NCBI GenBank assembly: GCA_964494005.1
Contig: CAZBQE010000001.1
Coordinates: forward strand, 8,126 to 60,621
Length of the DNA: 52,496 nucleotides
Origin: an uncultured Candidatus Peribacteria bacterium
Lineage (GTDB): Bacteria > Patescibacteriota > Gracilibacteria > Absconditabacterales > Absconditicoccaceae
Direction: 5' to 3'
The notes beneath the pieces were generated by a model, which worked only from the letters and a program-made list of their open reading frames with translations, had not been told where the DNA came from and made no database searches. Positions within the stretch are counted from its first letter, which is position 1, and every line of letters starts with the position of its first letter. The translations under genes were made by a program, and so were the position numbers. Below are positions 1 to 52,496 of this stretch, piece after piece.

Positions 1-171
1 CAAGATCCGGAGAAAACCGAAGAAGCTACTCCAAAGCGAAAACAGGAGGCTCGTAAAAAAGGACAGGCCCCCCGAAGCACGGAATTAAATTCTGTAGTAG
101 TCTTATTAGCCCTTTTTGTAATCTTGAATTTTCTGGGCAAGTGCATATACAATAAATACCTTATTTTATAG
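1..171 (+). pseudogene. FlhB/YscU-type export-gate protein, N-terminal fragment only (enters from the window edge, stops at TAG 169-171)
   Basis: Frame 1 reads QDPEKTEEATPKRKQEARKKGQAPRSTELNSVVVLLALFVILNFLG. This matches the canonical FlhB cytoplasmic N-terminus plus first TM, then diverges and terminates after 56 codons. The segment is visibly GC-richer than the rest. Two CGA codons lie where FlhB has conserved Arg (TPKR, APRS), unlike the rest of the window. Confidence 0.4.
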
Positions 172-183
172 TTATTTCAAACA

Positions 184-2832
184 ATGGCGAACGCTTATCA
201 GCACCAGGAAGTAGAAGCGAAACGGGAGAAATTCCGAGAAGAAAATAAATGCTTCGCAGCCACACTAGATCCTAATAAACCCAATTATAGTATTGTCATC
301 CCACCTCCGAACGTCACCGGAATGCTCCACATGGGACATGTCTTGAATAATAGTATTCAGGATGTTTTGGTGAGACGAAAAAGGATGAGTGGTTACAATA
401 CACTTTGGATGCCAGGAACCGATCATGCAGGTATTGCTACCCAAAATAAGGTAGAGAGAAAACTTGCTGATGAAGGAAAAACAAAAGAGGATTTGGGAAG
501 AGAAGAATTTATCAAGCAGACTTGGGAACGAAAAGAAAAACACGGAGGAATCATAACTTCCCAACTGAGAAAACTCGGAGCTTCTCTTGATCGAGATAGA
601 GAAAGATTTACGATGGACGAAGGACTTTCCCATGCTGTCAAAGAGATTTTCATCAAACTCTACAATGATAATCTGATTTACCAAGGAGAATATATGGTCA
701 ATCGATGTCCTAGGTGTGGAACAGCATTAGCAGACGATGAAGTGGAACACGAAGACGAAGAAGGATTTTTTCGAGAAATAAAATATCCCATCGTAGGGAC
801 TAATGATTTTGTCACTTTGGCAACAACGAGACCAGAAACGATGCTTGGGGATACCGGTATTGCAGTCAATCCAAACGATCCAAGATATAAAGATTTAGTT
901 GGTAAAAAAGTTTTATTACCATTAGTAAACAAAGAAATTCCAGTAGTAGCAGACGAATATGTAGATATGGAATTCTGAACCGGAGTGGTAAAAATGACGC
1001 CAGCGCATGATCCAAATGATTATGAAGTAGGAAAAAGAACAGGACTTGTAATTCTCAATATCTTCACTTCTGACGGAAAGATCAACGAAAATGGAGGTCA
1101 ATATGCAGGAATGGATAGATTCGAAGCAAGAAAAAAGATTGTAGAAGATTTGAAAGCAGGATGATTTTTATGAACTATCAAAAAACATACACATGCGGTT
1201 GGACATTGTTATAGATGTTCAACTATCGTCGAGCCAAGAATTTCCAAACAACGATTTGTTAAAATGGCGCCATTGGCACAACCCGCTATCGAAGTAGTAA
1301 AAAGCGGTAAGATTACTATTCAACCAAAGAGATGGGAAAAAGTATATTATCATCGATTAGAAAATATCAGAGATCGATGTATCTCAAGGCAGATTCGACG
1401 AGGACATAGAATCCCGGCTCGATACGGACCAGATAATCAAGTGTTTGTTGCTCATGATGAGACCGAAGCGCAAGCGCAGGCCGATAAGCATTATGGTAAG
1501 ACTGTAGAATTAAATCAGGAACAGGATGTATTAGATACACGATTCAGCTCTGCATTACGGCCATTTTCAACGATGGGTCGACCGGAAAAAATCAAAGAAC
1601 TTGAAATGTTCTATCCGACAAATGTATTAGTCACCGCAGCGGATATTATTTTTTTCCGGGTAGCGAGAATGATTATGATGGGTATGTACGAGATGAAAGA
1701 GATCCCGTTTCACGATGTATTTCTTCACGGAATTGTGAGAGATGAGCAAGGCAGGAAGATGTCCAAATCCCTAGGTAATTCTCCTGATCCATTAGATTTG
1801 ATTAAGGATTACGGAGCAGACGCCATCAGATTTACAATGATCTACAATACCTCTCAAGGACAGGATGTTCACTTCTCTGATAAGCTTTTGGAGATGGGAA
1901 GAAACTTCGCCAACAAAGTTCGAAATGCAAGCAATTTCGTACTCATGAACTTGGAAGGATTTGATCATACGCAAGTAAATCCAGCTGAATTGAAAATTGA
2001 GCTTGTAGACAATCGAATATATTCTAGACTCTATTCCACGATCCAAACCGTCAATGAAAAATTAGACAAATATATTCTCGATGAAGCTGCCAAAACCGTT
2101 TATGAATTTATCAAATGAGACTTCTGTGATTGGTATGTAGAGATGGCAAAAGTTAGATTGTACAACAACGAAGATGAACAAAGCAAAAATACTGCACAAT
2201 ATATTTTACGAGATGTCCTTGAACAATCATTGAGATTACTTCATCCATTTATGCCGTTTGTGACTGAGGAATGTCGACAACAACTCGGTACCAGCAAGAA
2301 GACAATTATGCTCGAAGACTATCCAAAACTCGACGCAAAAAAGATTTCCGCAGATATCGAATCGGCTATGAATTATATCCAGGAAATTACGATCTCTATC
2401 AGAAATATTAGAGCTGAAGCCAATGTTTCGCCAGCGAAAAATGTTACTGCGTTAGTCAAATCAGTAGATAAAAATGAATTAAAAATTATCGAAGAAAACA
2501 AATGATTTATCATGAAACTTGCAAAACTTGATACGCTTGAGTATGCAAAAGATATAACTAAACCTGATTTAGCAGGATTTAGAGTGGTATGAAAATCGGA
2601 GATCTATATCCCGTTGGCAGGATTGCTCGATGTCGAAGCAGAATCCAAAAAAATAAATGATCAGATAGAAAAACTTGAACAATGACTTACTTCATGCAAA
2701 AGAAAATTAGCAGATGAGACCTTTATTTCCAAGGCACCAGCACAAGTCATCGAAAGAGAAAAAAATAATGAAGCAGATTATCTCGACAAGATAGAAAAAT
2801 TAAAAAAGAATTTGGAATTACTTAAACAATAA
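184..2832 (+). CDS. valS: valine--tRNA ligase
   Basis: One frame-1 reading through 7 in-frame TGA joins track ORFs 184-978, 1264-2118 and 2143-2505. Motifs: HIGH-type GMLHMGH, KMSKS ([14 protein letters not shown]), EF-[TGA][15 protein letters not shown], and a C-terminal coiled coil. True stop is TAA at 2830. Confidence 0.97.
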
Positions 2833-2833
2833 T

Positions 2834-2912
2834 GGAGAATTGAGAATGGAAAATTGAAAAATTAATCTTTCCATCTTTCAATCTTTCCATTCTTTCAATC
2901 TTTCAATCATTC
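2834..2912. repeat. heptad-periodic imperfect palindrome (GAGAATT/GAAAATT words facing TTTCAAT/TTTCCAT words)
   Basis: The left arm ggagaattgagaatggaaaattgaaaaatt faces the right arm aatctttccatctttcaatctttccattctttcaatctttcaat. It fills the valS-femAB spacer. Confidence 0.7.
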
Positions 2913-2916
2913 TTGT

Positions 2917-3906
2917 ATGAAAAGTCTTTATCAATCTCAGCTTCGAAAGGATATCCAGCACGAAATCTATCGTAAACCGATGTTTACGGTGGAGCTTTTT
3001 GGTAAAAAATATTTCTGATCTATCAAAGAAAAAAAAATCTGACCCTTCAATTTGAGTCGATATCAGATCATGGGGATCGAACTTCCCGACGACGAAAAAT
3101 ATGTCCAAAAAGAAATAACACACCTCAAAAAAACATTCAGAAAAAAATGAATATTTCTGCAATTAGGAATCATCAACGAGATCGTTTGTTTCGAGAATAG
3201 TATGAAAAGATGATCTGAATTTGATCAGGATATGTATGATTTTAGACTAGGACTACAAAACATACTTCATCGTAATTACGGCTTCAAAACTGCTTTCCGT
3301 GAGAATATGCCGACTGCCACTATTGTTTATGACACCACAAAATCTGACGAAGATTTACTCAAAGATATGAACGAAAGCTGTCGCAAACGTACCAAAAAAG
3401 CCATCGCTTGATGAATGCAGTATCGCATCATCGACAAAAAAGATTACGAAACATTTTTTGCTAAACGACAAAAAACCGCAGATAGTAAGGGTTTCAACAC
3501 GATTTCCAAAAAACAGTACGAGTGACTTGTAAAATATATCGAACAAGGAAAATGAATGTTGATCGGCGCATTTCTCGACGACGAAATGATCGCAGGGACA
3601 ATTTGTTTATTCACGGACAAAATGATTTACTGTCCGTACGGATTTTTTGATAGAAAATTTAGCAATATCTGAGTCCAACATTTTCTCAAGTTCAAGCTCT
3701 TTTCACGAGCGAGAGACAACGGATTCACTTCAGTCGATACCGGTGGAGGAGCACCGACAGGATTTCCTAAACACGAACTCGCAAGTGTTAGCACATTCAA
3801 AGAATCGCTCGGCGGAACCAAAAGTGAACTTTACGGAAGTTACGACATAGTCTTACATAGCTTTCTTTACTGGGCAATTAAATTGCGGTACAAGCTAAAG
3901 GGGTAA
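2917..3906 (+). CDS. FemAB-family peptidoglycan interpeptide-bridge aminoacyltransferase
   Basis: Frame 1 is continuous through several TGA. It starts MKSLYQSQLWKDIQ and contains FLQLGIINEIV, GMLIGAFLDDEMIAGTICLF and GGGAPTGFPKHELASVSTFKESLGG, typical of FemAB/GNAT-fold bridge transferases. Stop is TAA at 3904. Confidence 0.75.
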
Positions 3907-3960
3907 ACACACCGGGTGAGGTGGTCACCAAAGTTGCGAAAAAAGCTGAATTACACAGAT

Positions 3961-3988
3961 TTCCACCCGGGTGGATATTTTTTTTTAC
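3961..3988 (+). terminator. rho-independent terminator
   Basis: A perfect palindrome CCACCCGGGTGG is followed by a T-run just downstream of the FemAB-family gene. Confidence 0.55.
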
Positions 3989-4086
3989 ATTTGTCAACTT
4001 AAAATAGCGATAAGGAAGGTATATTTTATGCTTTTGGATGTATTCTGTCTATAATAGTACTGTGAGCTTTTATTTAGTATCAATCG

Positions 4087-5514
4087 ATGGAAAAAGAAAA
4101 ACTTCAACAGAACTCACAGGAAATTAATCCGAATGTTGTAGGTTCATCAGAATCTAATTTTTCCGATACCAAAAATTTAAATCTCAATGATTTGGAAAAT
4201 CAAGCACCACAGGAAAGTCTTATTTCCCAGCTTAATGCGGAAGAATCAAAAGTGATTCCTGTAGATGATGTAAAGATAGAAAACCTTGGACTTCAAACCA
4301 AAGAAATTCAGGAAGCTAAAGGAGAAAAAGTTGTACTCGGAGAAAGCGGCGCTATTGGAGGAATTACGAGATCCAGATATCATAACAATTATCGAAGATT
4401 ATTCTTGATTTCATTTTTTGTTATTCTCGTGAGCGGAATCGCTTCTGTTGCACTTCGTCTGTATAGCCGTTATATTTATTTCGCAGCGCAGCCGATTGTC
4501 GATGAAACCTATCAGACTTATATAGATACCTACAAACAAGGACAACAATTTATAGATAAAACTTTGAATCTGACGAATTATCAACAATATCGTTCCTTAT
4601 CGCTGACTCAGGAAAATATCGACACGGTGATGGCGGACAAAAGTTTGAGTTATATTCAAAAAAAAGATATTTTACAACAGGCACTTAATTGATTTTCAGA
4701 GGGATTTATAGAAAAATCACAACAATTGAGTACCATCAAAGAAAGTATTTCCAAATACGGATTTTTTTCAGAAGAGCTCTATAATTTACTTGAAAACGAG
4801 AGTTATTCAACCTCAATAAAAAAATATCTTCTTTCGTTGGAAATTATCAAATTCAGTAGTGCGATCAAGGTGTTTAGTTATTTAGACACGTTTGTTTCCA
4901 GTTTAGCAAATGCGCTTAGCGTGCCGACTTCTACAGTACAATCATTGATGGAGACTTTTGCTAACAGAGGAGAGAAGGATATTCTTGTCTATTTAAATAA
5001 CTGTTATCTCAATCCATATGAAATCGATTATGACTGTAATATGGTCGGCGATTTCGATAGATATTATGACTTGGTCGATAAAAAAGAACCGAGACCGGAT
5101 ACTAATTTTTTTAAGAAGATGATGTACTACGTAGATAATAAATTGGAGCAGACCGATTTACCGAGTTTCTCCATTACCTTCAAAAGATACGATCCGACAC
5201 AGAAAGAAATCAGTTTTACTGTCGACGTAAATACTTTCAAGCAGGATGAGATTGCGTTGATCAAACAATGAATCATCAATCCGCACATCTTTATTCTCAG
5301 TAATCTTCTAAATTTAATTAAACAGAGCGTATTCGTTGTTTCTGAAAATATCGATGCAAAGTCCATCAAGATAGAACCGAAAGTAATCAAGATAGGAAGT
5401 TCAGTCTTTAATGTAAATAATTCGACATTGGATTTTGTATTGCCGATACAGAAATGATCGGAAAGAGAGATTAGCGATTATATAGATCCGATTTTTACTT
5501 CTTCAGAGGAATAG
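4087..5514 (+). CDS. hypothetical membrane-anchored protein (475 aa, single TM)
   Basis: Track ORFs 4087-4692 and 4726-5271 are in the same frame and joined through TGA at 4690, 5269 and 5455. There is one hydrophobic span, LFLISFFVILVSGIASVALRLY. Stop is TAG at 5512. Confidence 0.7.
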
Positions 5515-5517
5515 GAA

Positions 5518-7077
5518 ATGGTAGAACAAATACCACAGACTACACCAGCACAAACACAACAGCATATACCTGTGCAAATGCAAGTACAACCAAAAAGTCA
5601 GAAGGTTATGAAAGTAGATCTGCAGCAGATAAAATCTTTTCTCGATGTTGCAAAAAAATATCTCGGAAGTGTATATAATTTTTTCAAAGATAACAAAAAC
5701 AATAGCAAAGTGATGCTTTTTTTGGCAATAATTACATTTGGTATCGCGGTGTATTTCGGTATTCAGCTGTATAATAATATCATGTATCTTAAACACAAGA
5801 CGCCAGAACTTGCTGCGATCAAAAGTTATGATGTTCGTGAGTTGCAGGATAATGAATTAACAAAAGATATTATCAAGACTTCAAATGTTTTGAGTGATCT
5901 TTTGGAAGAGGATGCATTGATTGGATGAGAAACAGAAAAATATACTGATTACTTACAATCACTCCAGATACCATACACGTATCTTCTTCAATATATCTAT
6001 CTCCCTTCTCTCAACGTATGGAAAGAAAAATATACCAACAAGATCGATACCAATTTGATTGGATTGAATTTCTTGGAAAAGAATCCGTACAATGATATTA
6101 CTTTGTTGCAGAGGCGAGGGGATTTTTTCAAAAATTTATGAGACAATAATGAATACAATGATGTACTTGATATGCAGATTGGCGATTTCGTGGAAGATGA
6201 ACAAGGATTTTTTAGTATGCCGATCACGGTCTCTTTTCAGGCAAATTCGAAACGTGCATTTCTTTTGCTCTCTGATAAACTTTCTATAATGTCAAATAAG
6301 GAAAATATTTCATTGATCAATGAATTCTTCTATTATCTTTGGAATGAAATCAAGCAAGACAAGGAAGAAGCCATCAAAAATTTGGAAGAGGAATACACAG
6401 AGGAGTTTGGAACTGGTGAAATAATCAATCAAGATAAAGTAATTGGCTATCATTTGTACAATTGGATTTTTAATGATGGTAAGAATACACTTATCGACGA
6501 TACTATCATAGACAGGACTATCAAGAGCATTATCTCCTGTAGCAATGAAACCGATGAAGTGTGTTATTACAAATTTAGGGAAAGATATAGAAATATTCCG
6601 AGTTTCGGATATCTGATCGGAACAGATTTTGGTAGCAATGGCGCAGAAAATCTCAAAAAATTTGTACAACAACTTACACCAATTTTCTCTATCAAGACAT
6701 TTGAATTCGATAAGATAAAAGCGCCTACGCTTTCCAACGTAAGCAATAGTAATTACAAAGGGACCGTTACTATTATTGTATACGGAAGAAGTGCTTCTGC
6801 TGAAGAAGTGAAAGAGATTGCATGAGCGTTAGGAAATAAATGTTTATGAGAAGATAAAGCGTTAACGATACAAGATTGACTTAATCTTATCCAATCAGCT
6901 ATTGTGAGATTATCTGATCTTAGTAAAGTAGATAAAAGCTATGGTGATAATCTCTGGGAACTGAAGGAAATTATAGAGGAACTAGATAGTACATATCCAG
7001 ATCTCAGCAATTACAAAAAAACTATAAAGCTGTTTGAGCTTTATAGAATGCTTTCTGACGCAGGACTCTGTAAATAA
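5518..7077 (+). CDS. hypothetical membrane-anchored protein (519 aa, single TM)
   Basis: Track ORFs 5518-5928 and 6172-6825 are in the same frame and joined through TGA. It starts 4 nt after the previous stop. The TM is VMLFLAIITFGIAVYFGIQLY. Stop is TAA at 7075. Confidence 0.7.
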
Positions 7078-7080
7078 CCT

Positions 7081-7164
7081 AACAATTAACAGTGAATAAC
7101 GAACAATGTATGAATTTTTTTTATATTTTTCTATAGTTGTTAGTTATTAGTTGTAAGTTGTTAG
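7081..7164. repeat. heptad-periodic imperfect palindrome (AACAATT/GAATAAC words facing GTTGTTA/GTTATTA words)
   Basis: The arm aacaattaacagtgaataacgaacaatg faces ctatagttgttagttattagttgtaagttgttag. It lies between convergent genes, and the right arm overlaps the YebC stop codon. Confidence 0.7.
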
Positions 7165-7907
7165 CTGGAAAGGTTGTGCCATACTTGATCAATATCTTCA
7201 TCTTCTTCGAGCGCATCCAATGGTCTATAGAGTTTTTGGGTGTTTTCTTCGTTCAATTTTACCGTGTTTTCAGGGAAGAATTGGATATCCGCTTCCGTAG
7301 TGTGATAGTTTTTTAGTCATTCTTGTACTATTGCGAAATTTTTTTTATCACAATAAATTATTACAGAATTCTCTTCCATTTCGATATCGCTGATCGGAAG
7401 TTCCATAGCATATTCTTCGAATTTCTCTGTATTCAACGGTAGGACTTTTTCTACTGTTTTTCCTTTGTCTTGTATTGTTTCTGAAATTCCATCGATAACA
7501 AATACTCCTTGTTCTTTGAATTGCCGAGCAACAGATCCAATAGCTCCCATCGTTCAGCCGTTTTTTTGTATGATATTTTTGATGCTTGTTGAACTTCTGT
7601 TGGTATTCGAAGTTAGTGCTTTGATCAATAACGCGACACCTTCCGGTCCGTATCCTTCGTAAAAAATCTCTTCCAATTGTTCGCCCTCAAGCTGTCCAGA
7701 ACCTTTCAAAATAGCTTTTTCTACAACATCTTTGGGAAGGTTATATTGCTTAGCTTTACTTAAAGCTAGCTCAAGTGATGGATTCATACTTGCATCAGCT
7801 CATTTTCTTGCAGCGATTTGGATAATCTTACCTACTTTTGCGTAGGCTTGTGATTTCTTCGCATCTCATGATGCTTTTCTCGCTGCGATACTATGCCATC
7901 TTCCCAT
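7161..7907 (-). CDS. YebC/PmpR-family DNA-binding regulator
   Basis: MGRWHSIAARKAS-G-DAKKSQAYAKVGKIIQIAARK-G-ADASMNPSLELALSKAKQYNLPKDVVEKAILKGSG matches the YebC N-terminus. It joins track ORFs 7554-7787 and 7317-7550 through TGA. Confidence 0.9.
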
Positions 7908-7932
7908 GGGTGTATAAACTTAATAGTTAAAA

Positions 7933-8553
7933 TTACTTGCTTATAAGTGATCAGAATGATTCGTAGAATTCGTCTATCAGATGAAGTATTTTTTCGTTGT
8001 CTTGTAGTTTATGTATTATTCCATTGATTCTATCGGTATATTCTTTTGAGAGTCAGAGTTCTGTCTGGAATTCCCTTCTCGATATATCATTCGGTCCAGA
8101 GATCGTCTCTTGTTTGATTATTGCATACCATTTGTCTAAACTTTCTTTTCTAATGTTTGTTATCTTCTCATATGGAATGTCATCAAAAAACTTTATGTAT
8201 TCATCTCGATTCTTTACTTTAGGATAGAGATATTGATCTTCCAATAATTTAAGTGCCATTATGAAATCTTCGTCTCCACCAGGTATATATATTCATCTAG
8301 AGACATAAAACTCGTCTCTTATATGATCCACAAGAGAATGAAAATGAAGTCATTTATCAAAACATGTAGTAAGTGATTTTATAGTATTTAAACTAACATT
8401 TTGTATGTGCGTACTTTCTCTAGGTATATCTTTGTCAAAATATCTTATGTCTGGGAGAAGTGTTCATAAGATGAATTCTTTTTTGTCGCAATCGATGAAA
8501 CGCTCTTCGTATATTTTATCAGTCAGTATCATATGCGTTATAGGTGTTGCCAT
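7933..8553 (-). CDS. hypothetical protein (206 aa)
   Basis: Continuous minus-strand frame through 5 TGA, including track ORF 8053-8259. No family recognised. Confidence 0.55.
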
Positions 8554-8575
8554 TACGTAGGACTAATAGGTAAAT

Positions 8576-9007
8576 TTATTTGTTCTCGATAACTTTTTTG
8601 ATGTCTTGAAGCTTATATCATTTTCTCATTAATTTCTGAATACTATCAAATCCATCTACTCATCTTTTTTTGTATGCTGCGATTTCTTTTTTGATTTTTT
8701 GTTCTATACCTCATTGCATATCTGTTTTATATTCTTTGGTTGCTTGTCTGATGATATCTTCAGGAACGCCTTTTTGTCTGAGCTTTTGGATAATTCTGAT
8801 GGCTGGTTTTCCTTTATTGATAATTTCACTTCTGAGATAACTTTCAGTGAATATTTCATCGTTCACAAAGTTTTTTTTCTTTAATTCATTGATAGTTCGA
8901 TCCACATCGCTGGTTGGATATCATTTCATATACAACTGAATCCTCAACTCTTTTTCAGTCTTTGGGAAACGGTTGATATACTTAAGGGCGTAGTCGAAAC
9001 ACTGCAT
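8576..9007 (-). CDS. recX: RecX-family regulator
   Basis: MQCFDYALKYINRFPKTEKELRIQL, NDEIFTESYLRSEI and GKPAIRIIQKLRQKGVPEDII show the repeated RecX helical motif pattern. The frame is continuous through TGA. Confidence 0.65.
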
Positions 9008-9032
9008 AATTTTAAAACAAGAAATGAATGAT

Positions 9033-9124
9033 AATGGTAAATTGTCCTTTGGACGTGTATTCGGACTTCGTCCGTAATTAGCATTTCGTGCGTAATTTTT
9101 TTGTAATTACCAATTATGCGAAGC
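9033..9124. repeat. AATTAC-punctuated mini-hairpin array (inverted copy of part of 33385-33532)
   Basis: The reverse complement reads ctaattacggacgaagtccgaatacacgtccaaaggacaatttaccatt. This is near-identical to gctaattacggacgaagtcctaatatacgttccgcagggataaattaccattt at about 33480. Confidence 0.8.
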
Positions 9125-9127
9125 TTA

Positions 9128-9784
9128 TTAACGTTTTAGTGCAAAATTAATATTCGCTTCATTATTGGTAAATAAAGCTATCACATCGCCTTCAGGATTT
9201 TCTGTAGATATGAATTCGGAGATCAATGCTTCATTCTTGAAAAATTCTTCGAATTCGTTCAGAATATTTTTTAGATATTCATTACTAGCAGAATAGAGTG
9301 CTTTTACTTTGTCATCTACATTGTAGTCGGCCTCTTTTCTCATTTGATTCAAAAATCTGGAAATTTCACGTGCGATACCTTCTCTTTCGAGTTCCGGGGT
9401 GAGTTCAAGATCCAATTTCGCGATGATGTTTTGATCGACAGCCATATTATCTCCTTCTAGTCCTTCATAAGCAATTTCGTATTCATTAGCTTCGAGCGTC
9501 CATTCGTTACCATCGTTGTCAAAGATAATTACTTTTCCTTCGACAGCGTCTTTGATGTTTCCTTGTTTTCCATACTGGATAATTTTCCCTGTATCTTTGC
9601 CGAATTTTGCACTCAATTGCGATCCTATCGGTTTGAATATTTTGCTGATTTTCATAGAATCGTCCATTTCTTCAATCTTTTTTATATTCACTTCTTCTTT
9701 GATGATTTCGCTGTATTTCTTCAGGAGATCTTGTGCTGATGTAGTCATTGATATTCCGAAAAACAATAAAAAAATAGCGACCAT
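9128..9784 (-). CDS. stand-alone homologue of the C-terminal domain of isoleucyl-tRNA synthetase (archaeal/eukaryote-like type)
   Basis: EEVNIKKIEE, KPIGSQLSAKFGKDTGKII, AKLDLELTPELEREGIAREISRFLNQMRKEADYNVDDKV reproduce the IleRS C-terminal tail pattern. There is no catalytic domain upstream (9785-9860 is AT-rich and non-coding). The N-terminus is hydrophobic. Confidence 0.6.
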   Translation of the reverse strand: MVAIFLLFFGISMTTSAQDLLKKYSEIIKEEVNIKKIEEMDDSMKISKIFKPIGSQLSAKFGKDTGKIIQYGKQGNIKDAVEGKVIIFDNDGNEWTLEANEYEIAYEGLEGDNMAVDQNIIAKLDLELTPELEREGIAREISRFLNQMRKEADYNVDDKVKALYSASNEYLKNILNEFEEFFKNEALISEFISTENPEGDVIALFTNNEANINFALKR

Positions 9785-9864
9785 ATATATAGTAATGTTG
9801 TCGAAAAAAGCAACCGGAGTTTTTTATGTATTGAAAATATATAGAGAAAAATTAGGATAATTTT

Positions 9865-9939
9865 GTAGAGACGCGATTCATCGCGTGTAAAAAATGAGAC
9901 GCCACGTGTCCACGAAGGTGGGTAAATGGACGTCTCTAC
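9865..9939. repeat. GTAGAGACG...CGTCTCTAC palindromic dispersed element (about 75 nt)
   Basis: The outer inverted repeat is gtagagacg/cgtctctac, with inner hairpins acgcgattcatcgcgt and ccacgaaggtgg. It is homologous in inverted orientation to 40714-40784. Confidence 0.8.
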
Positions 9940-9966
9940 GTTAAAAATTTACCTCGTAATTTACCT

Positions 9967-10431
9967 ATGCAAATCAATATGATCGCCGCTATGGCGTCCA
10001 ACAGAATTGTCGGCAACAACAACCAGCTTCCTCGACATTATTCTCAGGATCTCCAACATTTCAAAAAAATTACTTCCGGACATATAGTCGTGATGGGCTA
10101 CAATACATTTTTGTCGATCGGAAAACCGCTTCCCAACAGGAGAAATATCGTTCTTTCCAAAGAGCCAATCGAAGGAATAGAAACATTCACGAGTATTGAG
10201 GATATGAAAAAACACCTCGAATTAGAATATATTGATCAGATTTTTATTATCGGATGAGCGAGTATTTATCGTCAATTTCTTCCTATCGCGGACGTCATTT
10301 ACCTCACAGAAATTAAAAAAGCGTATGAAGGAGATACGAGTTTCCCAGAATTTGAGTCTGAATTTGTCGAAGTAGAAAGAACGCCGGATGAGTCAGATGA
10401 AATGGATTTTGTCGTATATAAGAGAAAATAA
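9967..10431 (+). CDS. folA: dihydrofolate reductase
   Basis: MIAAMASNRIVGNNNQLP-[CGA]-HYSQDLQHFKKIT, MGYNTFLSIGKPLPNRRNIVLS and IIG-[TGA]-ASIY match DHFR. The LPWH motif and the GG motif need the recoded codons. Confidence 0.9.
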
Positions 10432-10434
10432 TTA

Positions 10435-11250
10435 TTAGAAGAGCGGTCTCGAATTGGGTTTTTTCTGGATAGTCTCTTTTCTGATAAATTTAGGTTCTTC
10501 GGTATTGTAGATATAAAAGAGGATATTCGGATATTTTTCTGCTAATTTTTGGATGATAAGATTGGTGATAGCTTCGATATTTTTTTTGCTGTCATCACTA
10601 AATCCTATGGTGATATGCCTATTTTTCATAAACGGTTTACCATAATATGTTTGGTAGCTTGAGATACTCTGTTTGATAGTTTTTTCAAAGGCTGCAGCTT
10701 TTTTTTCGTAAGGTGATTTTTTCCCTCGTTTAAAAAGCTTGATCGTTTCCGGATCAGCACATGGGATGTAGAGGTTATTGTTGAGATATTGCTTGATAAG
10801 TATTTCTTGCTGGTTTGCTGAAGAGCGTGTGTGATTGACTATATTGTAGGTGAATTGTTCTCTTTCAGTTTTACTAAGGACGTCATAGATGAATTTTTTA
10901 TGCATATCTTTAAATTCTTCCATGGGATTGCCACGGGCAGTGATAATATGTGTCGGAGATGCTTCTATGGTTGCTGTCTTGAACTTTTCTCGGCTTGGTC
11001 CGTAGGCTTTGTTGCTGATTGCATCGAAAACATCATTGACGAGTTTGCCCGATCATCTGAAATTTCTCATAGAGTTGTTTATATCGTCATGGAATTTGAC
11101 ATGTTCTTTGTCGGCTAATTTTTTTTCAAAATCAGCATTTGGTACTGCTTCTTCTTTCCGTCTTCCATCTGGTTGTTGTACAAGAAGATAGATAGGTGTT
11201 TTGGTGTGGACGATATTTTGGTCGAGATCGAAAACGTAGGATTTGAGCAT
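10435..11250 (-). CDS. HAD-superfamily-like hydrolase (tentative)
   Basis: Track ORFs 11053-11250 and 10435-10923 are joined through TGA at 11053. The N-terminus YVFDLDQNIVHT is DxD-type, and HIITARGNP resembles HAD motif II. Confidence 0.5.
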
Positions 11251-11276
11251 AAAAATATTTTAGCGATAAAAATTTA

Positions 11277-11465
11277 TTATCTTGGATTTTTGTAGATACC
11301 TGCGCCGTATTTGGATCCATACGGGTTGAATGTATTTTTTAGAGAATTGGTTCTGTCAGAAATATTTTCGTTGATACATCAGGTAATCTCTTCTTTGAGT
11401 TGATTAAGTTCTTCACGGGTTTTTTTCTGTTGATCTTCAGGGAGTAGAGAATCAAAATATTCCAT
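11277..11465 (-). CDS. small hypothetical protein (62 aa)
   Basis: ATG-started frame MEYFDSLLPEDQQKKTREELNQLKEEIT-G-CINE with one TGA. The only support is an open frame. Confidence 0.3.
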
Positions 11466-11560
11466 ATCAAAAAAATAACAAATAAACTAGATAAATAAAG
11501 TAATTAGCATTTACTTATTTACTATAAAATGTCAAGAGAAGTGAGTTTTTGTACGCATAC

Positions 11561-11585
11561 AAAAAAAGCCAGCTTATTCGCCGGC
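11561..11585 (-). terminator. rho-independent terminator
   Basis: The minus strand reads GCCGGC-GAATAA-GCTGGC followed by TTTTTTT, immediately after the stop at 11591. Confidence 0.55.
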
Positions 11586-11590
11586 ATATA

Positions 11591-12076
11591 TTATTTTACA
11601 TTAATGTGTTCGATTACACCACTCGTGCAGCCATACTGATCCGTCAGCATATACATTACTTCGTACACGCCAACTTTTTCTGGATTAAATTTTCCGTCAA
11701 AAAATGTTCCATTGACAGACCAAGTTCCACCAGCGGGGTAGCCAGTTAACTGAATCGGACTAGATCCGAGTTTGACTTCTTTTGGCATCCAACCAAAGGA
11801 CACGTAGGGGTGTGGATATACCATAATAATAAATTCTTTTTGATTACATATTAATTTTATGGTACTTCCTCCAGGTACTGTACTTGGATAAAAGACATTA
11901 TCTACTACGCTAGGACCAGACCATTCGCCATCCATGATGGTGGCAAGGTTGAGAGGAGCTGTAGTTACACAGATGTGATTTTCTTCGTCCCAGTTATACG
12001 ATATTTCTACCGCATTTTGACTATACATTACTCCGGTTGCTACAACCAGAAATAATAAGATAAAAAGTGTTTTCAT
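11591..12076 (-). CDS. secreted protein with a Bacteroidota-style signal peptide and Ig-like surface-repeat text
   Basis: MKTLFILLFLVVATGVMYSQ is a signal peptide. The C-terminal text LTGYPAGGTWSVNGTFFDGKFNPEKVGVYEVMYMLTDQYGC resembles Bacteroidota surface-protein repeats. There are no in-frame TGA/CGA/CGG, all four Trp are TGG, and the segment is visibly GC-richer. Confidence 0.65.
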   Translation of the reverse strand: MKTLFILLFLVVATGVMYSQNAVEISYNWDEENHICVTTAPLNLATIMDGEWSGPSVVDNVFYPSTVPGGSTIKLICNQKEFIIMVYPHPYVSFGWMPKEVKLGSSPIQLTGYPAGGTWSVNGTFFDGKFNPEKVGVYEVMYMLTDQYGCTSGVIEHINVK

Positions 12077-12152
12077 AATATAATTTTTTGTTTTAGTTAT
12101 TTTTATTTGTATAAAATACTTATACATATTTACAGATAAATGTCAAGTGAAA

Positions 12153-12878
12153 TTATACTATACAATATCTCACGATTTCCTCTTTTTCTTTATACATATT
12201 ATGCAGTTCTTTCCAGTTCTCGAGTTTATCGATATCGATGTTACCGATTCTCGTTCTTCTCAGTTGGATCAAAGTTCCACCGAGTCCAAGATCCTTACCA
12301 AGTCGATATGCGATAGATCTGATATAGGTTCCCGATCCGACATCGAGTTTGAGCTGTAAGACAGGAAAATCATATTTCAAAATTTCATATTTCTGGACCT
12401 TCATCACCTTATTTTCTTCCCTTATTTTACCTTTTCTCGCATCATCGTACGACTTTTTTCACGCTATCTTTTTTGCACTAAAAGCGGGGAGTGGTAACTC
12501 AAATTCTGGGATTAACTTATCCAACTTTCTGTTTATCTCCCCCAGGCTTGGCACTTCAACACTTCATGACTCCATTTCAAGACCTACAATTTTTCAATTC
12601 TGCATTCTGTATTCAAAATTCTGAATTTTTTCTCGTATTTCCATGTCCCACGTGTCGGTCACCTTCGAAAAATCAATCGTAGCGATATAAGATTTATCCT
12701 TTCAAATAATCTCCGTTAGATTCTTGGTATCATTATCCAATGCCAAAATCATCAGTCCCGTAGCCATAGGATCGAGCGTTCATCCGTGTCAGATTTTTTT
12801 GTGAGGGATATGTTTTCTGAGAATACGAATGACGTCAAAACTTGTTATTCGTGCAGGTTTGTCTACAGCGAGAAACAT
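12153..12878 (-). CDS. truB: tRNA pseudouridine(55) synthase
   Basis: MFLAVDKPA-ITSFDV, KI-G-HG-G-TLDPMATGLMILALDNDTK, DKSYIATIDFSKVTDTWD and GSGTYIRSIAY match TruB. The frame is continuous through 6 TGA. Confidence 0.9.
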
Positions 12879-13004
12879 AAAAAACTAATGAATAATTAAA
12901 AATTAAGAATGCGAAGTCCAGCATAGCTGGGAAAAATGTTGAAATTGTTTTATACTTATTATTGGTATATAACAATAGTTTATAAGTTTACAATTCAATC
13001 ATGA

Positions 13005-13083
13005 GTGCAAAGTTCAAAGTTTTAAGCTCAAAGCAGTAATATTGTTTAAGAAACGGCTTTATGCTTTAAGCTTTAAGCTTGAG
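13005..13083. repeat. heptad-periodic imperfect palindrome, AAAGTT/AAAGC family
   Basis: The arm gtgcaaagttcaaagttttaagctcaaagc faces gctttatgctttaagctttaagcttgag. The same word family occurs at 38458-38541 and inside uvrA at 25812-25890. Confidence 0.75.
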
Positions 13084-13173
13084 ACAAATGTATTATTTAT
13101 GTCTAAATTTAGTTGATTTTGTCTGTCAAACCAATAGTATTTTGGTGATTTTTTATCCTATTCAAACAAAAGC

Positions 13174-13563
13174 ATGAAAAAATTATACGCAGTGCTGTTT
13201 CTTTTTGTATTTCTTATCCTTGCTGGATGTAGTACAGAAGTCGTTATCAATGAAGTCGAGATGACCGGAGAAGTGGAAGAGATAACTGGTGAATTGGAAG
13301 AGATGACAGGTACAGAAGAAATTGTTATTCCAAACTCAGAGATGGAAGAATTTACGTGAGCATTTGATTCAGGTGAAGTTTCTTTAGTGGAAGGTAGCGA
13401 AGAAATAGTCGCTGGAACGATAAGTAAAGAAGTGAAAGGGTTTATTATGAATATTAAAACACTTATTGATCAGAGAAATATACAACCAAAAGATGAAAGT
13501 AAACTAACTGAAGAGGATATTGATTTGATGGAACAAATCATCGAAGAACTAAAAAGTTTATAA
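13174..13563 (+). CDS. lipoprotein (lipobox LAGC), acidic
   Basis: MKKLYAVLFLFVFLILAGC, then EVE/EEMTG repeats. The frame continues through TGA at 13357. Confidence 0.6.
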
Positions 13564-13596
13564 TTATATTGTTGTTTATCTATGTGATAATCTCTA

Positions 13597-13890
13597 ATGA
13601 ATACCTTTTTTGAAATCATCAAGTGAATATTTTTTTTCCTTACCGTAGCTGTAGGGCTCTTTCTTTTGAGAGGAAATGTGATTTTTGGTCCTGAATATTA
13701 CGCTATCATCAAACAGATGCTGATGCCGGGATATCTCGTATTTTGTGGTACCATGTTCGGATATATTGTTGCACGTGTTCAGCTCGGGTATGAAGAAGAT
13801 CATCCTCACAAGAATAGAATTTACGTTAGGTCATTTATTTTCGGTGTCATTTTGGGTATTTTGCTTGCTATACTATACATGTTTATATAA
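13597..13890 (+). CDS. small membrane protein (97 aa)
   Basis: MNTFFEIIK-G-IFFFLTVAVGLFLL followed by two more hydrophobic spans. It joins track ORF 13666-13890 upstream through TGA. Confidence 0.5.
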
Positions 13891-13919
13891 TAAACTTTAG
13901 ACTTTAGATTTTAGACAGT

Positions 13920-14459
13920 ATGAAAAAATATTATATTCTGATTGTATTTTGATTGATATTCCTGCTATCAGGGTGTGCTTCCAAATCTTCATCCTCGATA
14001 TTATTCGACGGATATACGATGAAGTTCTATGATAACGAAGTTCCCTATATTTCAACATCTACTGATACGAGCATCGAAGGGATGATAGTCCTCAAAGAAA
14101 TGAAAGAGGATGTTGTAAAAGGGGATACGGGATTTGTAAATTCATTTATTATTTTTAAGACATCTCTCTATTCATGAGCAGATTTTAGCAAGATTGTGGA
14201 AGCGAATACCAAGACTATGCAGACAAAATTATTGAACTATACGGCGATAGAACACAAAGATAAAAGATTTGATTGTGATAAAAAAGAATATCAGTGAGTA
14301 CTTAGCGTTTTCTCTTACGAAATAGAAAAAGAAACGCTGTATACAGTACAATATTTCTTCGCAGACGATGGCTCGATGTACTTACTCTCCTTGGCGAGCG
14401 ATACAAAAAAAGACGTAGATCATTTTACCAAAAGCATACGCAAAATAAATTGCAAATAG
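13920..14459 (+). CDS. lipoprotein (lipobox LSGC)
   Basis: MKKYYILIVF-G-LIFLLSGCASK. The frame is continuous through 3 TGA. Stop is TAG at 14457. Confidence 0.6.
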
Positions 14460-14487
14460 ATTATTTTACTCCATTATCTTTATACCC

Positions 14488-15264
14488 ATGGCAAACCAAT
14501 CAGATTTCTTTAATGAACCGAGCAACCTCAGCTGACGGCAGTTAGTAGGTAAAGTATTTATCGGTGTCCTTATCTGAGCTACAATAGCAGCCTTGCTATT
14601 TATCATTCTTTCATTTATGTGAGGGATGTTTACAAGTGCGTTCGGTCAAGCTGGTACAAGTGCCAATCCTATGCTTTCTATTATCTTGCTTTTTATAGGA
14701 TTTTTGAGTACGTTCATAGGAAATATCGCTGTAGGTGGAATCTATAGTTTATTCTACAATAGAAAATATTACAACACCAACAAAATGTTCGGACTTCTCT
14801 TTTTGACCAATGGAATATTGTTCTTTTTCCTTGCGCCGATTTATTTGATTTTTGCGAATCAAATTAGCATTTTGTTTTTTGTATTAGGATTCCACGTCTT
14901 ATTCTCTGTATTCGTATCAGCTGCTCAGATAGAATTTTCCACTAATCCAAATTATAGCGCATCGTCGTTTATGGGGAATATTCTTGGATTCGCGATAGCA
15001 TTTTTTATGTATGCATTGATATATAAAATGAGCGGTTCAGCAGAACTTCAGCAGAAAATATATTTCTTTATGCTTGTTCCTCCTGTCATAGGATATGCAT
15101 TAATCCCTTTTGGAGCTGGTATTCGAGAAAAGATTTATTACAAATTCTACGAGCTTGGAAATAATGGATTCTATATTCCTTCCGTTACAGAAGTCGTAGA
15201 AGAGGAGGAATCTGTTGATGGAAATAATTTAGGTGGTTCAGAAGATATCAACGTAGAAGGATAA
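14488..15264 (+). CDS. polytopic membrane protein (258 aa)
   Basis: ATG at 14488 is in frame with track ORF 14626-15264 through 3 TGA. There are at least 6 hydrophobic spans and an acidic tail. Confidence 0.65.
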
Positions 15265-15280
15265 AATATTATAATAATGA

Positions 15281-15352
15281 CAAATGATAGATTATAGATG
15301 ATAGATTTTTTCTTTCTCTATTCTTATTTATCATTTATCATTTATCATTTAT
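15281..15352. repeat. heptad-periodic imperfect palindrome (GATAAAT/GATAGAT family)
   Basis: The arm caaatgatagattatagatgatagat faces tatttatcatttatcatttatcattt. The same family occurs at 16865-16943 and 37441-37566. Confidence 0.75.
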
Positions 15353-15371
15353 AATTAGTTATTTTAAAGGT

Positions 15372-15764
15372 ATGCATTTGTATCATATAGCATCATTGGG
15401 GAAATTAGTACTTGGAGTAGTAATTATGTTTATTACTTATACTTCTATCAATGTATATGAAGATCCCGTAGTTGGTATAGGACTTGGTATCCTATGACTT
15501 TTTATTGCTGCGCGATGAGCAAGTTTTTATCTGTTTATCATGATACAAAAACGATTTCGTGATGTATCGCCTGATCGTTTGATCAAAGATAGCTATAAGC
15601 TTTCTCTGCTGTTTGGAATATTTGTTCTTATCAATGCATTATTTTTACTCTTGTGATATCGAAGCAAATTCCTTTGATTGATATTGCTCGTAGGATTTAT
15701 TATTTTACAGGTACTTTTATTCTCTGAGCAAAAACAAGAAACTAATGAGTTCCCAGATTTCTAA
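15372..15764 (+). CDS. small membrane protein (130 aa)
   Basis: ATG-started frame through 4 TGA with four hydrophobic spans. It overlaps the next gene by 20 nt. Confidence 0.5.
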
Positions 15765-16062
15765 AACAGAGCTGATAATAGAAAAACTCAAGACCGTCTA
15801 TGATCCTGAGTTCCCTATGATCGATTTATATACCTTGTGATTGATTTACCAAGTAGATATTGATGAACCCAAAAAAATAGTAAACATTCTTATGACGTTT
15901 ACGACGCCATTTTGTCCTATGGCAGACATGATAAAAGAAATGATTCAGAATGCTATTCTCGAGGTAGTGCCTACCTTCACCGTTGAGATAACCGTAACCT
16001 TCGAACCACCTCGGAATCAGACTATGATCAAAGATCCAGATTTACAGAGAATGTTTCAATAG
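15745..16062 (+). CDS. DUF59 / MIP18-SufT-type Fe-S assembly protein
   Basis: LKTVYDPEFPMIDLYTL-G-LIYQVDID, LMTFTTPFCPMADMI and VTFEPP-[CGG]-NQTMI match the family. The conserved PPW needs CGG=Trp. Confidence 0.8.
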
Positions 16063-16078
16063 CTTTTATAGAAAAAAA

Positions 16079-16126
16079 CCCGGCCATGCATTCCGGGTTT
16101 TTTTGTTCGCACCCGGGTGGGTGCGA
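16079..16126. terminator. two adjacent hairpins forming a bidirectional terminator between convergent genes
   Basis: AAAAAAA-cccgg-ccatgcatt-ccggg-TTTTTTT is followed by tcgcaccc-gggt-gggtgcga. Confidence 0.6.
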
Positions 16127-16150
16127 GTATTATTTTTAGTTCTTTACTGG

Positions 16151-16756
16151 TTATTTATTTCACATTCCCATTCCGCGTCCCTGTCTCATTCCATCTTTCA
16201 TTCTTTGTCCCATACCTTCACCTTTTGGTCATGGTAGTCCAAGTTCTTCACCTATAGTTCTCGCTTTTTCTTGATAGGTATGCATTTCTTGTAATTGTTT
16301 GAATTTTGCTTCTGTATTAATTATTTCTCCCATAGGAGAGTCTTTGTGAAGTGCTATCCATGCGTCATAATTACCTTTTTTCAAAGCTTCATTAGCTTGT
16401 TCACGGATTTTTTCCATTTCAGCTCTTCTTGTTTCTGCTTCTGATCTTCTAGTAATCATCTCATTGAATTCATCTTCTGTTGCGATATTTTCTACACCAT
16501 ACTTCGTATGAGCAGCTTTGAAAGCGCTATAATCTTTCTTTTCGATAGCAGCTTCTACAGCAGTTCTAAATGCTTGAGCTTCTTCAGTGTTTTCAAATTG
16601 ATGCATAGGCATCTGTTGATTTCTCATCATTTTGGTTCCTGATCCCATCCCCATTCATCTAGTTGTAGCATTTGCAGCGAAGGTAGATGCTCAGAGAGCA
16701 ATAGTTGCTAGTCAAAGTACTCATACAGTACTAGCTACAATAAATTTTGTTTTCAT
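16151..16756 (-). CDS. secreted protein with Met/Gly-rich termini and an internal two-fold repeat
   Basis: The signal is MKTKFIVASTV-G-VL-G-LATIAL-G-ASTFA. The N-terminus reads GMGMGSGTKMMRNQQMPMHQ and the C-terminus reads GEGMGQRMKDGMRQGRGMGMG. Internal repeats are KKDYSAFKAAH and KGNYDAWIALH. Confidence 0.6.
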
Positions 16757-16864
16757 GTCATTGCCTATTAAAAGTTAAAAGCGTCTTTCTATTTCTAGAT
16801 GACGCCCTCAGTATACACATTGACCTTAAAGGAAACTAAAGATTACCTTAAACCTAATTTAAGG

Positions 16865-16943
16865 AATGATAAATGAGAGATGATATATGATAAATTGATT
16901 GAAAATAAAACAATCTATCATTTCTAATTTATCATTTATCATT
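16865..16943. repeat. heptad-periodic imperfect palindrome (GATAAAT family)
   Basis: The arm aatgataaatgagagatgatatatgataaatt faces aatctatcatttctaatttatcatttatcatt. Confidence 0.7.
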
Positions 16944-16945
16944 GT

Positions 16946-17599
16946 TTATTTAGCAATTTGGTATCCAAATCCCTTTATCGTCTCTATCAATGTCTTTCAT
17001 AATTTTTTTCTAATCGTAGAAATATAAACGTCGAGCTTTGCATCTTCTTCAAAAATTTGATCATTTCCCCGGATCTCTTCGATGATCTCGGTTCTGGAAA
17101 TACTCCTTCATTTTCTCTCCAAAAGATATTCAACAATCTGAAATTCTTTCAAGGTCAGTTTGATTTCTTTGTTGTTTTTGAATATTTTTTTCTGATCTTT
17201 TTCGAGACGAATATTTTTATATTCAATACTATTTGCAGTGCCAGATCTTTTAGTTATCGCTTGTATCCTCGCATCTAGCTCTTTCAAATCAAATGGTTTC
17301 ACGATATAATCATCTGCACCGCAAGCGAATCATTCGAGTTTATCATCGAGTTCTCATTTTGCTGTCGCCATGATAATCGGCGTTGTGGCGTGAGTTTTTC
17401 TGATATTTTTACATAAAGTAATTCCATCCATGCCTGGCAGCATGAGATCCAAAATGATTACATCAAAATGATGATGTTTACAAATCTCCAGTGCATACAA
17501 GCCATTTTCAGCTCGCATCACGTCGTTGTGTTCAAGCTCAAGATATTTTTTGATATTGTTTCCGATAGTTTTGTTGTCTTCGACGAGAAGGATTTTCAT
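16946..17599 (-). CDS. OmpR-family response regulator
   Basis: MKILLVEDNKTIGNNIKKYLE, DVIILDLMLPGMDG, ADDYIVKPFDLKELDARI, and a winged-helix tail LTLKEFQIVEYLLERK. It joins three track ORFs through TGA. Confidence 0.9.
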
Positions 17600-17642
17600 G
17601 ATGATGAATTAGGTAATAAATAATTTTTTATTTTATTTTTTT

Positions 17643-17742
17643 CAAACCCCCAATCCCCCTTGACAGGGGGCTATATGAAAAAACATTTTTTTTATATTTT
17701 TCTTAGCTCCCGCCCTGTCAAGGGAGGGTCGGGGTGGGTTTG
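17643..17742. repeat. GC-rich long inverted repeat (CAAACCCCCAATCCCCCTTGACAGGGGG ... CCCTGTCAAGGGAGGGTCGGGGTGGGTTTG)
   Basis: The arms are about 30 nt with an AT-rich loop of about 40 nt. It sits in the 164-nt gap between the histidine kinase stop and the response regulator start. Confidence 0.8.
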
Positions 17743-17763
17743 TTTATTTTTTTTATTTTTATT

Positions 17764-19059
17764 TTAGAAGCTTATAGTACACACCGTTCATTTACCAACC
17801 TTACTACTCATCGCTATCTTCCAGCCATGTTTCTCTACTAATAATTTCACGAGATATAATCACAATCCAAAACTTTTGGTATCCGTCTTCGATCTATCTG
17901 CCTGCCAAAATCTCTCCCGAATGTGGTCGAGATTACTAGCGGAGATTCACTTTCCGCTATCTTTTATGGTAAGTTTTTTCTTGTCCAAAGTTACTTCAAT
18001 ACTTCATTCATCAGGAGTAAATTTGAATGCGTTATCCAAAATATTTTTTACGATGATATTCCAACTGTCTTTGTGTGCTTGTACAACAACATCATTACTC
18101 ATATGTTTTTTGATAGTGATATTTTTTTTCGCATATATTTTTTGTACATCATCGATAGTCGTTTTTGTATAGAGACTAAGGTCTATAAGTTCTGTAGGTA
18201 AATTGCGTAGAGATTCTAGTTTGCTAATAGTTACTAAGGTTTCCAAAAGCGTGTTCATTCATTTAATTTGCTGTTTTATATTACTTAATCCTTGCTCATA
18301 TCATTTCGTCTTCATCGCATAATCGATTTCTGTGCTCATACTCATCAGCGGAGTTTTCAATTCATGCGAAGCATTACTTACAAAGTCTTTGAGACTCAAT
18401 GTTTGTTTATGAATTTTTTCAAACGCTTCATTAAATTTTTCGCTGACTTTGTTGATCTCATCATCGGGATGTCCGGTGATCCCGATTTTTTCATGCAAAT
18501 TGTCGATGTGCAAATTATCGAGAAATCAGAGTAATTCATTTAATTTTTTCAATGAAGATTTTACGAAAAATAGGGAAAGGATATAGGCGATAGCTCAGAA
18601 GAGAAGCATTAGATACAGACTAATTCGGATGAGGTTTTTTTGTACGATGATATGTTGGGTGACGTTGTTTACGATAAGCTGGTTGTTGATTTCCTTGTAT
18701 ATAAAATACATATCATCCACTTTGGCGATATTTTTCCATCGATGAAGTTGAAGTAAGGTTTGTCATTCAGGACTATTGATAGCAAAAATCTCTGCTTCTG
18801 GCATTCTATTTTTTCCGAGGACCATTTTTTGTTGCATCACAGGATTTAGTCTAGGTGGGATGAGTGCTTCTTGTTTTTTATATCGATTCTGAAAAAATAT
18901 TCCATTCGCCAAAAGGCTAAACAGCAATACTTGCAACATCGTGAACAGCGTAAACTTTACACTAATCTGTGTCGAAGTCTTGAGATTAGAAAAATTGGAT
19001 CTCTCTCGAAGATTCTGAAAATGGGTTTTTATGTCTTCAATTTTTTTTTCAATATACAT
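17764..19059 (-). CDS. sensor histidine kinase
   Basis: Two TM spans, the H-box SNASHELKTPL, the N-box NILDNAFKFTP, and DSGKGIS...HI-[CGG]-ERFWQADRS...G-LGLYLVK. Four track ORFs are joined through TGA. Confidence 0.85.
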
Positions 19060-19248
19060 GGTTTAGAAATTAGAAATTGAAAATTAGAAATTATATTACG
19101 GATATACCTTAAATAAACATTAAATACAAAATTACCATCAACGTTATGTATATATCAAAAATACACATCACAAGAACAAAGTCAAGTAATGTTGACTTTT
19201 GTAAATATAACTATATAGTATAAAAAATTTATTTTTTCTACGAATACT

Positions 19249-19578
19249 ATGATTACCTGTGATACACTTCATATGTTGACCAAAGATACTGAACATCTTC
19301 CAGAGTCGAGCTTTTATCTTTGATGTGCGGATATATTGGTCAAAGAAGCTACCAAAAATATAAACAAGAAAACAATAAGAGATAGTCGTTATAGATTCTT
19401 GCAGGAAATAGAGCAGTCGCTTGCATATGCACTTAATCTTTTTGATGAAGACAAAAAACATTATACAGAAATACAAAAACAATGATTTCTTGAGAAAAAA
19501 GTTTGTGTAGATCATCAGATCAAAGCTTTGCAGGTGAAGTGTGTAAAATTATTGATTACTGAGCTGAAAGTGGTGTAA
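19249..19578 (+). CDS. hypothetical protein (109 aa)
   Basis: ATG frame with 2 TGA, followed immediately by a good terminator. Preferred over the antisense track ORF 19168-19515. Confidence 0.4.
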
Positions 19579-19600
19579 ATAATAAATTTATTTTAAATAA

Positions 19601-19625
19601 AAAAATCCGCACTAGGCGGATTTTT
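19601..19625. terminator. bidirectional rho-independent terminator
   Basis: AAAAA-tccgc-actag-gcgga-TTTTT lies between convergent genes. Confidence 0.6.
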
Positions 19626-19641
19626 GTGTATGAGTAGGATA

Positions 19642-20757
19642 TTATAACGTCTTATCAGTCACTATTTTCCCTTTTACACACCCGTTCAAAGCATCTCTCT
19701 TGACTGCTTCAGATCGGAATTTCGTTAAAACCGTTGTAGAAGTGTAGGTCACTGGCCGTTTTTCCAATAATCACTTCATAACGATATAGCTTTCACAGAC
19801 GATGTATTTGCTTGGATTGGTAGTTTTTCCAATCATCTTGTTGGCGTAGGCAGTTCTTCGTTCTGGATAATATTGATTACTGAAACTCACATACGTGAAA
19901 CTGATATCCTTCTTGGTAATTAATGGCATTTCGTATTTTTTCAATAAGTAGATGACCGCATCCATAAGCGTTTGATTGCCGATAGTTGTTGGTGCTACAG
20001 GATCTGGTTCTGCTAATGTATCTACGGATGTTCAGATAACAGTTCCTGTTGCTTCTTTGACTTCTGAATCTTCTATAATATCGCTAAGGATTTCAGATGA
20101 TTCGATAGTTCATGTTGTTCATAGTCCAGTTCCCAATATTTCACCTTCTCCAGTAAAGATATATCCATCATGTGGAATAACATCTTGTCCGAGAAAGTTA
20201 TGAACAATATAGTCTTGGAATGAAGCTTGATAGTCTTTGTGTACGTGATAATAATCATATGCTGTCAAAGCGATACTGAGCACCAATAATATGATGTATA
20301 TTTTGGTTCCTATCAACGATCGGAATGTTTTGGTGATGCGATGTTTGAAAATGAATGTGAGTGAAATAAAGACTATGAATCAGAGAGATAATACAAAGAC
20401 AAGCATAATTTCCGGTGATGCAGTATTGTATTGGAACATAAAGAAAATGATTATAGCTACCAAAAAACTTGTGATAGCAGGCAGAGCAAGTTCTTTCTTT
20501 TTTTTGCGATCTTTGAGGGGACTGCGAACATGTTCGTGGAATGTGACTGTGGGTTCATGTATTGTTTTCTTTTCTGGAGTTTTTTCAACTTCAAAAGTTC
20601 ATTCGATAGTATTATAGAGGATACCGATTAGGATAATAGCTACGAGATTGATTGCTCCCAATCGAAAAAAATTCCCTTGTCCTCGAAGAATACCTATAAT
20701 GATAGGTTGTAGGACGAAAAAATAGATACTAAATAAGAGAAAAAGATTTTTTTTCAT
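19642..20757 (-). CDS. membrane protein (371 aa, about 4 TM, extracytoplasmic C-terminal domain)
   Basis: Track ORFs 20119-20316 and 19771-19965 plus unlisted segments share one frame through 7 TGA. It starts MKKNLFLLFSIYFFVLQPIIIG. Confidence 0.6.
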
Positions 20758-20939
20758 CGCTCATTTATAGAATAAAATAAAAATGTCAATTATTTTTACC
20801 TATATATCGGCATATATACACAATACCAAGTATTTTTCAAGGACAAAAGTTGCAAAATATAGAGAAAGGAATAGAATTATGATAGAACTTAGAACGTAGA
20901 TAGTAGAACTTAGATATTGAATAGTATTTATTTTATTTT

Positions 20940-21443
20940 ATGTTAGTTATGAAAAAACTTATTATCTGATGAATTATAATGTATGCAAGCCTGATCGTTG
21001 TATGATACGCTCAGATGATAGTTCCTGATTCCTCGAATTATATTCTTAATGAAAATGATCAACAAGTGCTCAATACAGAAGGTATAAATGATCCATTGAG
21101 AGATGGTGCATACAATATCACACAAACAAATGATCCTTCAAGCCCTTTGGATGTAGTGAGTTCAGATGATAAAATTGCTACTCATCAGAATGCTCAAAAT
21201 AAAACATTGCATATCATCAAAAGTATTATCAATTATGCTTTAGGTTTGGTGAGTCTTGTTGCTTTAGTATATCTCATCTATCATGGTTTCCTTATTGTGA
21301 CTGCTTCAGGTGACGATACGCAATACAAAAAAGGCCTCAAAGGTATCAAATTCGCTGCTATTGCATTGGTGGGAATTGGATTGAGCTGGCTTATTGTAAG
21401 TCTCATATTCCGATTGATAGCTTTAATTATTTGACCACTTTAG
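20940..21443 (+). CDS. VirB2/TrbC-like (T4SS-type) pilin candidate 1
   Basis: A signal-like N-terminus (MKKLII-GG-IIMYASLIVV-G-YAQ) is followed by the pilin architecture: TM1 LGLVSLVALVYLIYHGFLIV, loop TASGDDTQYKKGLKG, and TM2 FAAIALVGIGLSWLIVSLIF. Confidence 0.55.
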
Positions 21444-21446
21444 AAA

Positions 21447-21986
21447 ATGAACAACAATACACAAAAGCATATATCTAGATATCTCCTTCGAATAGTCGGT
21501 GTGATTTTTGGATGCGGTGCATTTTTGCCTGCGATATCAGTAGCGGAATTACCATCGATATCGACAGAAGAAACAATGTTCCCTTATGAAATCCAATGAC
21601 AAACGTATGACCCGACTACAGAGGTTGCTACAACAGATATAGCATCAGGACTTATAGCTCCTGATGTCACTGAAGATAATGCGAGCTTGATTCAAAGATT
21701 GACAGATTATTTTAGATTGAGTGGAACACAATATGACGATCCTGAAGCGCCAGCAACTAGCTATGTCAAACGAATACTCAATATATTATTATGATTAGTG
21801 AGTCTTCTTTCACTTGTGATGATTATCTTTGCGTTCTATCTGATCTTCTTTTCCAAATGAGATGAGGCAGTGACCAAAGCAAAAAAGATATTGATCGGTG
21901 TAGGAATAGCTCTTGCGATCATGGGATTGTCACGATTTATCGCAAGCTTCTTCTTTGATATTTATGGAACCGTAACTTGAACATAG
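21447..21986 (+). CDS. VirB2/TrbC-like (T4SS-type) pilin candidate 2
   Basis: Same architecture: LL-G-LVSLLSLVMIIFAFYLIFFSK-G-DEAVTKAKKILIGVGIALAIMGLS-[CGA]-FIASFFF. It starts 3 nt after pilin 1. Confidence 0.55.
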
Positions 21987-22010
21987 TTTTATCCTTTATG
22001 GTGTATAATC

Positions 22011-22712
22011 ATGCTATTTAATCTCTGAGATCAGAGCAAAATCCAAAAAAAGAAAATAGAAAATCTCTTCAATACCGAGACAATGTTGCCGATTTCCGAA
22101 ATCAGGAATGATACGATTATCATGAAGGATGGAGGGCTAAGAGCGATATTGAAAATCAACGGAGTAAACTTAGATCTCAAAAATACTGATGAACAGCAAA
22201 TCGTACTTGAACAATACAAAAAATTCCTCAATGGATTGGAATTTCCTATGCAGATACTTGTTCGCAATACGTTTTTGGATCTTTCGAGTTATCTTACGTA
22301 CATCAGAGGAAATGTGGACGGAATAGAAAATTCTGTACTCAAAGGACAAGGAGAAGCGTATTATAGATTTTTACAGAATATTGATATGCAGCAAGGACTC
22401 ATCTACAACAAAGAATTTTATATTGTAGTGCCTTATTACGAAAGTGAACAAGACAAGAGTTCTATCCAGAGATCATGGCGAGGAAAACTGCTTGATGTTC
22501 TCAATGCCAAAGATAGTGTCGAAAAAATCGTTCAGAGATATAGACAATTTATCAAGGGAAAAACTTCTCTAGAGACAAGAGTGAATCTCGTGACTGATGG
22601 GTTGAATAGCATGGGTATAGAAGCAGAAAAAATCAAGACATCAGACATTATTAACGTTTTGTTTCGTTACTACAATCCTTTGCTTCATAGCTCACAAGCA
22701 CCGATAAAATAA
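22011..22712 (+). CDS. protein resembling only the N-terminal domain of VirB4/TraC-TrsE conjugation ATPases (no ATPase domain)
   Basis: LPISEIRNDTIIMKDGGLRAILKINGVNLDLKNTDEQQIVLEQYKKFLNGLEFPMQILVRN matches the pattern at the start of Gram-positive-type VirB4 proteins. It ends at TAA 22710 with no Walker motifs, and a terminator follows. Confidence 0.45.
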
Positions 22713-22787
22713 ATGTAGAATTCAGAATGTAGAATGCAGAAATAAATTATTTCCAAGCTATTGTATACTCGCATCATAAAAGAAAAA

Positions 22788-22809
22788 ATCCGTAGAGGCG
22801 GATTTTTTT
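22788..22809 (+). terminator. rho-independent terminator
   Basis: atccg-tagagg-cggat followed by TTTTTTT. Confidence 0.55.
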
Positions 22810-22940
22810 AGTTTATAATACTTTATAATGTATAGTTGAAAATATATAGTTTATGGCATTACTGGAATATATTATCACAATAATATTATAGTCGATAAGA
22901 AGACAAATTACTTTATTGTTAGTTATTCATTCATTATGTT

Positions 22941-24044
22941 TTATATTTTCATGTCGATATCATAGTTCTTCTCTTCACAATAGTTCTTTGCTTTTTCATA
23001 GAGTTCATTACATTTCGTTACTCGTTGTTCTTGGCCTTCTCATCTATCGATTTGCTGCTGATATCGTTCTTTTCTTCTTAGGATTTCAGCCAATGAAGCG
23101 ATACAGCAGACTTCATCATTGGTAATTGCGAATCATGCACAACTTATACCCATATCCGTAGGGGATTGATATTTGACTATATAATTTTTGTGCGTAACAA
23201 TTTTTTTTGCGATACTCATGACAACATCAAATGCTTCCATATCTCTGTTGTAATTCACAGAATCTTGTCCATAAGCATTTTTGTGGTAGCTATCCATCAT
23301 ATTACCATCACCAATATCTACGGTTGCGGCTTCGTATGCCAAATTTATTGGATGTTCAATTGCTAGGTTTCGAACAGGGAAAGTTTCGTATTTTGCATAT
23401 CATGACTTAATATCGATTTGATGGTCGTTATACATTTGTCCCAGACAAGTGGACATTTTCCCGCTGCTAGAAGCAGCTCAAGTTACCAAAACCAAATTCT
23501 TTGTTAGTGGTATATGATCGTCGTTGCCGAATCCGTCCTCACTGAGGATAAAATCCGTATTGTGTGGATATCAGGTTATCTTATATCTTTCTCGTACTCT
23601 GTATTGTTTTCTTTGAAATTCTTTTTCAAATTCGAGGATAATATCAAATCTGTCAGTAACATCAATAGTGTTGATAACGATATGTGGTTTGATTCAGATA
23701 TTTTTTTCTATGATTCTGATCATCTGATAGACGTACTCTTTGTAGTCGATATCCTGATTGCTGAGTTGTCTATTGGATAAAATGTCGTTTGCATTTACAC
23801 AAAATAATATTTCTGCCTGATCTTTCAATGACGCAAAAATCTGTTTCTTCGATTCCGGATCAAATCATGGAAGGACTCTTGCTGCGTGTGCGTCATACAT
23901 AAACTTTCCTCCAATTTCCAAATACAATCTTCCACCACCAAAATTAGCAATCCTATCAAGAATTTTTTCTTTTTGTAATCTGATATATTTGTCACCATCA
24001 AAACCGTGTTTTCTGTAGTTGATGATGTCGCTGCTATTGAGCAT
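22941..24044 (-). CDS. DUF1846 (UPF0371) family protein, C-terminally short
   Basis: [54 protein letters not shown][CGA]-NLAIEHPINLAYEAATVDIGD and YQSPTDMGIS are colinear with UPF0371. It stops about 130 aa earlier than family members I recall. Confidence 0.8.
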
Positions 24045-24240
24045 GAAAACAATGAATAATTAAAAATGAATAATGAATAATGAAAGAATTGCTGAAATGG
24101 AATATTGTATAAAACAGTTCTTGAAGTATAATTCTCGTATATAGTAGTCTAAGTATATTCCGATTTTGTGTTTTTTGCAAAAAAAGTGAACATAAAGCCC
24201 ACATTCCCTTGCGTTTTCTTTGAAATGTTGTGTATTTTGG

Positions 24241-27200
24241 CTATTTTACTATTTTTCCATTATCTAGTCTAATTATGTCATCTGCGAATTTCAAAATACT
24301 CTTGTCATGCTCGATCATAAGAATAGTGTCTCCCTTATCCAAAAACTGTTTGATGACTTTCATAAGCTTAATGATATCATCAGCATGCAATCCTACGGTT
24401 GGCTCATCAAGAAAGTACATCGTATGTCATTTGTAGGTTTTCAAAAGATGTTTTACAAGTTTAAGTCTTTGACTTTCTCCACCGGAAAGTGTATGTGCGG
24501 GTTGTCCCATCTTGAGATAGCCGAGTCCGATATCTACCATGAGTTGTAATTCTTCGCGGATATGGTCCATCTCAGAAAAGAATTCCAAAGCGTCTTTGAC
24601 ATACATTTCCAAAATTTCAGAAATATTTTTTCCTCTCCGTTTGATTCACAAAATTTCTGTTTTGTATCTTTTTCCATTACAGAGTTCACAAGGTATGTAG
24701 GTGTCCGGTAGAAACTGTAGTTCTACTTTTTTGTAGCCATAGCCGTCGCAGGCAGGGCAGGCTCATTTTTTTGAATTGAAGCTGTAATAGCTTGCATTAA
24801 ATCAGAGATATTTGCTTTCCATGGTTCCTGCAAAGAGTTTCCTAATATGATCAAAAGTTCCGATGAAAGTAGCAGGACAAGATCTCGGTGTTTTTCCTAT
24901 ACTGGTTTGATCGACATAGATAGTATTTTTGATGTCTTCATGTCCGCTAATAGTTTCCACCGCAAGATCTTGGTAGAATTCTTGGATGGCTAGGTTTTCG
25001 TAGTGTTCGTATTTGTCCTTGTGCATGACAGGTGCTGCGAGAATATCAGTCCGATTCCATCCTTTTTTCAAAAGTTCCAATCTGATAAAACTCTGGATGA
25101 ATTTCTGTTTCTCATTCAAAAATCTAAACAGCGTCGTATACATCAGCGTAGTTTTTCCAGCTCCAGAAGGGCCAGTGATGATAGTGAACGTTCCTAATCT
25201 AATTTGCGTATCAATACTTTGGAGATTATGTTTAGATGCTTTTTTGATGGTGATGAAATTATTGCTCGGTGTATGACTAAATTCTGCTGTGACTTTTTTC
25301 TTTCACAAAATATATTGTGCTGTCAGGGTGTTGGATGTCAAAAATTCATCATAAGGTCCATTGAACATCACCTTGCCTCAGAAATCTCCAGCTCCCGGAC
25401 CTATTTCTACAACCCAATCAGATGCTTTGATAAATTCATCATTATGTTCTACAACGATAATCGTGTTGTCCATCTCTCTTAATTTTTTTATTGCCGTAAT
25501 CGCTCTAACGATTTCTCTGGTATCGAGTCCAATCGTAGGTTCATCTAAGACATAAATAATTCCCGTTAGTTTGTTTCCGAGCTGTTTGGCTAATCTCAAT
25601 CTTTGGATTTCTCATCACGAAAGTGTGTCGATTCATCTCTTTAGACTCAAATATCCGAGTCCCAGATCTTGGATAGTCTTGGCTCTATCGATGAGTGGAT
25701 TGACGATTCTTGCTACAAGATTTTTGTCTTTGTTGTTATGTTCTTTGTACAAATCAATAAATGCAATCAATTCATTCAATGGCATTTTTTGTAATTCTGC
25801 GATGTTGAATTTAGTTCAAAGCTCCAAGTTTCAAGCTTCAAGCTGCACTTTAGACGACTTTAAACTTCAAGCTTTAGACTTTAAGCTAAGAAATACATTC
25901 AGACTTTCTTTCTTCAATTTCGTTCCATTACATTCAGGACAGGTTTTCATATCGAGCATCACTTGGAAATCTACGGTCAAAAGTCATTTTGCATATTGGT
26001 CTTTGATAATTTCCTCGATTCCTTTGTAATACATGCTCATATATTTTCCTCCATAATTCACTCTAATCAATTCTTCGTCTCAGAAAAGTACGACATGCTG
26101 AAATCGTTCAGGGAGATTTTTCCATGTTTTGTCGGGATCGATACTGTATTTCTGCGCTAATTTCAAAAGCAATGATTGTCCGAGATTTGAATCTCTTCGT
26201 GGCAAAATAGCTTTCATATATGGACTTTCCGGATCTAATATTTTGTCAAAATCCACCTGCAAAATCTCTCCAATTCCATGACAGGTAGAACATGCTCATT
26301 CCTGTCTATTTGGTGAAAAATGCTGCGGCGTAAATTCCGGATAGGTGATATTACAGTCTGCGCAGTACATTTTGTCGGTAAACCGTTTTATATTTGAAAA
26401 ATCTGAAGAATTGTCTGAAGAATCTGATATAACCGAATTTTTTTTGTTTGATGATTTTTTCATGGGTTTCTCAGATTTTTCTGTTATGTATATTCCGAAC
26501 TTTTTAAACTCGCCGAGTATCTTGATGATATCTTCTTTCAATCTTCATAATTTAGCTTCTTCGACGGTGACTCTATCGTAGATACCATAGGTCTGGATTG
26601 GGAAATATCCGATTGGAATATTCGGCGTTTCGAGGTAGAAATATTCTATAGGATTCAATTCTGACGAATCTGAAACATCTGATATATTGTTTTTTTTCTT
26701 TGTTGTTTTAGTCGTATGTTTTTCAGATATATCAGATGTTTTCTCAGATTTTTCAGCTACTATTAGGTAGCGGGTAAATCATTTCCCCTTTTCTACTTTA
26801 TTTCTATTTTTTCTGACGAATTCCATGAGATCTTCTTTCTTTTCAAATTTTCCTGATTCTTGCAAAAGATATATTTTCTGATTGAGATAATGGTTTTGGA
26901 TGTCATTCATGATTTGTTCGATGGTCTGTGGTTTGATTTCTTTTCCACAGTTATAACAGTAACTATCACCGAGCTTTGCATAGAGCAATCTCAGATAATC
27001 ATCGATTTCCGTAAGCGTTCCTACCGAACTTCTCGAATTTCCTCACTTTTTATTTTGTTCAATCGCGATAGCAGGGGAGAGTCCGGTACAGTGGTCGATA
27101 TCCGGCCTTTCTCCCAAATTGAAAAATTGTCTCAAGTACGAGCTGAGTGATTCTATATATCTATATTGTCCTTCCTTATATATAGTATCGAATGCGAGCG

Positions 27201-27366
27201 ATGATTTACCAGAACCGGAAACTCACGTGATAGTAATCAACTTATTTTTCGGGATTTCAATGTCGATATTTTTCAGATTATGAGTTTTTACTCCTTGAAA
27301 GGTAATCTTATTTTCCATATTTCCGACATTCTGGATGATATGTTTTTCTACAGATTTCTTTGCCAT
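24241..27366 (-). CDS. uvrA: excinuclease ABC subunit A
   Basis: Nine track fragments share one frame through many TGA. Motifs: [18 protein letters not shown], zinc modules, [23 protein letters not shown] and [10 protein letters not shown]. True stop is TAG at 24241. Confidence 0.95.
25812..25890. repeat. AAAGC/AAGCT-family heptad repeat inserted in frame inside uvrA
   Basis: gttcaaagctccaagtttcaagcttcaagctgcactttagacgactttaaacttcaagctttagactttaagctaag encodes [26 protein letters not shown] at a site where UvrA normally has only a few residues. Confidence 0.75.
26396..26483. repeat. ATCTGA-family imperfect palindrome in frame inside uvrA
   Basis: The arm gaaaaatctgaagaattgtctgaagaatctgatataacc faces gggtttctcagatttttctg. 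It encodes [28 protein letters not shown]. Confidence 0.65.
26659..26756. repeat. ATCTGA-family imperfect palindrome in frame inside uvrA
   Basis: The arm ttctgacgaatctgaaacatctgatatatt faces tttcagatatatcagatgttttctcagatttttcag. It encodes [33 protein letters not shown]. Confidence 0.7.
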
Positions 27367-27412
27367 ACTCTATTTAGAAATTGAAAATTAAAAATTAACA
27401 ATGATTTTATTT

Positions 27413-27476
27413 GTCATTGCGAGGAACGAAGCAATCTAAAAATCAAATAGGATCGCCACGCTATGCTCGCGATGAC
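27413..27476. repeat. GTCATTGCGAG palindromic element
   Basis: The arm gtcattgcgaggaacgaagcaatc faces gatcgccacgctatgctcgcgatgac. It is related to 34745-34818. Confidence 0.75.
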
Positions 27477-27641
27477 TGATTATTCTCCTATATACATAAA
27501 TCTCTTCACTTCTTTCCCGTCTACTACGACATGATCATCAAACATCGCTTTTGGTATGTAAAATTTAATTCTAGCGGCATCCTTTTTTCAATTCTCTTTT
27601 CCAAAACTTAACCGGAATCATAATTCTCAATTCTCAATTAT

Positions 27642-28463
27642 TTAATACGTATTTTTAAGCTCCCAATCAAGCACCTTGATAAATCTAGGAATGATTCCAT
27701 ATCTTGTCGCTCCACTATATTCCTCTCCATAGCCATCGTAAACGTAGTTAGGATTGTTTGGGATGACAATATTTCACGAGATAGTTCCGCCATTGTAGAG
27801 TGCTGCATAATTTACGAGTCCTGTCATGGTGAAACCAGTATAGGTGAAGATAGGTCAGATTTTGGAATAATGCGCTCCGTATTTGCTTTTGGAGAAGTCG
27901 ATGTACTCTTGTATTGTTGTCAAAAATTTTCCTTCGGTGATTGTTCCTGTTCCGTAGTCTTTACTGAGAATTTGGAATGGTCCATCACCATTATTTGGGA
28001 GATAATATCCGCAGTTTGTCTCTCTATATCGCATAGCTATGGTCATCGCAGTCGGAAAATTGTTTGCGAAACTCATGCTATCAAGCGTATTGTATCGCCC
28101 GGTACAGGTGTCAGCAGTTGTAATGCCTGTACTAACATTTCCGCTATACGTATTTACAAACGCTTGTTTGAAACTAGTAGATGCTACTTTTGCTTTCACT
28201 TTTTCTGCATTGATCTGGGTGATGAGATGGATGTCGAGAATGTTTAGATAATATTCCAATTTTTCGTGATTAGCATATTGTTCTTGGAGATTTTTGAGCT
28301 GGATATAGAGCTTAGCTTTGCCTTGCATATTGCCGCTGGTGAGGGAGTTCAATTGATCCCTAAGTTGATTGATAGCGGTGACATCGTCGTTGTTTGGTGT
28401 GTACGCAAATGTAAGTCCAAAGAATACACTGATACTAATAAGTGAAATAACGAGTTTTTTCAT
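27642..28463 (-). CDS. secreted protein, possible GH23-type lytic transglycosylase (VirB1-like role)
   Basis: Signal MKKLVISLISISVFFGLTFA. MRYRETNCGYYLPNNGDGPFQIL resembles the E-S/T ... G-x-x-Q-I motif pair of lytic transglycosylases. The gene extends past TGA 27855 to TAA 27642. Confidence 0.45.
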
Positions 28464-28728
28464 AACGATTTGGGTAATAAGACAAAAAATAGGCGAAACA
28501 TTGTCGAATAATCGTCGAATATAGCTGTGATACAGCTATTGTTTGTCGATAATTAGTCATCCTCATGTGCTTATGCACCTATGAAACAATGTATACAAGT
28601 CCAACTTTCAATGTAGTGTTTTGTAGAGAACTTGCAAGCACAAAAAGAAAAAAAACATGTTATCAAGATACTGATTTCTTTTGACTATCACTTATAGTAT
28701 GTTCTTCGCTTGTAAGAGAGAAACTATA

Positions 28729-30684
28729 TTATTCTTGTGCTGTACTGTTATGGAAAGTTATTTTTTTGAGTGATTCATAATCAGTTGGTCGTGTTGCTGA
28801 TGTCGCGCTAGATCCTCCCATGAGGTTATAGAAGGCTTTAGCGTTGTTATTAGTATTATTAAAGAATGTTTTGAGTGATTCTTCGTCGGTTCATTTTAGT
28901 TGTCATAAGAATGTATAAGTAGAGTCATTAGTTTTAAGATTGGTATTAAGTGCTCTTATTTTGTCTGGCTTCTGAAGTATTAGTGCTACATTTTCCATCC
29001 ATCGCGTATCATTGATAGAGATTCCACCATCCTTTTTTTTCGCTAATTCGTTTGTTTTTTTGAAGAATTCTACTCCACTATCTGCTGAAGTATCTTTAGC
29101 AATTTTTGTAAGTGCTGATTTGTCAGTGTTCATCCATGGTTCTCAGAGGTCCATTTTGCTATTGAGGAAGGCTCTGAATTTTGTATCATTAGTTTCAAAT
29201 GATCATGATTCCAGACTACCGAATTCTCATCTTGTACTCACTCCCATACCTTCAAGTATGTCCTTTTTTTGTGACGTCAAAAGTTGTTGTGCTCATACAA
29301 AAGAAGCTCATCATCCAAGTGGAATCAATGGTAAGGTTTTCACCGTATCTTCGATAAACTTCGTAACGGGTTTCATGACGTCGCTGATAGGTCATTTACC
29401 TGAAGTAACTGCTATTTTGATAAATTGCCACATCAAAAACATAGTAAAGAAGAAGATGATGAGATTGACAAAGATACTCGTTCCTACATCTTGTATTCCT
29501 TGAGTAATCGATTCATTACCTAAGATACCACTTTCTGAAACTTCTATCGTCGATAGATTTTCTATGGTCATTGTAGAAGAGTTGTTTTCGACACTGATAT
29601 GGACATCATTAAAAGATTTTGGGAGTTCTCCTGTCATAATTCTTTGTATGCTTGCGACGAAAATGATAATAAATGCAAATCCGGCCACGAAGATGACAGG
29701 TTTAAAAATCAGATCGATCATTACAGAAAAATTGAGATATTGCATAATTCCTTTGTTGTTTTGATCTCATCCTATGCTTTTATCTTTTCCTTTGAATATC
29801 ATAGCGAGAACAATCAATGGTGATCCTATGACAAAAATTCGTAGGAATGCGACTCTGATGATATTCGCCAAAAACAATAAAGCGAGACCTAAGGTATACA
29901 TCAGGATAAGTACAAGTCTCAAAAGGAAGGCTATGGTAATCTCTCCCACGGTATCGGTTCATGCTACATCAAGATAATTCTGGAACTTGAAAACACTGAA
30001 TCCCAAGTAGATCAACGGTCCGCTTACAGAGTTGTAGGTCGGAAGAATCTCATTTCGAGAACTTATGTCTACAGTTTCATTGCTGATGTTTTCTATAGTT
30101 TTCAAGGAGTCTGCGGTGATTTTATATTTTTTTGGAGTTTTTGATAGGGATGTCTGGATATGGTTTTTGAGATTAGCATCGCCTTGGAGAAAAGTACTCG
30201 GAAAAGATCCTACTGCTGCTGTAGCGATTGTAGAGAGATCAACAAGTGCTCCCACGATAAACCAGCTTGCTTGGATGAGAATACCAGCAATCAAAGTTTT
30301 GGTGATGATATCTTTGAGATCCATTCCTTTTTTTCCTATAAGATTACTGATGATATTCCAGAGAACGATACCTACCAACGCAAAATTTGCGAAATTTTTC
30401 ATGATGTTCCATATTTTTCGAAGATAGATATCCATATGAAGAATAGCACCATATACCCAATCATTGGTCATCAGCTTACCAGCGAGGATAGCAAAGATAA
30501 TCCACAATCGCGAACAGAGCGATAGAATATCACTAAGCATTTTTTTTGTGCGTACCAAAGCATCTCCATCGCTTCCTGCTGCGAATGTCGGTACGATAAA
30601 AAATATTCCTATAATCAATAAAAGACTGACGATTTTGATCGTCTGCGGTTTCATAAGTGTTTTGAAAAGTCTTTTGAGGAACAT
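28729..30684 (-). CDS. polytopic membrane protein, VirB6/TrbL-like candidate (651 aa), paralogue 1
   Basis: Four track ORFs (29959-30684, 29767-29949, 29392-29745, 28903-29133) share one frame through TGA. There are about 8 TM spans and a soluble C-terminus of about 200 aa. The N-terminal 190 aa are colinear with the next gene. Confidence 0.5.
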
Positions 30685-30708
30685 ATGTATGATTGAAGTA
30701 AAGGAGTA

Positions 30709-33231
30709 TTATTGTGTAGGAGTATTGTCTGGAGTAGGTTGAGGTGGTTCTGTAGGTGCTGTTCCTGTATATGTGAACCCACTATTTCCGTCGTCGGTCG
30801 CGGTGATTGTTACTTGCTTATTTCCTACTGCTGCAGTATATTCTCTTTCCGTAGTGCTATTAAAATAAGTATCCAAATATTTTTTATTGGCTTCATTATC
30901 TAGTATAGCTTGGATATTATCTACTGTATTGTTTTCCGTCATTGTATTTATGACGTTAGTATCAAGATCGTCTTTCGCTAACGCGTTAATTGGTTTTTTT
31001 AATTCTGTAGGCATATTTTGTAAAATAGTTGTTTGTTCTGTAAGATCACTAAGTCCTGCTATTGCAGAATAAAATCATCCAGCACTTGCAGTAGCTACTT
31101 CTCCAGGAGTTGCGGTAATGTTTTGTTCTGTAAGATATGTTTGGAGATTCGTTACTGGTGTGGTTTTCATTCTCTCTATAAGTGTGTTTATTTGATCGTT
31201 ACTTAATGCGTTTTTATCGTTTGTACCTCCAGGTGTTCCACCAGAAAATCTCTCTATGATTTCATTTCTTTGTGTTTGTTCTCTTCTTTCTACCCATCTC
31301 TGAGGAGCTTGAGGAAGTTCTCTCATAGCAGTACCAAATCAGACTTTACCTTCCATTCCAGGAATAGGAATCACTGGCATAGTTTGGAAGACGTTTGCAC
31401 CGAATTCTTGGATACCTGCGCCGATCTTCGCACCGAGTGCGTTGGCTTTGATAGCAGCAAAAAGGATAGTCCACAAGATTCCGATAGCGAAGAAATTGAC
31501 AACTAATCGCGAGAATCGATCTAAACTTCCTCATCGATCGAAGTTCTCAAATTCCAATTCATGTGATCCATTGACGAGATATGTTTGGTTGTTGCTGTCA
31601 GCTGTTGGGATAGGTTGTATTTCAAGGTTTTCAGCTACTTTGCTAGATATTTGCTGGTTTTCTTCTGGCTCAAATCATTGGATGAGGGCACTCATAAAGA
31701 TCAAGGAAATACTCAATGCCGCTACGGTAATCACAGGAGCGAAAATAAGTTTGAAGACATTACCCAATTCCAAATGTTCTCAGAGTTTACCGAGAAGGTC
31801 TTTTGGTATAGCATCGTCGAAGATTTTTTTGAGAACAAGAAATGGCGATGCAGCGATATAGAGCCACAGTAAAGCTATCCTCGCTACTAGGACAACAGCT
31901 AGCGCAAGTAAGGGAAAAAAGAGCGCGATAGCAACTCAAGTCTTGATGAGGAAGATACCTGAAGTTTGTCAAAGCGTCGTCGTTTGGGTGTCAGTGAGAT
32001 TTGCAAAATTGAGTAAGGAAGAATACATAGTTACCAATGGTCCGACAAATCCTTTGGATTTGTTGATGAGTTCTCCTATGGTCAATGAAGTAGTGCTCGC
32101 ATAAAAACCACTTCCTGCGATAAATCATGGAGCATTTTGTCCTGATTTGATATTTACGGCATAGTTTTTGACTAGTGGTAAAGTTTCCCATCAAGAAGTG
32201 TTGGTGAGGTTAATCATATATCCTTGGTATCTGATATGTGAATCAAAATCTGTGATACTACCTGTTGTTTGACCAAAATATCCTACAGTTTTGATTCCAC
32301 TCATCAATGCGTCTTCATTCCATACAACCAACTGATTGTTAAAAGCAACACAGACTTCATGTCCAGGATAATAGCTGTCTGTAAAAATATCGGTATTTTT
32401 GAATTTTGGATCACCAAGTTCTCTTCCTATGATATATTTTTCTTCTATCCTACAAGGAGAAATATTTACTTGTTTGTTGGTAGGCTTGTAGGTTGCGGTG
32501 TATCGTACCTGGAAAGCGTCTCCTGCATCATTGAGATTGCTAAATTTATCTAAATCTATTTTGCTGCTAACATGGAGAATTCTTCTTTGTCCGATGTCAG
32601 TATTTTTTACAATACTAAGCGGTAATCCTCCTACTGCATAGGTTGCAATGGTTGAAATATCGACCAAAGCTGCCATGAGAAATCGGCTCGCTTGGATGAG
32701 GATACCAGCAATTAATGTTTTCTTGATAATATCTATCGGTCATTTTTCATCTTTTTGTACGAAAAAATTTTTGATAATAGCAAACAGGACCATAAATCCC
32801 AAAGTGAAGTTCGCAAAGTTTTTCATCATATTCCAAAATTTCCAGAGCGGAGCATCCAGATGAAATACTGAAGCGTAGACCATGGTGTTGTCCAAAGAAA
32901 GTCCAGCAACTACCAAAAGTGGCCAGAGTAGGAGATAAATGATTTTGAGAAGCATATTGAGAATTTCCCAGAGTCAAGATGAACTCGATGCTGATGTAGA
33001 CAAAGGTACGCAAGTATTAGTAGCTGCATTCCAGATGTGAGTTTCTGATTTGAGTTTACAAGCTGTTTCTGTTGTTGCTATTTCTTCTACTTCTGTTGTT
33101 GTTTCAGATGCTTCTTGTGCATAGACATTTTCGCCGATACCTACATATCCGTTTAAGAAAATACCTGATCACAACAAGATAATCATTATTCAGAATATTT
33201 TTTTAGTGAGTTTAGAATTGAATCGATGCAT
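30709..33231 (-). CDS. polytopic membrane protein, VirB6/TrbL-like candidate (840 aa), paralogue 2
   Basis: Track ORFs 32740-32955, 32191-32676, 31075-31326 and 30709-31014 plus about 900 nt with no listed ORF form one frame through TGA. I translated the whole gap and found no TAA/TAG. It has a signal/TM, several TM clusters and a Thr/Pro-rich tail TGTAPTEPPQPTPDNTPTQ. Confidence 0.5.
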
Positions 33232-33384
33232 TAACGATATTTCATAAATGATAAATCCGTAAGTTGTGTATTATATAGTAAAGTATACTCCCAAAATCCA
33301 TAAACGCCAAATAAACACATCCTTTTCTTCCTAGTTACCTTGCAAATTTGCTAAATTTATATATAACATGTAACCGCTTGCAAA

Positions 33385-33532
33385 AATTAGCATAATTTGC
33401 TCATTTCATTCGCATAATTTCATTCGCGTATATTTGCTCCCTTTGGTCGCGTAATGTTGATTATTAATTACGACCATAGGGCTAATTACGGACGAAGTCC
33501 TAATATACGTTCCGCAGGGATAAATTACCATT
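33385..33532. repeat. AATTAC-punctuated mini-hairpin array
   Basis: It reads attagcataatttgctcatttcattcgcataatttcattcgcg ... taattacgaccatagggctaattacggacgaagtcctaatatacgttccgcagggataaattacc. Confidence 0.8.
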
Positions 33533-33553
33533 TATTTTGTTTTTTTAAAGTCT

Positions 33554-34156
33554 ATGTTATTCCTCAATATTTCCAGTGATTATGTCCATCTGCTTGATGA
33601 TCAGGACGAACAATTCTTACCCCGTAATACGATAGAAACTAATTTATGACCTGCAATTTTGGAATATACCAAAGCTCATCCCGTGGAGACGATAGTTCTC
33701 CTCAATGGCCCAGGCGGATTCACGAATCTCAGAGTCGGGACATTGACGCTCACTATGATGAATGAACTTTTACTTCACGATACAGGAACCTTTATTCCCT
33801 TGGCTTCGATCACGAAAATTGACTTTTATACTTATGCGTATACTCAAGGTCGATTACCAAGATACGGTATCATTTATATCGGACAGAAACACAATGTACG
33901 AAAATTTGATGCGGAAACTAAATCTTATGAACAGATTACTCTAGAAGATATCACATATTCTGACGACATATTTCTCGATCGAGTTCGTGATCCGTATTGG
34001 AAGAATGATGAACAGATGGTCTTCTTTTCGATGAGCAACAATTCCTTATTTCTCAATTATCGTGGCGATAGTCACAAAATTGAACTCATGGACTTACATT
34101 TGCCAATGACGATGAGTGTAGAACCACAATATATGATTGAGCCAACTATGAACTAG
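33554..34156 (+). CDS. tsaB: TsaB (YeaZ)-like t6A biosynthesis protein
   Basis: IVLLNGPGGFTNLRVGTLTL matches the TsaB GPGSFTGLRIG motif. ATG 33554 joins track ORF 33659-34156 through one TGA. Confidence 0.6.
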
Positions 34157-34293
34157 TTAATAGTGAATAGTTAATAGTGAATAGTGATGGTATTTGTTTT
34201 TGGTATGGACTATTGTATATGTACGATAGTTGATAAGTATACAAATTCTTTCGTTGTTCGTTATTTGTTTTTAGTTTTTCATTCAATGTAGTT

Positions 34294-34701
34294 ATGCAAA
34301 CTAACCACCGCAAAACCAAAGCTATCCTTGGTATCGATCGAGGGACAAAATATATAGGACTTGCCTATGCGCTTCCTGGTAGTGAAGTTGTTTTTCCTAT
34401 TGGTTATATCCTGAATGATCAGATGATGTACTTCAATATCGCTGGTATCATTGAAAAACACAATATCGGGAAAATCATGCTCGGACGACCAGCGAAGCAA
34501 AAAGATATCCAAGAAAAAATTACTACATTTATGAAAAGTCTCAATTATATTATCGAACATAGAGAGATAGAAATCCAGCTGGTAGAGGAGGATTATACTT
34601 CTGTTCAGTCGTGAGAGATAGTTTCCAACTTCAAAAAAAACGCTGCTACTGATACGGTGAGCGCGATGCTTATACTTGAAAGAGGACTTAAAAACAACTA
34701 A
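34294..34701 (+). CDS. ruvX: YqgF-family pre-16S rRNA nuclease / putative Holliday junction resolvase
   Basis: AILGIDRGTKYIGLAYA, KIMLGRPAKQKD and VEEDYTSVQS-G-E match YqgF. Confidence 0.8.
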
Positions 34702-34744
34702 CAACTAACAGTGAATATCTAATAATTACGGAATATTTTTTATT

Positions 34745-34818
34745 GTCATTGCGAGCAAGGCGAAGCAATCTTAATAGAATTATTTAGATTGCTTCATCAC
34801 TTCGTTCTTCGCAATGAC
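34745..34818. repeat. GTCATTGCGAG palindromic element
   Basis: The arm gtcattgcgagcaaggcgaagcaatct faces agattgcttcatcacttcgttcttcgcaatgac. Confidence 0.8.
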
Positions 34819-34957
34819 TAGTCTGCTTACAGCAACTCAATTTCGTCACTTCACGTTGGAATGGTGTTTTTTTTAGTTGACTTTTTTTATAATATAGATA
34901 CAAGAATAAAGTAAACATAAATATAAACTAATAGAAATAGAATAGGAGGAAAAAAAT

Positions 34958-35269
34958 ATGCGCAACAAAAATCTAGAACTAAAATTGATCATGCTCTGTA
35001 ATGAAATCTTTGATTTCTTATGTGCTCCCGGAAATGGGGCTGATATATTGGATATCAGTATAAATGAAATTAGGGGAATGGGAACCATTAGATTAGAAAA
35101 GGTGTCGGAAGAAATAAAAGACGAAATAGAGATTGGAAAATATGAGATATGTTATAAGTGGCAAGAAGGAAATCTTGTCCAAGTGTCACTGTATCATCCC
35201 AAGTACTGTATACTCTACAGTAAGAGTGTGGTACCAGGAACCCAACGTAGGATGTCTCTATCTTTTTAA
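34958..35269 (+). CDS. hypothetical protein (103 aa)
   Basis: Uninterrupted ATG ORF followed by a textbook terminator. Its 3' end overlaps the convergent DUF58 gene. Confidence 0.4.
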   Translation: MRNKNLELKLIMLCNEIFDFLCAPGNGADILDISINEIRGMGTIRLEKVSEEIKDEIEIGKYEICYKWQEGNLVQVSLYHPKYCILYSKSVVPGTQRRMSLSF

Positions 35270-35985
35270 TCCATTAGCAACTCTATCTCACCGCTTGGCT
35301 TTTTGGCTGGAGCGGTTTTTTTTAAGAAAAATTGCTCATAATTTTGCCCATATTCCGAGTCGATCGGGAGTTGAAACAAGAAAACGATATGCTGTTTTTT
35401 GAGGTAGTCGATAAGCTTTTTCGCTTCCTCATCCATTGAGAGAAGATCAGAAAAGATAACGATGGCTCTTCTTTTTTTATTCTGCACAGCAGCGCGCAAA
35501 AATTCATGAAGACGACTTGTATACAAGGGTTTCGTTTTTTGTACCTGAGCGAAAATCTGTTCTAGTGCTGTACGGAATTCGTTTCCATGCTGTTTACTTT
35601 TCATATAAATCAGGTTTGAATTTCCTCGTCGTCTATATGTTGGATAGTATATTGTGACGGCTATTTGCTGTTTTTTGCAATAAGACAAAATATCTTCCGC
35701 ATAGGCAAATGCTTGTTCTCGATTGGGATATTCGCCGCCTCTTCGGTTGTAGTTGATATCCAGAAAAAGATCCAAAGTTAAGGATTTTTCTTGCTGGAAA
35801 ATATTTGTGTAGAGTTCTTGATATTTCGCTGCGCGTTTTCGATTGATCTGCGATGAGCTATCTCCAGCAGAATATTTTCTTACATCAACTTTTTCGCTCC
35901 CCGATCATTTCATGATATGCTGAAAAACACCAAATCGTTTCCCGACTATCGGTTTCGTAAGTTTGATGCTAAATTTTTTTTGCAT
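35266..35985 (-). CDS. DUF58 family protein
   Basis: GSGSEKVDVRKYSAGDSSSQIN-[CGA]-KRAAKYQELY matches the DUF58 signature R-Y-GD---IDWK. It is followed by LDLFLDIN and VIFSDLL. Confidence 0.75.
35290..35324 (+). terminator. rho-independent terminator (lies inside the 3' end of the opposite-strand DUF58 gene)
   Basis: ccgct-tggctttttggctgg-agcgg followed by TTTTTTTT. Confidence 0.55.
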
Positions 35986-36108
35986 ATATGACGACTAAAT
36001 TAATGAAAAATTAAAAGTGAAAAATGAAAAACGAAAGAATTATCTTGTTATGGACTTTAGTAGTGTACAATAGTTCATTTTAGCAATACCACCATTATTA
36101 ATTATTAA

Positions 36109-37428
36109 TTATTCATTTTTCATTATATTTTTCTTGATCTCCTCTTTATCACTCCACTTTCTTTTTCCAAAATTCGTCAGCTGTATAGTCTCATGGCCCT
36201 TTCCAGCGAACATTACAACGTCTCCAGGTTGCACCAATTCGCATGCAAATTTGATCGCTAAGGTTCTTTCTGGGATAGTAAAAAAATCTTTTCCCTGAGT
36301 TTTTTTGACGTTCATCGTCAATTGTTCGAGAATTTCTAATCTATTTTCGGTATCGGGATCATCGTCGGTGGCAATCAAAATATCACTGTATTTATCTGCA
36401 ATTTCTCCCATAATCGGTCTTTTGGTTTTGTCTCTACATCCGGGTGCGCCAAAGACAGTTATTAGTCTTCAGGTTCATTTGATTTTGCTCAAATATTCCA
36501 AAGTCTTTTCCAGTGCATCAGGCGAATGTGCAAAATCCACGAAATAGTAACTTCCGTTATGATGTATCGGTTCCATCCTTCCTGTGATAGGAGCGACTTC
36601 TTCGATAGATACTATTGCTTGTTCCATAGGAACTCAGACTTGGATAGTGACACTGAGTGCAGCCAAAATATTGTAGACATTAAAATCACCGACAAGTTTC
36701 GTATGTACATCATATGACTTACCCAAATAGGTGAATGAGAACTTTGTTCCTACTGGTGATATCTGGATATTTTCCGCTTTGAGATGTGATGAAGCGACAA
36801 CACTGAAACTAACTTTTTTGTCGAATGGCATTTCATCATACCGTTTCCTTCCTACTTTATCATCTGCAGGGAATGAAGCGTATTTATTTTGTTTTTTGTT
36901 CGCAAGAACATATTTAAAAAGTTTTTCTTTGGCTTTGATGTAGCGTTCCATAGTGCCGTGGAAATCCAAGTGATCATGCGTCACATTCGTTAATATCGCA
37001 AAATCAAATTCTACTCATTCAAATCTATATTGATTCAATCCATGCGATGATGCTTCGAGAACGGCGATTTTGCATCCAGAATCTTTTGCTGTTGCCAAAA
37101 TCGACTGCAGATCATAAACATCGAGTGAAGTCATTTTCTTTTTATTTTCTAAATTCTGGTTACCGATTTTGATGTTTGCAGTACTGACCATTACCGTTTT
37201 GGCTACATGATCGTTCAATATTTTGTGAATCAAATTTACGGTCGTTGTTTTTCCATTCGTTCCCGTGACGCCGATTACGAAAAAATTTCTGGAAGGGTAG
37301 CTGTATAGCGTGTTTGCTATCTGTCCGTTCAATTTTTTCCATAACTGATAGATAACGCTATCCTTGAGTAGGAAGTAGAGTTTATCGTAGAAAGTAATTT
37401 TCTTGATGAGTGACTTTAACATACACAT
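36109..37428 (-). CDS. murE: Mur ligase, MurE-like (UDP-MurNAc-tripeptide synthetase), short N-terminal domain
   Basis: [61 protein letters not shown] and VFGAPGCRDKTKRPIMGEIA...ATDDDPDTE match MurE. Confidence 0.85.
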
Positions 37429-37440
37429 TATATATAATAT

Positions 37441-37566
37441 AAAATTATAGATGAGAGATGATAAATGATAGATAAAGGACTTTATTTTTTATGAACTATT
37501 ATAATTTTACTATAGTCTATTTTAGCTATTCAATAATTTATCATTTCAAATTTATCATTTATCATT
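37441..37566. repeat. heptad-periodic imperfect palindrome (GATAAAT family); right arm overlaps the rsmE 3' end
   Basis: The arm attatagatgagagatgataaatgatagataaagg faces caataatttatcatttcaaatttatcatttatcattg. Confidence 0.75.
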
Positions 37567-38268
37567 GTTTTTTAATAGTCGTGCTCCGATGATAGCAGCA
37601 GTTTCCATTCTTAATATCGTTGTTCATAATCCGATGATTTGATATTTCTTGGTCGAAAATTTCTGATAGTCTTTGTTAGTTAATCATCATTCCGGACCAA
37701 TGATTCCGATACTATTTTTTTCTGATTTTTCGATGTTTTCTCGAGATGATTCTTGTTCTTTTTTATCGAAGATAATAATATCTTTGTTGTTGATATATTC
37801 CTGAATGTCTCTAGCGAACGAGATTTCCGGAATTTTCCATCCTCGTGATTGTTCTACAGCTTCCTTACTGATTTTTTGTAATCTTTCTTCTTTTTTTTCA
37901 TTCCATTCTTTGATTACTGATCTTTCTGTTGGTCGAAAAATAATTTCATCAATACCGATTTCACTTAATTTTTGGATAATCAATTCCGCTTTGTCCCATT
38001 TGTTCGGCATAGCGACAATCATCTTTATGTTCCCTGGATTAACGTGATGGTGTGTTTCAGAAAGAATTGTTCCTTGTAATTCTTTATCGTTCCAATTATC
38101 TATACGTACTTCATATCTTGTTTTTTCTGCTTCATTAATAGGATCCTGTATTCGTAGTATATCACCGATGTTTGCTCTCATGACTTTTCTTACTTGCGAC
38201 AAAATTTCAGCACTCTCAATAGTTACTGTATCTGCTTTTTTTTTGTACGTTGTGATAAATAGCTGCAT
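37552..38268 (-). CDS. rsmE: 16S rRNA (uracil1498-N3)-methyltransferase
   Basis: MQLFITTYKK, IGIIGPE-[TGA][TGA]-LTNKDY (the conserved GPEGG) and IIGL-G-TTILRMETAAI match RsmE. Confidence 0.85.
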
Positions 38269-38274
38269 AACAAG

Positions 38275-38409
38275 AAAAGATTGAAAGATTGAAAGATTGA
38301 GACATTGAAAGATTAATTTCTCTCCCGCTTTGCGCGGACTTCACTTCGTTTCGCATTTTTCAATTCTCCATATTTCCATTTCTTCATATTTCCATGTTTC
38401 CATTTCTCC
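38275..38409. repeat. heptad-periodic imperfect palindrome (GATTGAAA family) with a GC-rich core
   Basis: The arm gaaaagattgaaagattgaaagattgagacattgaaagatt faces tttttcaattctccatatttccatttcttcatatttccatgtttccatttctcc. Confidence 0.75.
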
Positions 38410-38457
38410 GTATTTTTGTAGCATTTTGGACTAATAATGCAATAGGACTTCTGTAAG

Positions 38458-38541
38458 AAGCATAAAGTTTCAAGTTTCAAGCCCAAAATTGCTCATTAGC
38501 TACACGGCAGCTTTACACTTTACGCTTTGAACTTTGTGCTA
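38458..38541. repeat. heptad-periodic imperfect palindrome, AAAGTT/AAAGC family
   Basis: The arm gcataaagtttcaagtttcaagc faces gctttacactttacgctttgaactttgtgc. Confidence 0.75.
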
Positions 38542-38629
38542 AGTTTGTTCTCATCTAGTGTATTTGCAATTGCATTTTATTTATTTTTTGCTACATACTA
38601 GAGTATATTTATTTCACGTCAATATTTGT

Positions 38630-39121
38630 ATGATAGAGTACGCAATCACTGCCATCAAGGAGTATATAGCGCAAGGTATTGAGATGAAACCGATATTTTT
38701 GGTAATTATTGTCGGATGTGCTATCCAGTTTACCAAAGTGATTATCGATATTATCAGATACAAGCGTATCTATACCGACCATATTTTCGCATCAGGAGGG
38801 TTTCCTTCATTTCATAGCGGATTGGCAAGTAGCGTAACAATGTTGGTGTGGCTTCATTATGGATTTGATAGTATATTGTTTGCAGTTACTTTTGCGTTCA
38901 GTGTACTTTTTGCATATGATGCGATGAATCTTAGATACGAAACAGGACAACATGCACATTACATCAATGATCTCAGATTAGAATTGGAATCTATACTTCA
39001 AAAAAAAGAGAAGAATCCACTCAAGGAAAGATTGGGACATACTCCTTGGGAAGTTGCGGGAGGAATAATTTTCGCATCAGTTTTGACTTACATACTGTAT
39101 TATATTTACTTTATACAATAA
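38630..39121 (+). CDS. divergent PAP2 (DUF212) family membrane protein
   Basis: ASGGFPSFHSGLASSV, LFAYDAMNLRYETGQHA and LGHTPWEVAGG match DUF212. The start codon is chosen within track ORF 38558-39121. Confidence 0.8.
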   Translation: MIEYAITAIKEYIAQGIEMKPIFLVIIVGCAIQFTKVIIDIIRYKRIYTDHIFASGGFPSFHSGLASSVTMLVWLHYGFDSILFAVTFAFSVLFAYDAMNLRYETGQHAHYINDLRLELESILQKKEKNPLKERLGHTPWEVAGGIIFASVLTYILYYIYFIQ

Positions 39122-39147
39122 ACAAATATTGTGTAAACTCACTATAG

Positions 39148-39280
39148 TTCGCGTAATTTACTTCGCGTAATTACTTACAAATTACGATCAATTACATCCG
39201 CTAAAGCGGATAAATTACATTCAATAGGATAAATTACCAATTACGTTCCGAAGGGACAAATTACGACCGAAGGTCACATT
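39148..39280. repeat. AATTAC-punctuated mini-hairpin array
   Basis: It reads cgcgtaatttacttcgcgtaattacttacaaattacgatcaattacatccgctaaagcggataaattacattcaataggataaattaccaattacgttccgaagggacaaattacgaccgaaggtc. Confidence 0.8.
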
Positions 39281-39422
39281 ATATTTATAGTCATAGAATC
39301 CAATGATAAAATTTGTCGTGCCGAAGCCGGTAAAAAAAATAAAAAGAACATATACCCCCATCGAATCAGACAGAAAAAAGAAAAAAATCTGATTTCATTT
39401 TTTTTCTATAAAGATAATTCGA

Positions 39423-40145
39423 GTGATATTTATTGTTTTTGCTCTTATTTATTGAAGTTTTCTTTTGCTCAAACATACGATATTTGATCATCAATATACA
39501 ATCAAGAGAGTTCTGTATGATTCCGGAGATATCGAACGATATGATGAACCGTATATGTATAAGCGTATAAAAAATTGGATGTTGGATGAAAATTATCACG
39601 TTGTCAAGCGATATAGACAAAGAATAATAAGTGATATTATGTTGCATTATCCGATGGTAACCGATGTCGGAATTGATTATCGTTCCAATAATACCGTATT
39701 TGTGAAACTGACCTTTAGACCAATAAATATGGTTATCAGGAATCAAGAGTTTAGACGAGCTTTGGTTGGAGATGTATTGTTGCCTCTCTATTCTGGAAAT
39801 AATATCGCTAACGGGGTAAAAATTTTGGATATGCCAGAATATTTTAGTGGTATGAATGCGATGACCGGCTTGTTTTTTAGAATTCCTGCCCAGGAATTGA
39901 CGCAGCAAATAGAATTGCTTTATCAATGATTTCCTAATTTGCATCACATAGAATATCTCCCTGGCGGAGAACGTTCTATTGTTTTTCTCAACGGAAGAAA
40001 ATATTACATCAACAATCTTTGAGATATACCAAATCAGATCAGAAATTACGAGTTGCTCAAAAAATATTATAAGGACTTCGAACATCTGTACGAAATCGAT
40101 TTGGGAAGCTTAGGAAAAGATAAAGTAATCGTACGTCAATTCTAA
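39423..40145 (+). CDS. FtsQ/DivIB-like cell-division protein (POTRA-type text)
   Basis: A basic N-terminus and the TM IFIVFALIY-G-SFLLL are followed by IKRVLYDSGDIE-YDEPYMYKRIKNWM, TDVGIDYRSNNTVFVKLTFRPINMVIRN. There is no in-frame ATG upstream, so GTG 39423 is assumed. Confidence 0.45.
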
Positions 40146-40243
40146 ACAAACTATTGAAAAATTGATAATTGAAAATTGACGCGTCCTCGAAGGAGGGAAA
40201 TTGAAAAATATCGTTTCATCGTTTTATCGTTTAGTTATAGAGT

Positions 40244-40711
40244 ATGAACGAACAATTTATGAGAGAAGCGATCAAGTTATCGCTAGAAAATATGCAGAAA
40301 AATGCTGGATGACCTTTTGGTGCAGTTGTTGTCAAAGACGGGGAAATTGTTTGAAAAGGACGGAATCAAGTAATATCTTCCAATGATCCAACTGCTCATG
40401 GTGAAATTGTCGCTATCCGTGATGCCTGTAAAAATCTTTGAACATTTGATTTGTCTGGATGTGAAATCTATACTTCATGTGAGCCATGTCCGATGTGTTA
40501 TGGAGCGATTTCGCGAGCAAGAATCGATAAGATGTACTACGGAAATACAAAAGTTGATGCAGCGAATATTGGGTTCGACGATAGCGCTTTCTGGGAAGAT
40601 ATCAAAAAAGAATTACCTCAGAGAAATATTCCTGTAGAGCAATTATTACACGATGAGGCTTTGGAAGTGTTTAAAATATGGAAGAATAAAGAAGATAAAA
40701 TTATTTATTAA
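40244..40711 (+). CDS. guaD: guanine deaminase (CDA fold)
   Basis: AG-G-PFGAVVVKDGEIV, SNDPTAHGEIVAIRDACKNL-G-, CEIYTSCEPCPMCYGAIS-[CGA]-ARI and GFDDSAFWEDI are closely colinear with Bacillus GuaD (AIYWARP). Confidence 0.85.
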
Positions 40712-40713
40712 AC

Positions 40714-40784
40714 GTAGAGACGTCCATTCATGGCGTCTCATAAAAAAAATGATACAAATAACACGCGATACATCGCGTTTCTAC
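40714..40784. repeat. GTAGAGACG palindromic dispersed element
   Basis: It reads gtagagacgtccattcatggcgtctcat ... acacgcgatacatcgcgtttctac. It is an inverted homologue of 9865-9939. Confidence 0.8.
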
Positions 40785-40811
40785 AAATTATTTACTCTAT
40801 ATATATAAATA

Positions 40812-41999
40812 ATGAAAACCGATTTCCCTATTTTCAAAAACAATCCCTGAATGACATTTCTTGATAATGCTGCTTCGACGCAGAAACCACAATACGTCAT
40901 TGATGGTGTCTCCGAATTTGTCGCACATGATTATGCAAATATTCATCGCGGAGTATATTCCTTGTCAGAAAAATCTGAAGAAGTATATTATCGTTCCAAA
41001 GAATTAGTCGGTGAATTACTCAACTGCAAAGCGAGCGAAATTGTTTACAGCTACAATTCTACCTACGCGATAAATTTGATCGCTCAATCGCTTGTGATTT
41101 CCGATATAATTAATTCTTGAGATATAGTTCTCCTGTGAATTCGAGAGCATCATGCCAATATTCTTCCACGACAGGTTTTAGCAGAGAGAAAATGATTTAC
41201 TGTAGAATTTTTCACTATCAATGATGACTACGACATCGATCGAAATGATTTCGACAAAAAATATACAGACAAGGTAAAAGTTGTTTCTGTGGGACACGTT
41301 TCCAACGTCACCGGAAAAATTTATGACGTCAAAAAGATAAAATCCAAGCTTCGTGATGATACCTTTTTTCTCGTGGACGGTTCGCAATCAGTACCAAATT
41401 TCCCGGTCGACGTGCAGGATATTGGTTGTGATTGTTTGGTATTCACGTGACACAAAATGATGGCGTACACTGGGATCTGAATTATTTATTTAAAAAAAGA
41501 ATGGATCAAGACATTAGTGCCGATGATTCGTGGCTGAGGGACGATTGAAGATGTAAGTGTCGAATGACATACCTTAGCGACCAATTCCGACAAATTCGAG
41601 GCGGGGACACCAAATATTATTGGCGCTGTTTCGTTGTTGAAATCATTGGAATATATCAAATCTATCTGATGAATGGAAAAAATTCGAGAACACGAACAAA
41701 ACTTAGTTAAATATTGTTTAGACGGATTCACAAAATTCAAGGACAAAGTTGAGGTTGTAGGACCGATGAATGCTGATAGGGTTGCTGTTTTTTCTTTCGT
41801 ACTTCCAAATAATAAAAATTTCAACAACATCGGAGAAATATTCGCAGAACACAATATCGCAGTTCGTTGCGGGGGACATTGCGCGTATCCGATTCACAAA
41901 CGTTTCAATACACCATGAACCTGTAGAATGAGTGCATATGTGTACAATGATGAAGACGATATTGCGAAATTCTTTGAGGTGTTAACTAAAATAAGCTAA
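40812..41999 (+). CDS. sufS: cysteine desulfurase (SufS/CsdA-like, class V aminotransferase)
   Basis: FLDNAASTQKP, ANIHRGVYSLS, EHHANILP-[CGA]-QVLAE, SVGHVSNVTG, DGSQSVP, FT-G-HKMMAYTGIG and RCGGHCA match the family. The frame is continuous through many TGA. Confidence 0.88.
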
Positions 42000-42027
42000 T
42001 TAGATATGTTTATAAAATATGTCAAGT

Positions 42028-42056
42028 CTTCCTAGTGTTTAGGAAGGCTTTTTTTT
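42028..42056 (+). terminator. rho-independent terminator
   Basis: cttcct-agtgttt-aggaag followed by gcTTTTTTTT. Confidence 0.6.
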
Positions 42057-42124
42057 GTAAAAAAAATGATTTCTAGATATACTTGTACTATATATAAAAG
42101 CCTTTAAACTTTACATCAAATATT

Positions 42125-45100
42125 ATGACAAATCAAATGAATAGCATTGAATCATTACAGACTGAGGTAAATCAGGTAAAGACTGACTTAGATTTGCTTA
42201 AAGCAGTGACTAATGAGACAATAAAACAAACTAAAGCAGAAAGCTTAGCGCAGGATGTTACTGCGACCAAAGAAAAAATCAAAAAAGAACTTGATGCACT
42301 CAAGTGACTTACTGATGCAACATCTTTGGAAAACACAAGAAAACTTGAAGCTATGCTTTTGACATTGGAAACATCGACTACAGAGCTTACTACGCTCAAA
42401 GCAAGCGTTACTACACCTTTGAATTCTTCAGAAGAAACACCATCAGAACTTCAGGAAGAACATAAAGAAGAACAAGAAGATGAAACCAAAGAGAAAAATT
42501 GGATCAAAAGACAATGGGACGGAGTAACGAGCAAAGAAGAATGGAAAACAAACACCTGAGCTAATATTGCTCGTGTAGCATGAGGGATAGGCGCTGTTTC
42601 TTTGGCAGTTCGATGAATCAAAAAACTTTTTGGTCGAGGAAAAAAGAACAAAGAGAAAAAAGAAGGAGAAGAGTCTACAGAAAAAAAAGGATTTCGACAA
42701 AAACCATTAGGTAAATTTCTCAAATGGACAGGAATAGGAACGGGTGCTTATTATCTTATTCATGGCTTTGTTACCGGGAAATGGAATTTAAAAGATTTTT
42801 TCGATTGGAATAAATTAGGTGCGGATAACCATGATGAATCGTGAGAACAAGTAGAATCATATACAGAACGAGCAGAAAAAAATCCTGAACAGAAGGAAAA
42901 ATATGAATCATTTTGAGATACTGTTGATGCTTATTATGAAAGCATATTCGCCAAAGAATTGGATGCAGGATGGGAAGATGACGCTGATATGTCATCGATT
43001 CCAGAAAATGTGGCTGCGAAAAATGAGGGAAAGAATATCGATGTTACGCTCAAAGGTGTTGTTCCGTATTGTATGGATAATAGTTTTTCATCAGTGAAAA
43101 GCATACTTTCCGAAAAAGGTATAGAAGTTGATATCTTTCAAAGAGATATAGCGGAAATCAAGACACGGGTCGTATGATGGATAAAATGAACACTTGGAAA
43201 ATGATTACTATGATTCCTTTCTGTATTGCCGTCTTTTATCGCGAAGGGAATAGGAAGCACTACCGAAGAAAAAGTTGAGAACCGGATAAGCAGCGGAAAA
43301 CGTGAAGACCGTATTGCGGAATTGAAATTCTTTTTCAGACAGCAAGTGAGGATGACGGTCTATCTCAACCAGAAAAAAAATGAATTGATCAAAAAAATAG
43401 CTGAAGAAAAATTAGCAGTGAATAATCCGGAAAATTTCGAAAGTGTCGAAGAGGCATTGAATGACGCTGATCGAGTGGAGAAAGAAATCCTGAATAATGC
43501 GGATTATACCAGTTTTATAAACGGTAGCATACTCAATGCTGTCGATATTATGAGAAAAAGGGATGTCTTTTGAGATACACCTGATGAAGATGTTCAGAAA
43601 GTCGTGGATGAAATAGATACACAAAGAGATGAAATTATGGACGGAACTTGCGGCGATGATATCATCACGAGATGCAAAGCGGATTTTGAAGATGATGGAA
43701 AACTGGAGACAGCAAACTCCACGGTACTTACAGAGTCATGTAGGAATATCATCAACGATATTACAGAAGAAGTGGAATGACCTATGGAAGAATCCATGCG
43801 GAATATCTATGAAGATCTCAGAGATAGCAATGACGCACAGCTCAGACAGTTATTGAAGGAATCTCCGCTACTGAAAATGTTCGGGGATATTAAACAGTGA
43901 TTGGAAGATATGATTTTAAAAATTCAGAACGGAACTTTCACTAAGGAGGATCTGGTATCGTTAAAAAAAGTCGTCAACAATTATTTCGCTTTCAAAAAGG
44001 AATTGATGATAGGGGCGAATACCTTTGAACAGATAAAAGACGAGAATGGAAATATTGTCATAAGCTTAGGAAAATTTTTGCGAGGATGTCTACAGAATAT
44101 CTGAGAAGGATTATTCTGAGGACATGGATTCCGAGAAGGGGCATGATATGTAGTTACGTGAGCGATACCGATATTTACGGTCGTAGCAGGAGTGCTGTGG
44201 TTTAGAAAACCTAAGAATCGATATAAGACGTGAGTGGCAATATACAATACAGTACCAAGAGTAAGCCAATCGCTTCTCCGGACAACGAAGACGATAAATA
44301 GAAAATATATGTGACCGCCGAGTATGATTAGGAAAGCATTTTTTGAGGGTGCTACCGGACCTACAAAGTTGGAGGCTTCATTGATGCAAGGAAATATTTC
44401 TTTGCGCAAAGCTTCGCAGATAGTGGATAACGGCATGAACGGCAAATTCGTTTGAAGAAATACCAAGAGCATCCGATTGACGAGATACGGAGCTAACAAT
44501 AACATCGATACCATCAAGAAGATACTCATGGACAAGATATTTCCGACATTCAAACTTGTGGATGATGAGTTGGAAATGGTGGCCAAGAATTTTGATAACA
44601 GGACATGGAACAAATTGCTTTTGACCAGCACCAACAAGGATACCATTAATCTTATGAAAAAATATGAAGCTTTGCAGGTTTCTGGAGAGAAGAAATTGTT
44701 CTTTGATAAGATATTGGATAGTGGAGATCTGTCTAAATCAGATATCCAGAAGCTCATAAAGTATGCGGATGATATAGATATAAGTAATTTGGAGACAAAA
44801 GAACTTAATAAAATAGCTAAAAAGCTCAGTAAAGAAATCTCTAACCTTGCTGATGCAAATGCAATCAATGCAAAAATAACCGACCTCAAGAAGACAGTCA
44901 ATGTAGTGGATGTTTTGACTGATGCACAAAAGGCATGTCAAAAAATGATAAACAATAAAATAAGTGTATTACAAAAACAGGTGTGAACATTGAGTGGTGT
45001 GGAGAAGAAGATTATGGAATTGGATATTGATAATTTAAGAAAGTTAGCACAAGATATGAAACACTTGCCAGATGATGAGGTGAAGGTTTTAAATAACTTG

Positions 45101-45403
45101 TTGTGAACAAATGTTTCAATGAGATATATAAGTAAAATATTGAGTGTTGATGATCCAATGAAAATTCTTAGTAAAATGAATGCTGCGACAAAAATAGATG
45201 AGTTTGAAATTATCCTGAAAAGTGCAAAAAATGCTGATGTTGATGATATGATCCACGCATTAAAAAGCATTAATAAATTTGATGGATTCCATAAACAATT
45301 TTTGAAAAATGTTGGTGTGATGAGCGATGCTGTACGTACATTGAAAAACTCACAAAAACTAATGAAAACGTTGAAAATTCTCGCAAAAGTGCCTATAATC
45401 TAA
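42125..45403 (+). CDS. giant membrane-anchored helical protein A (1092 aa), unknown function
   Basis: Seven track ORFs in frame 2 (42125, 42326, 42959, 43226, 43901, 44477, 45119) are joined. I translated every gap and found only TGA, no TAA/TAG. Stop is TAA at 45401. It has an N-terminal coiled coil, an acidic tract, hydrophobic hairpins and K/E-rich helical text. Confidence 0.75.
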
Positions 45404-45432
45404 TTTTTATTTGATAATCTTATATATCTACG

Positions 45433-48400
45433 ATGGTTGTAGAGTTGAAGATAGAAAAATTGAAGACTCAAGTAGACCAGATAAAAGCTGACCTTATTTT
45501 TCTACAACAAGAAGCATCAAAAAATGTTGTAGATTCTAAAAAAACAGAAGAATTAGAAAAAGAAGTAAACAAGGTAAAAGCAGATATTCAAAAAGAATTA
45601 GATGAGTTGAAGTGAAAGACTGACCTTTTGTCTTCCAAAAAATCCCAAAAGCTGGAAGAAATGTTGATTACTATAGAGACATCAGCATCAGAATTAGCTA
45701 CACTCAAATTGTGAGTAAGTGAGGATGTGTCTTCTATCGAAGAGGAAGAAGATGAAGAAGAGGAAAAGAAAGAAGAGGGAAAAGGAGAAGATGAAAAAAA
45801 ACCAGTAAAAAATTGGTTTAAACAACAAATAGATGGATTCACTGATTCTACAGAAGAACATCATGGATGGAAAAATGTCGCTCGTGTAGCATGAGGGATA
45901 GGAATAGTGGCAATATGAATTCGAGGAATCAAAAAATTATTTGGATTGGGAAAAAAAGAAAAAGATAAAGAAAAAGATACGTCTCCATCATCAGAAAAAG
46001 AATCGACTGATGAGAAAAAATGATTTTGGGAGAGTTGATTCGGAAAATTTTTTAAACGGACAGGAATCGGAACGGGTGCATATTATATTACGCGTGGACT
46101 TGTGAGCGGTAATCGATGATTCAAAGATTTTTTTAATCGAAAGAAAAAAGAAACAGAGGATGATGCTAAAAAAGAAAAAAATGCTCGAGTAGAAAAACAA
46201 AAACAAGAAGTGGAGGATATAGCTTCTGAAGTTGACAAAGTAAATAATGAACAAGATCCTGATCAACAACATCAAGGTGTGCAAAACATTGAAACGCTTA
46301 TTGTTACCAAAAAAACGACCATAGAACATAAGATTGAAGAATTGGAAAAAGAATGAAAAGAAAAAAATAAACAAGAGATAGAAGAATTGGAGGATATACT
46401 AAAAAAACTTGAAGGATATGAAAATGAAATATACCAAATCGCTGACAGAGAAAGCGTACAATGACCTATTTCTTGAGCAAGTGAAGACATAGAATCTCCA
46501 GAAGAAGATGATGGTTTGAGTCATCGGACTCATGTACCTGGAGCAGCGATAGCGGTGACAGGATGAACAGCTGCAGGCCGATGAACAGCCAAGATTTTAC
46601 AGAAAACAAAACTTGCAGCAGAATCAGTACCAGAAGCAAAGGTGATATCTCAGACAAGAAAAGGATTCGAAAATATAGTACAAGGGCTTGAATATAGGTT
46701 ACTCGATGATCAATTACTGGATGTGCAAAAACAAAATATAAAGAAATCGATACAATATTTCAAAGAGGCAGGAGAAAATGCTGATGTTATAGAAGAATTG
46801 AAAATATGGCAAAAACTTTGAGATAAGTTACCTATAGAGACATTGAACGCTTTGGATATAGATCCGATTTTAGCAAAACAACTAAAAAACTTCTCCAATG
46901 ACGCAGAATTTGTTGAAGCTATAGCAAAAGCTAAAAGTGAAACACAGATAAAAAATATTTTCAAGGCTAGGGGAGTTATTAATGTTCCAGATGATGTAGT
47001 AAAATTATTGAAAACTGCTAAATATGCTAATGAAGTGAAAGCTATTTCTAGGGTACTTTCAGTAACAAGACCGATCAAAGCATTGGGAAGATGATTGAGA
47101 ATGGTTCCGTTTATTGATTTGGCTGCAGGAGGAATAGATGTATGGTTATATTTTATGGAAGCGAGAGAAGCTGATCTTATCAAAAAAACTAATGAACTAA
47201 GATGATCAAACAAACAACAACAAGCAAATATGCATCTTGTACTTGGTGCAATTGATCTCGCTGTCGGGGTAGGTGCAAGTGCTATTATATTTGCTTCAGC
47301 TTGTGCTTCTTCATGACCTCCATGATGGGTGGTAGGTGTTGTAGCTGCTACTGCTGCGTTAGTAACCTGGTGAGTGAGAGAGGTGGCGGATACGTATTAT
47401 TATGAATTGGTTGATTTTTATCTTAGAAACAAAGAAGATTATGTAGAAATGTATAGATGAGAGATTAAATCAGCGATTCTTCAGGCGACTGTTCGTGGGG
47501 ACGATTCTTTTTCTTTGTCATGAACGGAATCGTTTGCTGAGATATTTAATCGAAGCAATAGTATAGATAAAAATAAAAAAGTAACTTTGGAAGACGCATA
47601 TCGAACAATGATATATATTGAAGAAAAAAAGCATTATCCCACAGTTGGAGTACTTAATCCAAATTATCCCAAAGATCCTGATCAACCATTGGAGTGAACG
47701 GATCTCGAACATTATACCAAAGAAAAAGAGAAGTTGGATAAAATTATAGCATTGAGAATGGAATATATCAAAAAGTTTTTGCCACACACTACTACGAGTA
47801 CAGATAAGTCAGATTATAATAAATATATTGCTGATATACAATGAGCGAAGTGAATACATGCGATAGAACAGATTGTGGCAGATTCCAAAACGTATCAATA
47901 TATGAAACAAGATACAGAGTTTGCAGGATACATAGATATAAAAAAATATCAAGCAGCACAAAGAACATCATTAAAAAAAGAGAATGAAGTGTGGTTTGAT
48001 CAATTAGAATCTATGTACAAAAAAGATCCAGCTACGATAGTAGAGTTGTATTATTATGTGATAGAATATGATATGGTAGTCAAAGATGAAGAGAGTTATC
48101 AAAAAGAATATGTATGAGTTTCGTCTCAGATCTCGTTTATCAAAAGATATTATGAATATACACTAGCTCATATTCCACCAGAAAAAAAGATGTTTGTGGG
48201 AAATATTTATGATATTCCTTATACAAAAACAGAAGAAATGCTAAAAAATATGGAATCAGGAAAAATAGACATGAATCCTATGGCATTTACGGAACAAGAC
48301 ATCAAGAAGCGTTTGGTGTATGGACTAGAGATCAATAGATTTGAAGAATCACATGCTGAATATACATCAAATATCGGACAAAATATTATCTATAGAATAG

Positions 48401-50385
48401 CAAAGGAAATACATGGATATGAAGGAGGAAACAATCATCTTGATTTGATACTGTATTTTACGCCAGAGAAAAAAGATTCTTTGGGAATGTATTTTGATGA
48501 TGGCTGGTATATCAATGTAAATAATTGATCAGATAGAGAATTTACATTAAATTTTTTAGATACAGCAACTCCTGAAAATATAGTATATCGATTTTTTGAA
48601 GGGCATGGTTTCACTAGAAATACTATAGATACTATAGATACAAGTACAGAAAATTCTGATGATGTACTTAATTTAGAATACCGTAATAGAGTAAGTAAAA
48701 TTGTTAAGGAAGAAAAAATTTTCCAAACATCAGCAAAAAATCGTGAAGTACAAAAAGAAATAGTAGAATACATCTCTCTCTATGGAAAAGAAGCTTATGT
48801 AAAGTTGCCATATAATTTGATAAATGATGCCAAGAGAGCATGATTAGGGAATGTGGAATATTTTTTCTTTAAATATAGTGGAGGAAATATAGATGCATGC
48901 ACATCCAAAGCATATGTAGATGAAAAAATCAATATCGAATCAATATCATGAGAATGAATACTTTTCAAAAAAATGTATATAGAAAATGTTCGTGAAGAAT
49001 TTTCCGATGAAGAAAAAAAATATATCGAGTATGTTGAATATGCTCATGATAGATTAGCACAACTAAGGGCGATAAAATGAGTATGATCACATGAAGATGA
49101 ATTAGATTTACCTGAAGAGTTTGAAAGACTCATAGGTGATAAATACAAAGAACGGTTAAATTTTAAAGAATCCTTGTTGTGATATGATCCAAACGTAGCA
49201 GCCAAAGAGTTGGTGCAAAAATATGCTATGTATCATGACTATTTTGAGAATTTGTATATGGCTATATTGATAGAAGTATCGTGACGTAAATTTAGTAATG
49301 ATATAGATAGTTATGAATATTTGCTATCTACATTATCACACATGGATATATGATTCTTTGATTTTGAGAAAAAGATATTGAAAGAGGGTATCTTGTCCAA
49401 AAAAGAAACAGAAAAATTGTATAAGATAATAAACGAAAAAAAGATATTTGGAAAAACAATACAAGAGTTGATACAATCATCAGACGAAGAAGAAAGAAAT
49501 AAAGGATTCTGGTGAGCGAAACAGATACTCAAAACATTTTTAGAGTCAAAAACGTTGTCTTTGGATGAAAACGCAAGGATAGAGAACATCAATAGTGGCG
49601 AAATTACAGAGAGAACTTGGGCTTTTGCTCTATGACCTTTTTGACCTGTTGCAGGAATAGCTGCAAATGTAAATTATGATATGAGAAAAAAAACAGTTAT
49701 GGAAGATATGTTGGAAAAAAATCTTAGAGAGGAGTTATATTTATGATATGTGGATATTGATACAAGCAATATAGCAAGTAAAAATCCAGAAGAAATAAAA
49801 GTAAAAAAACTGACAGAAAAGGAACAAAAAACCTACGATATCTCTCTCGAAACACTCAAAATGATAGAGTTAACACAAAATAATGTAGTACGACAAGATC
49901 AAAGAGGAAATCTTATGTTTGACCCAGAAAAAAGTACAATTACCAGTCGATGAGCAACAGTAGGTATAGATGTCGAAGTTATGAAGGTACAAGGATTGGA
50001 TATTGTGTGTAAAGATCTTTTGGAGCTTTTGTATATGGCTAATTTGATCAATTGGGTCAAAGGTAAACTTTTGAAAGAACATCCAAAACATACAGGAGAA
50101 TTCTTTTTTGGTAGAAGAACACGTACATTGTATGTAAATGATTCAACACGAAAAAGTGGACGAATGAATGATACGGATGTGGTAAGTATAGATGCTATAA
50201 AAGAAAAATATCCTAAGTTACTTAGCGATATTAACAAACAAACATTTTTAACTTATATTAATTCATTGTGATTGTCATGATGATCTTCAGTAGCAGCTAC
50301 AGCAAAAAAAATCGGTGATAAATTTGTTGATAAAATAACTGTTGAAGAAAATAAAGTTATAAGAAATGCTTGAGTATATAGATAA
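45433..50385 (+). CDS. giant membrane-anchored helical protein B (1650 aa), N-terminal paralogue of A
   Basis: Frame 1 is continuous from ATG 45433 to TAA 50383. I checked it codon by codon and found dozens of TGA but no TAA/TAG. It joins track ORFs 45433, 46843, 47875, 48190, 49750 and 49981. Confidence 0.75.
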
Positions 50386-50423
50386 TAAAATAAATAAAAT
50401 TTTAATTAATCACATACTATCTC

Positions 50424-51524
50424 ATGACTGAAGAAATTATAGAAGAAAATATTAAGGATTTGATACCTGAGGATATCACTGGTGAAATGAGTGAAGATAT
50501 TTTGACTCTCAAAAAAGAAATAGCCAAAAAATATATAGAGGAGCTCAAAGAAAAAAAAGATATGTGAATATGAAAATTACTTATCGGAGAAGGAAAGTCT
50601 CTCGAAAAATATCTCGTATCAGAAAATAAATGAGATCAGATAGTTGATACTATCAAATGAAATCTGATGGATAAGTTTTTTTGATCAGTAGATAAAGGAT
50701 CTTTTGTGATTGGATGAGTAACTTACAATTCTATTTTTGAGTATCTTAAACCAGTCAAAGAAAAATTGGATAATGCCAAGACGGAAGCAGAACTCAAAAT
50801 TCTAGAAAACGAAATACTTACGGCATCTACGATAGTTGCTCCTGCTGTTATTGCTTCTACAGGAGTTTCGACAAATGAAATACTTCCAGAATCTAAAGAA
50901 GAGATTACTGATAGGAGAGAGGCGGTGCTTGCTAATCTACAGGCGGTTTTGAATCAGGACGAAAAAGATGATATTGAATATAAACGATGAGGTTATAGTT
51001 CTATTGAAGCGTGATTGGATTGTTGAGGATTGATAGTCTATTGTGCCAATCAGGCATGACTGAAGGTTGGGGGAAATAGCAGGGAATTATTTCAGAAATT
51101 TCCGAGCAAAAAATTGGAAGTTGATGATAATGGCGCTATTGTTACTGATGTATCTCAGTTCAAAGAGGGGGATCTCTTGGTATTCGATTCGATCGATCCT
51201 GCATATCATGATACTCCAAAAAATAGATGACGACAGCGCGAAATTATTTGATCTGAGGGACAGAATATCCATCCACATCATTTCGCTTTCATCAAGAGTT
51301 TTGATCGCACAAGAGGGATTATACATATCGTGGAATCAAATGGTTCACAAGGAGTTACCGAAAGCGAATGTAGTATTGCAGACCGATTGGATAAAAACAA
51401 AAAGAAAGAAAAAATATCTAATTTACGGGCTGTTCACGTGAATTACGATGAATTGGAAAAACTTCCAGAAATAGATCTGGCTAATTTAGAAGATCTTCCT
51501 AATGCGAAACGTGCCGCAGCATAA
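50424..51524 (+). CDS. NlpC/P60-family peptidoglycan hydrolase with an N-terminal helical region
   Basis: The C-terminal domain reads EYK-[CGA][TGA]-GYSSIEA-G-LDC-G-GLIVYCANQAGL...EGDLLVFDS...HHFAFIKSF...GIIHIVESNG. This gives the Y-WGG motif and the catalytic Cys/His layout of NlpC/P60. Confidence 0.8.
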
Positions 51525-51529
51525 TTCTT

Positions 51530-52192
51530 TTACACGTCTTTGATGATTTTTTTCACTACGCCAATCACTTTACTTTCATCATACTTACTGACTTCTACAT
51601 TATCGAAAAATCTGTTGACGGACTCGAGATAGAGCTTTCCGTCTTTTTTTATGATTTTCTTGAGTTTAGGTAATTCATTGTGGATGATGAAGACATAATC
51701 ATTCTGATCATAACTCGGTTGTTGCTTTATCAATACTAAATCGCCATCTTGAATCTTTGGTTCCATACTATTTCCTTTTGCTCTGACGAAAAAACATTTG
51801 CTGACGTCTTTGACGCCGAGCATCGCTATCGTTGCTGGGATTTTTTCTTGGGTGTATTCATCGAGGATATTTTTTCATTTATTTCCACATTGAGCGAATC
51901 CGTAGATAGGAAGCTGGACAATATCATTCAAACTATCCGTGATACTCTCCCTGATTAATCTATATCCTTGTTCATCTTTGATGAAATATCCCTTCAAAAC
52001 CAATTGATTCAATTTATTGAGCACGGTCTGCGGATGGCCTGCTCCGATATTGTTCGCGATTTCTCTCAGGGTGATCCCTTCCTGATTCGTGTTTTTTTTG
52101 AAGAAGGTGATAAGGGCTTTTTGGATATTATCTAATTCTTTTTGAACCATAACATGTTGGTGAAAGGGTAAAAGGTTATTTATAATATTCAT
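51530..52192 (-). CDS. lexA: LexA repressor (S24 peptidase)
   Basis: The winged-helix N-terminus reads GITLREIANNIGAGHPQTVLNKLNQLVLKGYF. The cleavage region reads YGFAQCGNK-G-. The protease domain reads VRAKGNSMEPKIQDGDLVLI...KLKK. Two track ORFs are joined through TGA 51875. Confidence 0.88.
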
Positions 52193-52411
52193 TGTTTTTC
52201 CATTTCAGAGGATTGTTTGATATATAGGTATGGATTCTTTCAAAATCACGATCATTGCGGATTACGTGTTCATAATAATTCGATTGTCGTTTGAAGGTAG
52301 GGAGGTGTTTTCTGATTTCTCTTGTAACGGTTCATTTAAATTGGTTGATAGCCAATGATATTGATTTTTTATTCCGAGAACCGAATTTGTTTTCTGTTCG
52401 TAGAGACATGC

Positions 52412-52496
52412 CATGGCGTGTCTCATTTTCTGGGTGATATTCATGGCGTGTCTCATTTTCTGGGTGATATTCATGGCGTGTCTCATTTTCTGGGTG
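52412..52496. repeat. 30-bp direct tandem repeat, 2.8 copies, truncated by the window end
   Basis: The unit catggcgtgtctcattttctgggtgatatt is repeated head to tail. The first copy forms the palindrome gagacatgccatggcgtgtctc with upstream sequence. It is related to the GAGACG element family. Confidence 0.85.

Follow-up and report, generated by a model that had tools for sequence, protein, structure and literature searches.

Reassignment of CGA and CGG from Arg to Trp has been described in Absconditabacteria by Shulgina and Eddy (eLife 2021; PMC8629427), and it was later re-detected or restated (PMC13092985; bioRxiv 10.64898/2026.04.02.715157). In the o__Absconditabacterales table of the original paper, UBA5124 (genome 9) is listed with UGA as Gly and CGA as Trp; its tabulated tRNAs include GCG, UCG, CCG and CCA, with ACG being absent (PMC8629427). 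The published accounts still term such sense-codon reassignments computational predictions (PMC8629427), and no proteomic proof of Trp at CGA or CGG was found in the literature on this code.

The stretch of DNA analysed here (52,496 nucleotides, below referred to as the window) comes, with a probability of roughly 95% judging by its sequence, from the chromosome of an uncultured bacterium of the order Absconditabacterales (candidate division SR1), in which UGA encodes Gly, CGA and CGG encode Trp, and AGA, AGG, CGU and CGC encode Arg. Its GC content of 34.9% lies inside the published range (0.26-0.38; PMC8629427). Related genomes were fetched using uvrA (24241..27366, minus strand; 2 CGA and 3 CGG codons) as an anchor. 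The UvrA protein has 75-83% identity to eight GTDB species loci, among them UBA5124 (75-77%); a ValRS cluster named Candidatus Absconditicoccaceae shows 72% identity. Since UBA5124, a genome of the original paper, is among the nearest relatives, the window is placed in that clade, as the earlier note had supposed; the screen it mentioned, reporting CGA/CGG to Trp in Absconditabacteria, indeed exists (PMC8629427). The change of these two codons in this clade is already known and is not new.

Reading frames in the window are fragmented under translation table 11 and become long once only TAA and TAG are treated as stops, which makes TGA a sense codon, since the long ORFs are obtained only when it is read through. 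The resulting 50 ORFs (16,017 codons) contain 125 CGA, 24 CGG, 90 TGG and 257 TGA codons, along with 297 AGA, 43 AGG, 56 CGT and 27 CGC. Gly as the meaning of UGA is supported by TGA columns of ValRS, which mostly hold G in homologues, by the profile test described below, and by codon substitution, in which TGA sites swap with GGN in relatives. All 24 codons on which the earlier note based its claim were confirmed at the positions it gave by a direct check of the sequence, including 4 on the minus strand (17917, 23370, 30262, and 32683). According to profile columns, Pfam scores, solved structures, paralogues, and codon substitution, CGA and CGG are Trp codons in the window, and AGA, AGG, CGT, and CGC are kept as Arg. 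No site supporting an Arg meaning for CGA or CGG was found among the columns, Pfam matches, structures, paralogues, and relatives.

The valS gene (ValRS, 882 aa; 184..2832, plus strand) contains 18 CGA, 3 CGG, 4 TGG, and 7 TGA codons, and its Arg codons comprise 28 AGA and 4 AGG, with no CGT or CGC. When compared with 103 homologues, each having <78% identity, W appears as the commonest residue at 20 of the 21 CGR codons, and as the second commonest at the remaining site 1420 (Y 68, W 34). Among the 24 W-majority columns, the window has CGA or CGG in 20 and TGG in 4 (hypergeometric P=8e-36). R is the commonest residue at 30 of the 32 AGA/AGG columns, the exceptions being 2233 (K 51, R 46) and 2701, a variable column with R outside the top three. 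Most of the valS CGR sites cited previously are TGG in relatives. The profile test scored each of the 20 amino acids for each codon, using a profile derived from 78 ValRS sequences that follow the standard code. The highest score for CGA belongs to W (1654.2 bits), followed by Y (1598.1) and R (1556.6), with a W-R difference of +97.6; for CGG, W scores 1574.7 bits vs 1558.9 for R (+15.8). The controls were all assigned correctly (TGG to W, TGA to G, AGA and AGG to R). CGA falls at Trp columns in 18 of 18 cases and CGG in 3 of 3. The suggested placement of valS CGR codons at Trp positions is therefore confirmed by columns, profile test and P-value alike, and the proposed codon-to-profile column inference, run on ValRS, returns W for both codons.

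These values bear on the reading in which CGA and CGG still encode Arg and the lineage has swapped many conserved Trp residues for Arg. It requires R in 20 of the 24 ValRS columns with a W majority, it carries the 97.6-bit penalty in the profile test, and it faces genuine Arg columns without any CGA or CGG. R does stand at CGR sites in the public protein entries for close relatives, but this is solely a product of translation with table 11, 4, or 25. At the nucleotide level, TGG occurs in close relatives at 64 of the 98 covered sites, and AGA, AGG, CGT, or CGC at none. Retention of Arg is thus effectively refuted as far as sequence comparison goes, and its probability is negligible.

Codon substitution was evaluated using 13 related loci, which cover genes of the window only up to ~38.4 kb; for the final third, the assignment relies on Pfam, PDB, and paralogues. 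At {CGA,CGG,TGG} sites, 535 of 568 comparisons stay within the set and none leads to an Arg codon, while at Arg-family sites 866 of 1,074 stay in the Arg family and none leads to CGA, CGG, or TGG. Where a W-family codon meets one from outside the set, the partner mostly encodes Y, F, or L, and for Arg-family codons it is mostly K. The 98 covered sites are part of 149 CGR sites in the window, and the 64 with TGG are counted as having it in at least one relative. The free exchange of Trp codons among relatives arises because TGG, CGG, and CGA are joined by single synonymous transitions (TGG<->CGG<->CGA). The proposal that conserved Arg is encoded by AGA, AGG, or CGT is likewise upheld, by ValRS columns and the profile test for AGA and AGG, and by codon substitution.

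Decoding might also be ambiguous or split. In the first case CGR would yield a mixture of Trp and Arg, and in the second CGA would mean Trp and CGG something else or nothing. Codetta reports CGG as '?' or 'Arg' in several Absconditabacterales genomes including UBA5124, where CGG is very rare, and according to Shulgina and Eddy ambiguous translation is excludable by experiment alone (PMC8629427); CGG sites are also few in the window (24 vs 125 CGA). However, all 3 ValRS CGG codons lie at W columns with W exceeding R by 15.8 bits, and window CGG pairs exclusively with CGA, CGG, or TGG in 52 of 52 comparisons with nine relatives. Moreover, CGG is the commonest Trp codon in one relative (L008, 44% GC), in which CGR makes up ~80% of Trp codons, and the frequency of CGR where Trp is invariant speaks against misincorporation to any large extent. 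Ambiguous or split decoding is thus very unlikely on this evidence, all of it comparative, although some insertion of Arg at CGR is possible.

Trp for both codons is further supported by other genes, with Pfam bit scores being higher for CGR as W than as R in eight families besides ValRS (+1.5 to +9.2). The largest gain belongs to sufS (40812..41999, plus strand; 4 CGA), for which Aminotran_5 rises from 339.7 to 348.9 (+9.2); the CGA at 41169 (HHANILPWQ) occupies the LPxQ site, where three solved SufS/CsdB proteins have W (VPWH/LPWQ/VPWQ), as anticipated. It is followed by the DUF58 protein (35266..35985, minus strand; 6 CGA, the INWK one at 35839) with 32.6 vs 40.6 (+8.0), also in line with the motif proposed. 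The DUF1846 protein (22941..24044, minus strand; 4 CGA) changes from 363.9 to 370.7 (+6.8), and at its FETFPVWNL site (CGA 23370-23372) relatives have CGA twice, TGG twice, and CGG twice, in agreement with W. The NlpC/P60 protein (50424..51524, plus strand) gains the same amount (NLPC_P60, 23.5 vs 30.3, +6.8), and its YKWGG motif is borne out by the codons, CGA at 50985 being followed by TGA in AAA CGA TGA GGT (K-W-G-G). For folA (DHFR; 9967..10431, plus strand), the DHFR_1 score is 163.5 bits when CGR is translated as R and 170.0 when it is translated as W (+6.5), and three solved DHFRs have W at LPxH, matching the LPWH suggested for CGA 10033. The guaD-type deaminase (40244..40711, plus strand; CGG at 40361) shows 96.7 vs 100.8 for dCMP_cyt_deam_1 (+4.1). 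Bacillus subtilis GuaD (1tiy) indeed has AIYWAR at its AISWAR site (CGA 40514), and the Arg of AIRDA is CGT (40418) and aligns with R of AIRKA in 1tiy. Smaller differences are observed for UvrA_DNA-bind (33.6 vs 37.4, +3.8) and for Methyltrans_RNA in the rsmE-type RNA methyltransferase (37552..38424, minus strand; 5 CGA), with 126.6 vs 128.1 (+1.5).

The remaining single sites depend on relatives. In the DUF59/FeS_assembly_P protein (15745..16062, plus strand), the EPPW codon of the earlier note stands, with CGG at 16012 and also in 4 of 4 covering relatives; the Pfam score is uninformative there, the R and W translations scoring equally because the position lies outside the domain envelope. 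The histidine kinase (HisKA and HATPase_c; 17764..19059, minus strand) has 4 CGA codons in addition to the CGG at 17917-17919 within HI-W-ERFWQADRS, where relatives have CGG three times, TGG once, and CGA once. In truB (12153..12878, minus strand; 3 CGA), two CGA codons align with G or D in solved TruBs. This possible counter-example to Trp was ruled out, since TGG occupies both sites in two of the relatives, L013 and L017, which points to lineage-specific Trp residues.

Paralogues inside the window lead to the same assignment. For two membrane proteins without a Pfam match (28729-30684 and 30709-33231, minus strand), the alignment of TGG 30262 with CGA 32683 is reproduced. Two large proteins (42125-45403 and 45433-50385, plus strand; 13 and 15 CGR codons, respectively) likewise show the expected pairs of TGG 42725 with CGG 46057, TGG 42782 with CGA 46114, and TGG 42806 with CGA 46138. 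The paralogue alignment adds four TGG/CGA or CGA/CGA pairs to those cited, namely CGA 30418 vs TGG 32842 and CGA 29839 vs TGG 31864 in the former, and CGA 42695 vs TGG 46027 and CGA 42611 vs CGA 45922 in the latter.

According to codon usage, Trp in the window is encoded by CGA in 52% of cases, by CGG in 10%, and by TGG in 38%, with CGR thus reaching 62%; across the sublineage, the relatives that the earlier note proposed to inspect bring this to about 60-80%. Per 10,000 ORF codons the window has 78 CGA and 56 TGG. The published reassignments are described as early-stage: per 10,000 Pfam columns, CGA does not exceed 37 and UGG does not fall below 35 (PMC8629427). The most advanced genome in that work has CGR in 61% of Trp codons, close to the 62% of the window, with the former measured in Pfam columns and the latter in ORF codons. 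The effect of the measure is visible for UBA5124, for which the 23-kb locus used here gives 55 CGA vs 60 TGG and PMC8629427 gives 23 vs 63.5. The Trp triple TGG:CGG:CGA is 0.37:0.09:0.54, and the analogous Leu triple TTG:CTG:CTA is 0.68:0.16:0.17. With CGR past UGG in the sublineage, one speculative and rather unlikely explanation is that selection favours moving Trp away from the UGN box, in which tRNA-Gly(UCA) can wobble onto UGG, so that UGA to Gly would have driven CGR to Trp. Abundance of tRNAs or mutation context could equally explain Trp codon usage.

Neither the window nor the 14 relatives' loci scanned contain genes for tRNAs, TrpRS, ArgRS, or release factors. A candidate decoder comes from L023, a metagenome contig that uses the same code: for its FtsW, translating UGA as W in place of G costs 53.5 bits, and translating CGR as W in place of R adds 8.5 bits. 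This contig was found by a pattern requiring a Trp-like acceptor stem and shares no gene with the window, its tie to the window's organism being inferred from the common code only. The tRNA on this contig folds as a cloverleaf, has the anticodon UCG, A1:U72, G73, and U20, and matches E. coli tRNA-Trp exactly at positions 26-33 and in the anticodon stem; the acceptor stem and D-loop type are also shared with the latter. These features suggest that the SR1 tRNA(UCG) originated from tRNA-Trp rather than from tRNA-Arg. The decoder would be tRNA(UCG), in many genomes together with tRNA(CCG), having G73, A1:U72, and no A20, and such Trp identity features would lead to charging by TrpRS, not ArgRS, as a proposed mechanism. 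CGU and CGC would be read by tRNA-Arg(GCG), and tRNA-Arg(ACG/ICG), which is able to read CGA as well, would be absent.

In plant mitochondria, CGG was once believed to encode Trp and is really C-to-U edited to UGG. Given this precedent and the single C/T difference between CGG and TGG, correction at the RNA level could in principle operate here, with no reassigned tRNA required. CGA, however, dominates (125 of 149 CGR), and edited CGA would become UGA, which is Gly here, thus making a second edit necessary at every CGA site. Trp-like tRNA(UCG) is, moreover, present in the same-code contig, and such tRNAs are reported in published genomes (PMC8629427). Editing is therefore extremely unlikely.

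A possible mechanistic analogue is provided by Mycoplasmatales, where UGA became Trp via tRNA-Trp(UCA), which arose from tRNA-Trp(CCA). In both cases the new Trp codon would be served by a tRNA-Trp derivative with an altered anticodon; Mycoplasmatales, however, capture a stop codon, whereas SR1 captures a sense codon. In Bacillota with CGG to Trp (Anaerococcus, Onthovivens/RFN20 Bacilli; PMC8629427), a CGN Arg codon is likewise taken by a tRNA with Trp identity at low GC. There, in contrast, CGG alone changes, CGA is Arg via tRNA-ICG, there is no tRNA(UCG), and UGA terminates translation, while reassignment in the window concerns CGA above all and UGA encodes Gly, so that the Bacillota pattern does not apply. 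NCBI table 25 (SR1/Gracilibacteria) has UGA to Gly in common with the window but keeps CGA and CGG as Arg, and using it here would mistranslate 149 of 239 Trp residues. The closest likeness is to the Absconditabacterales code, with which the window shares three reassigned codons, a low GC content, and the predominance of AGA among Arg codons. Its codon usage differs from the published one in degree, the ORF-codon and Pfam-column measures being not equivalent.

According to conservation, Pfam scores, solved structures, paralogues and substitution among relatives, CGA and CGG (together CGR) encode tryptophan and not arginine in the window, which is the reading that the earlier note had proposed from the sequence alone. 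All codons it cited are in place, four of them (17917, 23370, 30262 and 32683) on the minus strand. The GC content of the window is 34.9%. Table 11 yields short, broken ORFs, whereas long ORFs are obtained only with TAA and TAG as sole stops, and TGA is therefore a sense codon; the valS ORF encoding ValRS (184–2832), for example, reaches 882 aa when TGA is read through. Codon usage was counted in 50 called ORFs, which comprise 16,017 codons and 91.5% of the window: CGA 125, CGG 24, TGG 90, AGA 297, AGG 43, CGT 56, CGC 27, and TGA 257.

Orthologues from 13 non-redundant loci of relatives were aligned with the window codon by codon. At window sites with CGA, CGG, or TGG, 535 of 568 comparisons give a codon of the same set in the relative and none gives an Arg-family codon; at sites with AGA, AGG, CGT, or CGC that set is kept in 866 of 1,074 comparisons, and CGA, CGG, or TGG again appears in none. 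Relatives cover 98 of the 149 CGR sites. At 83 of the covered sites no relative departs from the Trp set, at 64 one or more relatives carry TGG, and an Arg codon occurs at none. The residue that replaces a CGR-coded one is usually Tyr, Phe, or Leu; at replaced Arg-family sites it is mostly Lys. Gene coverage by the relatives ends at approximately 38.4 kb, and the evidence for the last third of the window comes from Pfam, PDB, and paralogues. The paralogue pairs to which the earlier note had pointed all show TGG/CGR exchange within the window. Among the large or paralogous membrane/surface proteins, two pairs (28729–30684/30709–33231 and 42125–45403/45433–50385) have no Pfam match, and neither do the two genes tested at 19642–20757 and 22011–22712; conservation of these proteins, which lie within 19642–22712, 28729–33231, and 42125–50385, is limited to close relatives.

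For ValRS, 120 homologues were collected with a query in which CGA and CGG were masked as X. Among the 103 homologues with identity below 78%, W is the commonest residue at 20 of the 21 CGR columns, the exception being column 1420 (Y in 68 and W in 34). R is the commonest at every AGA/AGG column except 2233 (K 51, R 46) and 2701, which is variable. All 24 W-majority columns are either CGR (20) or TGG (4) in the window (hypergeometric P = 8e-36). A profile was then built from 78 homologues having no R at any CGR column, which belong to standard-code organisms, largely Fusobacteriota, and the window ValRS was scored for all 20 amino acids in turn, placed at one codon type per run. The profile selects W for both codons: CGA scores 1654.2 bits as W, 1598.1 as Y, and 1556.6 as R, and CGG scores 1574.7 bits as W versus 1558.9 as R. 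The controls return W for TGG, G for TGA, and R for both AGA and AGG. As a separate observation on valS (184–2832), the nearest ValRS sequences outside the SR1 clade are those of Fusobacteriota (Ilyobacter, Hypnocyclicus, and Fusobacterium, 65–69% identity); since other Absconditabacterales are barely closer (70–72%), these identities suggest an ancient horizontal transfer of the gene.

Pfam scores of ten other proteins were also compared with CGR translated as R and as W. In favor of W, the score rises by 6.5 bits for DHFR_1, 6.8 for DUF1846, 3.8 for UvrA_DNA-bind, 8.0 for DUF58, 1.5 for Methyltrans_RNA (RsmE), 4.1 for dCMP_cyt_deam_1, 9.2 for Aminotran_5 (SufS), and 6.8 for NLPC_P60. The difference is 0 bits for FeS_assembly_P (DUF59), in which the CGR site lies beyond the domain, and −0.8 bits for TruB_N. 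As for solved structures, the sites of DHFR, GuaD, and SufS named in the earlier note are indeed W, and the remaining CGR sites of these proteins correspond to varied residues, Arg being at none. TruB (12153–12878) was considered as a counter-example, as two of its CGA codons fall at the positions of a conserved G and a conserved D in solved structures, and translation as W lowers its Pfam scores by 0.8 and 1.3 bits. It was, however, rejected: the relatives' loci L013 and L017 have TGG at both Trp positions, 10 (KPA-W-ITS) and 192, and Trp there is therefore lineage-specific.

Regarding the decoder, no tRNA genes are found in the window or in the 14 scanned loci of relatives, and an Rfam scan of the window gives no match. 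Metagenome contigs were scanned for a Trp-like acceptor stem (AGGGG...CCCCU-G73) combined with a YCG anticodon. One of the contigs with a match (L023, 14 kb, 35% GC) has ORFs that require UGA as a sense codon; reading UGA as Trp and not Gly costs its FtsW 53.5 bits in Pfam score, whereas reading CGR as Trp and not Arg adds 8.5 bits. Its tRNA folds into a cloverleaf with anticodon UCG, A1:U72, G73, and U20, and is identical to E. coli trpT at positions 26–33 and in the anticodon stem. Judged by its sequence, this tRNA, with an acceptor stem imposed by the search pattern and on a contig sharing no gene with the window, fits the published Trp-identity criteria and hints at a CGR decoder descended from tRNA-Trp; the anticodon would then have changed from CCA to CCG, and from CCG to UCG in a second step. 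The scan also returned a tRNA-Trp-like gene with anticodon CCG instead of CCA on a 66%-GC soil contig (L018, 2577–2649, minus strand) and, on a contig of 27% GC that uses UGA as a stop (L021, 2934–3004, plus strand), a tRNA(CCG) that has G73 and whose acceptor stem is Trp-like; this contig may belong to one of the Bacillota CGG→Trp lineages. Other matches, tRNA-Glu genes and non-tRNA sequences, were set aside.

A UvrA scan reports eight GTDB species representatives with 75–83% identity, namely seven MAGs labelled "uncultured Candidatus Peribacteria bacterium" and Patescibacteria group bacterium UBA5124. A ValRS cluster with 72% identity contains a protein named Candidatus Absconditicoccaceae. 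Protein searches find no identical copies of the window proteins on record, and the organism appears to be a species separate from the eight representatives. At its very end (52412–52496) the window has a perfect 30-bp tandem repeat of 2.8 copies, translated as a repeated MRHAMNITQK peptide within a short ORF, which may be the reason why the contig stops at this point.

Under tables 11, 4, and 25, Arg is wrongly placed at about 0.9% of the window residues, i.e., at 62% of all tryptophans, including active-site and core positions. The ValRS records of close relatives (P0001–P0017) show R at the CGA and CGG codons of the DNA, and either W or G at its TGA codons; the clade's database sequences are therefore wrong at most Trp sites, which harms homology searches, structure prediction, and metaproteomic databases. 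Together with its relatives, the window makes a compact and clean test set, with 149 CGR sites and closed TGG/CGG/CGA exchange, that is suited to targeted proteomics; no proteomic check of CGR sites was found in the searchable literature.

The window also allows a modest note on how advanced the codon takeover is. The CGR share of Trp codons is 62% in the window, and for loci of relatives that comprise about 4,400 ORF codons or more it is 48–80%. The locus L008 (CAYSER010000001.1, 44% GC) has CGG as its main Trp codon (CGG 55, CGA 35, TGG 22), with ~80% of Trp codons being reassigned ones. Across all window ORFs, the Trp triple TGG:CGG:CGA is 0.37:0.09:0.54 versus 0.68:0.16:0.17 for the Leu triple TTG:CTG:CTA. 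TGG is thus rarer than the base-composition analogy with Leu predicts, a shift that would be compatible with selection against UGG beside Gly-decoding UGA.

The report of CGA/CGG→Trp in Absconditabacteria to which the earlier note referred does exist: Shulgina and Eddy (eLife 2021, PMC8629427) describe both reassignments on top of UGA→Gly, with supporting tRNAs, and state that translation can be established by experiment alone. The finding is repeated in NAR 2026 (PMC13092985), and a 2026 preprint (bioRxiv 10.64898/2026.04.02.715157) detects it again across NCBI assemblies. Another 2026 preprint still terms prokaryotic sense-codon reassignments computational predictions. The relative UBA5124 (GCA_002414185.1) is genome 9, o__Absconditabacterales, in the source table of PMC8629427, where it is given UGA=Gly, CGA=Trp, the tRNAs GCG, UCG, CCG, and CCA, and no ACG. 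In the published table the CGR share of Trp codons is at most 61%; because that usage is counted per Pfam column and not per ORF codon, no new extreme is claimed here. For UBA5124 the two measures differ about 2-fold, with CGA 55 vs TGG 60 at one locus (L010, DHYS01000028.1, 7,175 ORF codons) and CGA 23 vs TGG 63.5 per 10,000 Pfam columns genome-wide (PMC8629427), and the idea that reassignment has gone further in the window than in all published genomes was dropped; counting by Pfam column may understate reassigned codons. As far as sequence comparison goes, CGA/CGG→Trp in this window is an already known reassignment, established computationally, which the window confirms rather than discovers.

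What the first reader, a model, noticed from the sequence alone, without database searches (positions are those of the whole stretch)
20940..22712. Two T4SS-type pilin genes followed by a VirB4 N-terminal-domain-only protein
Three tightly packed co-directional genes have spacers of 3 and 24 nt. Two are small secreted proteins with the VirB2/TrbC-like hairpin: TM, a short loop containing SGD or KGD, then TM. The third is a 233-aa protein whose text matches the first domain of Gram-positive-type VirB4/TrsE ATPases, but it stops at TAA 22710 before any Walker motif, and a strong terminator follows. Either the ATPase has been lost or split off and lies elsewhere, or this domain works on its own with the pilins.
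Basis: partly seen in the sequence, partly recalled or inferred. Interest (0 to 1): 0.65.

Follow-up and report, generated by a model that had tools for sequence, protein, structure and literature searches.

The report
Two pilins and a TrsD protein
Three adjacent genes in a tiny, recoded Absconditabacterales (candidate phylum SR1) bacterium encode two type IV secretion pilin-like proteins and TrsD, the free-standing front piece of the VirB4 motor protein. This is an intact, conserved and already described feature of these bacteria, not a broken ATPase gene.

Summary
There are three co-directional genes, 20940-21443, 21447-21986 and 22011-22712, with spacers of 3 and 24 nt, followed by a hairpin terminator.

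- **Pilins:** gene 1 passes Pfam T4SS_pilin. Gene 2 is its diverged paralogue (profile-profile probability 98.4%).
- **Gene 3:** it has no P-loop and matches only the N-terminal part of monoderm-type VirB4 (profile positions 94-280 of 894).
- **Not a truncation:** the 120 best of 896 homologues are 187-237 aa (full-length copies 229-237 aa; the shorter ones mostly come from contigs of a few kb). The pilin-pilin-gene 3 order recurs in all seven relatives' contexts examined.
- **Split VirB4:** in other Patescibacteria the same small protein sits directly upstream of a 600-710 aa VirB4 that covers positions 283-892 of the same profile. The two are complementary halves.

This small protein is the TrsD family (Pfam PF26593 TraC-like). 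A 2025 paper describes it as the most abundant T4SS component of Patescibacteria, and as unlinked from virB4 specifically in the class Gracilibacteria, where that paper places 'Ca. Absconditicoccus'.

The ATPase half is not in the window or in any relative's locus I could fetch. I could not locate it elsewhere. This is an ordinary, known system, and interest is low.

The parts
20940..21443 (+). p1, 167 aa: VirB2-like T4SS pilin with an N-terminal leader and a C-terminal two-helix hairpin (loop SGDD)
   Evidence: Pfam PF18895 T4SS_pilin scores 42.8 bits against a cut-off of 26.6, E 5.7e-11. NCBIfam NF045849, the Mbov_0395 pilin-like conjugal transfer protein, gives E 2.9e-9. Orthologues in relatives carry PF18895.
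21447..21986 (+). p2, 179 aa: diverged paralogue of p1, a second pilin-like protein (loop KGDE)
   Evidence: PF18895 scores 24.7 bits, just under the cut-off, E 2.5e-5. All 4 orthologues hit PF18895 and one hits TrbC/VirB2. hhalign of the p1 family against the p2 family gives probability 98.4%, E 6e-15, over the 81-residue hairpin.
22011..22712 (+). p3, 233 aa: TrsD-type protein (Pfam PF26593 TraC-like). It is the free-standing N-terminal module of a split VirB4. It is soluble and has no P-loop.
   Evidence: NF045975 VirB4_plasma gives E 1.3e-14 over profile positions 94-280 of 894. NF041427 TrsD/TraD gives E 8.3e-10. PF26593 is precomputed on the window's own product P0001 and on every listed homologue. 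All of the top 14 Foldseek hits are TrwK/VirB4 of plasmid R388. There is no Walker A motif.
22782..22809 (.). Hairpin with a T-run on both strands, between the convergent p3 and DUF1846 genes. It is the likely terminator of the three-gene unit.
   Evidence: Consensus scan. The RNA fold is -13.3 kcal/mol with z = -4.6.
19642..20757 (-). 371-aa polytopic membrane protein, transcribed divergently from p1. It is a conserved neighbour of the pilin genes.
   Evidence: A 352-436-aa counterpart lies in the same position and orientation in L001, L004, L144, L147, L148 and L151. It has no family hit.
27642..33231 (-). Three-gene envelope module that probably belongs to the same apparatus: 273 aa (27642-28463), 651 aa (28729-30684) and 840 aa (30709-33231). 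The 651- and 840-aa proteins are paralogous polytopic membrane proteins.
   Evidence: The module lies directly beside the 371-aa gene and pilin-pilin-TrsD in L004, L144 and L151. In L149/L150 homologous ORFs, fragmented by gene calling, lie about 2 kb from TrsD. In L147 and L148 it sits beyond UvrA, as in the window. The 651- and 840-aa proteins match at BLASTP 2e-28. In the list shown, every hit that carries a source name is SR1/Absconditabacterales, apart from one labelled Gracilibacteria and one 'uncultured bacterium (gcode 4)'. There is a weak fold hint to a chain of the R388 T4SS stalk/inner-membrane complex.

Best explanation
[quoted passage not shown] Inferred mechanism: TrsD docks on a ~600-700-aa VirB4 ATPase encoded elsewhere in the genome. 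There it supplies the membrane-proximal part of the VirB4 N-terminal domain. In full-length VirB4 that domain links the ATPase ring to VirB3/VirB6/VirB8-type membrane subunits, and VirB4 takes part in lifting pilin out of the membrane into the growing pilus. In this order the TrsD gene has stayed with the pilin genes and with a conserved set of envelope proteins (371, 840, 651 and 273 aa), not with the ATPase gene. Shown here: the identity of the three proteins, the complementarity of TrsD and the short VirB4, and conservation in size, sequence and synteny. Inferred: the physical TrsD-VirB4 complex, pilus assembly, the role of the envelope module, and the presence of virB4 elsewhere in this genome.
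For: (1) Family assignments come. (2) Complementary halves: on the full-length VirB4 profile NF045975 (894 positions), p3 covers 94-280. Two other patescibacterial TrsD proteins cover 93-240 and 97-284. The 659-aa VirB4 encoded immediately downstream of one of them covers 283-892. On NF045971 the corresponding ranges are 12-123 and 171-730. (3) In 17 of 80 metagenome loci that hold a TrsD gene, a VirB4 starts right after it on the same strand. (4) Firmicutes plasmids show the same order: PrgI, then a TrsD-like 328-aa protein, then a DUF87 VirB4 of 661 aa, in B. thuringiensis BTB_502p. p3 finds 337 plasmids by tblastn, 239 of them predicted conjugative. (5) Not a truncation: the 120 best of 896 homologues are 187-237 aa and 65-100% identical. 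Full-length copies are 229-237 aa, and the shorter ones come mostly from contigs of a few kb. In the representative library, 1,597 clusters match and the best 150 are all 73-452 aa, none of VirB4 length. (6) The gene order pilin-pilin-TrsD, with the same flanking genes, recurs in seven relatives' contexts. p3 is far more conserved (65-100%) than the neighbouring 651-aa protein (28-53% among the 120 listed), which indicates strong purifying selection. (7) The fold model of p3 (pLDDT 65.8) retrieves only TrwK/VirB4 chains in its top 14 hits (best E 1e-2, probability 0.97). (8) Literature: PMC12102498 reports TrsD as the most abundant T4SS component of Patescibacteria. It counts 2,272 homologues, of which 2,209 are in genomes with a Patescibacteria-clade VirB4 and 1,664 lie next to virB4, 'with the notable exception of ... 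the Gracilibacteria class'. It describes pilin arrays of 2-11 genes and notes that TrsD is essential in Ca. Southlakia epibionticum. The same paper places Ca. Absconditicoccus in Gracilibacteria. VirB4's role in dislocating VirB2, and its N-terminal domain (residues 15-400 of TrwK), are described in PMC9259494.
Against: No VirB4 ATPase was found. A profile built from 10 patescibacterial VirB4 proteins finds nothing at E <= 10 in the window or in L001-L004, L144, L145, L147, L148, L073 and L083, and nothing at E <= 1e-5 in L149-L151. The same profile detects a Bacillus plasmid VirB4 at 8.5e-101. My attempts to find virB4 elsewhere in Absconditabacterales genomes failed for technical reasons, so its presence rests on the cited paper. 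The fold evidence is weak: no Foldseek hit reaches E <= 0.001 and TM-scores are 0.35-0.39. p3 is far below the curated cut-off of the narrow NCBIfam TrsD model (38.8 against 200 bits). No experiment has assigned a function to TrsD in any system. Whether the two-gene state arose by fission or the one-gene state by fusion is not resolved.
Confidence: 0.75

Rival explanations
1. TrsD works without VirB4 in this order. The ATPase half has been lost, and the conserved module of pilins, TrsD and envelope proteins either uses another motor (for example a type IV pilus or VirD4-type ATPase) or has a purely structural or assembly role.
For: No VirB4 lies within the 52-kb window or within 10 kb in any relative. 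TrsD is tightly linked to the pilins and to a lineage-specific envelope module, not to any ATPase. It is under strong purifying selection.
Against: PMC12102498 finds 2,209 of 2,272 TrsD homologues in genomes that also have a Patescibacteria-clade VirB4. It maps Gracilibacteria TrsD onto the VirB4 tree, so those genomes do have virB4. Unlinked TrsD also appears in 63 of the 80 other patescibacterial loci, many of which are short contigs. Absence nearby is therefore weak evidence.
Confidence: 0.1
2. Gene 3 is a recent truncation or pseudogene of a full-length virB4 in this genome.
For: It stops before any Walker motif and a terminator follows.
Against: Hundreds of relatives carry the same intact reading frame at 65-100% identity (full-length copies 229-237 aa), in the same gene order. 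No ATPase-like sequence is found downstream in any frame. The next gene is a convergent DUF1846 gene.
Confidence: 0.01
3. The genes are a decaying remnant of an integrated conjugative element acquired from a monoderm host.
For: The closest non-patescibacterial relatives lie on conjugative plasmids of Firmicutes and on mycoplasma ICEs.
Against: The composition matches the surrounding DNA (GC 0.33-0.36). The same recoded codons occur inside these genes. Synteny with housekeeping genes (two-component system, DUF1846, UvrA) holds across the order. The cited paper reports that most patescibacterial T4SS clusters lack a relaxase.
Confidence: 0.04
4. p1 and p2 are not pilus subunits. They are small hairpin membrane proteins with some other role, and their match to the pilin profile reflects shared hydrophobic architecture.
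For: The profile is short (71 positions) and mostly hydrophobic. p2 is below the curated threshold. No pilus has been seen in this lineage.
Against: p1 is well above the threshold. Both proteins also hit the independent NCBIfam pilin-like model. One p2 orthologue hits TrbC/VirB2. They sit directly upstream of a T4SS gene, as pilin arrays do in other Patescibacteria.
Confidence: 0.08

Closest known systems
TrsD of staphylococcal plasmids pGO1/pSK41 and TraD of pIP501 (MPF-FATA conjugation systems; NCBIfam NF041427)
   Same: A small soluble protein of about 200-230 aa without a P-loop, homologous to the N-terminal part of VirB4. p3 matches the model at E 8.3e-10. No function has been assigned experimentally.
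   Different: p3 reaches only 38.8 bits against the curated 200, over positions 16-67 of 201. The prototype trsD lies directly upstream of virB4 (trsE) on a conjugative plasmid. Here the gene is chromosomal, follows two pilin genes, and has no virB4 within reach.
The chromosomal T4SS of Patescibacteria (Ca. Southlakia epibionticum ML1, Nanosynbacter lyticus TM7x; Quinonero-Coronel et al. 2025, PMC12102498)
   Same: The same component set is present: VirB2-like pilin arrays (PF18895) and a TrsD homologue. The paper reports that most such clusters lack a relaxase and concludes that the system serves functions other than conjugation. It also reports that TrsD and the pilins are essential for epibiotic growth in strain ML1.
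   Different: In Saccharimonadia and most other classes, TrsD sits beside virB4 with VirB3 and VirB6. In Absconditabacterales it is separated from virB4 and joined to the pilins and to four lineage-specific envelope proteins. The paper detected no VirB6 homologue in this class.
Mycoplasma ICE conjugation genes (Mbov_0395 pilin-like protein, Mbov_0397 VirB4; NCBIfam NF045849, NF045975)
   Same: A pilin-like hairpin protein lies close to a VirB4-type gene. p1 and p2 hit NF045849, and p3 hits NF045975.
   Different: Mbov_0397 is a single 894-position protein that contains both the TrsD-like part and the ATPase. Here only positions 94-280 are encoded at this locus.
N-terminal domain of TrwK/VirB4 in the R388 T4SS (PDB 7O43, 8RTB, 8RTD)
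   Same: It is the only fold that the p3 model retrieves (top 14 hits). The review PMC12857230, summarising the R388 structures, says the VirB4 N-terminal domains join the two protomers of each VirB4 dimer, embed in the inner membrane, and contact VirB3 and VirB8.
   Different: It is covalently part of an 823-aa ATPase in a diderm system. Sequence identity to p3 is 7-16%, and the match is weak (E about 1e-2, TM about 0.35).

Membership tests
T4SS_pilin (Pfam PF18895; VirB2-like pilins) | Profile match above the curated gathering score | tested here: met
   p1 scores 42.8 bits against 26.6. p2 alone falls short at 24.7 bits. All 4 p2 orthologues match at E about 1e-5, and the p2 family aligns to the p1 family with probability 98.4%.
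T4SS_pilin (Pfam PF18895; VirB2-like pilins) | An N-terminal leader followed by two hydrophobic helices joined by a short charged loop | tested here: met
   This is read directly from the translations. In p1 the helices are about residues 92-120 and 135-165 with loop TASGDDTQYKKG. In p2 they are about 108-135 and 147-175 with loop SKGDEAVTKAKK.
T4SS_pilin (Pfam PF18895; VirB2-like pilins) | Encoded with other T4SS genes | tested here: met
   TrsD follows 24 nt downstream. The order is conserved in seven relatives' contexts.
T4SS_pilin (Pfam PF18895; VirB2-like pilins) | Processed and polymerised into an extracellular pilus | not testable with these tools
   This needs microscopy or biochemistry.
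TrsD / TraC-like (Pfam PF26593; NCBIfam NF041427) | Homology restricted to the N-terminal part of VirB4 | tested here: met
   NF045975 positions 94-280 of 894, E 1.3e-14. TIGR00929 positions 7-180 of 792. PF11130 TraC_F_IV hits 12 of 49 family members. Foldseek returns only VirB4 chains in its top 14 hits.
TrsD / TraC-like (Pfam PF26593; NCBIfam NF041427) | Stand-alone protein of about 200-250 aa with no nucleotide-binding motifs | tested here: met
   p3 is 233 aa and full-length relatives are 229-237 aa. It has no Walker A motif.
TrsD / TraC-like (Pfam PF26593; NCBIfam NF041427) | Match to the family model at the curated threshold | tested here: inconclusive
   PF26593 is recorded for the window's own product P0001 and for all 120 listed homologues. 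My own Pfam scan returned no family for p3 at E <= 1, so I could not reproduce that hit or see its score. NF041427 gives only 38.8 bits against the curated 200, so p3 is not a member of that narrow Firmicutes subfamily.
TrsD / TraC-like (Pfam PF26593; NCBIfam NF041427) | Encoded immediately upstream of virB4, as in pGO1 and most Patescibacteria | tested here: not met
   No VirB4 is found in the window or in 11 loci from Absconditabacterales relatives (L001-L004, L144, L145, L147-L151). This agrees with the exception the literature reports for the class Gracilibacteria.
VirB4 / TraC / CagE ATPase | C-terminal P-loop ATPase domain with Walker A and B motifs | tested here: not met
   p3 ends at profile position 280 of 894 and has no Walker A motif. 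Its scores of 52.9 and 16 bits are far below the cut-offs of 590 and 643. It is not a VirB4 ATPase.
VirB6 (for the neighbouring 651- and 840-aa proteins) | Polytopic membrane protein with sequence or fold similarity to VirB6/TrbL/PrgH, encoded with T4SS genes | tested here: inconclusive
   There is no Pfam or NCBIfam hit. The AF2 model of homologue P0271 has pLDDT 61.6. The second-best Foldseek hit is a 268-residue chain of the R388 stalk/inner-membrane complex (8rtd_L), with probability 0.75, E 0.32 and TM 0.43 on the target. I did not verify which subunit that chain is. Gene linkage to the pilins and TrsD is met.

The most novel reading that the evidence does not exclude
In Absconditabacterales, TrsD has become an autonomous component. 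It acts with the two pilins and a lineage-specific envelope module, whose two paralogous polytopic proteins would be the 'missing', extremely diverged VirB6 of this class. Together they would form a pilus-base machine that works without a VirB4 ATPase, or with a different motor.
Probability: 0.08. Interest if true: 0.6.

Novelty: new member of a known kind. Interest (0 to 1): 0.25.

Why it matters
[quoted passage not shown] This locus is a clean example of two points that help annotation:

- The small 'hypothetical' protein next to the pilins is the front part of a two-gene VirB4, not a damaged ATPase. On full-length VirB4 profiles the two halves meet at a precise junction.
- In Absconditabacterales this front part travels with the pilins and with four unannotated envelope proteins, not with the motor. 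That linkage nominates those four proteins as candidates for the VirB6/VirB8/VirB1-type parts that profile searches miss in this class.

Neither point changes the picture of how T4SSs work.

Tried and rejected
1. Table 11 ORF calling is useless here. It was replaced by TGA = Gly with CGA/CGG = Trp.
2. phmmer of p3 and of the 273-aa protein against PDB sequences gave no hits.
3. The local Pfam scan gave nothing for p3. The PF26593 assignment comes from the precomputed annotations.
P0001, the database's translation of the same gene with TGA read as Trp, was used instead.
5. Locating virB4 in Absconditabacterales failed. A genome-contig scan used a degenerate DNA pattern for the Walker B motif [IV]DEAWWxM[QK], with the first Trp written as CGR. 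It returned 59 hits that look like chance: none is from Absconditabacterales, and about 17 were expected by my own estimate. A viral-contig scan with the VirB4 alignment found nothing. The supplement of PMC12102498 is truncated and names no Absconditabacterales assembly. The Vampirococcus, SR1 and Gracilibacteria genome papers do not mention VirB4.
6. I ran no further search on a patescibacterial VirB4. Only the best 120 hits are listed, and they would all be close relatives of the query.
A 7-sequence alignment worked.
8. No RNA runs hold this organism, so co-transcription could not be checked.
9. Recent truncation and an ICE remnant were considered and rejected (see the rival explanations).
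Full report
**Reading the window.** With the standard bacterial code the region breaks into short ORFs. Allowing TGA as a sense codon nearly triples the summed length of long ORFs. In UvrA, TGA falls on invariant glycines of the Walker A and signature motifs, which indicates code 25. In addition, the three invariant tryptophans of the ValRS motif DTWFSSALWPFSTMGWP are written CGA, CGG and CGA. CGA also occurs in p1 (codon 158) and p3 (codon 157), at positions where some orthologues have Trp. From memory, not checked here, Shulgina and Eddy (2021) reported CGA/CGG-to-Trp reassignment on top of TGA = Gly in an Absconditabacterales clade. The names that sources give to homologues (candidate division SR1, Candidatus Absconditabacterales, Absconditicoccaceae) agree with this. 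All proteins below were translated with TGA = Gly and CGA/CGG = Trp.

**The observation.** The genes lie at 20940-21443 (167 aa), 21447-21986 (179 aa) and 22011-22712 (233 aa, TAA stop), with spacers of 3 and 24 nt. The two small proteins have a leader plus a two-helix hairpin with SGD and KGD loops. The third protein has no Walker motif. A hairpin terminator lies at 22782-22809, folding at -13.3 kcal/mol with z = -4.6.

**The two small proteins.** p1 passes the curated threshold of Pfam T4SS_pilin (42.8 against 26.6 bits). p2 is just below it at 24.7 bits. Both also hit NCBIfam's mycoplasma-ICE pilin-like model. I took the orthologues of both genes from three relatives' loci. All four p2-type proteins hit T4SS_pilin, and one hits TrbC/VirB2. 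The two families align profile-to-profile over the whole 81-residue hairpin with probability 98.4%. They are therefore a pair of diverged VirB2-like pilin paralogues. Tandem arrays of 2-11 such genes, averaging only 25% identity within an array, are reported as common in Patescibacteria (PMC12102498).

**The third protein.**
- It has no hit in PDB sequences, and my Pfam scan returned no family for it.
- NCBIfam gives three N-terminal-only matches: the mycoplasma-ICE VirB4 model NF045975 (E 1.3e-14, positions 94-280 of 894), TrsD/TraD (E 8.3e-10), and VirB4_CagE weakly.
- The homologue search found 896 relatives. The best 120 are 187-237 aa and 65-100% identical to p3. Full-length copies are 229-237 aa, and the shorter ones mostly come from contigs of a few kb. 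All 120 carry the precomputed Pfam family PF26593, named TraC-like in the contig tables.
- The exhaustive representative search found 1,597 clusters. The best 150 are 73-452 aa, and none has the length of a VirB4.
- Twelve of 49 diverse members also hit PF11130, the TraC protein family of F-type systems.
- An AlphaFold model (pLDDT 65.8) retrieves only R388 TrwK/VirB4 chains in its first 14 Foldseek hits. The statistics are weak: best E 1e-2, probability 0.97, TM 0.35-0.39.

**A split gene, not a truncation.** I fetched 80 metagenome loci that carry TrsD-type genes from standard-code Patescibacteria. In 17 of them a VirB4 follows immediately on the same strand, and full-length copies are about 600-710 aa. 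Scanning one such pair against NCBIfam gives complementary coverage of full-length VirB4 models. On NF045975 the TrsD covers 93-240 and the VirB4 covers 283-892. On NF045971 the ranges are 12-123 and 171-730. p3 itself covers 94-280. TrsD plus the short VirB4 therefore equals one full-length monoderm VirB4. The same arrangement exists on Firmicutes plasmids. p3 finds 337 plasmids by tblastn, 239 of them predicted conjugative. In B. thuringiensis BTB_502p the order is PrgI (VirB3-like), a TrsD-like 328-aa protein, a DUF87 VirB4 of 661 aa, a large protein, and NlpC/P60.

**The literature.** Quinonero-Coronel et al. [quoted passage not shown] No function has been assigned, but TrsD is essential in Ca. 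Southlakia epibionticum. That paper places Ca. Absconditicoccus in Gracilibacteria.

**The neighbourhood in relatives.** Seven relatives' contexts all keep pilin-pilin-TrsD in this order (L001-L003, L004, L144, L147, L148, L149/L150, L151). In six of them, all but L149/L150, the three genes lie between a divergently transcribed 352-436-aa membrane protein and a convergent DUF1846 gene (in L147 and L148 one small ORF intervenes before DUF1846).

A second module is linked to them. It comprises an ~820-840-aa and a ~625-650-aa polytopic membrane protein and a ~275-aa secreted protein. The two polytopic proteins are paralogues of each other (BLASTP 2e-28).
- In L004, L144 and L151 this module directly adjoins the membrane protein.
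- In L149/L150, homologous ORFs, fragmented by gene calling, lie about 2 kb downstream of TrsD.
- In the window, L147 and L148 it sits beyond UvrA (window 27642-33231).

In the list shown, every hit of the 651-aa family that carries a source name is SR1/Absconditabacterales, apart from one labelled Gracilibacteria and one 'uncultured bacterium (gcode 4)'. The family evolves fast (28-53% identity among the 120 listed) and has no Pfam hit. Its fold model is mediocre (pLDDT 61.6). The one hit of that model that stands out is a chain of the R388 stalk/inner-membrane complex (probability 0.75, E 0.32). That is a hint and not a result. It matters because the 2025 paper found VirB6 'absent' in Gracilibacteria and suspected extreme divergence.

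**Where is the ATPase?** The only P-loops in real ORFs of the window are UvrA's. An HMM built from ten patescibacterial VirB4 proteins finds nothing in the window or in any locus from Absconditabacterales or other code-25 lineages. The threshold was E <= 10 for most of these loci and 1e-5 for L149-L151. The same HMM detects the Bacillus plasmid VirB4 at 8.5e-101. So virB4 is not within about 20 kb upstream or 30 kb downstream here, nor within 10 kb in relatives. I could not reach the rest of any Absconditabacterales genome, and a targeted DNA-pattern scan returned only what look like chance hits. That virB4 lies elsewhere is therefore inferred from the paper's statistics, not shown.

**Mechanism.** In the R388 system, VirB4 takes part in dislocating VirB2 pilin from the membrane during pilus growth (PMC9259494). 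According to the review PMC12857230, the VirB4 N-terminal domains join the two protomers of each dimer, embed in the inner membrane, and contact VirB3 and VirB8. The most economical reading is that TrsD supplies this membrane-proximal module in trans to a short VirB4. Its co-expression with the pilins in this order would then reflect a role at the pilin-handling end of the machine. This step is inference. I put the overall explanation at 0.75, an autonomous TrsD without VirB4 at about 0.1, and the truncation and ICE-remnant readings at a few per cent or less.

**Verdict.** What is there is an ordinary, conserved member of a system already described in 2025. The modest additions here are three: the explicit junction mapping of the two VirB4 halves, the order-wide linkage of TrsD with the pilins, and a four-gene envelope module that may hold the undetected membrane subunits.

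Noticed in passing
whole window; e.g. 1534-1584 (ValRS), 27223-27225 (UvrA), codon 158 of p1, codon 157 of p3: There is a double recoding. TGA is read as Gly, and CGA/CGG sit at invariant Trp positions: 121 CGA and 24 CGG against 88 TGG in the ORF set. Standard and code-25 translations both put Arg where Trp belongs.
   Followed up: partly
window 1-170: A 56-aa open stretch matches the N-terminus of FlhB/YscU/SpaS export proteins (PF01312, E 1.8e-14, profile positions 2-50 of 335) and then hits a stop, just upstream of valS. A flagellar or T3SS export gene fragment is unexpected in this lineage. It could be a foreign fragment, a relic or an assembly chimera.
   Followed up: no
window 27642-33231 (-) and 19642-20757 (-): Four unannotated envelope proteins (273, 651, 840 and 371 aa) are linked to pilin-pilin-TrsD across the order. 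The 651- and 840-aa proteins are paralogous polytopic membrane proteins, and nearly all of their named homologues are from SR1/Absconditabacterales. A weak fold hint points to a chain of the R388 T4SS stalk/inner-membrane complex. They are candidates for the VirB6-type parts not detected in this class.
   Followed up: partly
window 42125-51524 (+): Two large paralogue-looking proteins (1092 and 1650 aa) start with similar coiled-coil N-termini and a similar hydrophobic segment. They are followed by a 366-aa NlpC/P60 cell-wall hydrolase (PF00877, E 4.4e-7). In monoderm T4SS loci an NlpC/P60 hydrolase plays the VirB1 role. No link to the pilin locus was tested.
   Followed up: no
window 52412-52496: A perfect 30-nt tandem repeat (CATGGCGTGTCTCATTTTCTGGGTGATATT, 2.8 copies) runs into the end of the window.
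   Followed up: no
window 20883-20917 and 22712-22739: Short direct repeats flank the operon. TAGAACTTAGA-type units with 14-nt spacing lie about 25-55 nt upstream of p1. Two copies of AATGTAGAAT[T/G]CAG follow the p3 stop immediately. They could be regulatory sites or chance in AT-rich DNA.
   Followed up: no
loci L073 (4894-6056) and L083 (9514-10705): In two other lineages in which TGA is a sense codon, a PrgI/VirB3-like protein of 139-153 aa directly precedes TrsD, again with no VirB4 nearby. I recognised it by eye from its N-terminal sequence and did not test it with a profile. In Absconditabacterales that position is taken by the second pilin instead.
   Followed up: partly
loci L012-L059 (metagenome set): Many standard-code patescibacterial TrsD genes are also unlinked from virB4. 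In a recurrent context (L053) the neighbours are a Clp-type AAA+ chaperone of about 870 aa, a ~200-aa protein, TrsD and an S1-domain-like protein, identified by eye only. Only 17 of the 80 loci show an adjacent VirB4, though many contigs are short.
   Followed up: partly
window 20700-22900: Near-identical DNA occurs in bioreactor, wastewater, landfill, lagoon, manure and anaerobic-digester metagenomes. No RNA runs were found.
   Followed up: no

Follow-up and report, generated by a model that had tools for sequence, protein, structure and literature searches.

The Rickettsia palindromic elements (RPEs) were reportedly described by Ogata et al. in 2000 (Science 290:347) and by Ogata et al. in 2002, and the STRR heptamers of cyanobacteria are said to have been reported by Mazel et al. 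in 1990. RPEs are short (~80-150 nt) palindromes of several families that are found between genes as well as in frame inside housekeeping genes (PMC10969869). The TAACTGA repeats of Beggiatoaceae and cyanobacteria are heptanucleotide repeats that are overwhelmingly intergenic and often lie directly upstream of start codons without a recognizable ribosome-binding site; they vary in copy number, the forward repeats put stops in all frames, and slippage has been proposed as their origin (PMC4679880).

The uvrA gene of an Absconditabacterales bacterium contains cassettes that bear comparison with these systems. We consider it probable, at roughly 0.6, that the cassettes are tolerated, translated and hypermutable palindromic repeats that are akin to the Rickettsia elements in behavior and are built differently. 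Like RPEs, they are palindromic and able to form hairpins, have intergenic relatives, belong to several families, reside as open in-frame insertions in a conserved gene, are translated, and appear compatible with the fold by virtue of their location in loops. However, RPEs possess a family consensus and a conserved peptide, occur in dozens of unrelated genes and lack tandem heptads, whereas the arms of the uvrA cassettes are periodic, a conserved family peptide is absent, words and whole cassettes are replaced at a fixed set of hot spots, and in-frame copies are so far concentrated in uvrA. The host, unlike those of RPEs, is a CPR bacterium using genetic code 25, and homology to the RPE consensus is therefore not expected. 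With respect to dispersal, there are two intergenic relatives in the 52-kb window, a few others in the sampled sequence, and one in-frame array in a gene other than uvrA (in the relative L010). The likeness to Rickettsia insertions drawn in an earlier note on this DNA extends to behavior and not to family membership. With repeats of the STRR/TAACTGA type, the arrays of this genome share tandem 7-nt units and the traits listed above, but those repeats consist of one conserved word in direct orientation and are rare inside ORFs, whereas here many words are found, reverse-complement pairing yields hairpins, and three arrays are open and translated. Certain inverted repeats in protein-coding genes are likewise transcribed and translated, yet these are up to 284 bp long and perfect, and both of their arms code for conserved protein regions under strong amino acid selection; the uvrA arms, in contrast, are imperfect and periodic and are located in an additional loop that is not conserved. 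Finally, a small size, non-coding origin, hairpin formation, multiple copies, and a mostly intergenic, occasionally in-frame location are shared with MITEs, REP sequences and other small palindromes (PMC10969869, PMC2229807), while internal tandem periodicity and unit-wise concerted change distinguish the uvrA cassettes from MITEs.

The window, by which we mean the whole stretch of 52,496 nt that was analyzed, carries uvrA on its minus strand (Table 1). The ORF (24241..27369, 1042 codons) is open solely with TGA as a sense codon, and several of its 19 in-frame TGA codons align with invariant Gly residues of solved UvrAs, including those of the Walker A and 'LSGGE' motifs; the product matches solved UvrAs over its full length (phmmer vs PDB, E = 9e-204). 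The G+C content of the genome is ~35%. In all, 120 Absconditabacterales UvrA homologues were recovered; relatives are designated by L numbers (e.g. L001), and WIN denotes the uvrA of the window.

Table 1. Coordinates of uvrA, its cassettes and related intergenic arrays in the window
Feature	Position	Strand	Description
uvrA CDS	24241..27366	minus	code 25, 1041 codons from first ATG, stop 24241-24243
Site-1 cassette	25810..25890	minus	81 nt, 27 in-frame codons; heptad units AAAGCTT/AAGCTTN, two complementary arms
Site-1 5' arm (sense)	25848..25890	minus	coding strand CTTAG C TTAAAGT CTAAAGC TTGAAGT TTAAAGT CG TCTAAAG; encodes LSLKSKAGSLKSSK
Site-1 3' arm (sense)	25810..25847	minus	TGCA GCTTGAA GCTTGAA ACTTGGA GCTTTGA ACTAAA; encodes VQLEAGNLELGTK
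Span with three in-frame TGA (Gly) of site-1 cassette	25816..25869	minus	codons 25867-25869, 25831-25833, 25816-25818
Site-2 cassette	26653..26760	minus	in frame; TCTGA units, A-rich loop, TCAGA units; period ~9-12 nt
Site-3 cassette	26383..26487	minus	in frame; GAAAAATCTGA pairs with TCAGATTTTTC; hairpin z = -2.8
Intergenic relative of site 1	13004..13087	plus	CAAAGTT-type array, loop, GCTTTAA-type array; hairpin z = -2.9
Second intergenic relative	38453..38540	plus	CATAAAG TTTCAAG TTTCAAG ... GCTTTAC ACTTTAC GCTTTGA ACTTTGT; weak hairpin z = -0.95
Single unpaired CTTTAGA heptad array	13891..13916	plus	directly upstream of ATG at 13920; blastn 83% over 23 nt

Site 1 lies between the zinc-module cysteines and the FNIAELQ segment. 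Here the earlier note had reported a ~78-nt in-frame block (25812-25890) with no TAA or TAG and three TGA codons read as Gly, at a point where other UvrAs have few residues, and had related the block to intergenic elements at 13005-13083 and 38458-38541. Position and reading proved correct, with a measured length of 81 nt; no TAA or TAG is in frame and the three TGA codons were located; Geobacillus UvrA (2r6f) has a 23-residue gap exactly at this site (phmmer vs PDB), and both solved UvrAs and basal Absconditabacterales have ~6 residues. The two elements are in fact the best non-self blastn matches of the block within the window, at 13004-13079 (67% over 76 nt, E = 4e-5) and 38464-38543 (70% over 80 nt, E = 1e-3), and both matches are full-length and collinear. 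The 5' arm is purine/A-rich on the coding strand, with a period of 7/14 at 25857-25887 according to TRF, and the complementary 3' arm has a period of 7 at 25819-25844. Within the cassette, identity at lags 7, 14 and 21 amounts to 0.57, 0.49 and 0.45, respectively, whereas the remaining lags give 0.08-0.33; the lag-7 value was reached by 0 of 20,000 shuffles and by 0.29% of 81-nt windows across the window. The inverted repeat (25806-25842 vs 25865-25901) is 76% complementary, and the sense RNA is predicted to fold into one long hairpin (-26.8 kcal/mol, z = -2.2 relative to dinucleotide shuffles).

Exact-seed and stringent Smith-Waterman palindrome scans miss this element because its arms mismatch once per unit; it is detected by an ungapped scan with 28-nt arms, and poly-A/poly-T swamped a scan for k-mer complementarity. 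A mirror-repeat control matched the inverted-repeat scan in its number of ungapped hits, and this result, together with the AT-richness of the genome and the modest z of the single hairpin, would suit an ordinary low-complexity UvrA linker whose period of 7 and intergenic likeness arose by chance. Such a linker is nevertheless highly improbable, given the shuffling result for lag 7, the full-length collinearity of the two top matches in the window, the recurrence of one architecture at one site in at least four independent word families, and the presence of identical 30-mers across different sites.

The element at 13004..13087 is flanked by truB (12153-12878, minus; TruB Pfam match) and a plus-strand lipoprotein-like gene, and that at 38453..38540 lies in a divergent intergenic region; the CTTTAGA word of the unpaired array is the word of the site-1 arm. 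More broadly, period 7 is strongly enriched in the window, where 94 positions have at least 17 of 21 matches compared with 0-23 for periods 3-12. The heptad arrays of the window are almost exclusively intergenic and frequently form inverted pairs, and at least 10 different heptad words are present, many as such pairs, rather than one word genome-wide. The position of intergenic arrays is fixed, either behind a stop codon or immediately before the following ATG, and so is their topology, in which the A-rich arm leads. This polarity was considered as a sign of strand-specific function and set aside, as an inverted repeat keeps the same order on both strands. Extragenic relatives were found in L012, L004 and L010, and in L012 and L010 an extragenic array matches the genome's own site-1 word. 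Outside uvrA, the TCTGA and AAAGTC families were not found in 279 kb of sampled sequence, which leaves the AAGCTT and TCTTTNA families as the only ones with a demonstrated intergenic origin. In this sample, which is centered on uvrA, 14 intragenic heptad arrays were observed, and 10 of these lie in uvrA.

Our analysis adds that uvrA holds three translated hairpin cassettes and not one. The site-2 hairpin reaches -26.6 kcal/mol (z = -5.2, with 0 of 200 shuffles as good), and over 100 nt the WIN site-2 cassette shares ~88% identity with L013 site 3. In a 100-nt sliding MFE scan of the window, the site-1 insert ranks no higher than the top ~3%, but with correction for GC all three cassettes are outliers (z -2.7 to -3.9), and the other coding outliers of that scan are irregular folds and not array hairpins. 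An AlphaFold model, built on a translation with TGA read as Trp and poor overall (mean pLDDT 65.6), predicts coil with pLDDT below 50 for all three inserts (residues 498-517, 207-235 and 298-323). The earlier note had proposed modeling to see whether the insert loops out at the surface; such a surface placement is our inference.

More than 20 distinct variants at the three sites all have lengths that are multiples of three and a frame 0 devoid of TAA and TAG, and since such a constraint exists only under translation, the segments must be translated. Among 350 insert codons, none is TAA or TAG in frame and 26 are TGA, whereas TAA and TAG are common in the +1 and +2 frames. In-frame TGA is 4-5x enriched in the inserts, site-1 cassettes of relatives included, compared with ~1.6% in the rest of uvrA, which supports the proposal that the expanded set of sense codons removes one of the stops that such DNA would risk; in the left arm of the WIN site-1 cassette, for example, the frame-0 heptad carries TGA and the neighboring heptads carry TAA. 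A segment that is skipped by programmed translational bypassing, as for T4 gene 60 and the mitochondrial 'byp' elements, or that is cut from the mRNA, would also appear as a hairpin-forming insert in a conserved gene, and the closing sequences of the site-1 hairpin, CTTAG...CTAAG, are indeed conserved. However, the multiple-of-three lengths and open frame 0 of so many variants, with the other frames full of stops, set the cassettes apart from bypass elements and render this explanation scarcely credible. Dual coding by an antisense ORF (25556-26029) that spans the insert was also discarded; long open antisense frames extend far beyond the insert in all relatives and therefore stem from the gene and its genetic code.

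Although translated, the cassettes do not evolve as the remainder of the protein does. Between WIN and L001, codon positions 1, 2 and 3 are 82, 79 and 77% identical in the inserts, compared with 87, 95 and 54% in the rest of the gene (third position, p = 1e-5), and amino acid identity is 64% in the inserts vs 87.5% elsewhere (p = 4e-8); codons flanking the inserts behave as the remainder of uvrA. Across comparisons, the cassettes have an amino acid identity of 46-81%, against 86-90% for the remainder of UvrA, such that the peptide is not conserved, and its composition follows the nucleotide words (AAAG giving K/S, CTTT giving L/F/S). These data, with all three codon positions equally conserved, show that the cassettes are not shaped by peptide-level selection.

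Alignment with other UvrAs, a check proposed in the earlier note, established that the segment is absent in distant relatives and that close relatives keep the nucleotide palindrome while the peptide changes completely; the contrary outcome, a protein loop conserved without nucleotide similarity to the intergenic repeats, did not emerge. At matching uvrA sites, relatives retain the hairpin-array architecture with different repeat words. For example, the site-1 word is AAAGC/GCTT in WIN, L001, L002, L008, L012 and L013, CAAGAT/ATCATG in L003 and L014, AAGATGA/TCTTTGA in L010, and AAAGTC/GACTT in L005 and L011, which makes at least four word families with the two-arm architecture. The AAAGTC type, with an identical 30-mer, is present at site 1 (L005, L011), site 2 (L011, L022) and site 3 (L002, L011); cross-site cassette alignments score 49-72 against a null maximum of 23, and one DNA element is translated in different frames at different sites (L011 site 1 vs site 3). 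Several relatives, close ones included, have only 13-14 aa without arrays at the cassette site, and short array-free forms are common. Judged from these forms and from the ~6 aa of basal lineages, the cassette is dispensable.

The closest relative, L022 (96% amino acid identity), has a different cassette family at site 2. At site 1, L022 and WIN differ at 12 of 78 nt, compared with 27 of 900 nt of flanking sequence (p = 2e-5), corresponding to an about fivefold faster change that is also ~2x the flanking third-position rate (p = 0.04), and not slower. The differences include an identical double change in heptad units 1 and 4 of site 1 and, at site 3, the gain or loss of one 9-nt unit; overall they comprise bidirectional G/A and T/C substitutions together with indels of units. 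Unlike a diversity-generating retroelement, the system has no near-identical second copy in the window, where the best match is 67-70%, and its changes are not confined to adenines. Among distant relatives of the same family, cassette divergence is ~20% while synonymous sites have diverged by ~45%. This long-range plateau is unexpected under pure neutral drift and needs a constraint on the repeat core, biased homogenization or repeated overwriting. The number of replacement events is uncertain because UvrA trees are weakly resolved. The view of the block as an extra heptad palindrome at the DNA level stands; it is not a single recent insertion, and site 1 is one of three long-lived hot spots at which cassettes have been turned over and exchanged.

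The retention of one architecture at the same three sites despite differing words raises the possibility that the cassettes are functional nucleic-acid structures, either a DNA cruciform or hairpin or an RNA on either strand, that are kept for regulation and whose peptide is a by-product. Possible roles would include the pausing of transcription or replication, an influence on the processing or stability of mRNA, and recognition by a heptad-reading protein. Consistent with this idea, third codon positions in the cassettes are more conserved than synonymous sites elsewhere, the site-1 consensus hairpin of 29 pairs has 89% of its cells paired in 5 relatives (18-57% with the partner slid), the site-2 hairpin is strong, and the fixed position and topology of the intergenic arrays hint that the class is used for something. 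However, the sense strand forms weak hairpins in several species (-5 to -16 kcal/mol), and in 25 of 35 elements it folds less well than the antisense strand (p = 0.003); there is no case for a sense-mRNA structure. Covariation in the AAGCTT family is not significant, with 70-147 of 500 shuffles scoring as high, and no compensatory evolution is therefore claimed; nor does the conservation of paired and unpaired columns differ significantly (0.80 vs 0.70, p = 0.19). Against a maintained structure stand also the short array-free forms of close relatives, the rapid short-range change relative to third positions, and the inconstant presence, from one relative to another, of arrays in the 5' UTRs of uvrA and the neighboring gene. 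We regard this interpretation as unlikely. Equally unlikely, in our estimation, is a broader version in which the array hairpins of uvrA and of the intergenic regions form a functional, as yet undescribed repeat system of the Absconditabacterales that is maintained at the nucleotide level, with dedicated copying or overwriting between fixed sites and genomes, and that either provides structural or regulatory signals or acts to diversify three surface loops of UvrA.

The location of three hypervariable sites in an otherwise 87-96% conserved protein could instead signify adaptive surface loops, with the repeat DNA as a means of their rapid diversification, e.g. for escape from phage or host inhibitors or for tuning of DNA or UvrB contacts by Lys-rich loops. 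The loop centers are consistently Lys-rich, alignments with 2r6f and 3pih place sites 2 and 3 around the region that binds UvrB, and cassettes change faster than their flanks and are exchanged whole among close relatives. Yet the dictation of peptide composition by nucleotide words, the like evolution of all three codon positions, the reading of one element in different frames at different sites, and the frequency of short array-free forms all speak against selection for loop sequence, and no partner or inhibitor is known; adaptation of this kind is quite doubtful.

Tolerated, translated repeats, as we favor, would arise as follows. Each cassette would be one translated member of a class of DNA repeats specific to the lineage, here called 'array hairpins', which are composed of a short tandem array (usually of 7-nt, A/purine-rich units), a loop, and the reverse-complement array. 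Such array hairpins, apparently a genome-wide feature, occupy many intergenic regions of this Absconditabacterales genome in addition to the three uvrA loops modeled as low-confidence coil, and the ribosome reads through the latter, as the lengths and open frame 0 show. That units change in concert and are gained or lost suggests hypermutation at the DNA level, with slippage during replication or gene conversion among units as the probable cause. Whole cassettes may spread as copies from site to site and from genome to genome, through recombination, ectopic conversion or a further mobility mechanism. The K/S/E-rich and L/S/D-rich peptide would then be a tolerated surface loop without a dedicated function, with TGA=Gly helping to keep the cassettes open. 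Under this explanation, the three uvrA hot spots remain hard to account for.

As regards mobility, a Pfam scan of six neighboring proteins revealed no transposase, comparison of filled and short sites no visible direct target-site duplication, and a search of viral contigs no exact matches of two cassette words; the window yielded neither an Rfam match nor a tRNA gene. The ends of the cassettes form inverted pairs (site 1, CTTAG...CTAAG; AAAGTC type, AGTC...GACT; site 3, GAAAAATCTGA...TCAGATTTTTC), but these are inseparable from the hairpin itself. With no terminal repeats, target duplication or transposase found, the label 'mobile element' is not supported.

Rickettsia has been the main source of documented in-frame 'selfish' palindromes, and similar behavior in a reduced CPR genome would mean that the phenomenon recurs, here with a different build of tandem heptads, several interchangeable word families and fixed hot spots. 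With TGA=Gly, a TAA-to-TGA transition suffices for an A/T-rich heptad repeat to remain open in the one frame that matters, a concrete case of codon reassignment altering the DNA that is tolerable inside a gene. In practice, alignments of this standard marker gene are inflated and scrambled by the cassettes, which are also prone to recombination and could mislead code-25 annotation. As a separate observation, abundant arrays abut start codons that lack a Shine-Dalgarno sequence, and these arrays provide a clue to how translation is initiated in this phylum.

The window (G+C ~35%) shows dense coding only when TGA is read as a sense codon. At several in-frame TGA codons of uvrA, solved UvrAs have an invariant glycine, the Walker A and 'LSGGE' motifs being among these positions, and the closest homologues of the protein carry Absconditabacterales/SR1 annotation; together, these features identify the genetic code as table 25, in which TGA means Gly. 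The site-1 cassette, a repeat block within this gene, is read in frame with three TGA codons and neither TAA nor TAG, just as in the earlier note, and the Geobacillus UvrA structure 2r6f shows a 23-residue gap exactly at this site (phmmer against the PDB). Self-identity of the block is 0.57, 0.49 and 0.45 at lags 7, 14 and 21 and 0.08-0.33 at other lags; the lag-7 value was matched by 0 of 20,000 shuffles and is attained by just 0.29% of the window's 81-nt windows. The arms are 76% complementary over 37 nt, and the block folds as a single long hairpin with regular interruptions (-26.8 kcal/mol, z = -2.2). Apart from itself, the block matches best, within the window, the two intergenic elements named in the earlier note, each aligned over its full length (67% over 76 nt at 13004-13079, E = 4e-5; 70% over 80 nt at 38464-38543, E = 1e-3). 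The observation of a heptad block in uvrA is thus confirmed: the block belongs to the heptad-array hairpins of this genome and is translated in frame. In these hairpins, a short tandem array is followed by a loop and the reverse-complement array.

Period-7 tandem repeats are strongly enriched in the window (94 positions with at least 17 of 21 matches, compared with 0-23 for periods 3-12) and lie nearly all at gene boundaries, many of them paired inversely as an A/purine-rich array, a loop and a complementary T-rich array; fold z-scores of the example pairs listed in the table range from -3.2 to -4.2. The array words vary by site (AATGATA, TTAGAAA, AATGAAA, CTTTCAAT and others), and the T-rich array usually adjoins the next start codon, where no Shine-Dalgarno sequence is visible. 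Almost all of the longer intergenic regions bear 7-nt, at times 8-nt, arrays, usually laid out so that an A-rich array follows the stop codon and, after a loop, the complementary T-rich array leads up to the ATG; long loops hold lookalikes, judged by eye, of -35/-10 promoter boxes. Conventional terminators composed of a G+C-rich stem and a T-run are also present, and the heptad hairpins are therefore not the sole terminator-like structures of the host. The intergenic arrays are labile: the arrays that precede uvrA and its downstream neighbour in the window are expanded to ~16 units in the relative L004 and missing in other relatives. The array directly 5' of the uvrA ATG (TTTCTAA) has ~4 units in the window and ~16 in L004 (region L004:4280-4630), and does not occur upstream of the start codon in L002, L005, L006 and L008. 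Given this change in unit number and absence among relatives, the 5'-UTR arrays behave like unstable microsatellites. Among long simple-sequence repeats of prokaryotes, heptanucleotide repeats are the most frequent type, and TAACTGA repeats stand ahead of start codons in Beggiatoaceae and cyanobacteria (PMC4679880).

Features of the window, in window coordinates
Feature	Position	Strand	Description
uvrA	24241-27369	minus	1042-codon ORF, 19 in-frame TGA
Site-1 cassette	25810-25890	minus	in-frame, preceding FNIAELQ in UvrA
Site 2	26653-26760	minus	TCTGA units and TCAGA units on either side of an A-rich loop; hairpin z = -5.2
Site 3	26383-26487	minus	GAAAAATCTGA pairs with TCAGATTTTTC
Intergenic array	2831-2912		inverted-pair hairpin
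Intergenic array	7077-7166		inverted-pair hairpin
Intergenic array	15271-15365		inverted-pair hairpin
Intergenic array	16858-16957		inverted-pair hairpin
Intergenic array	19060-19096		
Intergenic array	24047-24090		
Intergenic array	27370-27407		directly 5' of uvrA
Intergenic array	34143-34284		
Intergenic array	35999-36131		
Intergenic array	37441-37570		inverted-pair hairpin
Intergenic array	38276-38415		
Conventional terminator	16063-16150		
Conventional terminator	19590-19625		
Conventional terminator	22785-22815		
G+C-rich inverted repeat	17646-17735		38 nt, ACCCCCAATCCCCCTTGACAGGGGG ... CCCTGTCAAGGGAGGGTCGGGGT
Two-copy repeat	27405-27470		TTGTCATTGCGAG-N4-6-GAAGCAATCT
Two-copy repeat	34745-34830		followed by its own inverse
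AATTAC(G)-rich cluster	9008-9127		
AATTAC(G)-rich cluster	33400-33553		
AATTAC(G)-rich cluster	39122-39302		
30-nt tandem repeat	52412-52496		perfect, 2.8 copies
Large ORF	42125-45403		1092 aa
Large ORF	45433-50385		1650 aa

In a protein alignment of 120 UvrA homologues, site 1 falls in a hypervariable stretch between 'ESLNVF' and 'K(F/Y)NIA(E/D)LQ' that comprises ~6 residues in basal Absconditabacterales, a 13-14 residue form ('LTFKSKAKEKIQSGK') in some crown members, and 24-43 residues of unrelated sequence in most close relatives. At the DNA level, every long site-1 form among the 22 fetched loci is a two-arm periodic palindrome, and the words differ: AAAGC/GCTT in the window, L001, L002, L008, L012 and L013; CAAGAT/ATCATG in L003 and L014; AAGATGA/TCTTTGA in L010; and AAAGTC/GACTT in L005 and L011. 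A closing stem, CTTAG...CTAAG, is common to the different word families. At site 1, relatives retain the architecture and not the sequence.

Two further hypervariable sites in uvrA, sites 2 and 3, are built like site 1, and word families recur among the three sites and among genomes. For example, the AAAGTC element, with an identical 30-mer, is found at site 1 (L005, L011), site 2 (L011, L022) and site 3 (L002, L011), and, over 100 nt, site 2 of the window and site 3 of L013 share ~88% identity. Additionally, CAGG/CCTG heptads occupy site 2 in L002, L008, L014 and L016 and, as deduced from peptides, site 1 in the homologues P0010, P0012, P0016, P0022 and P0036. Alignments between sites score 49-72, as high as alignments within a site and far above the null maximum of 23, and the reading frame of one and the same element varies between sites. 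Aligned to 2r6f, site 1 lies at the 'LVGGKH' segment after the second CxxC motif, and the other two sites map around the UvrB-binding region. An AlphaFold model of modest quality (TGA=Trp translation, mean pLDDT 65.6) renders the three inserts, residues 207-235, 298-323 and 498-517, as coil with pLDDT below 50; because some conserved UvrA regions are also poor in this model, it is weakly consistent with disordered surface loops.

Across the three sites, more than 20 distinct variants all have a length divisible by three, and frame 0 of these variants has no TAA or TAG, compared with many in the +1 and +2 frames; the cassettes are therefore translated. In-frame TGA accounts for 26 of 350 codons (7.4%) in long site-1 cassettes vs ~1.6% in the rest of uvrA, and in the left arm of the window copy, TAA appears in the units that fall in frames +1/+2 and TGA in the unit that falls in frame 0; the reassigned codon thus visibly helps to hold the cassettes open.

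When the window and L001 were compared codon position by codon position, the three cassettes were 82/79/77% identical at positions 1/2/3 and the rest of uvrA 87/95/54% (third position, p = 1e-5); amino acid identity was 64% in the cassettes and 87.5% elsewhere (p = 4e-8), and the 25 flanking codons per side resembled the rest of the gene. This pattern and the low amino acid identity therefore indicate no protein-type constraint on the cassettes, with divergence bounded near 20%. The trend is opposite against L022, the closest relative (96% amino acid identity outside the inserts). Here, 12 of 78 nt differ in site 1 and 27 of 900 in the 300 flanking codons (p = 2e-5), a change ~2x the flanking third-position rate; heptad units 1 and 4 bear the same two substitutions (TTAAAGT to TTGAAGC), site 3 shows one 9-nt unit difference, and site 2 holds a wholly different family. 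The cassettes are therefore hypermutable, with units changing in concert and whole-cassette replacement, the latter probably helped by recombination between lineages. Identity of uvrA to L022 is mosaic (78-100% per 20-codon block), which suggests recombination between related lineages; over window 24241-27366, stretches at 97-100% nucleotide identity are interspersed with stretches at 78-90%.

Evidence for selected structure in the cassettes is weak: in the AAGCTT family 89% of cells pair and covariation is not significant, and in 25 of 35 cassettes the antisense strand folds better than the sense strand (p = 0.003), a bias that fits the purine loading common to coding strands and offers no hint that an mRNA hairpin is selected for. 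Best supported as a mechanism is a DNA repeat that is tolerated and hypermutable, whose cassettes would be maintained by slippage or conversion plus cassette exchange, with an open frame as the sole filter. The bounded long-range divergence, the route of cross-site copying and the concentration in uvrA leave room for a functional reading. The proposed likeness to in-frame palindromic elements of Rickettsia is upheld as one of behaviour (PMC10969869); unlike those elements, however, the uvrA block encodes no conserved peptide and has arms made of tandem arrays, and it does not belong to their family.

No array hairpin lies within coding sequence anywhere in the window except the three uvrA cassettes. 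In a wider sample of 279 kb (the window and loci, centred on uvrA), extragenic relatives exist for the AAGCTT and TCTTTNA families, members of the TCTGA and AAAGTC families were seen in uvrA only, and one in-frame heptad array lies in another gene, a TsaB-like ORF of L010. uvrA is therefore not the sole gene with in-frame arrays, and the apparent preference for it may reflect a sample centred on that gene. The L010 ORF, a homologue of window 33554-34156, carries in-frame (TTGAAAG)x3 and then (AACCTGN)x4 at L010:3230-3400.

Other repeats were also observed. No other fold in the window comes near the stability of the G+C-rich inverted repeat (~-46 kcal/mol), which has no match in Rfam. The second copy of the two-copy repeat forms a long palindrome with its inverse (AGATTGCTTC...CGCAATGAC), and L007 has a similar 'CATTGCGAGGAGGC' downstream of its uvrA. 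The AATTAC(G)-rich word clusters, with small G+C hairpins between (e.g. GGACGAAGTCC, CCGCTAAAGCGG, CCGAAGG), are a further intergenic repeat class. The 30-nt tandem repeat continues past the window end and encodes repeated HPENETRHEY on the minus strand. Finally, the two adjacent, very large ORFs have similar N-termini (a coiled-coil-like start, an acidic stretch and 'KGF..GKF.K.TGIGTGAYY') and look like paralogues.

What the first reader, a model, noticed from the sequence alone, without database searches (positions are those of the whole stretch)
27642..33231. Tandem paralogous VirB6/TrbL-like polytopic membrane proteins plus a secreted lytic-transglycosylase-like protein
After recoding, about 4.5 kb that the track shows as roughly ten fragments becomes two co-directional genes of 840 and 651 aa, separated by 24 nt. 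Their N-terminal 190 aa are clearly paralogous: MVYASVFHLDAPLWKFWNMMKNFANFTLGFMVLFAIIKNF versus WVYGAILHMDIYLRKIWNIMKNFANFALVGIVLWNIISNL, and KKTLIAGILIQASWF-ALVD-STIAT-AVG in both. Each has about 8 or more TM spans and a long soluble C-terminus. The larger one has a Thr/Pro-rich tail. A gene for a secreted protein with an E-T...GPFQI motif pair typical of GH23 enzymes follows 265 nt downstream. Size, topology and partners fit the channel component (VirB6/TcpH-like) and wall-opening enzyme (VirB1-like) of a Gram-positive-type secretion or conjugation apparatus. No ATPase or coupling protein is nearby.
Basis: partly seen in the sequence, partly recalled or inferred. Interest (0 to 1): 0.7.

Follow-up and report, generated by a model that had tools for sequence, protein, structure and literature searches.

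The report
Candidate divergent VirB6 pair, Absconditabacteria
Two neighbouring genes for large multi-pass membrane proteins, plus a secreted protein, are probably the very divergent "missing" channel part of a chromosomal type IV secretion machine in tiny predatory or parasitic bacteria; the evidence is suggestive, not conclusive.

Summary
With TGA read as glycine (shown here on UvrA), 30709-33231(-) and 28729-30684(-) are intact genes of 840 and 651 aa, 24 nt apart. They are paralogous through the whole membrane core, with about 8 hydrophobic segments each. A 273-aa secreted protein follows 265 nt downstream.

All three are conserved "hypothetical" families of SR1/Absconditabacteria, Vampirococcus and some Gracilibacteria, in a syntenic housekeeping context. 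This is not a mobile element.

The VirB6-like reading is moderately supported:
- TrwI/VirB6 is the only notable PDB fold hit for an ortholog model (prob 0.85, E 0.087).
- One ortholog gives a sub-threshold Pfam TrbL/VirB6 hit on TM5-TM7, but that sequence was mistranslated (Trp for Gly).
- Profile-profile signal is weak but lies in the same register.
- Two T4SS pilin genes and a TrsD/TraC-like gene lie 5-7 kb away. In three related genomes they directly abut the trio.

A 2025 survey found no VirB6 in Gracilibacteria and suspected extreme divergence.

The GH23 reading of the third gene rests only on a motif triad (E-T...GPFQI...YNGG) with Slt70-like spacing. Every HMM, profile and fold search was negative despite a confident model.

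The parts
30709..33231 (-). Gene A: 840-aa polytopic membrane protein (code 25). It has an N-terminal hydrophobic segment, a TM2-TM4 module with the NMMKNFANF and LIAGILIQAS..A.VDISTIAT motifs, an insertion of about 190 aa with conserved Cys (probably extracytoplasmic), a TM5-TM8 bundle (the VirB6-like part), a soluble C-terminus of about 240 aa and a Thr/Pro-rich tail.
28729..30684 (-). Gene B: 651-aa paralog of A without the large insertion. It has about 8 hydrophobic segments and a helical soluble C-terminus of about 225 aa. The model of its ortholog P0001 (53% identical) gives TrwI/VirB6 as the top PDB fold hit.
27642..28463 (-). Gene C: 273-aa protein with an N-terminal hydrophobic signal-like segment, a long helical N-domain and a C-domain. 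Residues E148, PFQI162-165, Y223-N224, C120 and C151 are invariant. The GH23-like motif triad is present, but no homology or fold match was found.
20940..21443 (+). VirB2-like T4SS pilin (PF18895, E 5.7e-11). It is linked to the A-B-C trio in the related genomes.
21447..21986 (+). Second, tandem VirB2-like T4SS pilin (PF18895, E 2.6e-5, just under the gathering score).
22011..22712 (+). TrsD/TraC-like protein (resembles the VirB4 N-terminal domain; no ATPase domain). It is 78% identical to the L002 ortholog and 67% to the L010 ortholog, both of which carry precomputed PF26593 TraC-like hits. My Pfam copy gave no hit for the window protein itself.
19642..20757 (-). 371-aa membrane protein, divergent from the pilin genes. 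Its ortholog lies immediately upstream of A on the same strand in L010 (29% identity, E 1e-34). A gene of similar size (328 and 353 aa) holds that position in L012 and L013; its homology was not tested. Possible further component of the system; function unknown.

Best explanation
A and B are a tandem pair of very divergent VirB6/TrbL-like polytopic cytoplasmic-membrane proteins. They belong to the chromosomal, non-conjugative, monoderm-type (MPF_FATA-related) type IV secretion system of Absconditabacteria/SR1.

Proposed working (inferred). The two paralogs assemble, possibly as a hetero-oligomer, into the membrane platform or stalk base through which VirB2-like pilins (encoded at 20940-21986) are extracted and polymerised, and through which substrate passes. 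A VirB4 ATPase encoded elsewhere in the genome would supply the energy. The TrsD/TraC-like protein (22011-22712) and the 371-aa membrane protein (19642-20757) would be further parts. The large Cys-containing loop of A and the long C-termini would face the envelope or host side. C is exported by Sec and acts in the cell wall next to the machine, possibly as a muralytic enzyme that uses E148.

Shown here: gene integrity under code 25, paralogy, hydrophobic-segment count, conservation, synteny, linkage to the pilin and TrsD genes, and VirB6 as the best fold match.

Inferred: homology to VirB6, oligomer formation, the role of C, and the biological use (epibiotic or predatory interaction with a host cell).
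For: 1. Fold. The AF2 model of B-ortholog P0001 (pLDDT 69.9; TM helices 70-87) searched against the whole PDB gives TrwI/VirB6 of the R388 T4SS stalk (8rt9_F) as top hit: prob 0.85, E 0.087, 368 aligned columns. The next hits have prob <=0.06.

2. Sequence. Of about 166 family members scanned with Pfam, the A-type ortholog P0429 hits PF04610 TrbL/VirB6 at E 4.1e-5, 23.9 bits (gathering score 25.9), residues 340-457 against profile positions 74-190 of 215. That stretch maps to TM5-TM7 of A (about 402-519) and B (about 228-345).

3. Profile-profile. hhalign of four family alignments against an 11-sequence VirB6 alignment gives P 0.0045-0.034. A reversed-template control gives 0.05-0.3. The register is consistent: R-x11-(S)P-F/L-hydrophobic in the family against K/R...(G/A)P-L-F in VirB6.

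4. Context. PF18895 T4SS pilins x2 and a TrsD/TraC-like gene lie 5-7 kb from the trio in the window and in L002. In L010, L012 and L013 they directly abut a ~350aa-A-B-C array. Linkage therefore survives a block rearrangement.

5. NCBI names one A homolog (P0210) 'type IV secretion system protein', the same product name it gives TrwI and Ti VirB6.

6. Literature. PMC12102498 reports that VirB4, TrsD, VirB3 and VirB2-like genes occur in Gracilibacteria, but that VirB6 is 'absent ... suggesting extreme sequence divergence', and that TrsD there is not near virB4.
Against: No Pfam or NCBIfam hit for A or B themselves at E<=1. No TrbL hit in 72 B-type or 40 A-type homologs.

The single TrbL hit is below the gathering score, and it lies on a code-4 translation in which 9 of the 10 Trp in the matched stretch are really TGA = Gly. 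I could not re-score it. A similar-strength hit to an unrelated TM family (CobD_Cbib, 9.6e-5) also occurred, so hits between TM proteins at this level can be spurious.

The Foldseek E-value (0.087) and TM-scores (0.21/0.37) are not significant on their own. hhalign probabilities are only 1.5-8%. PDB sequence-profile searches found no VirB6.

There is no VirB4 or T4CP in the 52-kb window. In RAAC1_SR1 and L014 the pilin and TrsD genes are not within 10 kb of the pair. Membrane topology was not resolved.
Confidence: 0.6

Rival explanations
1. A and B are a lineage-specific family of envelope membrane proteins with no evolutionary relation to VirB6, for example a transporter, an anchor for surface or host-attachment structures, or another novel machine. 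The resemblance to VirB6 would be generic helical-bundle similarity, and the proximity to pilin and TrsD genes would reflect a shared envelope role or chance within a compact genome.
For: All sequence-level tests are non-significant or compromised. Foldseek E 0.087 and TM 0.37. The reversed-template hhalign control reaches P 0.05. The conserved N-terminal module (TM1-TM3, NIMKNFANF motif) lies outside the part that aligns with VirB6 (A2 alignment starts at column 127). The pair occurs without nearby pilins in RAAC1_SR1 and L014.
Against: VirB6 is the only PDB fold hit with appreciable probability, and it is the a priori hypothesis. The only notable Pfam hit besides CobD is TrbL, on the conserved core. 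Linkage with the T4SS genes is kept in 5 of the 7 genome contexts that could be judged (window and L002; L010, L012, L013), despite rearrangement. No transporter family matched consistently.
Confidence: 0.28
2. The trio is part of a conjugative or mobilisable element (a Gram-positive-type conjugation channel plus wall hydrolase).
For: The architecture (large VirB6/TcpH-like membrane proteins next to a putative wall enzyme) resembles that of monoderm conjugation systems. The CPR T4SS is phylogenetically related to MPF_FATA conjugation machinery.
Against: The same gene order, embedded among housekeeping genes (RsmE, Mur ligase, DUF58, RuvX, TsaB-like, UvrA, DUF1846), is found in all eight related loci examined, including a complete SR1 chromosome. 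The window has no Walker-A ATPase other than UvrA; relaxase and integrase genes were not searched for. GC content is uniform. The family is found in many Absconditabacterales species representatives. The literature finds relaxases in only about 100 of thousands of Patescibacteria genomes.
Confidence: 0.03
3. Gene C is not a GH23 lytic transglycosylase. It would be a non-enzymatic secreted structural or adaptor protein of the system (or an enzyme of a new fold), and the E-T/GPFQI/YNGG triad would be a convergent or coincidental resemblance.
For: A confident model (pLDDT 84, pTM 0.81) has no lysozyme-like match in PDB or BFVD (best E 2.3 and 1.2). No hit in Pfam, NCBIfam or PHROGs for C or for 33 + 9 homologs. 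The PDB profile search was negative. hmmsearch against TrwN, VirB1, PrgK and Orf14 was negative. hhalign against a 5-sequence SLT alignment gave Prob 0.5% and was not in the motif register.
Against: The three most conserved motifs of the family coincide in order and spacing with GH23 motifs I-III: E to G is 13 residues against 15 in Slt70, and E to Y is 75 against 74. My rough estimate of matching such a pattern by chance is about 1e-5 per protein (inference, not a tool result). The protein is exported, and it sits where a VirB1-like enzyme would be expected.
Confidence: 0.45

Closest known systems
VirB6/TrbL family (PF04610): TrwI of R388, VirB6 of the Ti plasmid, TraD of pKM101
   Same: Polytopic cytoplasmic-membrane protein. 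TrwI is the best and only notable PDB fold match. A conserved basic-residue...Pro-containing TM helix aligns in the same register. Encoded in linkage with VirB2-like pilin genes.
   Different: Two to three times larger (651 and 840 aa against about 300-345). Has an extra conserved N-terminal three-TM module and long soluble C-termini. Fails the family HMM. Not next to virB4, virB5 or virB8. Chromosomal, with no conjugation genes.
Monoderm VirB6-like proteins of the MPF_FATA class (PrgH of pCF10; by my recollection also TcpH of pCW3, ConG of ICEBs1 and Orf15 of Tn916)
   Same: From a monoderm-type T4SS. The R-x11-P-L/F-hydrophobic helix is shared with PrgH. By my own recollection of the literature, TcpH and ConG are of similar size (about 800 aa) with multi-TM N-terminal parts and large extra domains.
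   Different: No detectable sequence match (phmmer and hhalign not significant). Only PrgH was actually compared here. Those proteins sit in conjugative elements beside VirB4 and VirD4.
Multiple, extended VirB6 paralogs of Rickettsiales (e.g. Anaplasma VirB6-1 to -4; PMC7648143 abstract)
   Same: Tandem duplicated VirB6-like genes with long C-terminal extensions in a reduced-genome, host-dependent bacterium with a scattered, non-conjugative T4SS.
   Different: Those are recognisable VirB6 family members in a diderm P-type system. The analogy is architectural only and was not tested here.
Patescibacteria (CPR) T4SS as described in Saccharibacteria and surveyed by Quinonero-Coronel et al. 2025 (PMC12102498)
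   Same: Chromosomal, relaxase-less, with VirB2-like pilin arrays and TrsD. The authors found no VirB6 in Gracilibacteria and suspected extreme divergence; this family fits that gap.
   Different: In Saccharibacteria the VirB6 gene is detectable by HMM and lies near virB4. Here the candidate is undetectable by standard HMMs, is duplicated, and is linked to the TrsD and pilin genes rather than to virB4.
GH23 / SLT-domain lytic transglycosylases (Slt70, MltC, VirB1, TrwN)
   Same: Protein C has E-[ST], G-x-[MF]-Q-[IL] and Y-N-x-G motifs in the same order and with nearly the same spacing as Slt70. It is exported and is adjacent to T4SS-like genes.
   Different: No HMM, profile-profile or fold similarity. 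It has an extra helical N-domain of about 100 aa and two invariant Cys.

Membership tests
TrbL/VirB6 (PF04610) | Match to the family HMM at or above the gathering score | tested here: not met
   A and B give no Pfam hit at E<=1. Among 40 A-type, 54 distant and 72 B-type homologs, only P0429 hits, at 23.9 bits against a gathering score of 25.9. That sequence is a code-4 mistranslation.
TrbL/VirB6 (PF04610) | Polytopic inner-membrane protein with at least 5 TM helices and a large loop | tested here: met
   About 8 hydrophobic segments in each protein by Kyte-Doolittle. Long helices in the AF2 model. The large loop lies between TM4 and TM5, about 190 aa longer in A than in B.
TrbL/VirB6 (PF04610) | Fold similarity to a solved VirB6 (TrwI, 8rt9) | tested here: inconclusive
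   Top PDB hit with prob 0.85, but E 0.087, TMq 0.21, TMt 0.37. The model is of ortholog P0001, not of the window protein.
TrbL/VirB6 (PF04610) | Profile-profile similarity to bona fide VirB6 sequences | tested here: inconclusive
   hhalign P 0.0045-0.034, Prob 1.5-7.8%. The reversed-template control gives P 0.05-0.3.
Type IV secretion system (monoderm/CPR type) | Signature ATPase VirB4 encoded with the other components | tested here: not met
   The only Walker-A proteins in the 52-kb window are UvrA repeats. Only a TrsD/TraC-like protein resembling the VirB4 N-domain is present. The literature says TrsD is not near virB4 in Gracilibacteria. The rest of the genome could not be examined.
Type IV secretion system (monoderm/CPR type) | Linkage with other recognised T4SS genes (VirB2-like pilin, TrsD) | tested here: met
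   PF18895 x2 at 20940-21986. The TraC-like ortholog relationship is shown. These genes form a contiguous cluster with the trio in L010, L012 and L013.
Conjugative element | Relaxase, coupling protein, integrase or variable genomic location | tested here: not met
   Conserved housekeeping synteny in all eight related loci examined. No T4CP-like ATPase. Relaxase was not searched for with dedicated HMMs.
GH23 / SLT lytic transglycosylase (PF01464; VirB1-like) | Match to family HMMs or profiles | tested here: not met
   Pfam, NCBIfam and PHROGs give none. PDB profile search: none. hmmsearch and hhalign against SLT proteins: none.
GH23 / SLT lytic transglycosylase (PF01464; VirB1-like) | Catalytic Glu-Ser/Thr, G-L-M-Q-like and A-Y-N-x-G motifs in order | tested here: met
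   E148-T, G161-PFQI and Y223-NGG, invariant or nearly so in 33 homologs. Spacing 13 and 75 residues against 15 and 74 in Slt70. The motif definition is taken from my knowledge of family-1 lytic transglycosylases.
GH23 / SLT lytic transglycosylase (PF01464; VirB1-like) | Lysozyme-like fold | tested here: not met
   The model of P0241 (90% identical to C; pLDDT 84.2, pTM 0.81) has no match with E<1 in PDB or BFVD.
GH23 / SLT lytic transglycosylase (PF01464; VirB1-like) | Peptidoglycan-cleaving activity | not testable with these tools
   Needs an enzyme assay.

The most novel reading that the evidence does not exclude
The seven linked genes (TrsD-like, two pilins, the 371-aa membrane protein, A, B and C) would encode the core of a T4SS-derived organelle fixed in the chromosome of Absconditabacteria and Vampirococcus. 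In this reading a heteromeric pair of hyper-divergent, enlarged VirB6 paralogs forms the membrane channel or stalk, and C is a wall-opening enzyme of a previously unseen fold that keeps only the GH23 catalytic motifs. The machine would be used for attacking or feeding on the host cell rather than for conjugation.
Probability: 0.3. Interest if true: 0.65.

Novelty: new variant of a known kind. Interest (0 to 1): 0.45.

Why it matters
A T4SS is essential for epibiotic growth in the one Patescibacteria species tested, as reported in PMC12102498. The 2025 survey could not find the VirB6 channel component in Gracilibacteria-class genomes and suggested extreme divergence.

This family is conserved across SR1/Absconditabacteria, Vampirococcus lugosii and some Gracilibacteria. 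It is a concrete candidate for that missing part, together with a linked secreted protein and a further membrane protein.

If confirmed, it would complete the parts list of the machine in the UGA-recoded predatory lineages and give targets for cryo-ET, proteomics and genetics in the existing co-cultures. It also shows how wrong genetic-code translations in public protein sets can both hide and fake domain hits.

It is not a new kind of system.

Tried and rejected
- Direct Pfam and NCBIfam scans of A, B and C: nothing.
- NCBIfam on the homolog that NCBI names 'type IV secretion system protein' and its relatives: nothing.
- PDB sequence-profile searches with the B-family, distant-member and C-family alignments, and with P0429: no relevant hit.
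- hhalign of the family profile against the single TrwI sequence: nothing.
- phmmer of TrwI, VirB6 and PrgH against all 456 collected proteins: nothing significant.
- A 1.84-billion-protein profile search. It showed the family is large (2350 representatives), but only the top 150 strong hits are listed, so no bridge to annotated families could be read from it.
- For C: Foldseek against PDB and BFVD, PHROGs, and directed HMM and HH comparisons with SLT/VirB1 proteins, all negative. I also considered a VirB5-like reading of C (secreted, helical bundle plus globular part, next to VirB6-like genes). I rejected it because no VirB5/TraC structure appeared among the fold hits.
- Rfam, tRNA and promoter/terminator scans: no RNA family or tRNA gene was found, promoter-like sites were at the shuffle expectation, and terminator-like sites (9 found against a shuffle mean of 3.5, sd 1.7) were not followed up.
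- The conjugative-element reading was rejected on synteny.

Full report
**Observation**

The window is low-GC (about 35%), and every long reading frame is interrupted by TGA only.
- A, 30709-33231, 840 aa, 13 in-frame TGA.
- B, 28729-30684, 651 aa, 11 in-frame TGA.
- C, 27642-28463, 273 aa, 2 in-frame TGA.

Under code 11 they fall into 14, 12 and 3 fragments. The gaps are 24 nt and 265 nt.

I tested the recoding rather than assuming it. In the window's UvrA (24241-27366), the TGA codons align with Gly of E. coli UvrA at 9 of 15 aligned sites, including the Walker A and both glycines of LSGGE, and never with Trp. So this is code 25, as in Absconditabacteria and Gracilibacteria.

**Paralogy and anatomy**

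BLASTP of A against B gives 49% identity over 136 aa (E 2e-26) in the N-terminal membrane module. A second segment of 26% over 247 aa (E 2e-15) covers the C-terminal membrane bundle. The proteins are therefore paralogous through the whole membrane core, not only the first 190 aa.

A has an extra loop of about 190 aa (about 205-395) that carries conserved cysteines in its family. Hydropathy shows about 8 hydrophobic segments in each protein, followed by soluble tails of about 240 and 225 aa. A ends in a short Thr/Pro-rich tail. I could not resolve the membrane topology.

C has one N-terminal hydrophobic segment. Its model shows a helical N-domain and a mixed C-domain.

**Conservation**

All three proteins belong to large, unannotated families:
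- 201, 185 and 250 hits for B, A and C in the 90%-clustered database.
- 2350 representatives at 50% clustering for the A+B profile.
- The organisms are SR1/Absconditabacterales, Vampirococcus lugosii and some Gracilibacteria.

Adjacent locus tags and fetched loci show the A-B-C order in many genomes.

The trio is embedded among housekeeping genes in the same order as in the window. Two examples are a complete SR1 chromosome (L001) and L002, which read RsmE, Mur ligase, DUF58, RuvX, a TsaB-like 200-aa gene, A, B, C, UvrA. This is a core chromosomal locus, not a mobile element.

**What A and B are**

*Negative results.* Standard tools say nothing. There is no Pfam or NCBIfam hit for A or B and no PDB sequence-profile hit.

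The model has pLDDT 69.9, with 70-87 in the TM helices. Foldseek against the PDB returns TrwI/VirB6 from the R388 T4SS stalk (8rt9_F) as the top hit: prob 0.85, E 0.087, 368 aligned columns. Everything else has prob <=0.06. This is suggestive but not significant.

*Pfam on homologs.* Scanning about 166 family members gave one relevant hit. The A-type ortholog P0429 matches PF04610 TrbL/VirB6 at E 4.1e-5 and 23.9 bits, just under the gathering score of 25.9. The match covers residues 340-457 and profile positions 74-190 of 215. That stretch maps to TM5-TM7 of A and B.

*Caveat on that hit.* P0429 is stored as a TGA=Trp translation, and 9 of the 10 Trp in the matched stretch are TGA codons, so really Gly. 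With a small home-made VirB6 HMM the mistranslation was worth about 1 bit, but I could not re-run Pfam. A comparable hit to an unrelated membrane family (CobD_Cbib, 9.6e-5) also turned up. This evidence is therefore weak.

*Profile-profile.* I built an 11-sequence VirB6 alignment from annotated plasmids. hhalign against it gives P 0.0045-0.034 for four family alignments. The same template reversed gives 0.05-0.3. The aligned register is always the same: the invariant Arg...Ser-Pro helix of the family falls on the Lys/Arg...Gly-Pro helix of VirB6 and PrgH.

**Context is the strongest independent line**

Five to seven kb from the trio, the window encodes:
- two tandem PF18895 T4SS pilins, at 20940-21443 (E 5.7e-11) and 21447-21986 (E 2.6e-5);
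- a 233-aa protein at 22011-22712 whose orthologs (78% and 67% identical) carry PF26593 TraC-like hits, that is, the TrsD/VirB4-N-domain-like protein.

In three other genomes (L010, L012, L013) these three genes lie directly next to, and divergent from, an array of a ~350-aa protein followed by A, B and C. In L010 that ~350-aa protein is the ortholog of the window's 371-aa membrane protein at 19642-20757 (E 1e-34). The corresponding L012 and L013 genes (328 and 353 aa) hold the same position, but I did not compare their sequences.

The window and L002 differ from these genomes by a swap of the blocks [A-B-C-UvrA] and [DUF1846-TrsD-pilin-pilin-371aa]. Linkage therefore survives rearrangement in 5 of the 7 genome contexts that could be judged. 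It is not seen within 10 kb in RAAC1_SR1 or L014, and the short P0429 contig L009 could not be judged.

No VirB4- or VirD4-type ATPase is present in the window.

**Literature**

Quinonero-Coronel et al. (bioRxiv 10.1101/2025.01.22.634366; Microb Genom 2025, PMC12102498) describe a chromosomal, mostly relaxase-less, MPF_FATA-related T4SS across Patescibacteria. They report that:
- VirB6 homologs are 'absent' in Gracilibacteria, 'suggesting extreme sequence divergence';
- TrsD and VirB3 in that class are not near virB4;
- the T4SS genes, virB6 among them, are essential in a Saccharibacteria epibiont.

The A/B family fits the predicted missing component. NCBI has named one A homolog 'type IV secretion system protein'. 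The Vampirococcus genome paper does not mention a T4SS.

**What C is**

The family alignment shows invariant E148, P162-F-Q-I165, Y223-N224 and two Cys. The pattern E-[ST] ... G-x-[MF]-Q-[IL] ... Y-N-x-G has nearly the same spacing as in Slt70 (13 and 75 residues against 15 and 74). From my knowledge of family-1 lytic transglycosylases, these are the GH23 motifs. By my rough estimate, such a match by chance is rare.

Every homology and fold test failed:
- Pfam, NCBIfam and PHROGs on C and on dozens of homologs.
- PDB profile search.
- hmmsearch against TrwN, VirB1, PrgK and Tn916 Orf14.
- hhalign against an SLT-domain alignment: Prob 0.5%, and not in the motif register.
- Foldseek of a confident model (pLDDT 84.2, pTM 0.81) against PDB and BFVD: no hit below E 1.

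I therefore do not file C under GH23. 'Exported wall-active enzyme using E148' remains a reasonable working hypothesis at roughly even odds.

**Mechanism proposed**

A and B, possibly as a hetero-oligomer, would form the VirB6-like membrane platform of the chromosomal T4SS of this SR1 bacterium. The platform would serve assembly of the two VirB2-like pilins and passage of substrate. A VirB4 encoded elsewhere would provide the energy, and C would act in the wall.

Shown here are gene integrity, paralogy, conservation, synteny and linkage. Homology to VirB6, the assembly, and the biological use in host interaction are inferred. My confidence in the VirB6-like reading is about 0.6.

The main rival is a lineage-specific membrane family unrelated to VirB6 (about 0.28). 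A conjugative element is very unlikely (about 0.03).

**Verdict**

- Novelty: a new, highly divergent and duplicated variant of a known kind of component.
- Interest is moderate (0.45). The finding fills a gap that the field has explicitly noted, but it does not reveal a new kind of system.

Noticed in passing
window 24241-27366 (-) and whole window: TGA is a sense codon throughout the window (for example 19 in UvrA and 42 in the 1650-aa ORF). In UvrA it aligns with Gly of the E. coli protein at 9 of 15 aligned sites, including the Walker A and LSGGE. This is genetic code 25, so the source is an Absconditabacteria/Gracilibacteria-type genome.
   Followed up: yes
window 20940-22712 (+): Two tandem VirB2-like T4SS pilin genes (PF18895) are followed by a 233-aa TrsD/TraC-like gene (resembles the VirB4 N-domain; no ATPase).
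   Followed up: yes
window 19642-20757 (-): A 371-aa protein with several hydrophobic segments and a soluble C-domain, divergent from the pilin genes. In L010 its ortholog sits directly upstream of A on the same strand; L012 and L013 have a gene of similar size there, not compared. No family assignment (only a weak DUF2678 hit).
   Followed up: partly
window 42125-45403 (+), 45433-50385 (+), 50424-51524 (+): Two adjacent giant ORFs (1092 and 1650 aa; 22 and 42 in-frame TGA) share a paralogous N-terminal region of about 235 aa (45% identity, E 3e-34), which by eye looks coiled-coil-like and includes a hydrophobic segment. They are followed by a 366-aa protein with an NlpC/P60 domain (E 5e-5). 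Possibly a surface or host-attack module.
   Followed up: partly
L009 154-2625 (protein P0429) and many database homologs: Public protein sets hold these genes translated with TGA=Trp (51 TGA against 6 TGG in P0429). This produces runs such as 'MWWWWDKF', which can distort domain searches. The only TrbL/VirB6 Pfam hit in the family lies on such a sequence.
   Followed up: yes
window 33554-34156 (+) and 34294-34701 (+): The gene divergent from A is a conserved 200-aa protein with a 'GPGGFTNLRVG' motif that looks TsaB/YeaZ-like by eye. It travels with RuvX, not with the trio (in L010 it is next to RuvX, away from A). Pfam gave no hit.
   Followed up: partly
window 34153-34186: A short tandem repeat, TAGTTAATAGTGAA, about 2.4 copies, lies directly after the stop of the 200-aa gene. 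A similar small repeat, 'AATTCTCAATTCTCAATT', lies at about 27621-27639, just downstream of gene C.
   Followed up: no
window 4087-5514 (+) and 5518-7077 (+): Two adjacent ORFs of 475 and 519 aa, each with a single hydrophobic segment after a polar N-terminus and no obvious family. Not examined.
   Followed up: no
L014 (ERZ19026949 scaffold_60) and L009: In some relatives the third gene is not directly after B. L014 has a Trypsin_2 protease and other genes between B and a 281-aa gene, and L009 has a 103-aa gene and a large acidic protein instead. The A-B pair is therefore more tightly linked than C is.
   Followed up: partly
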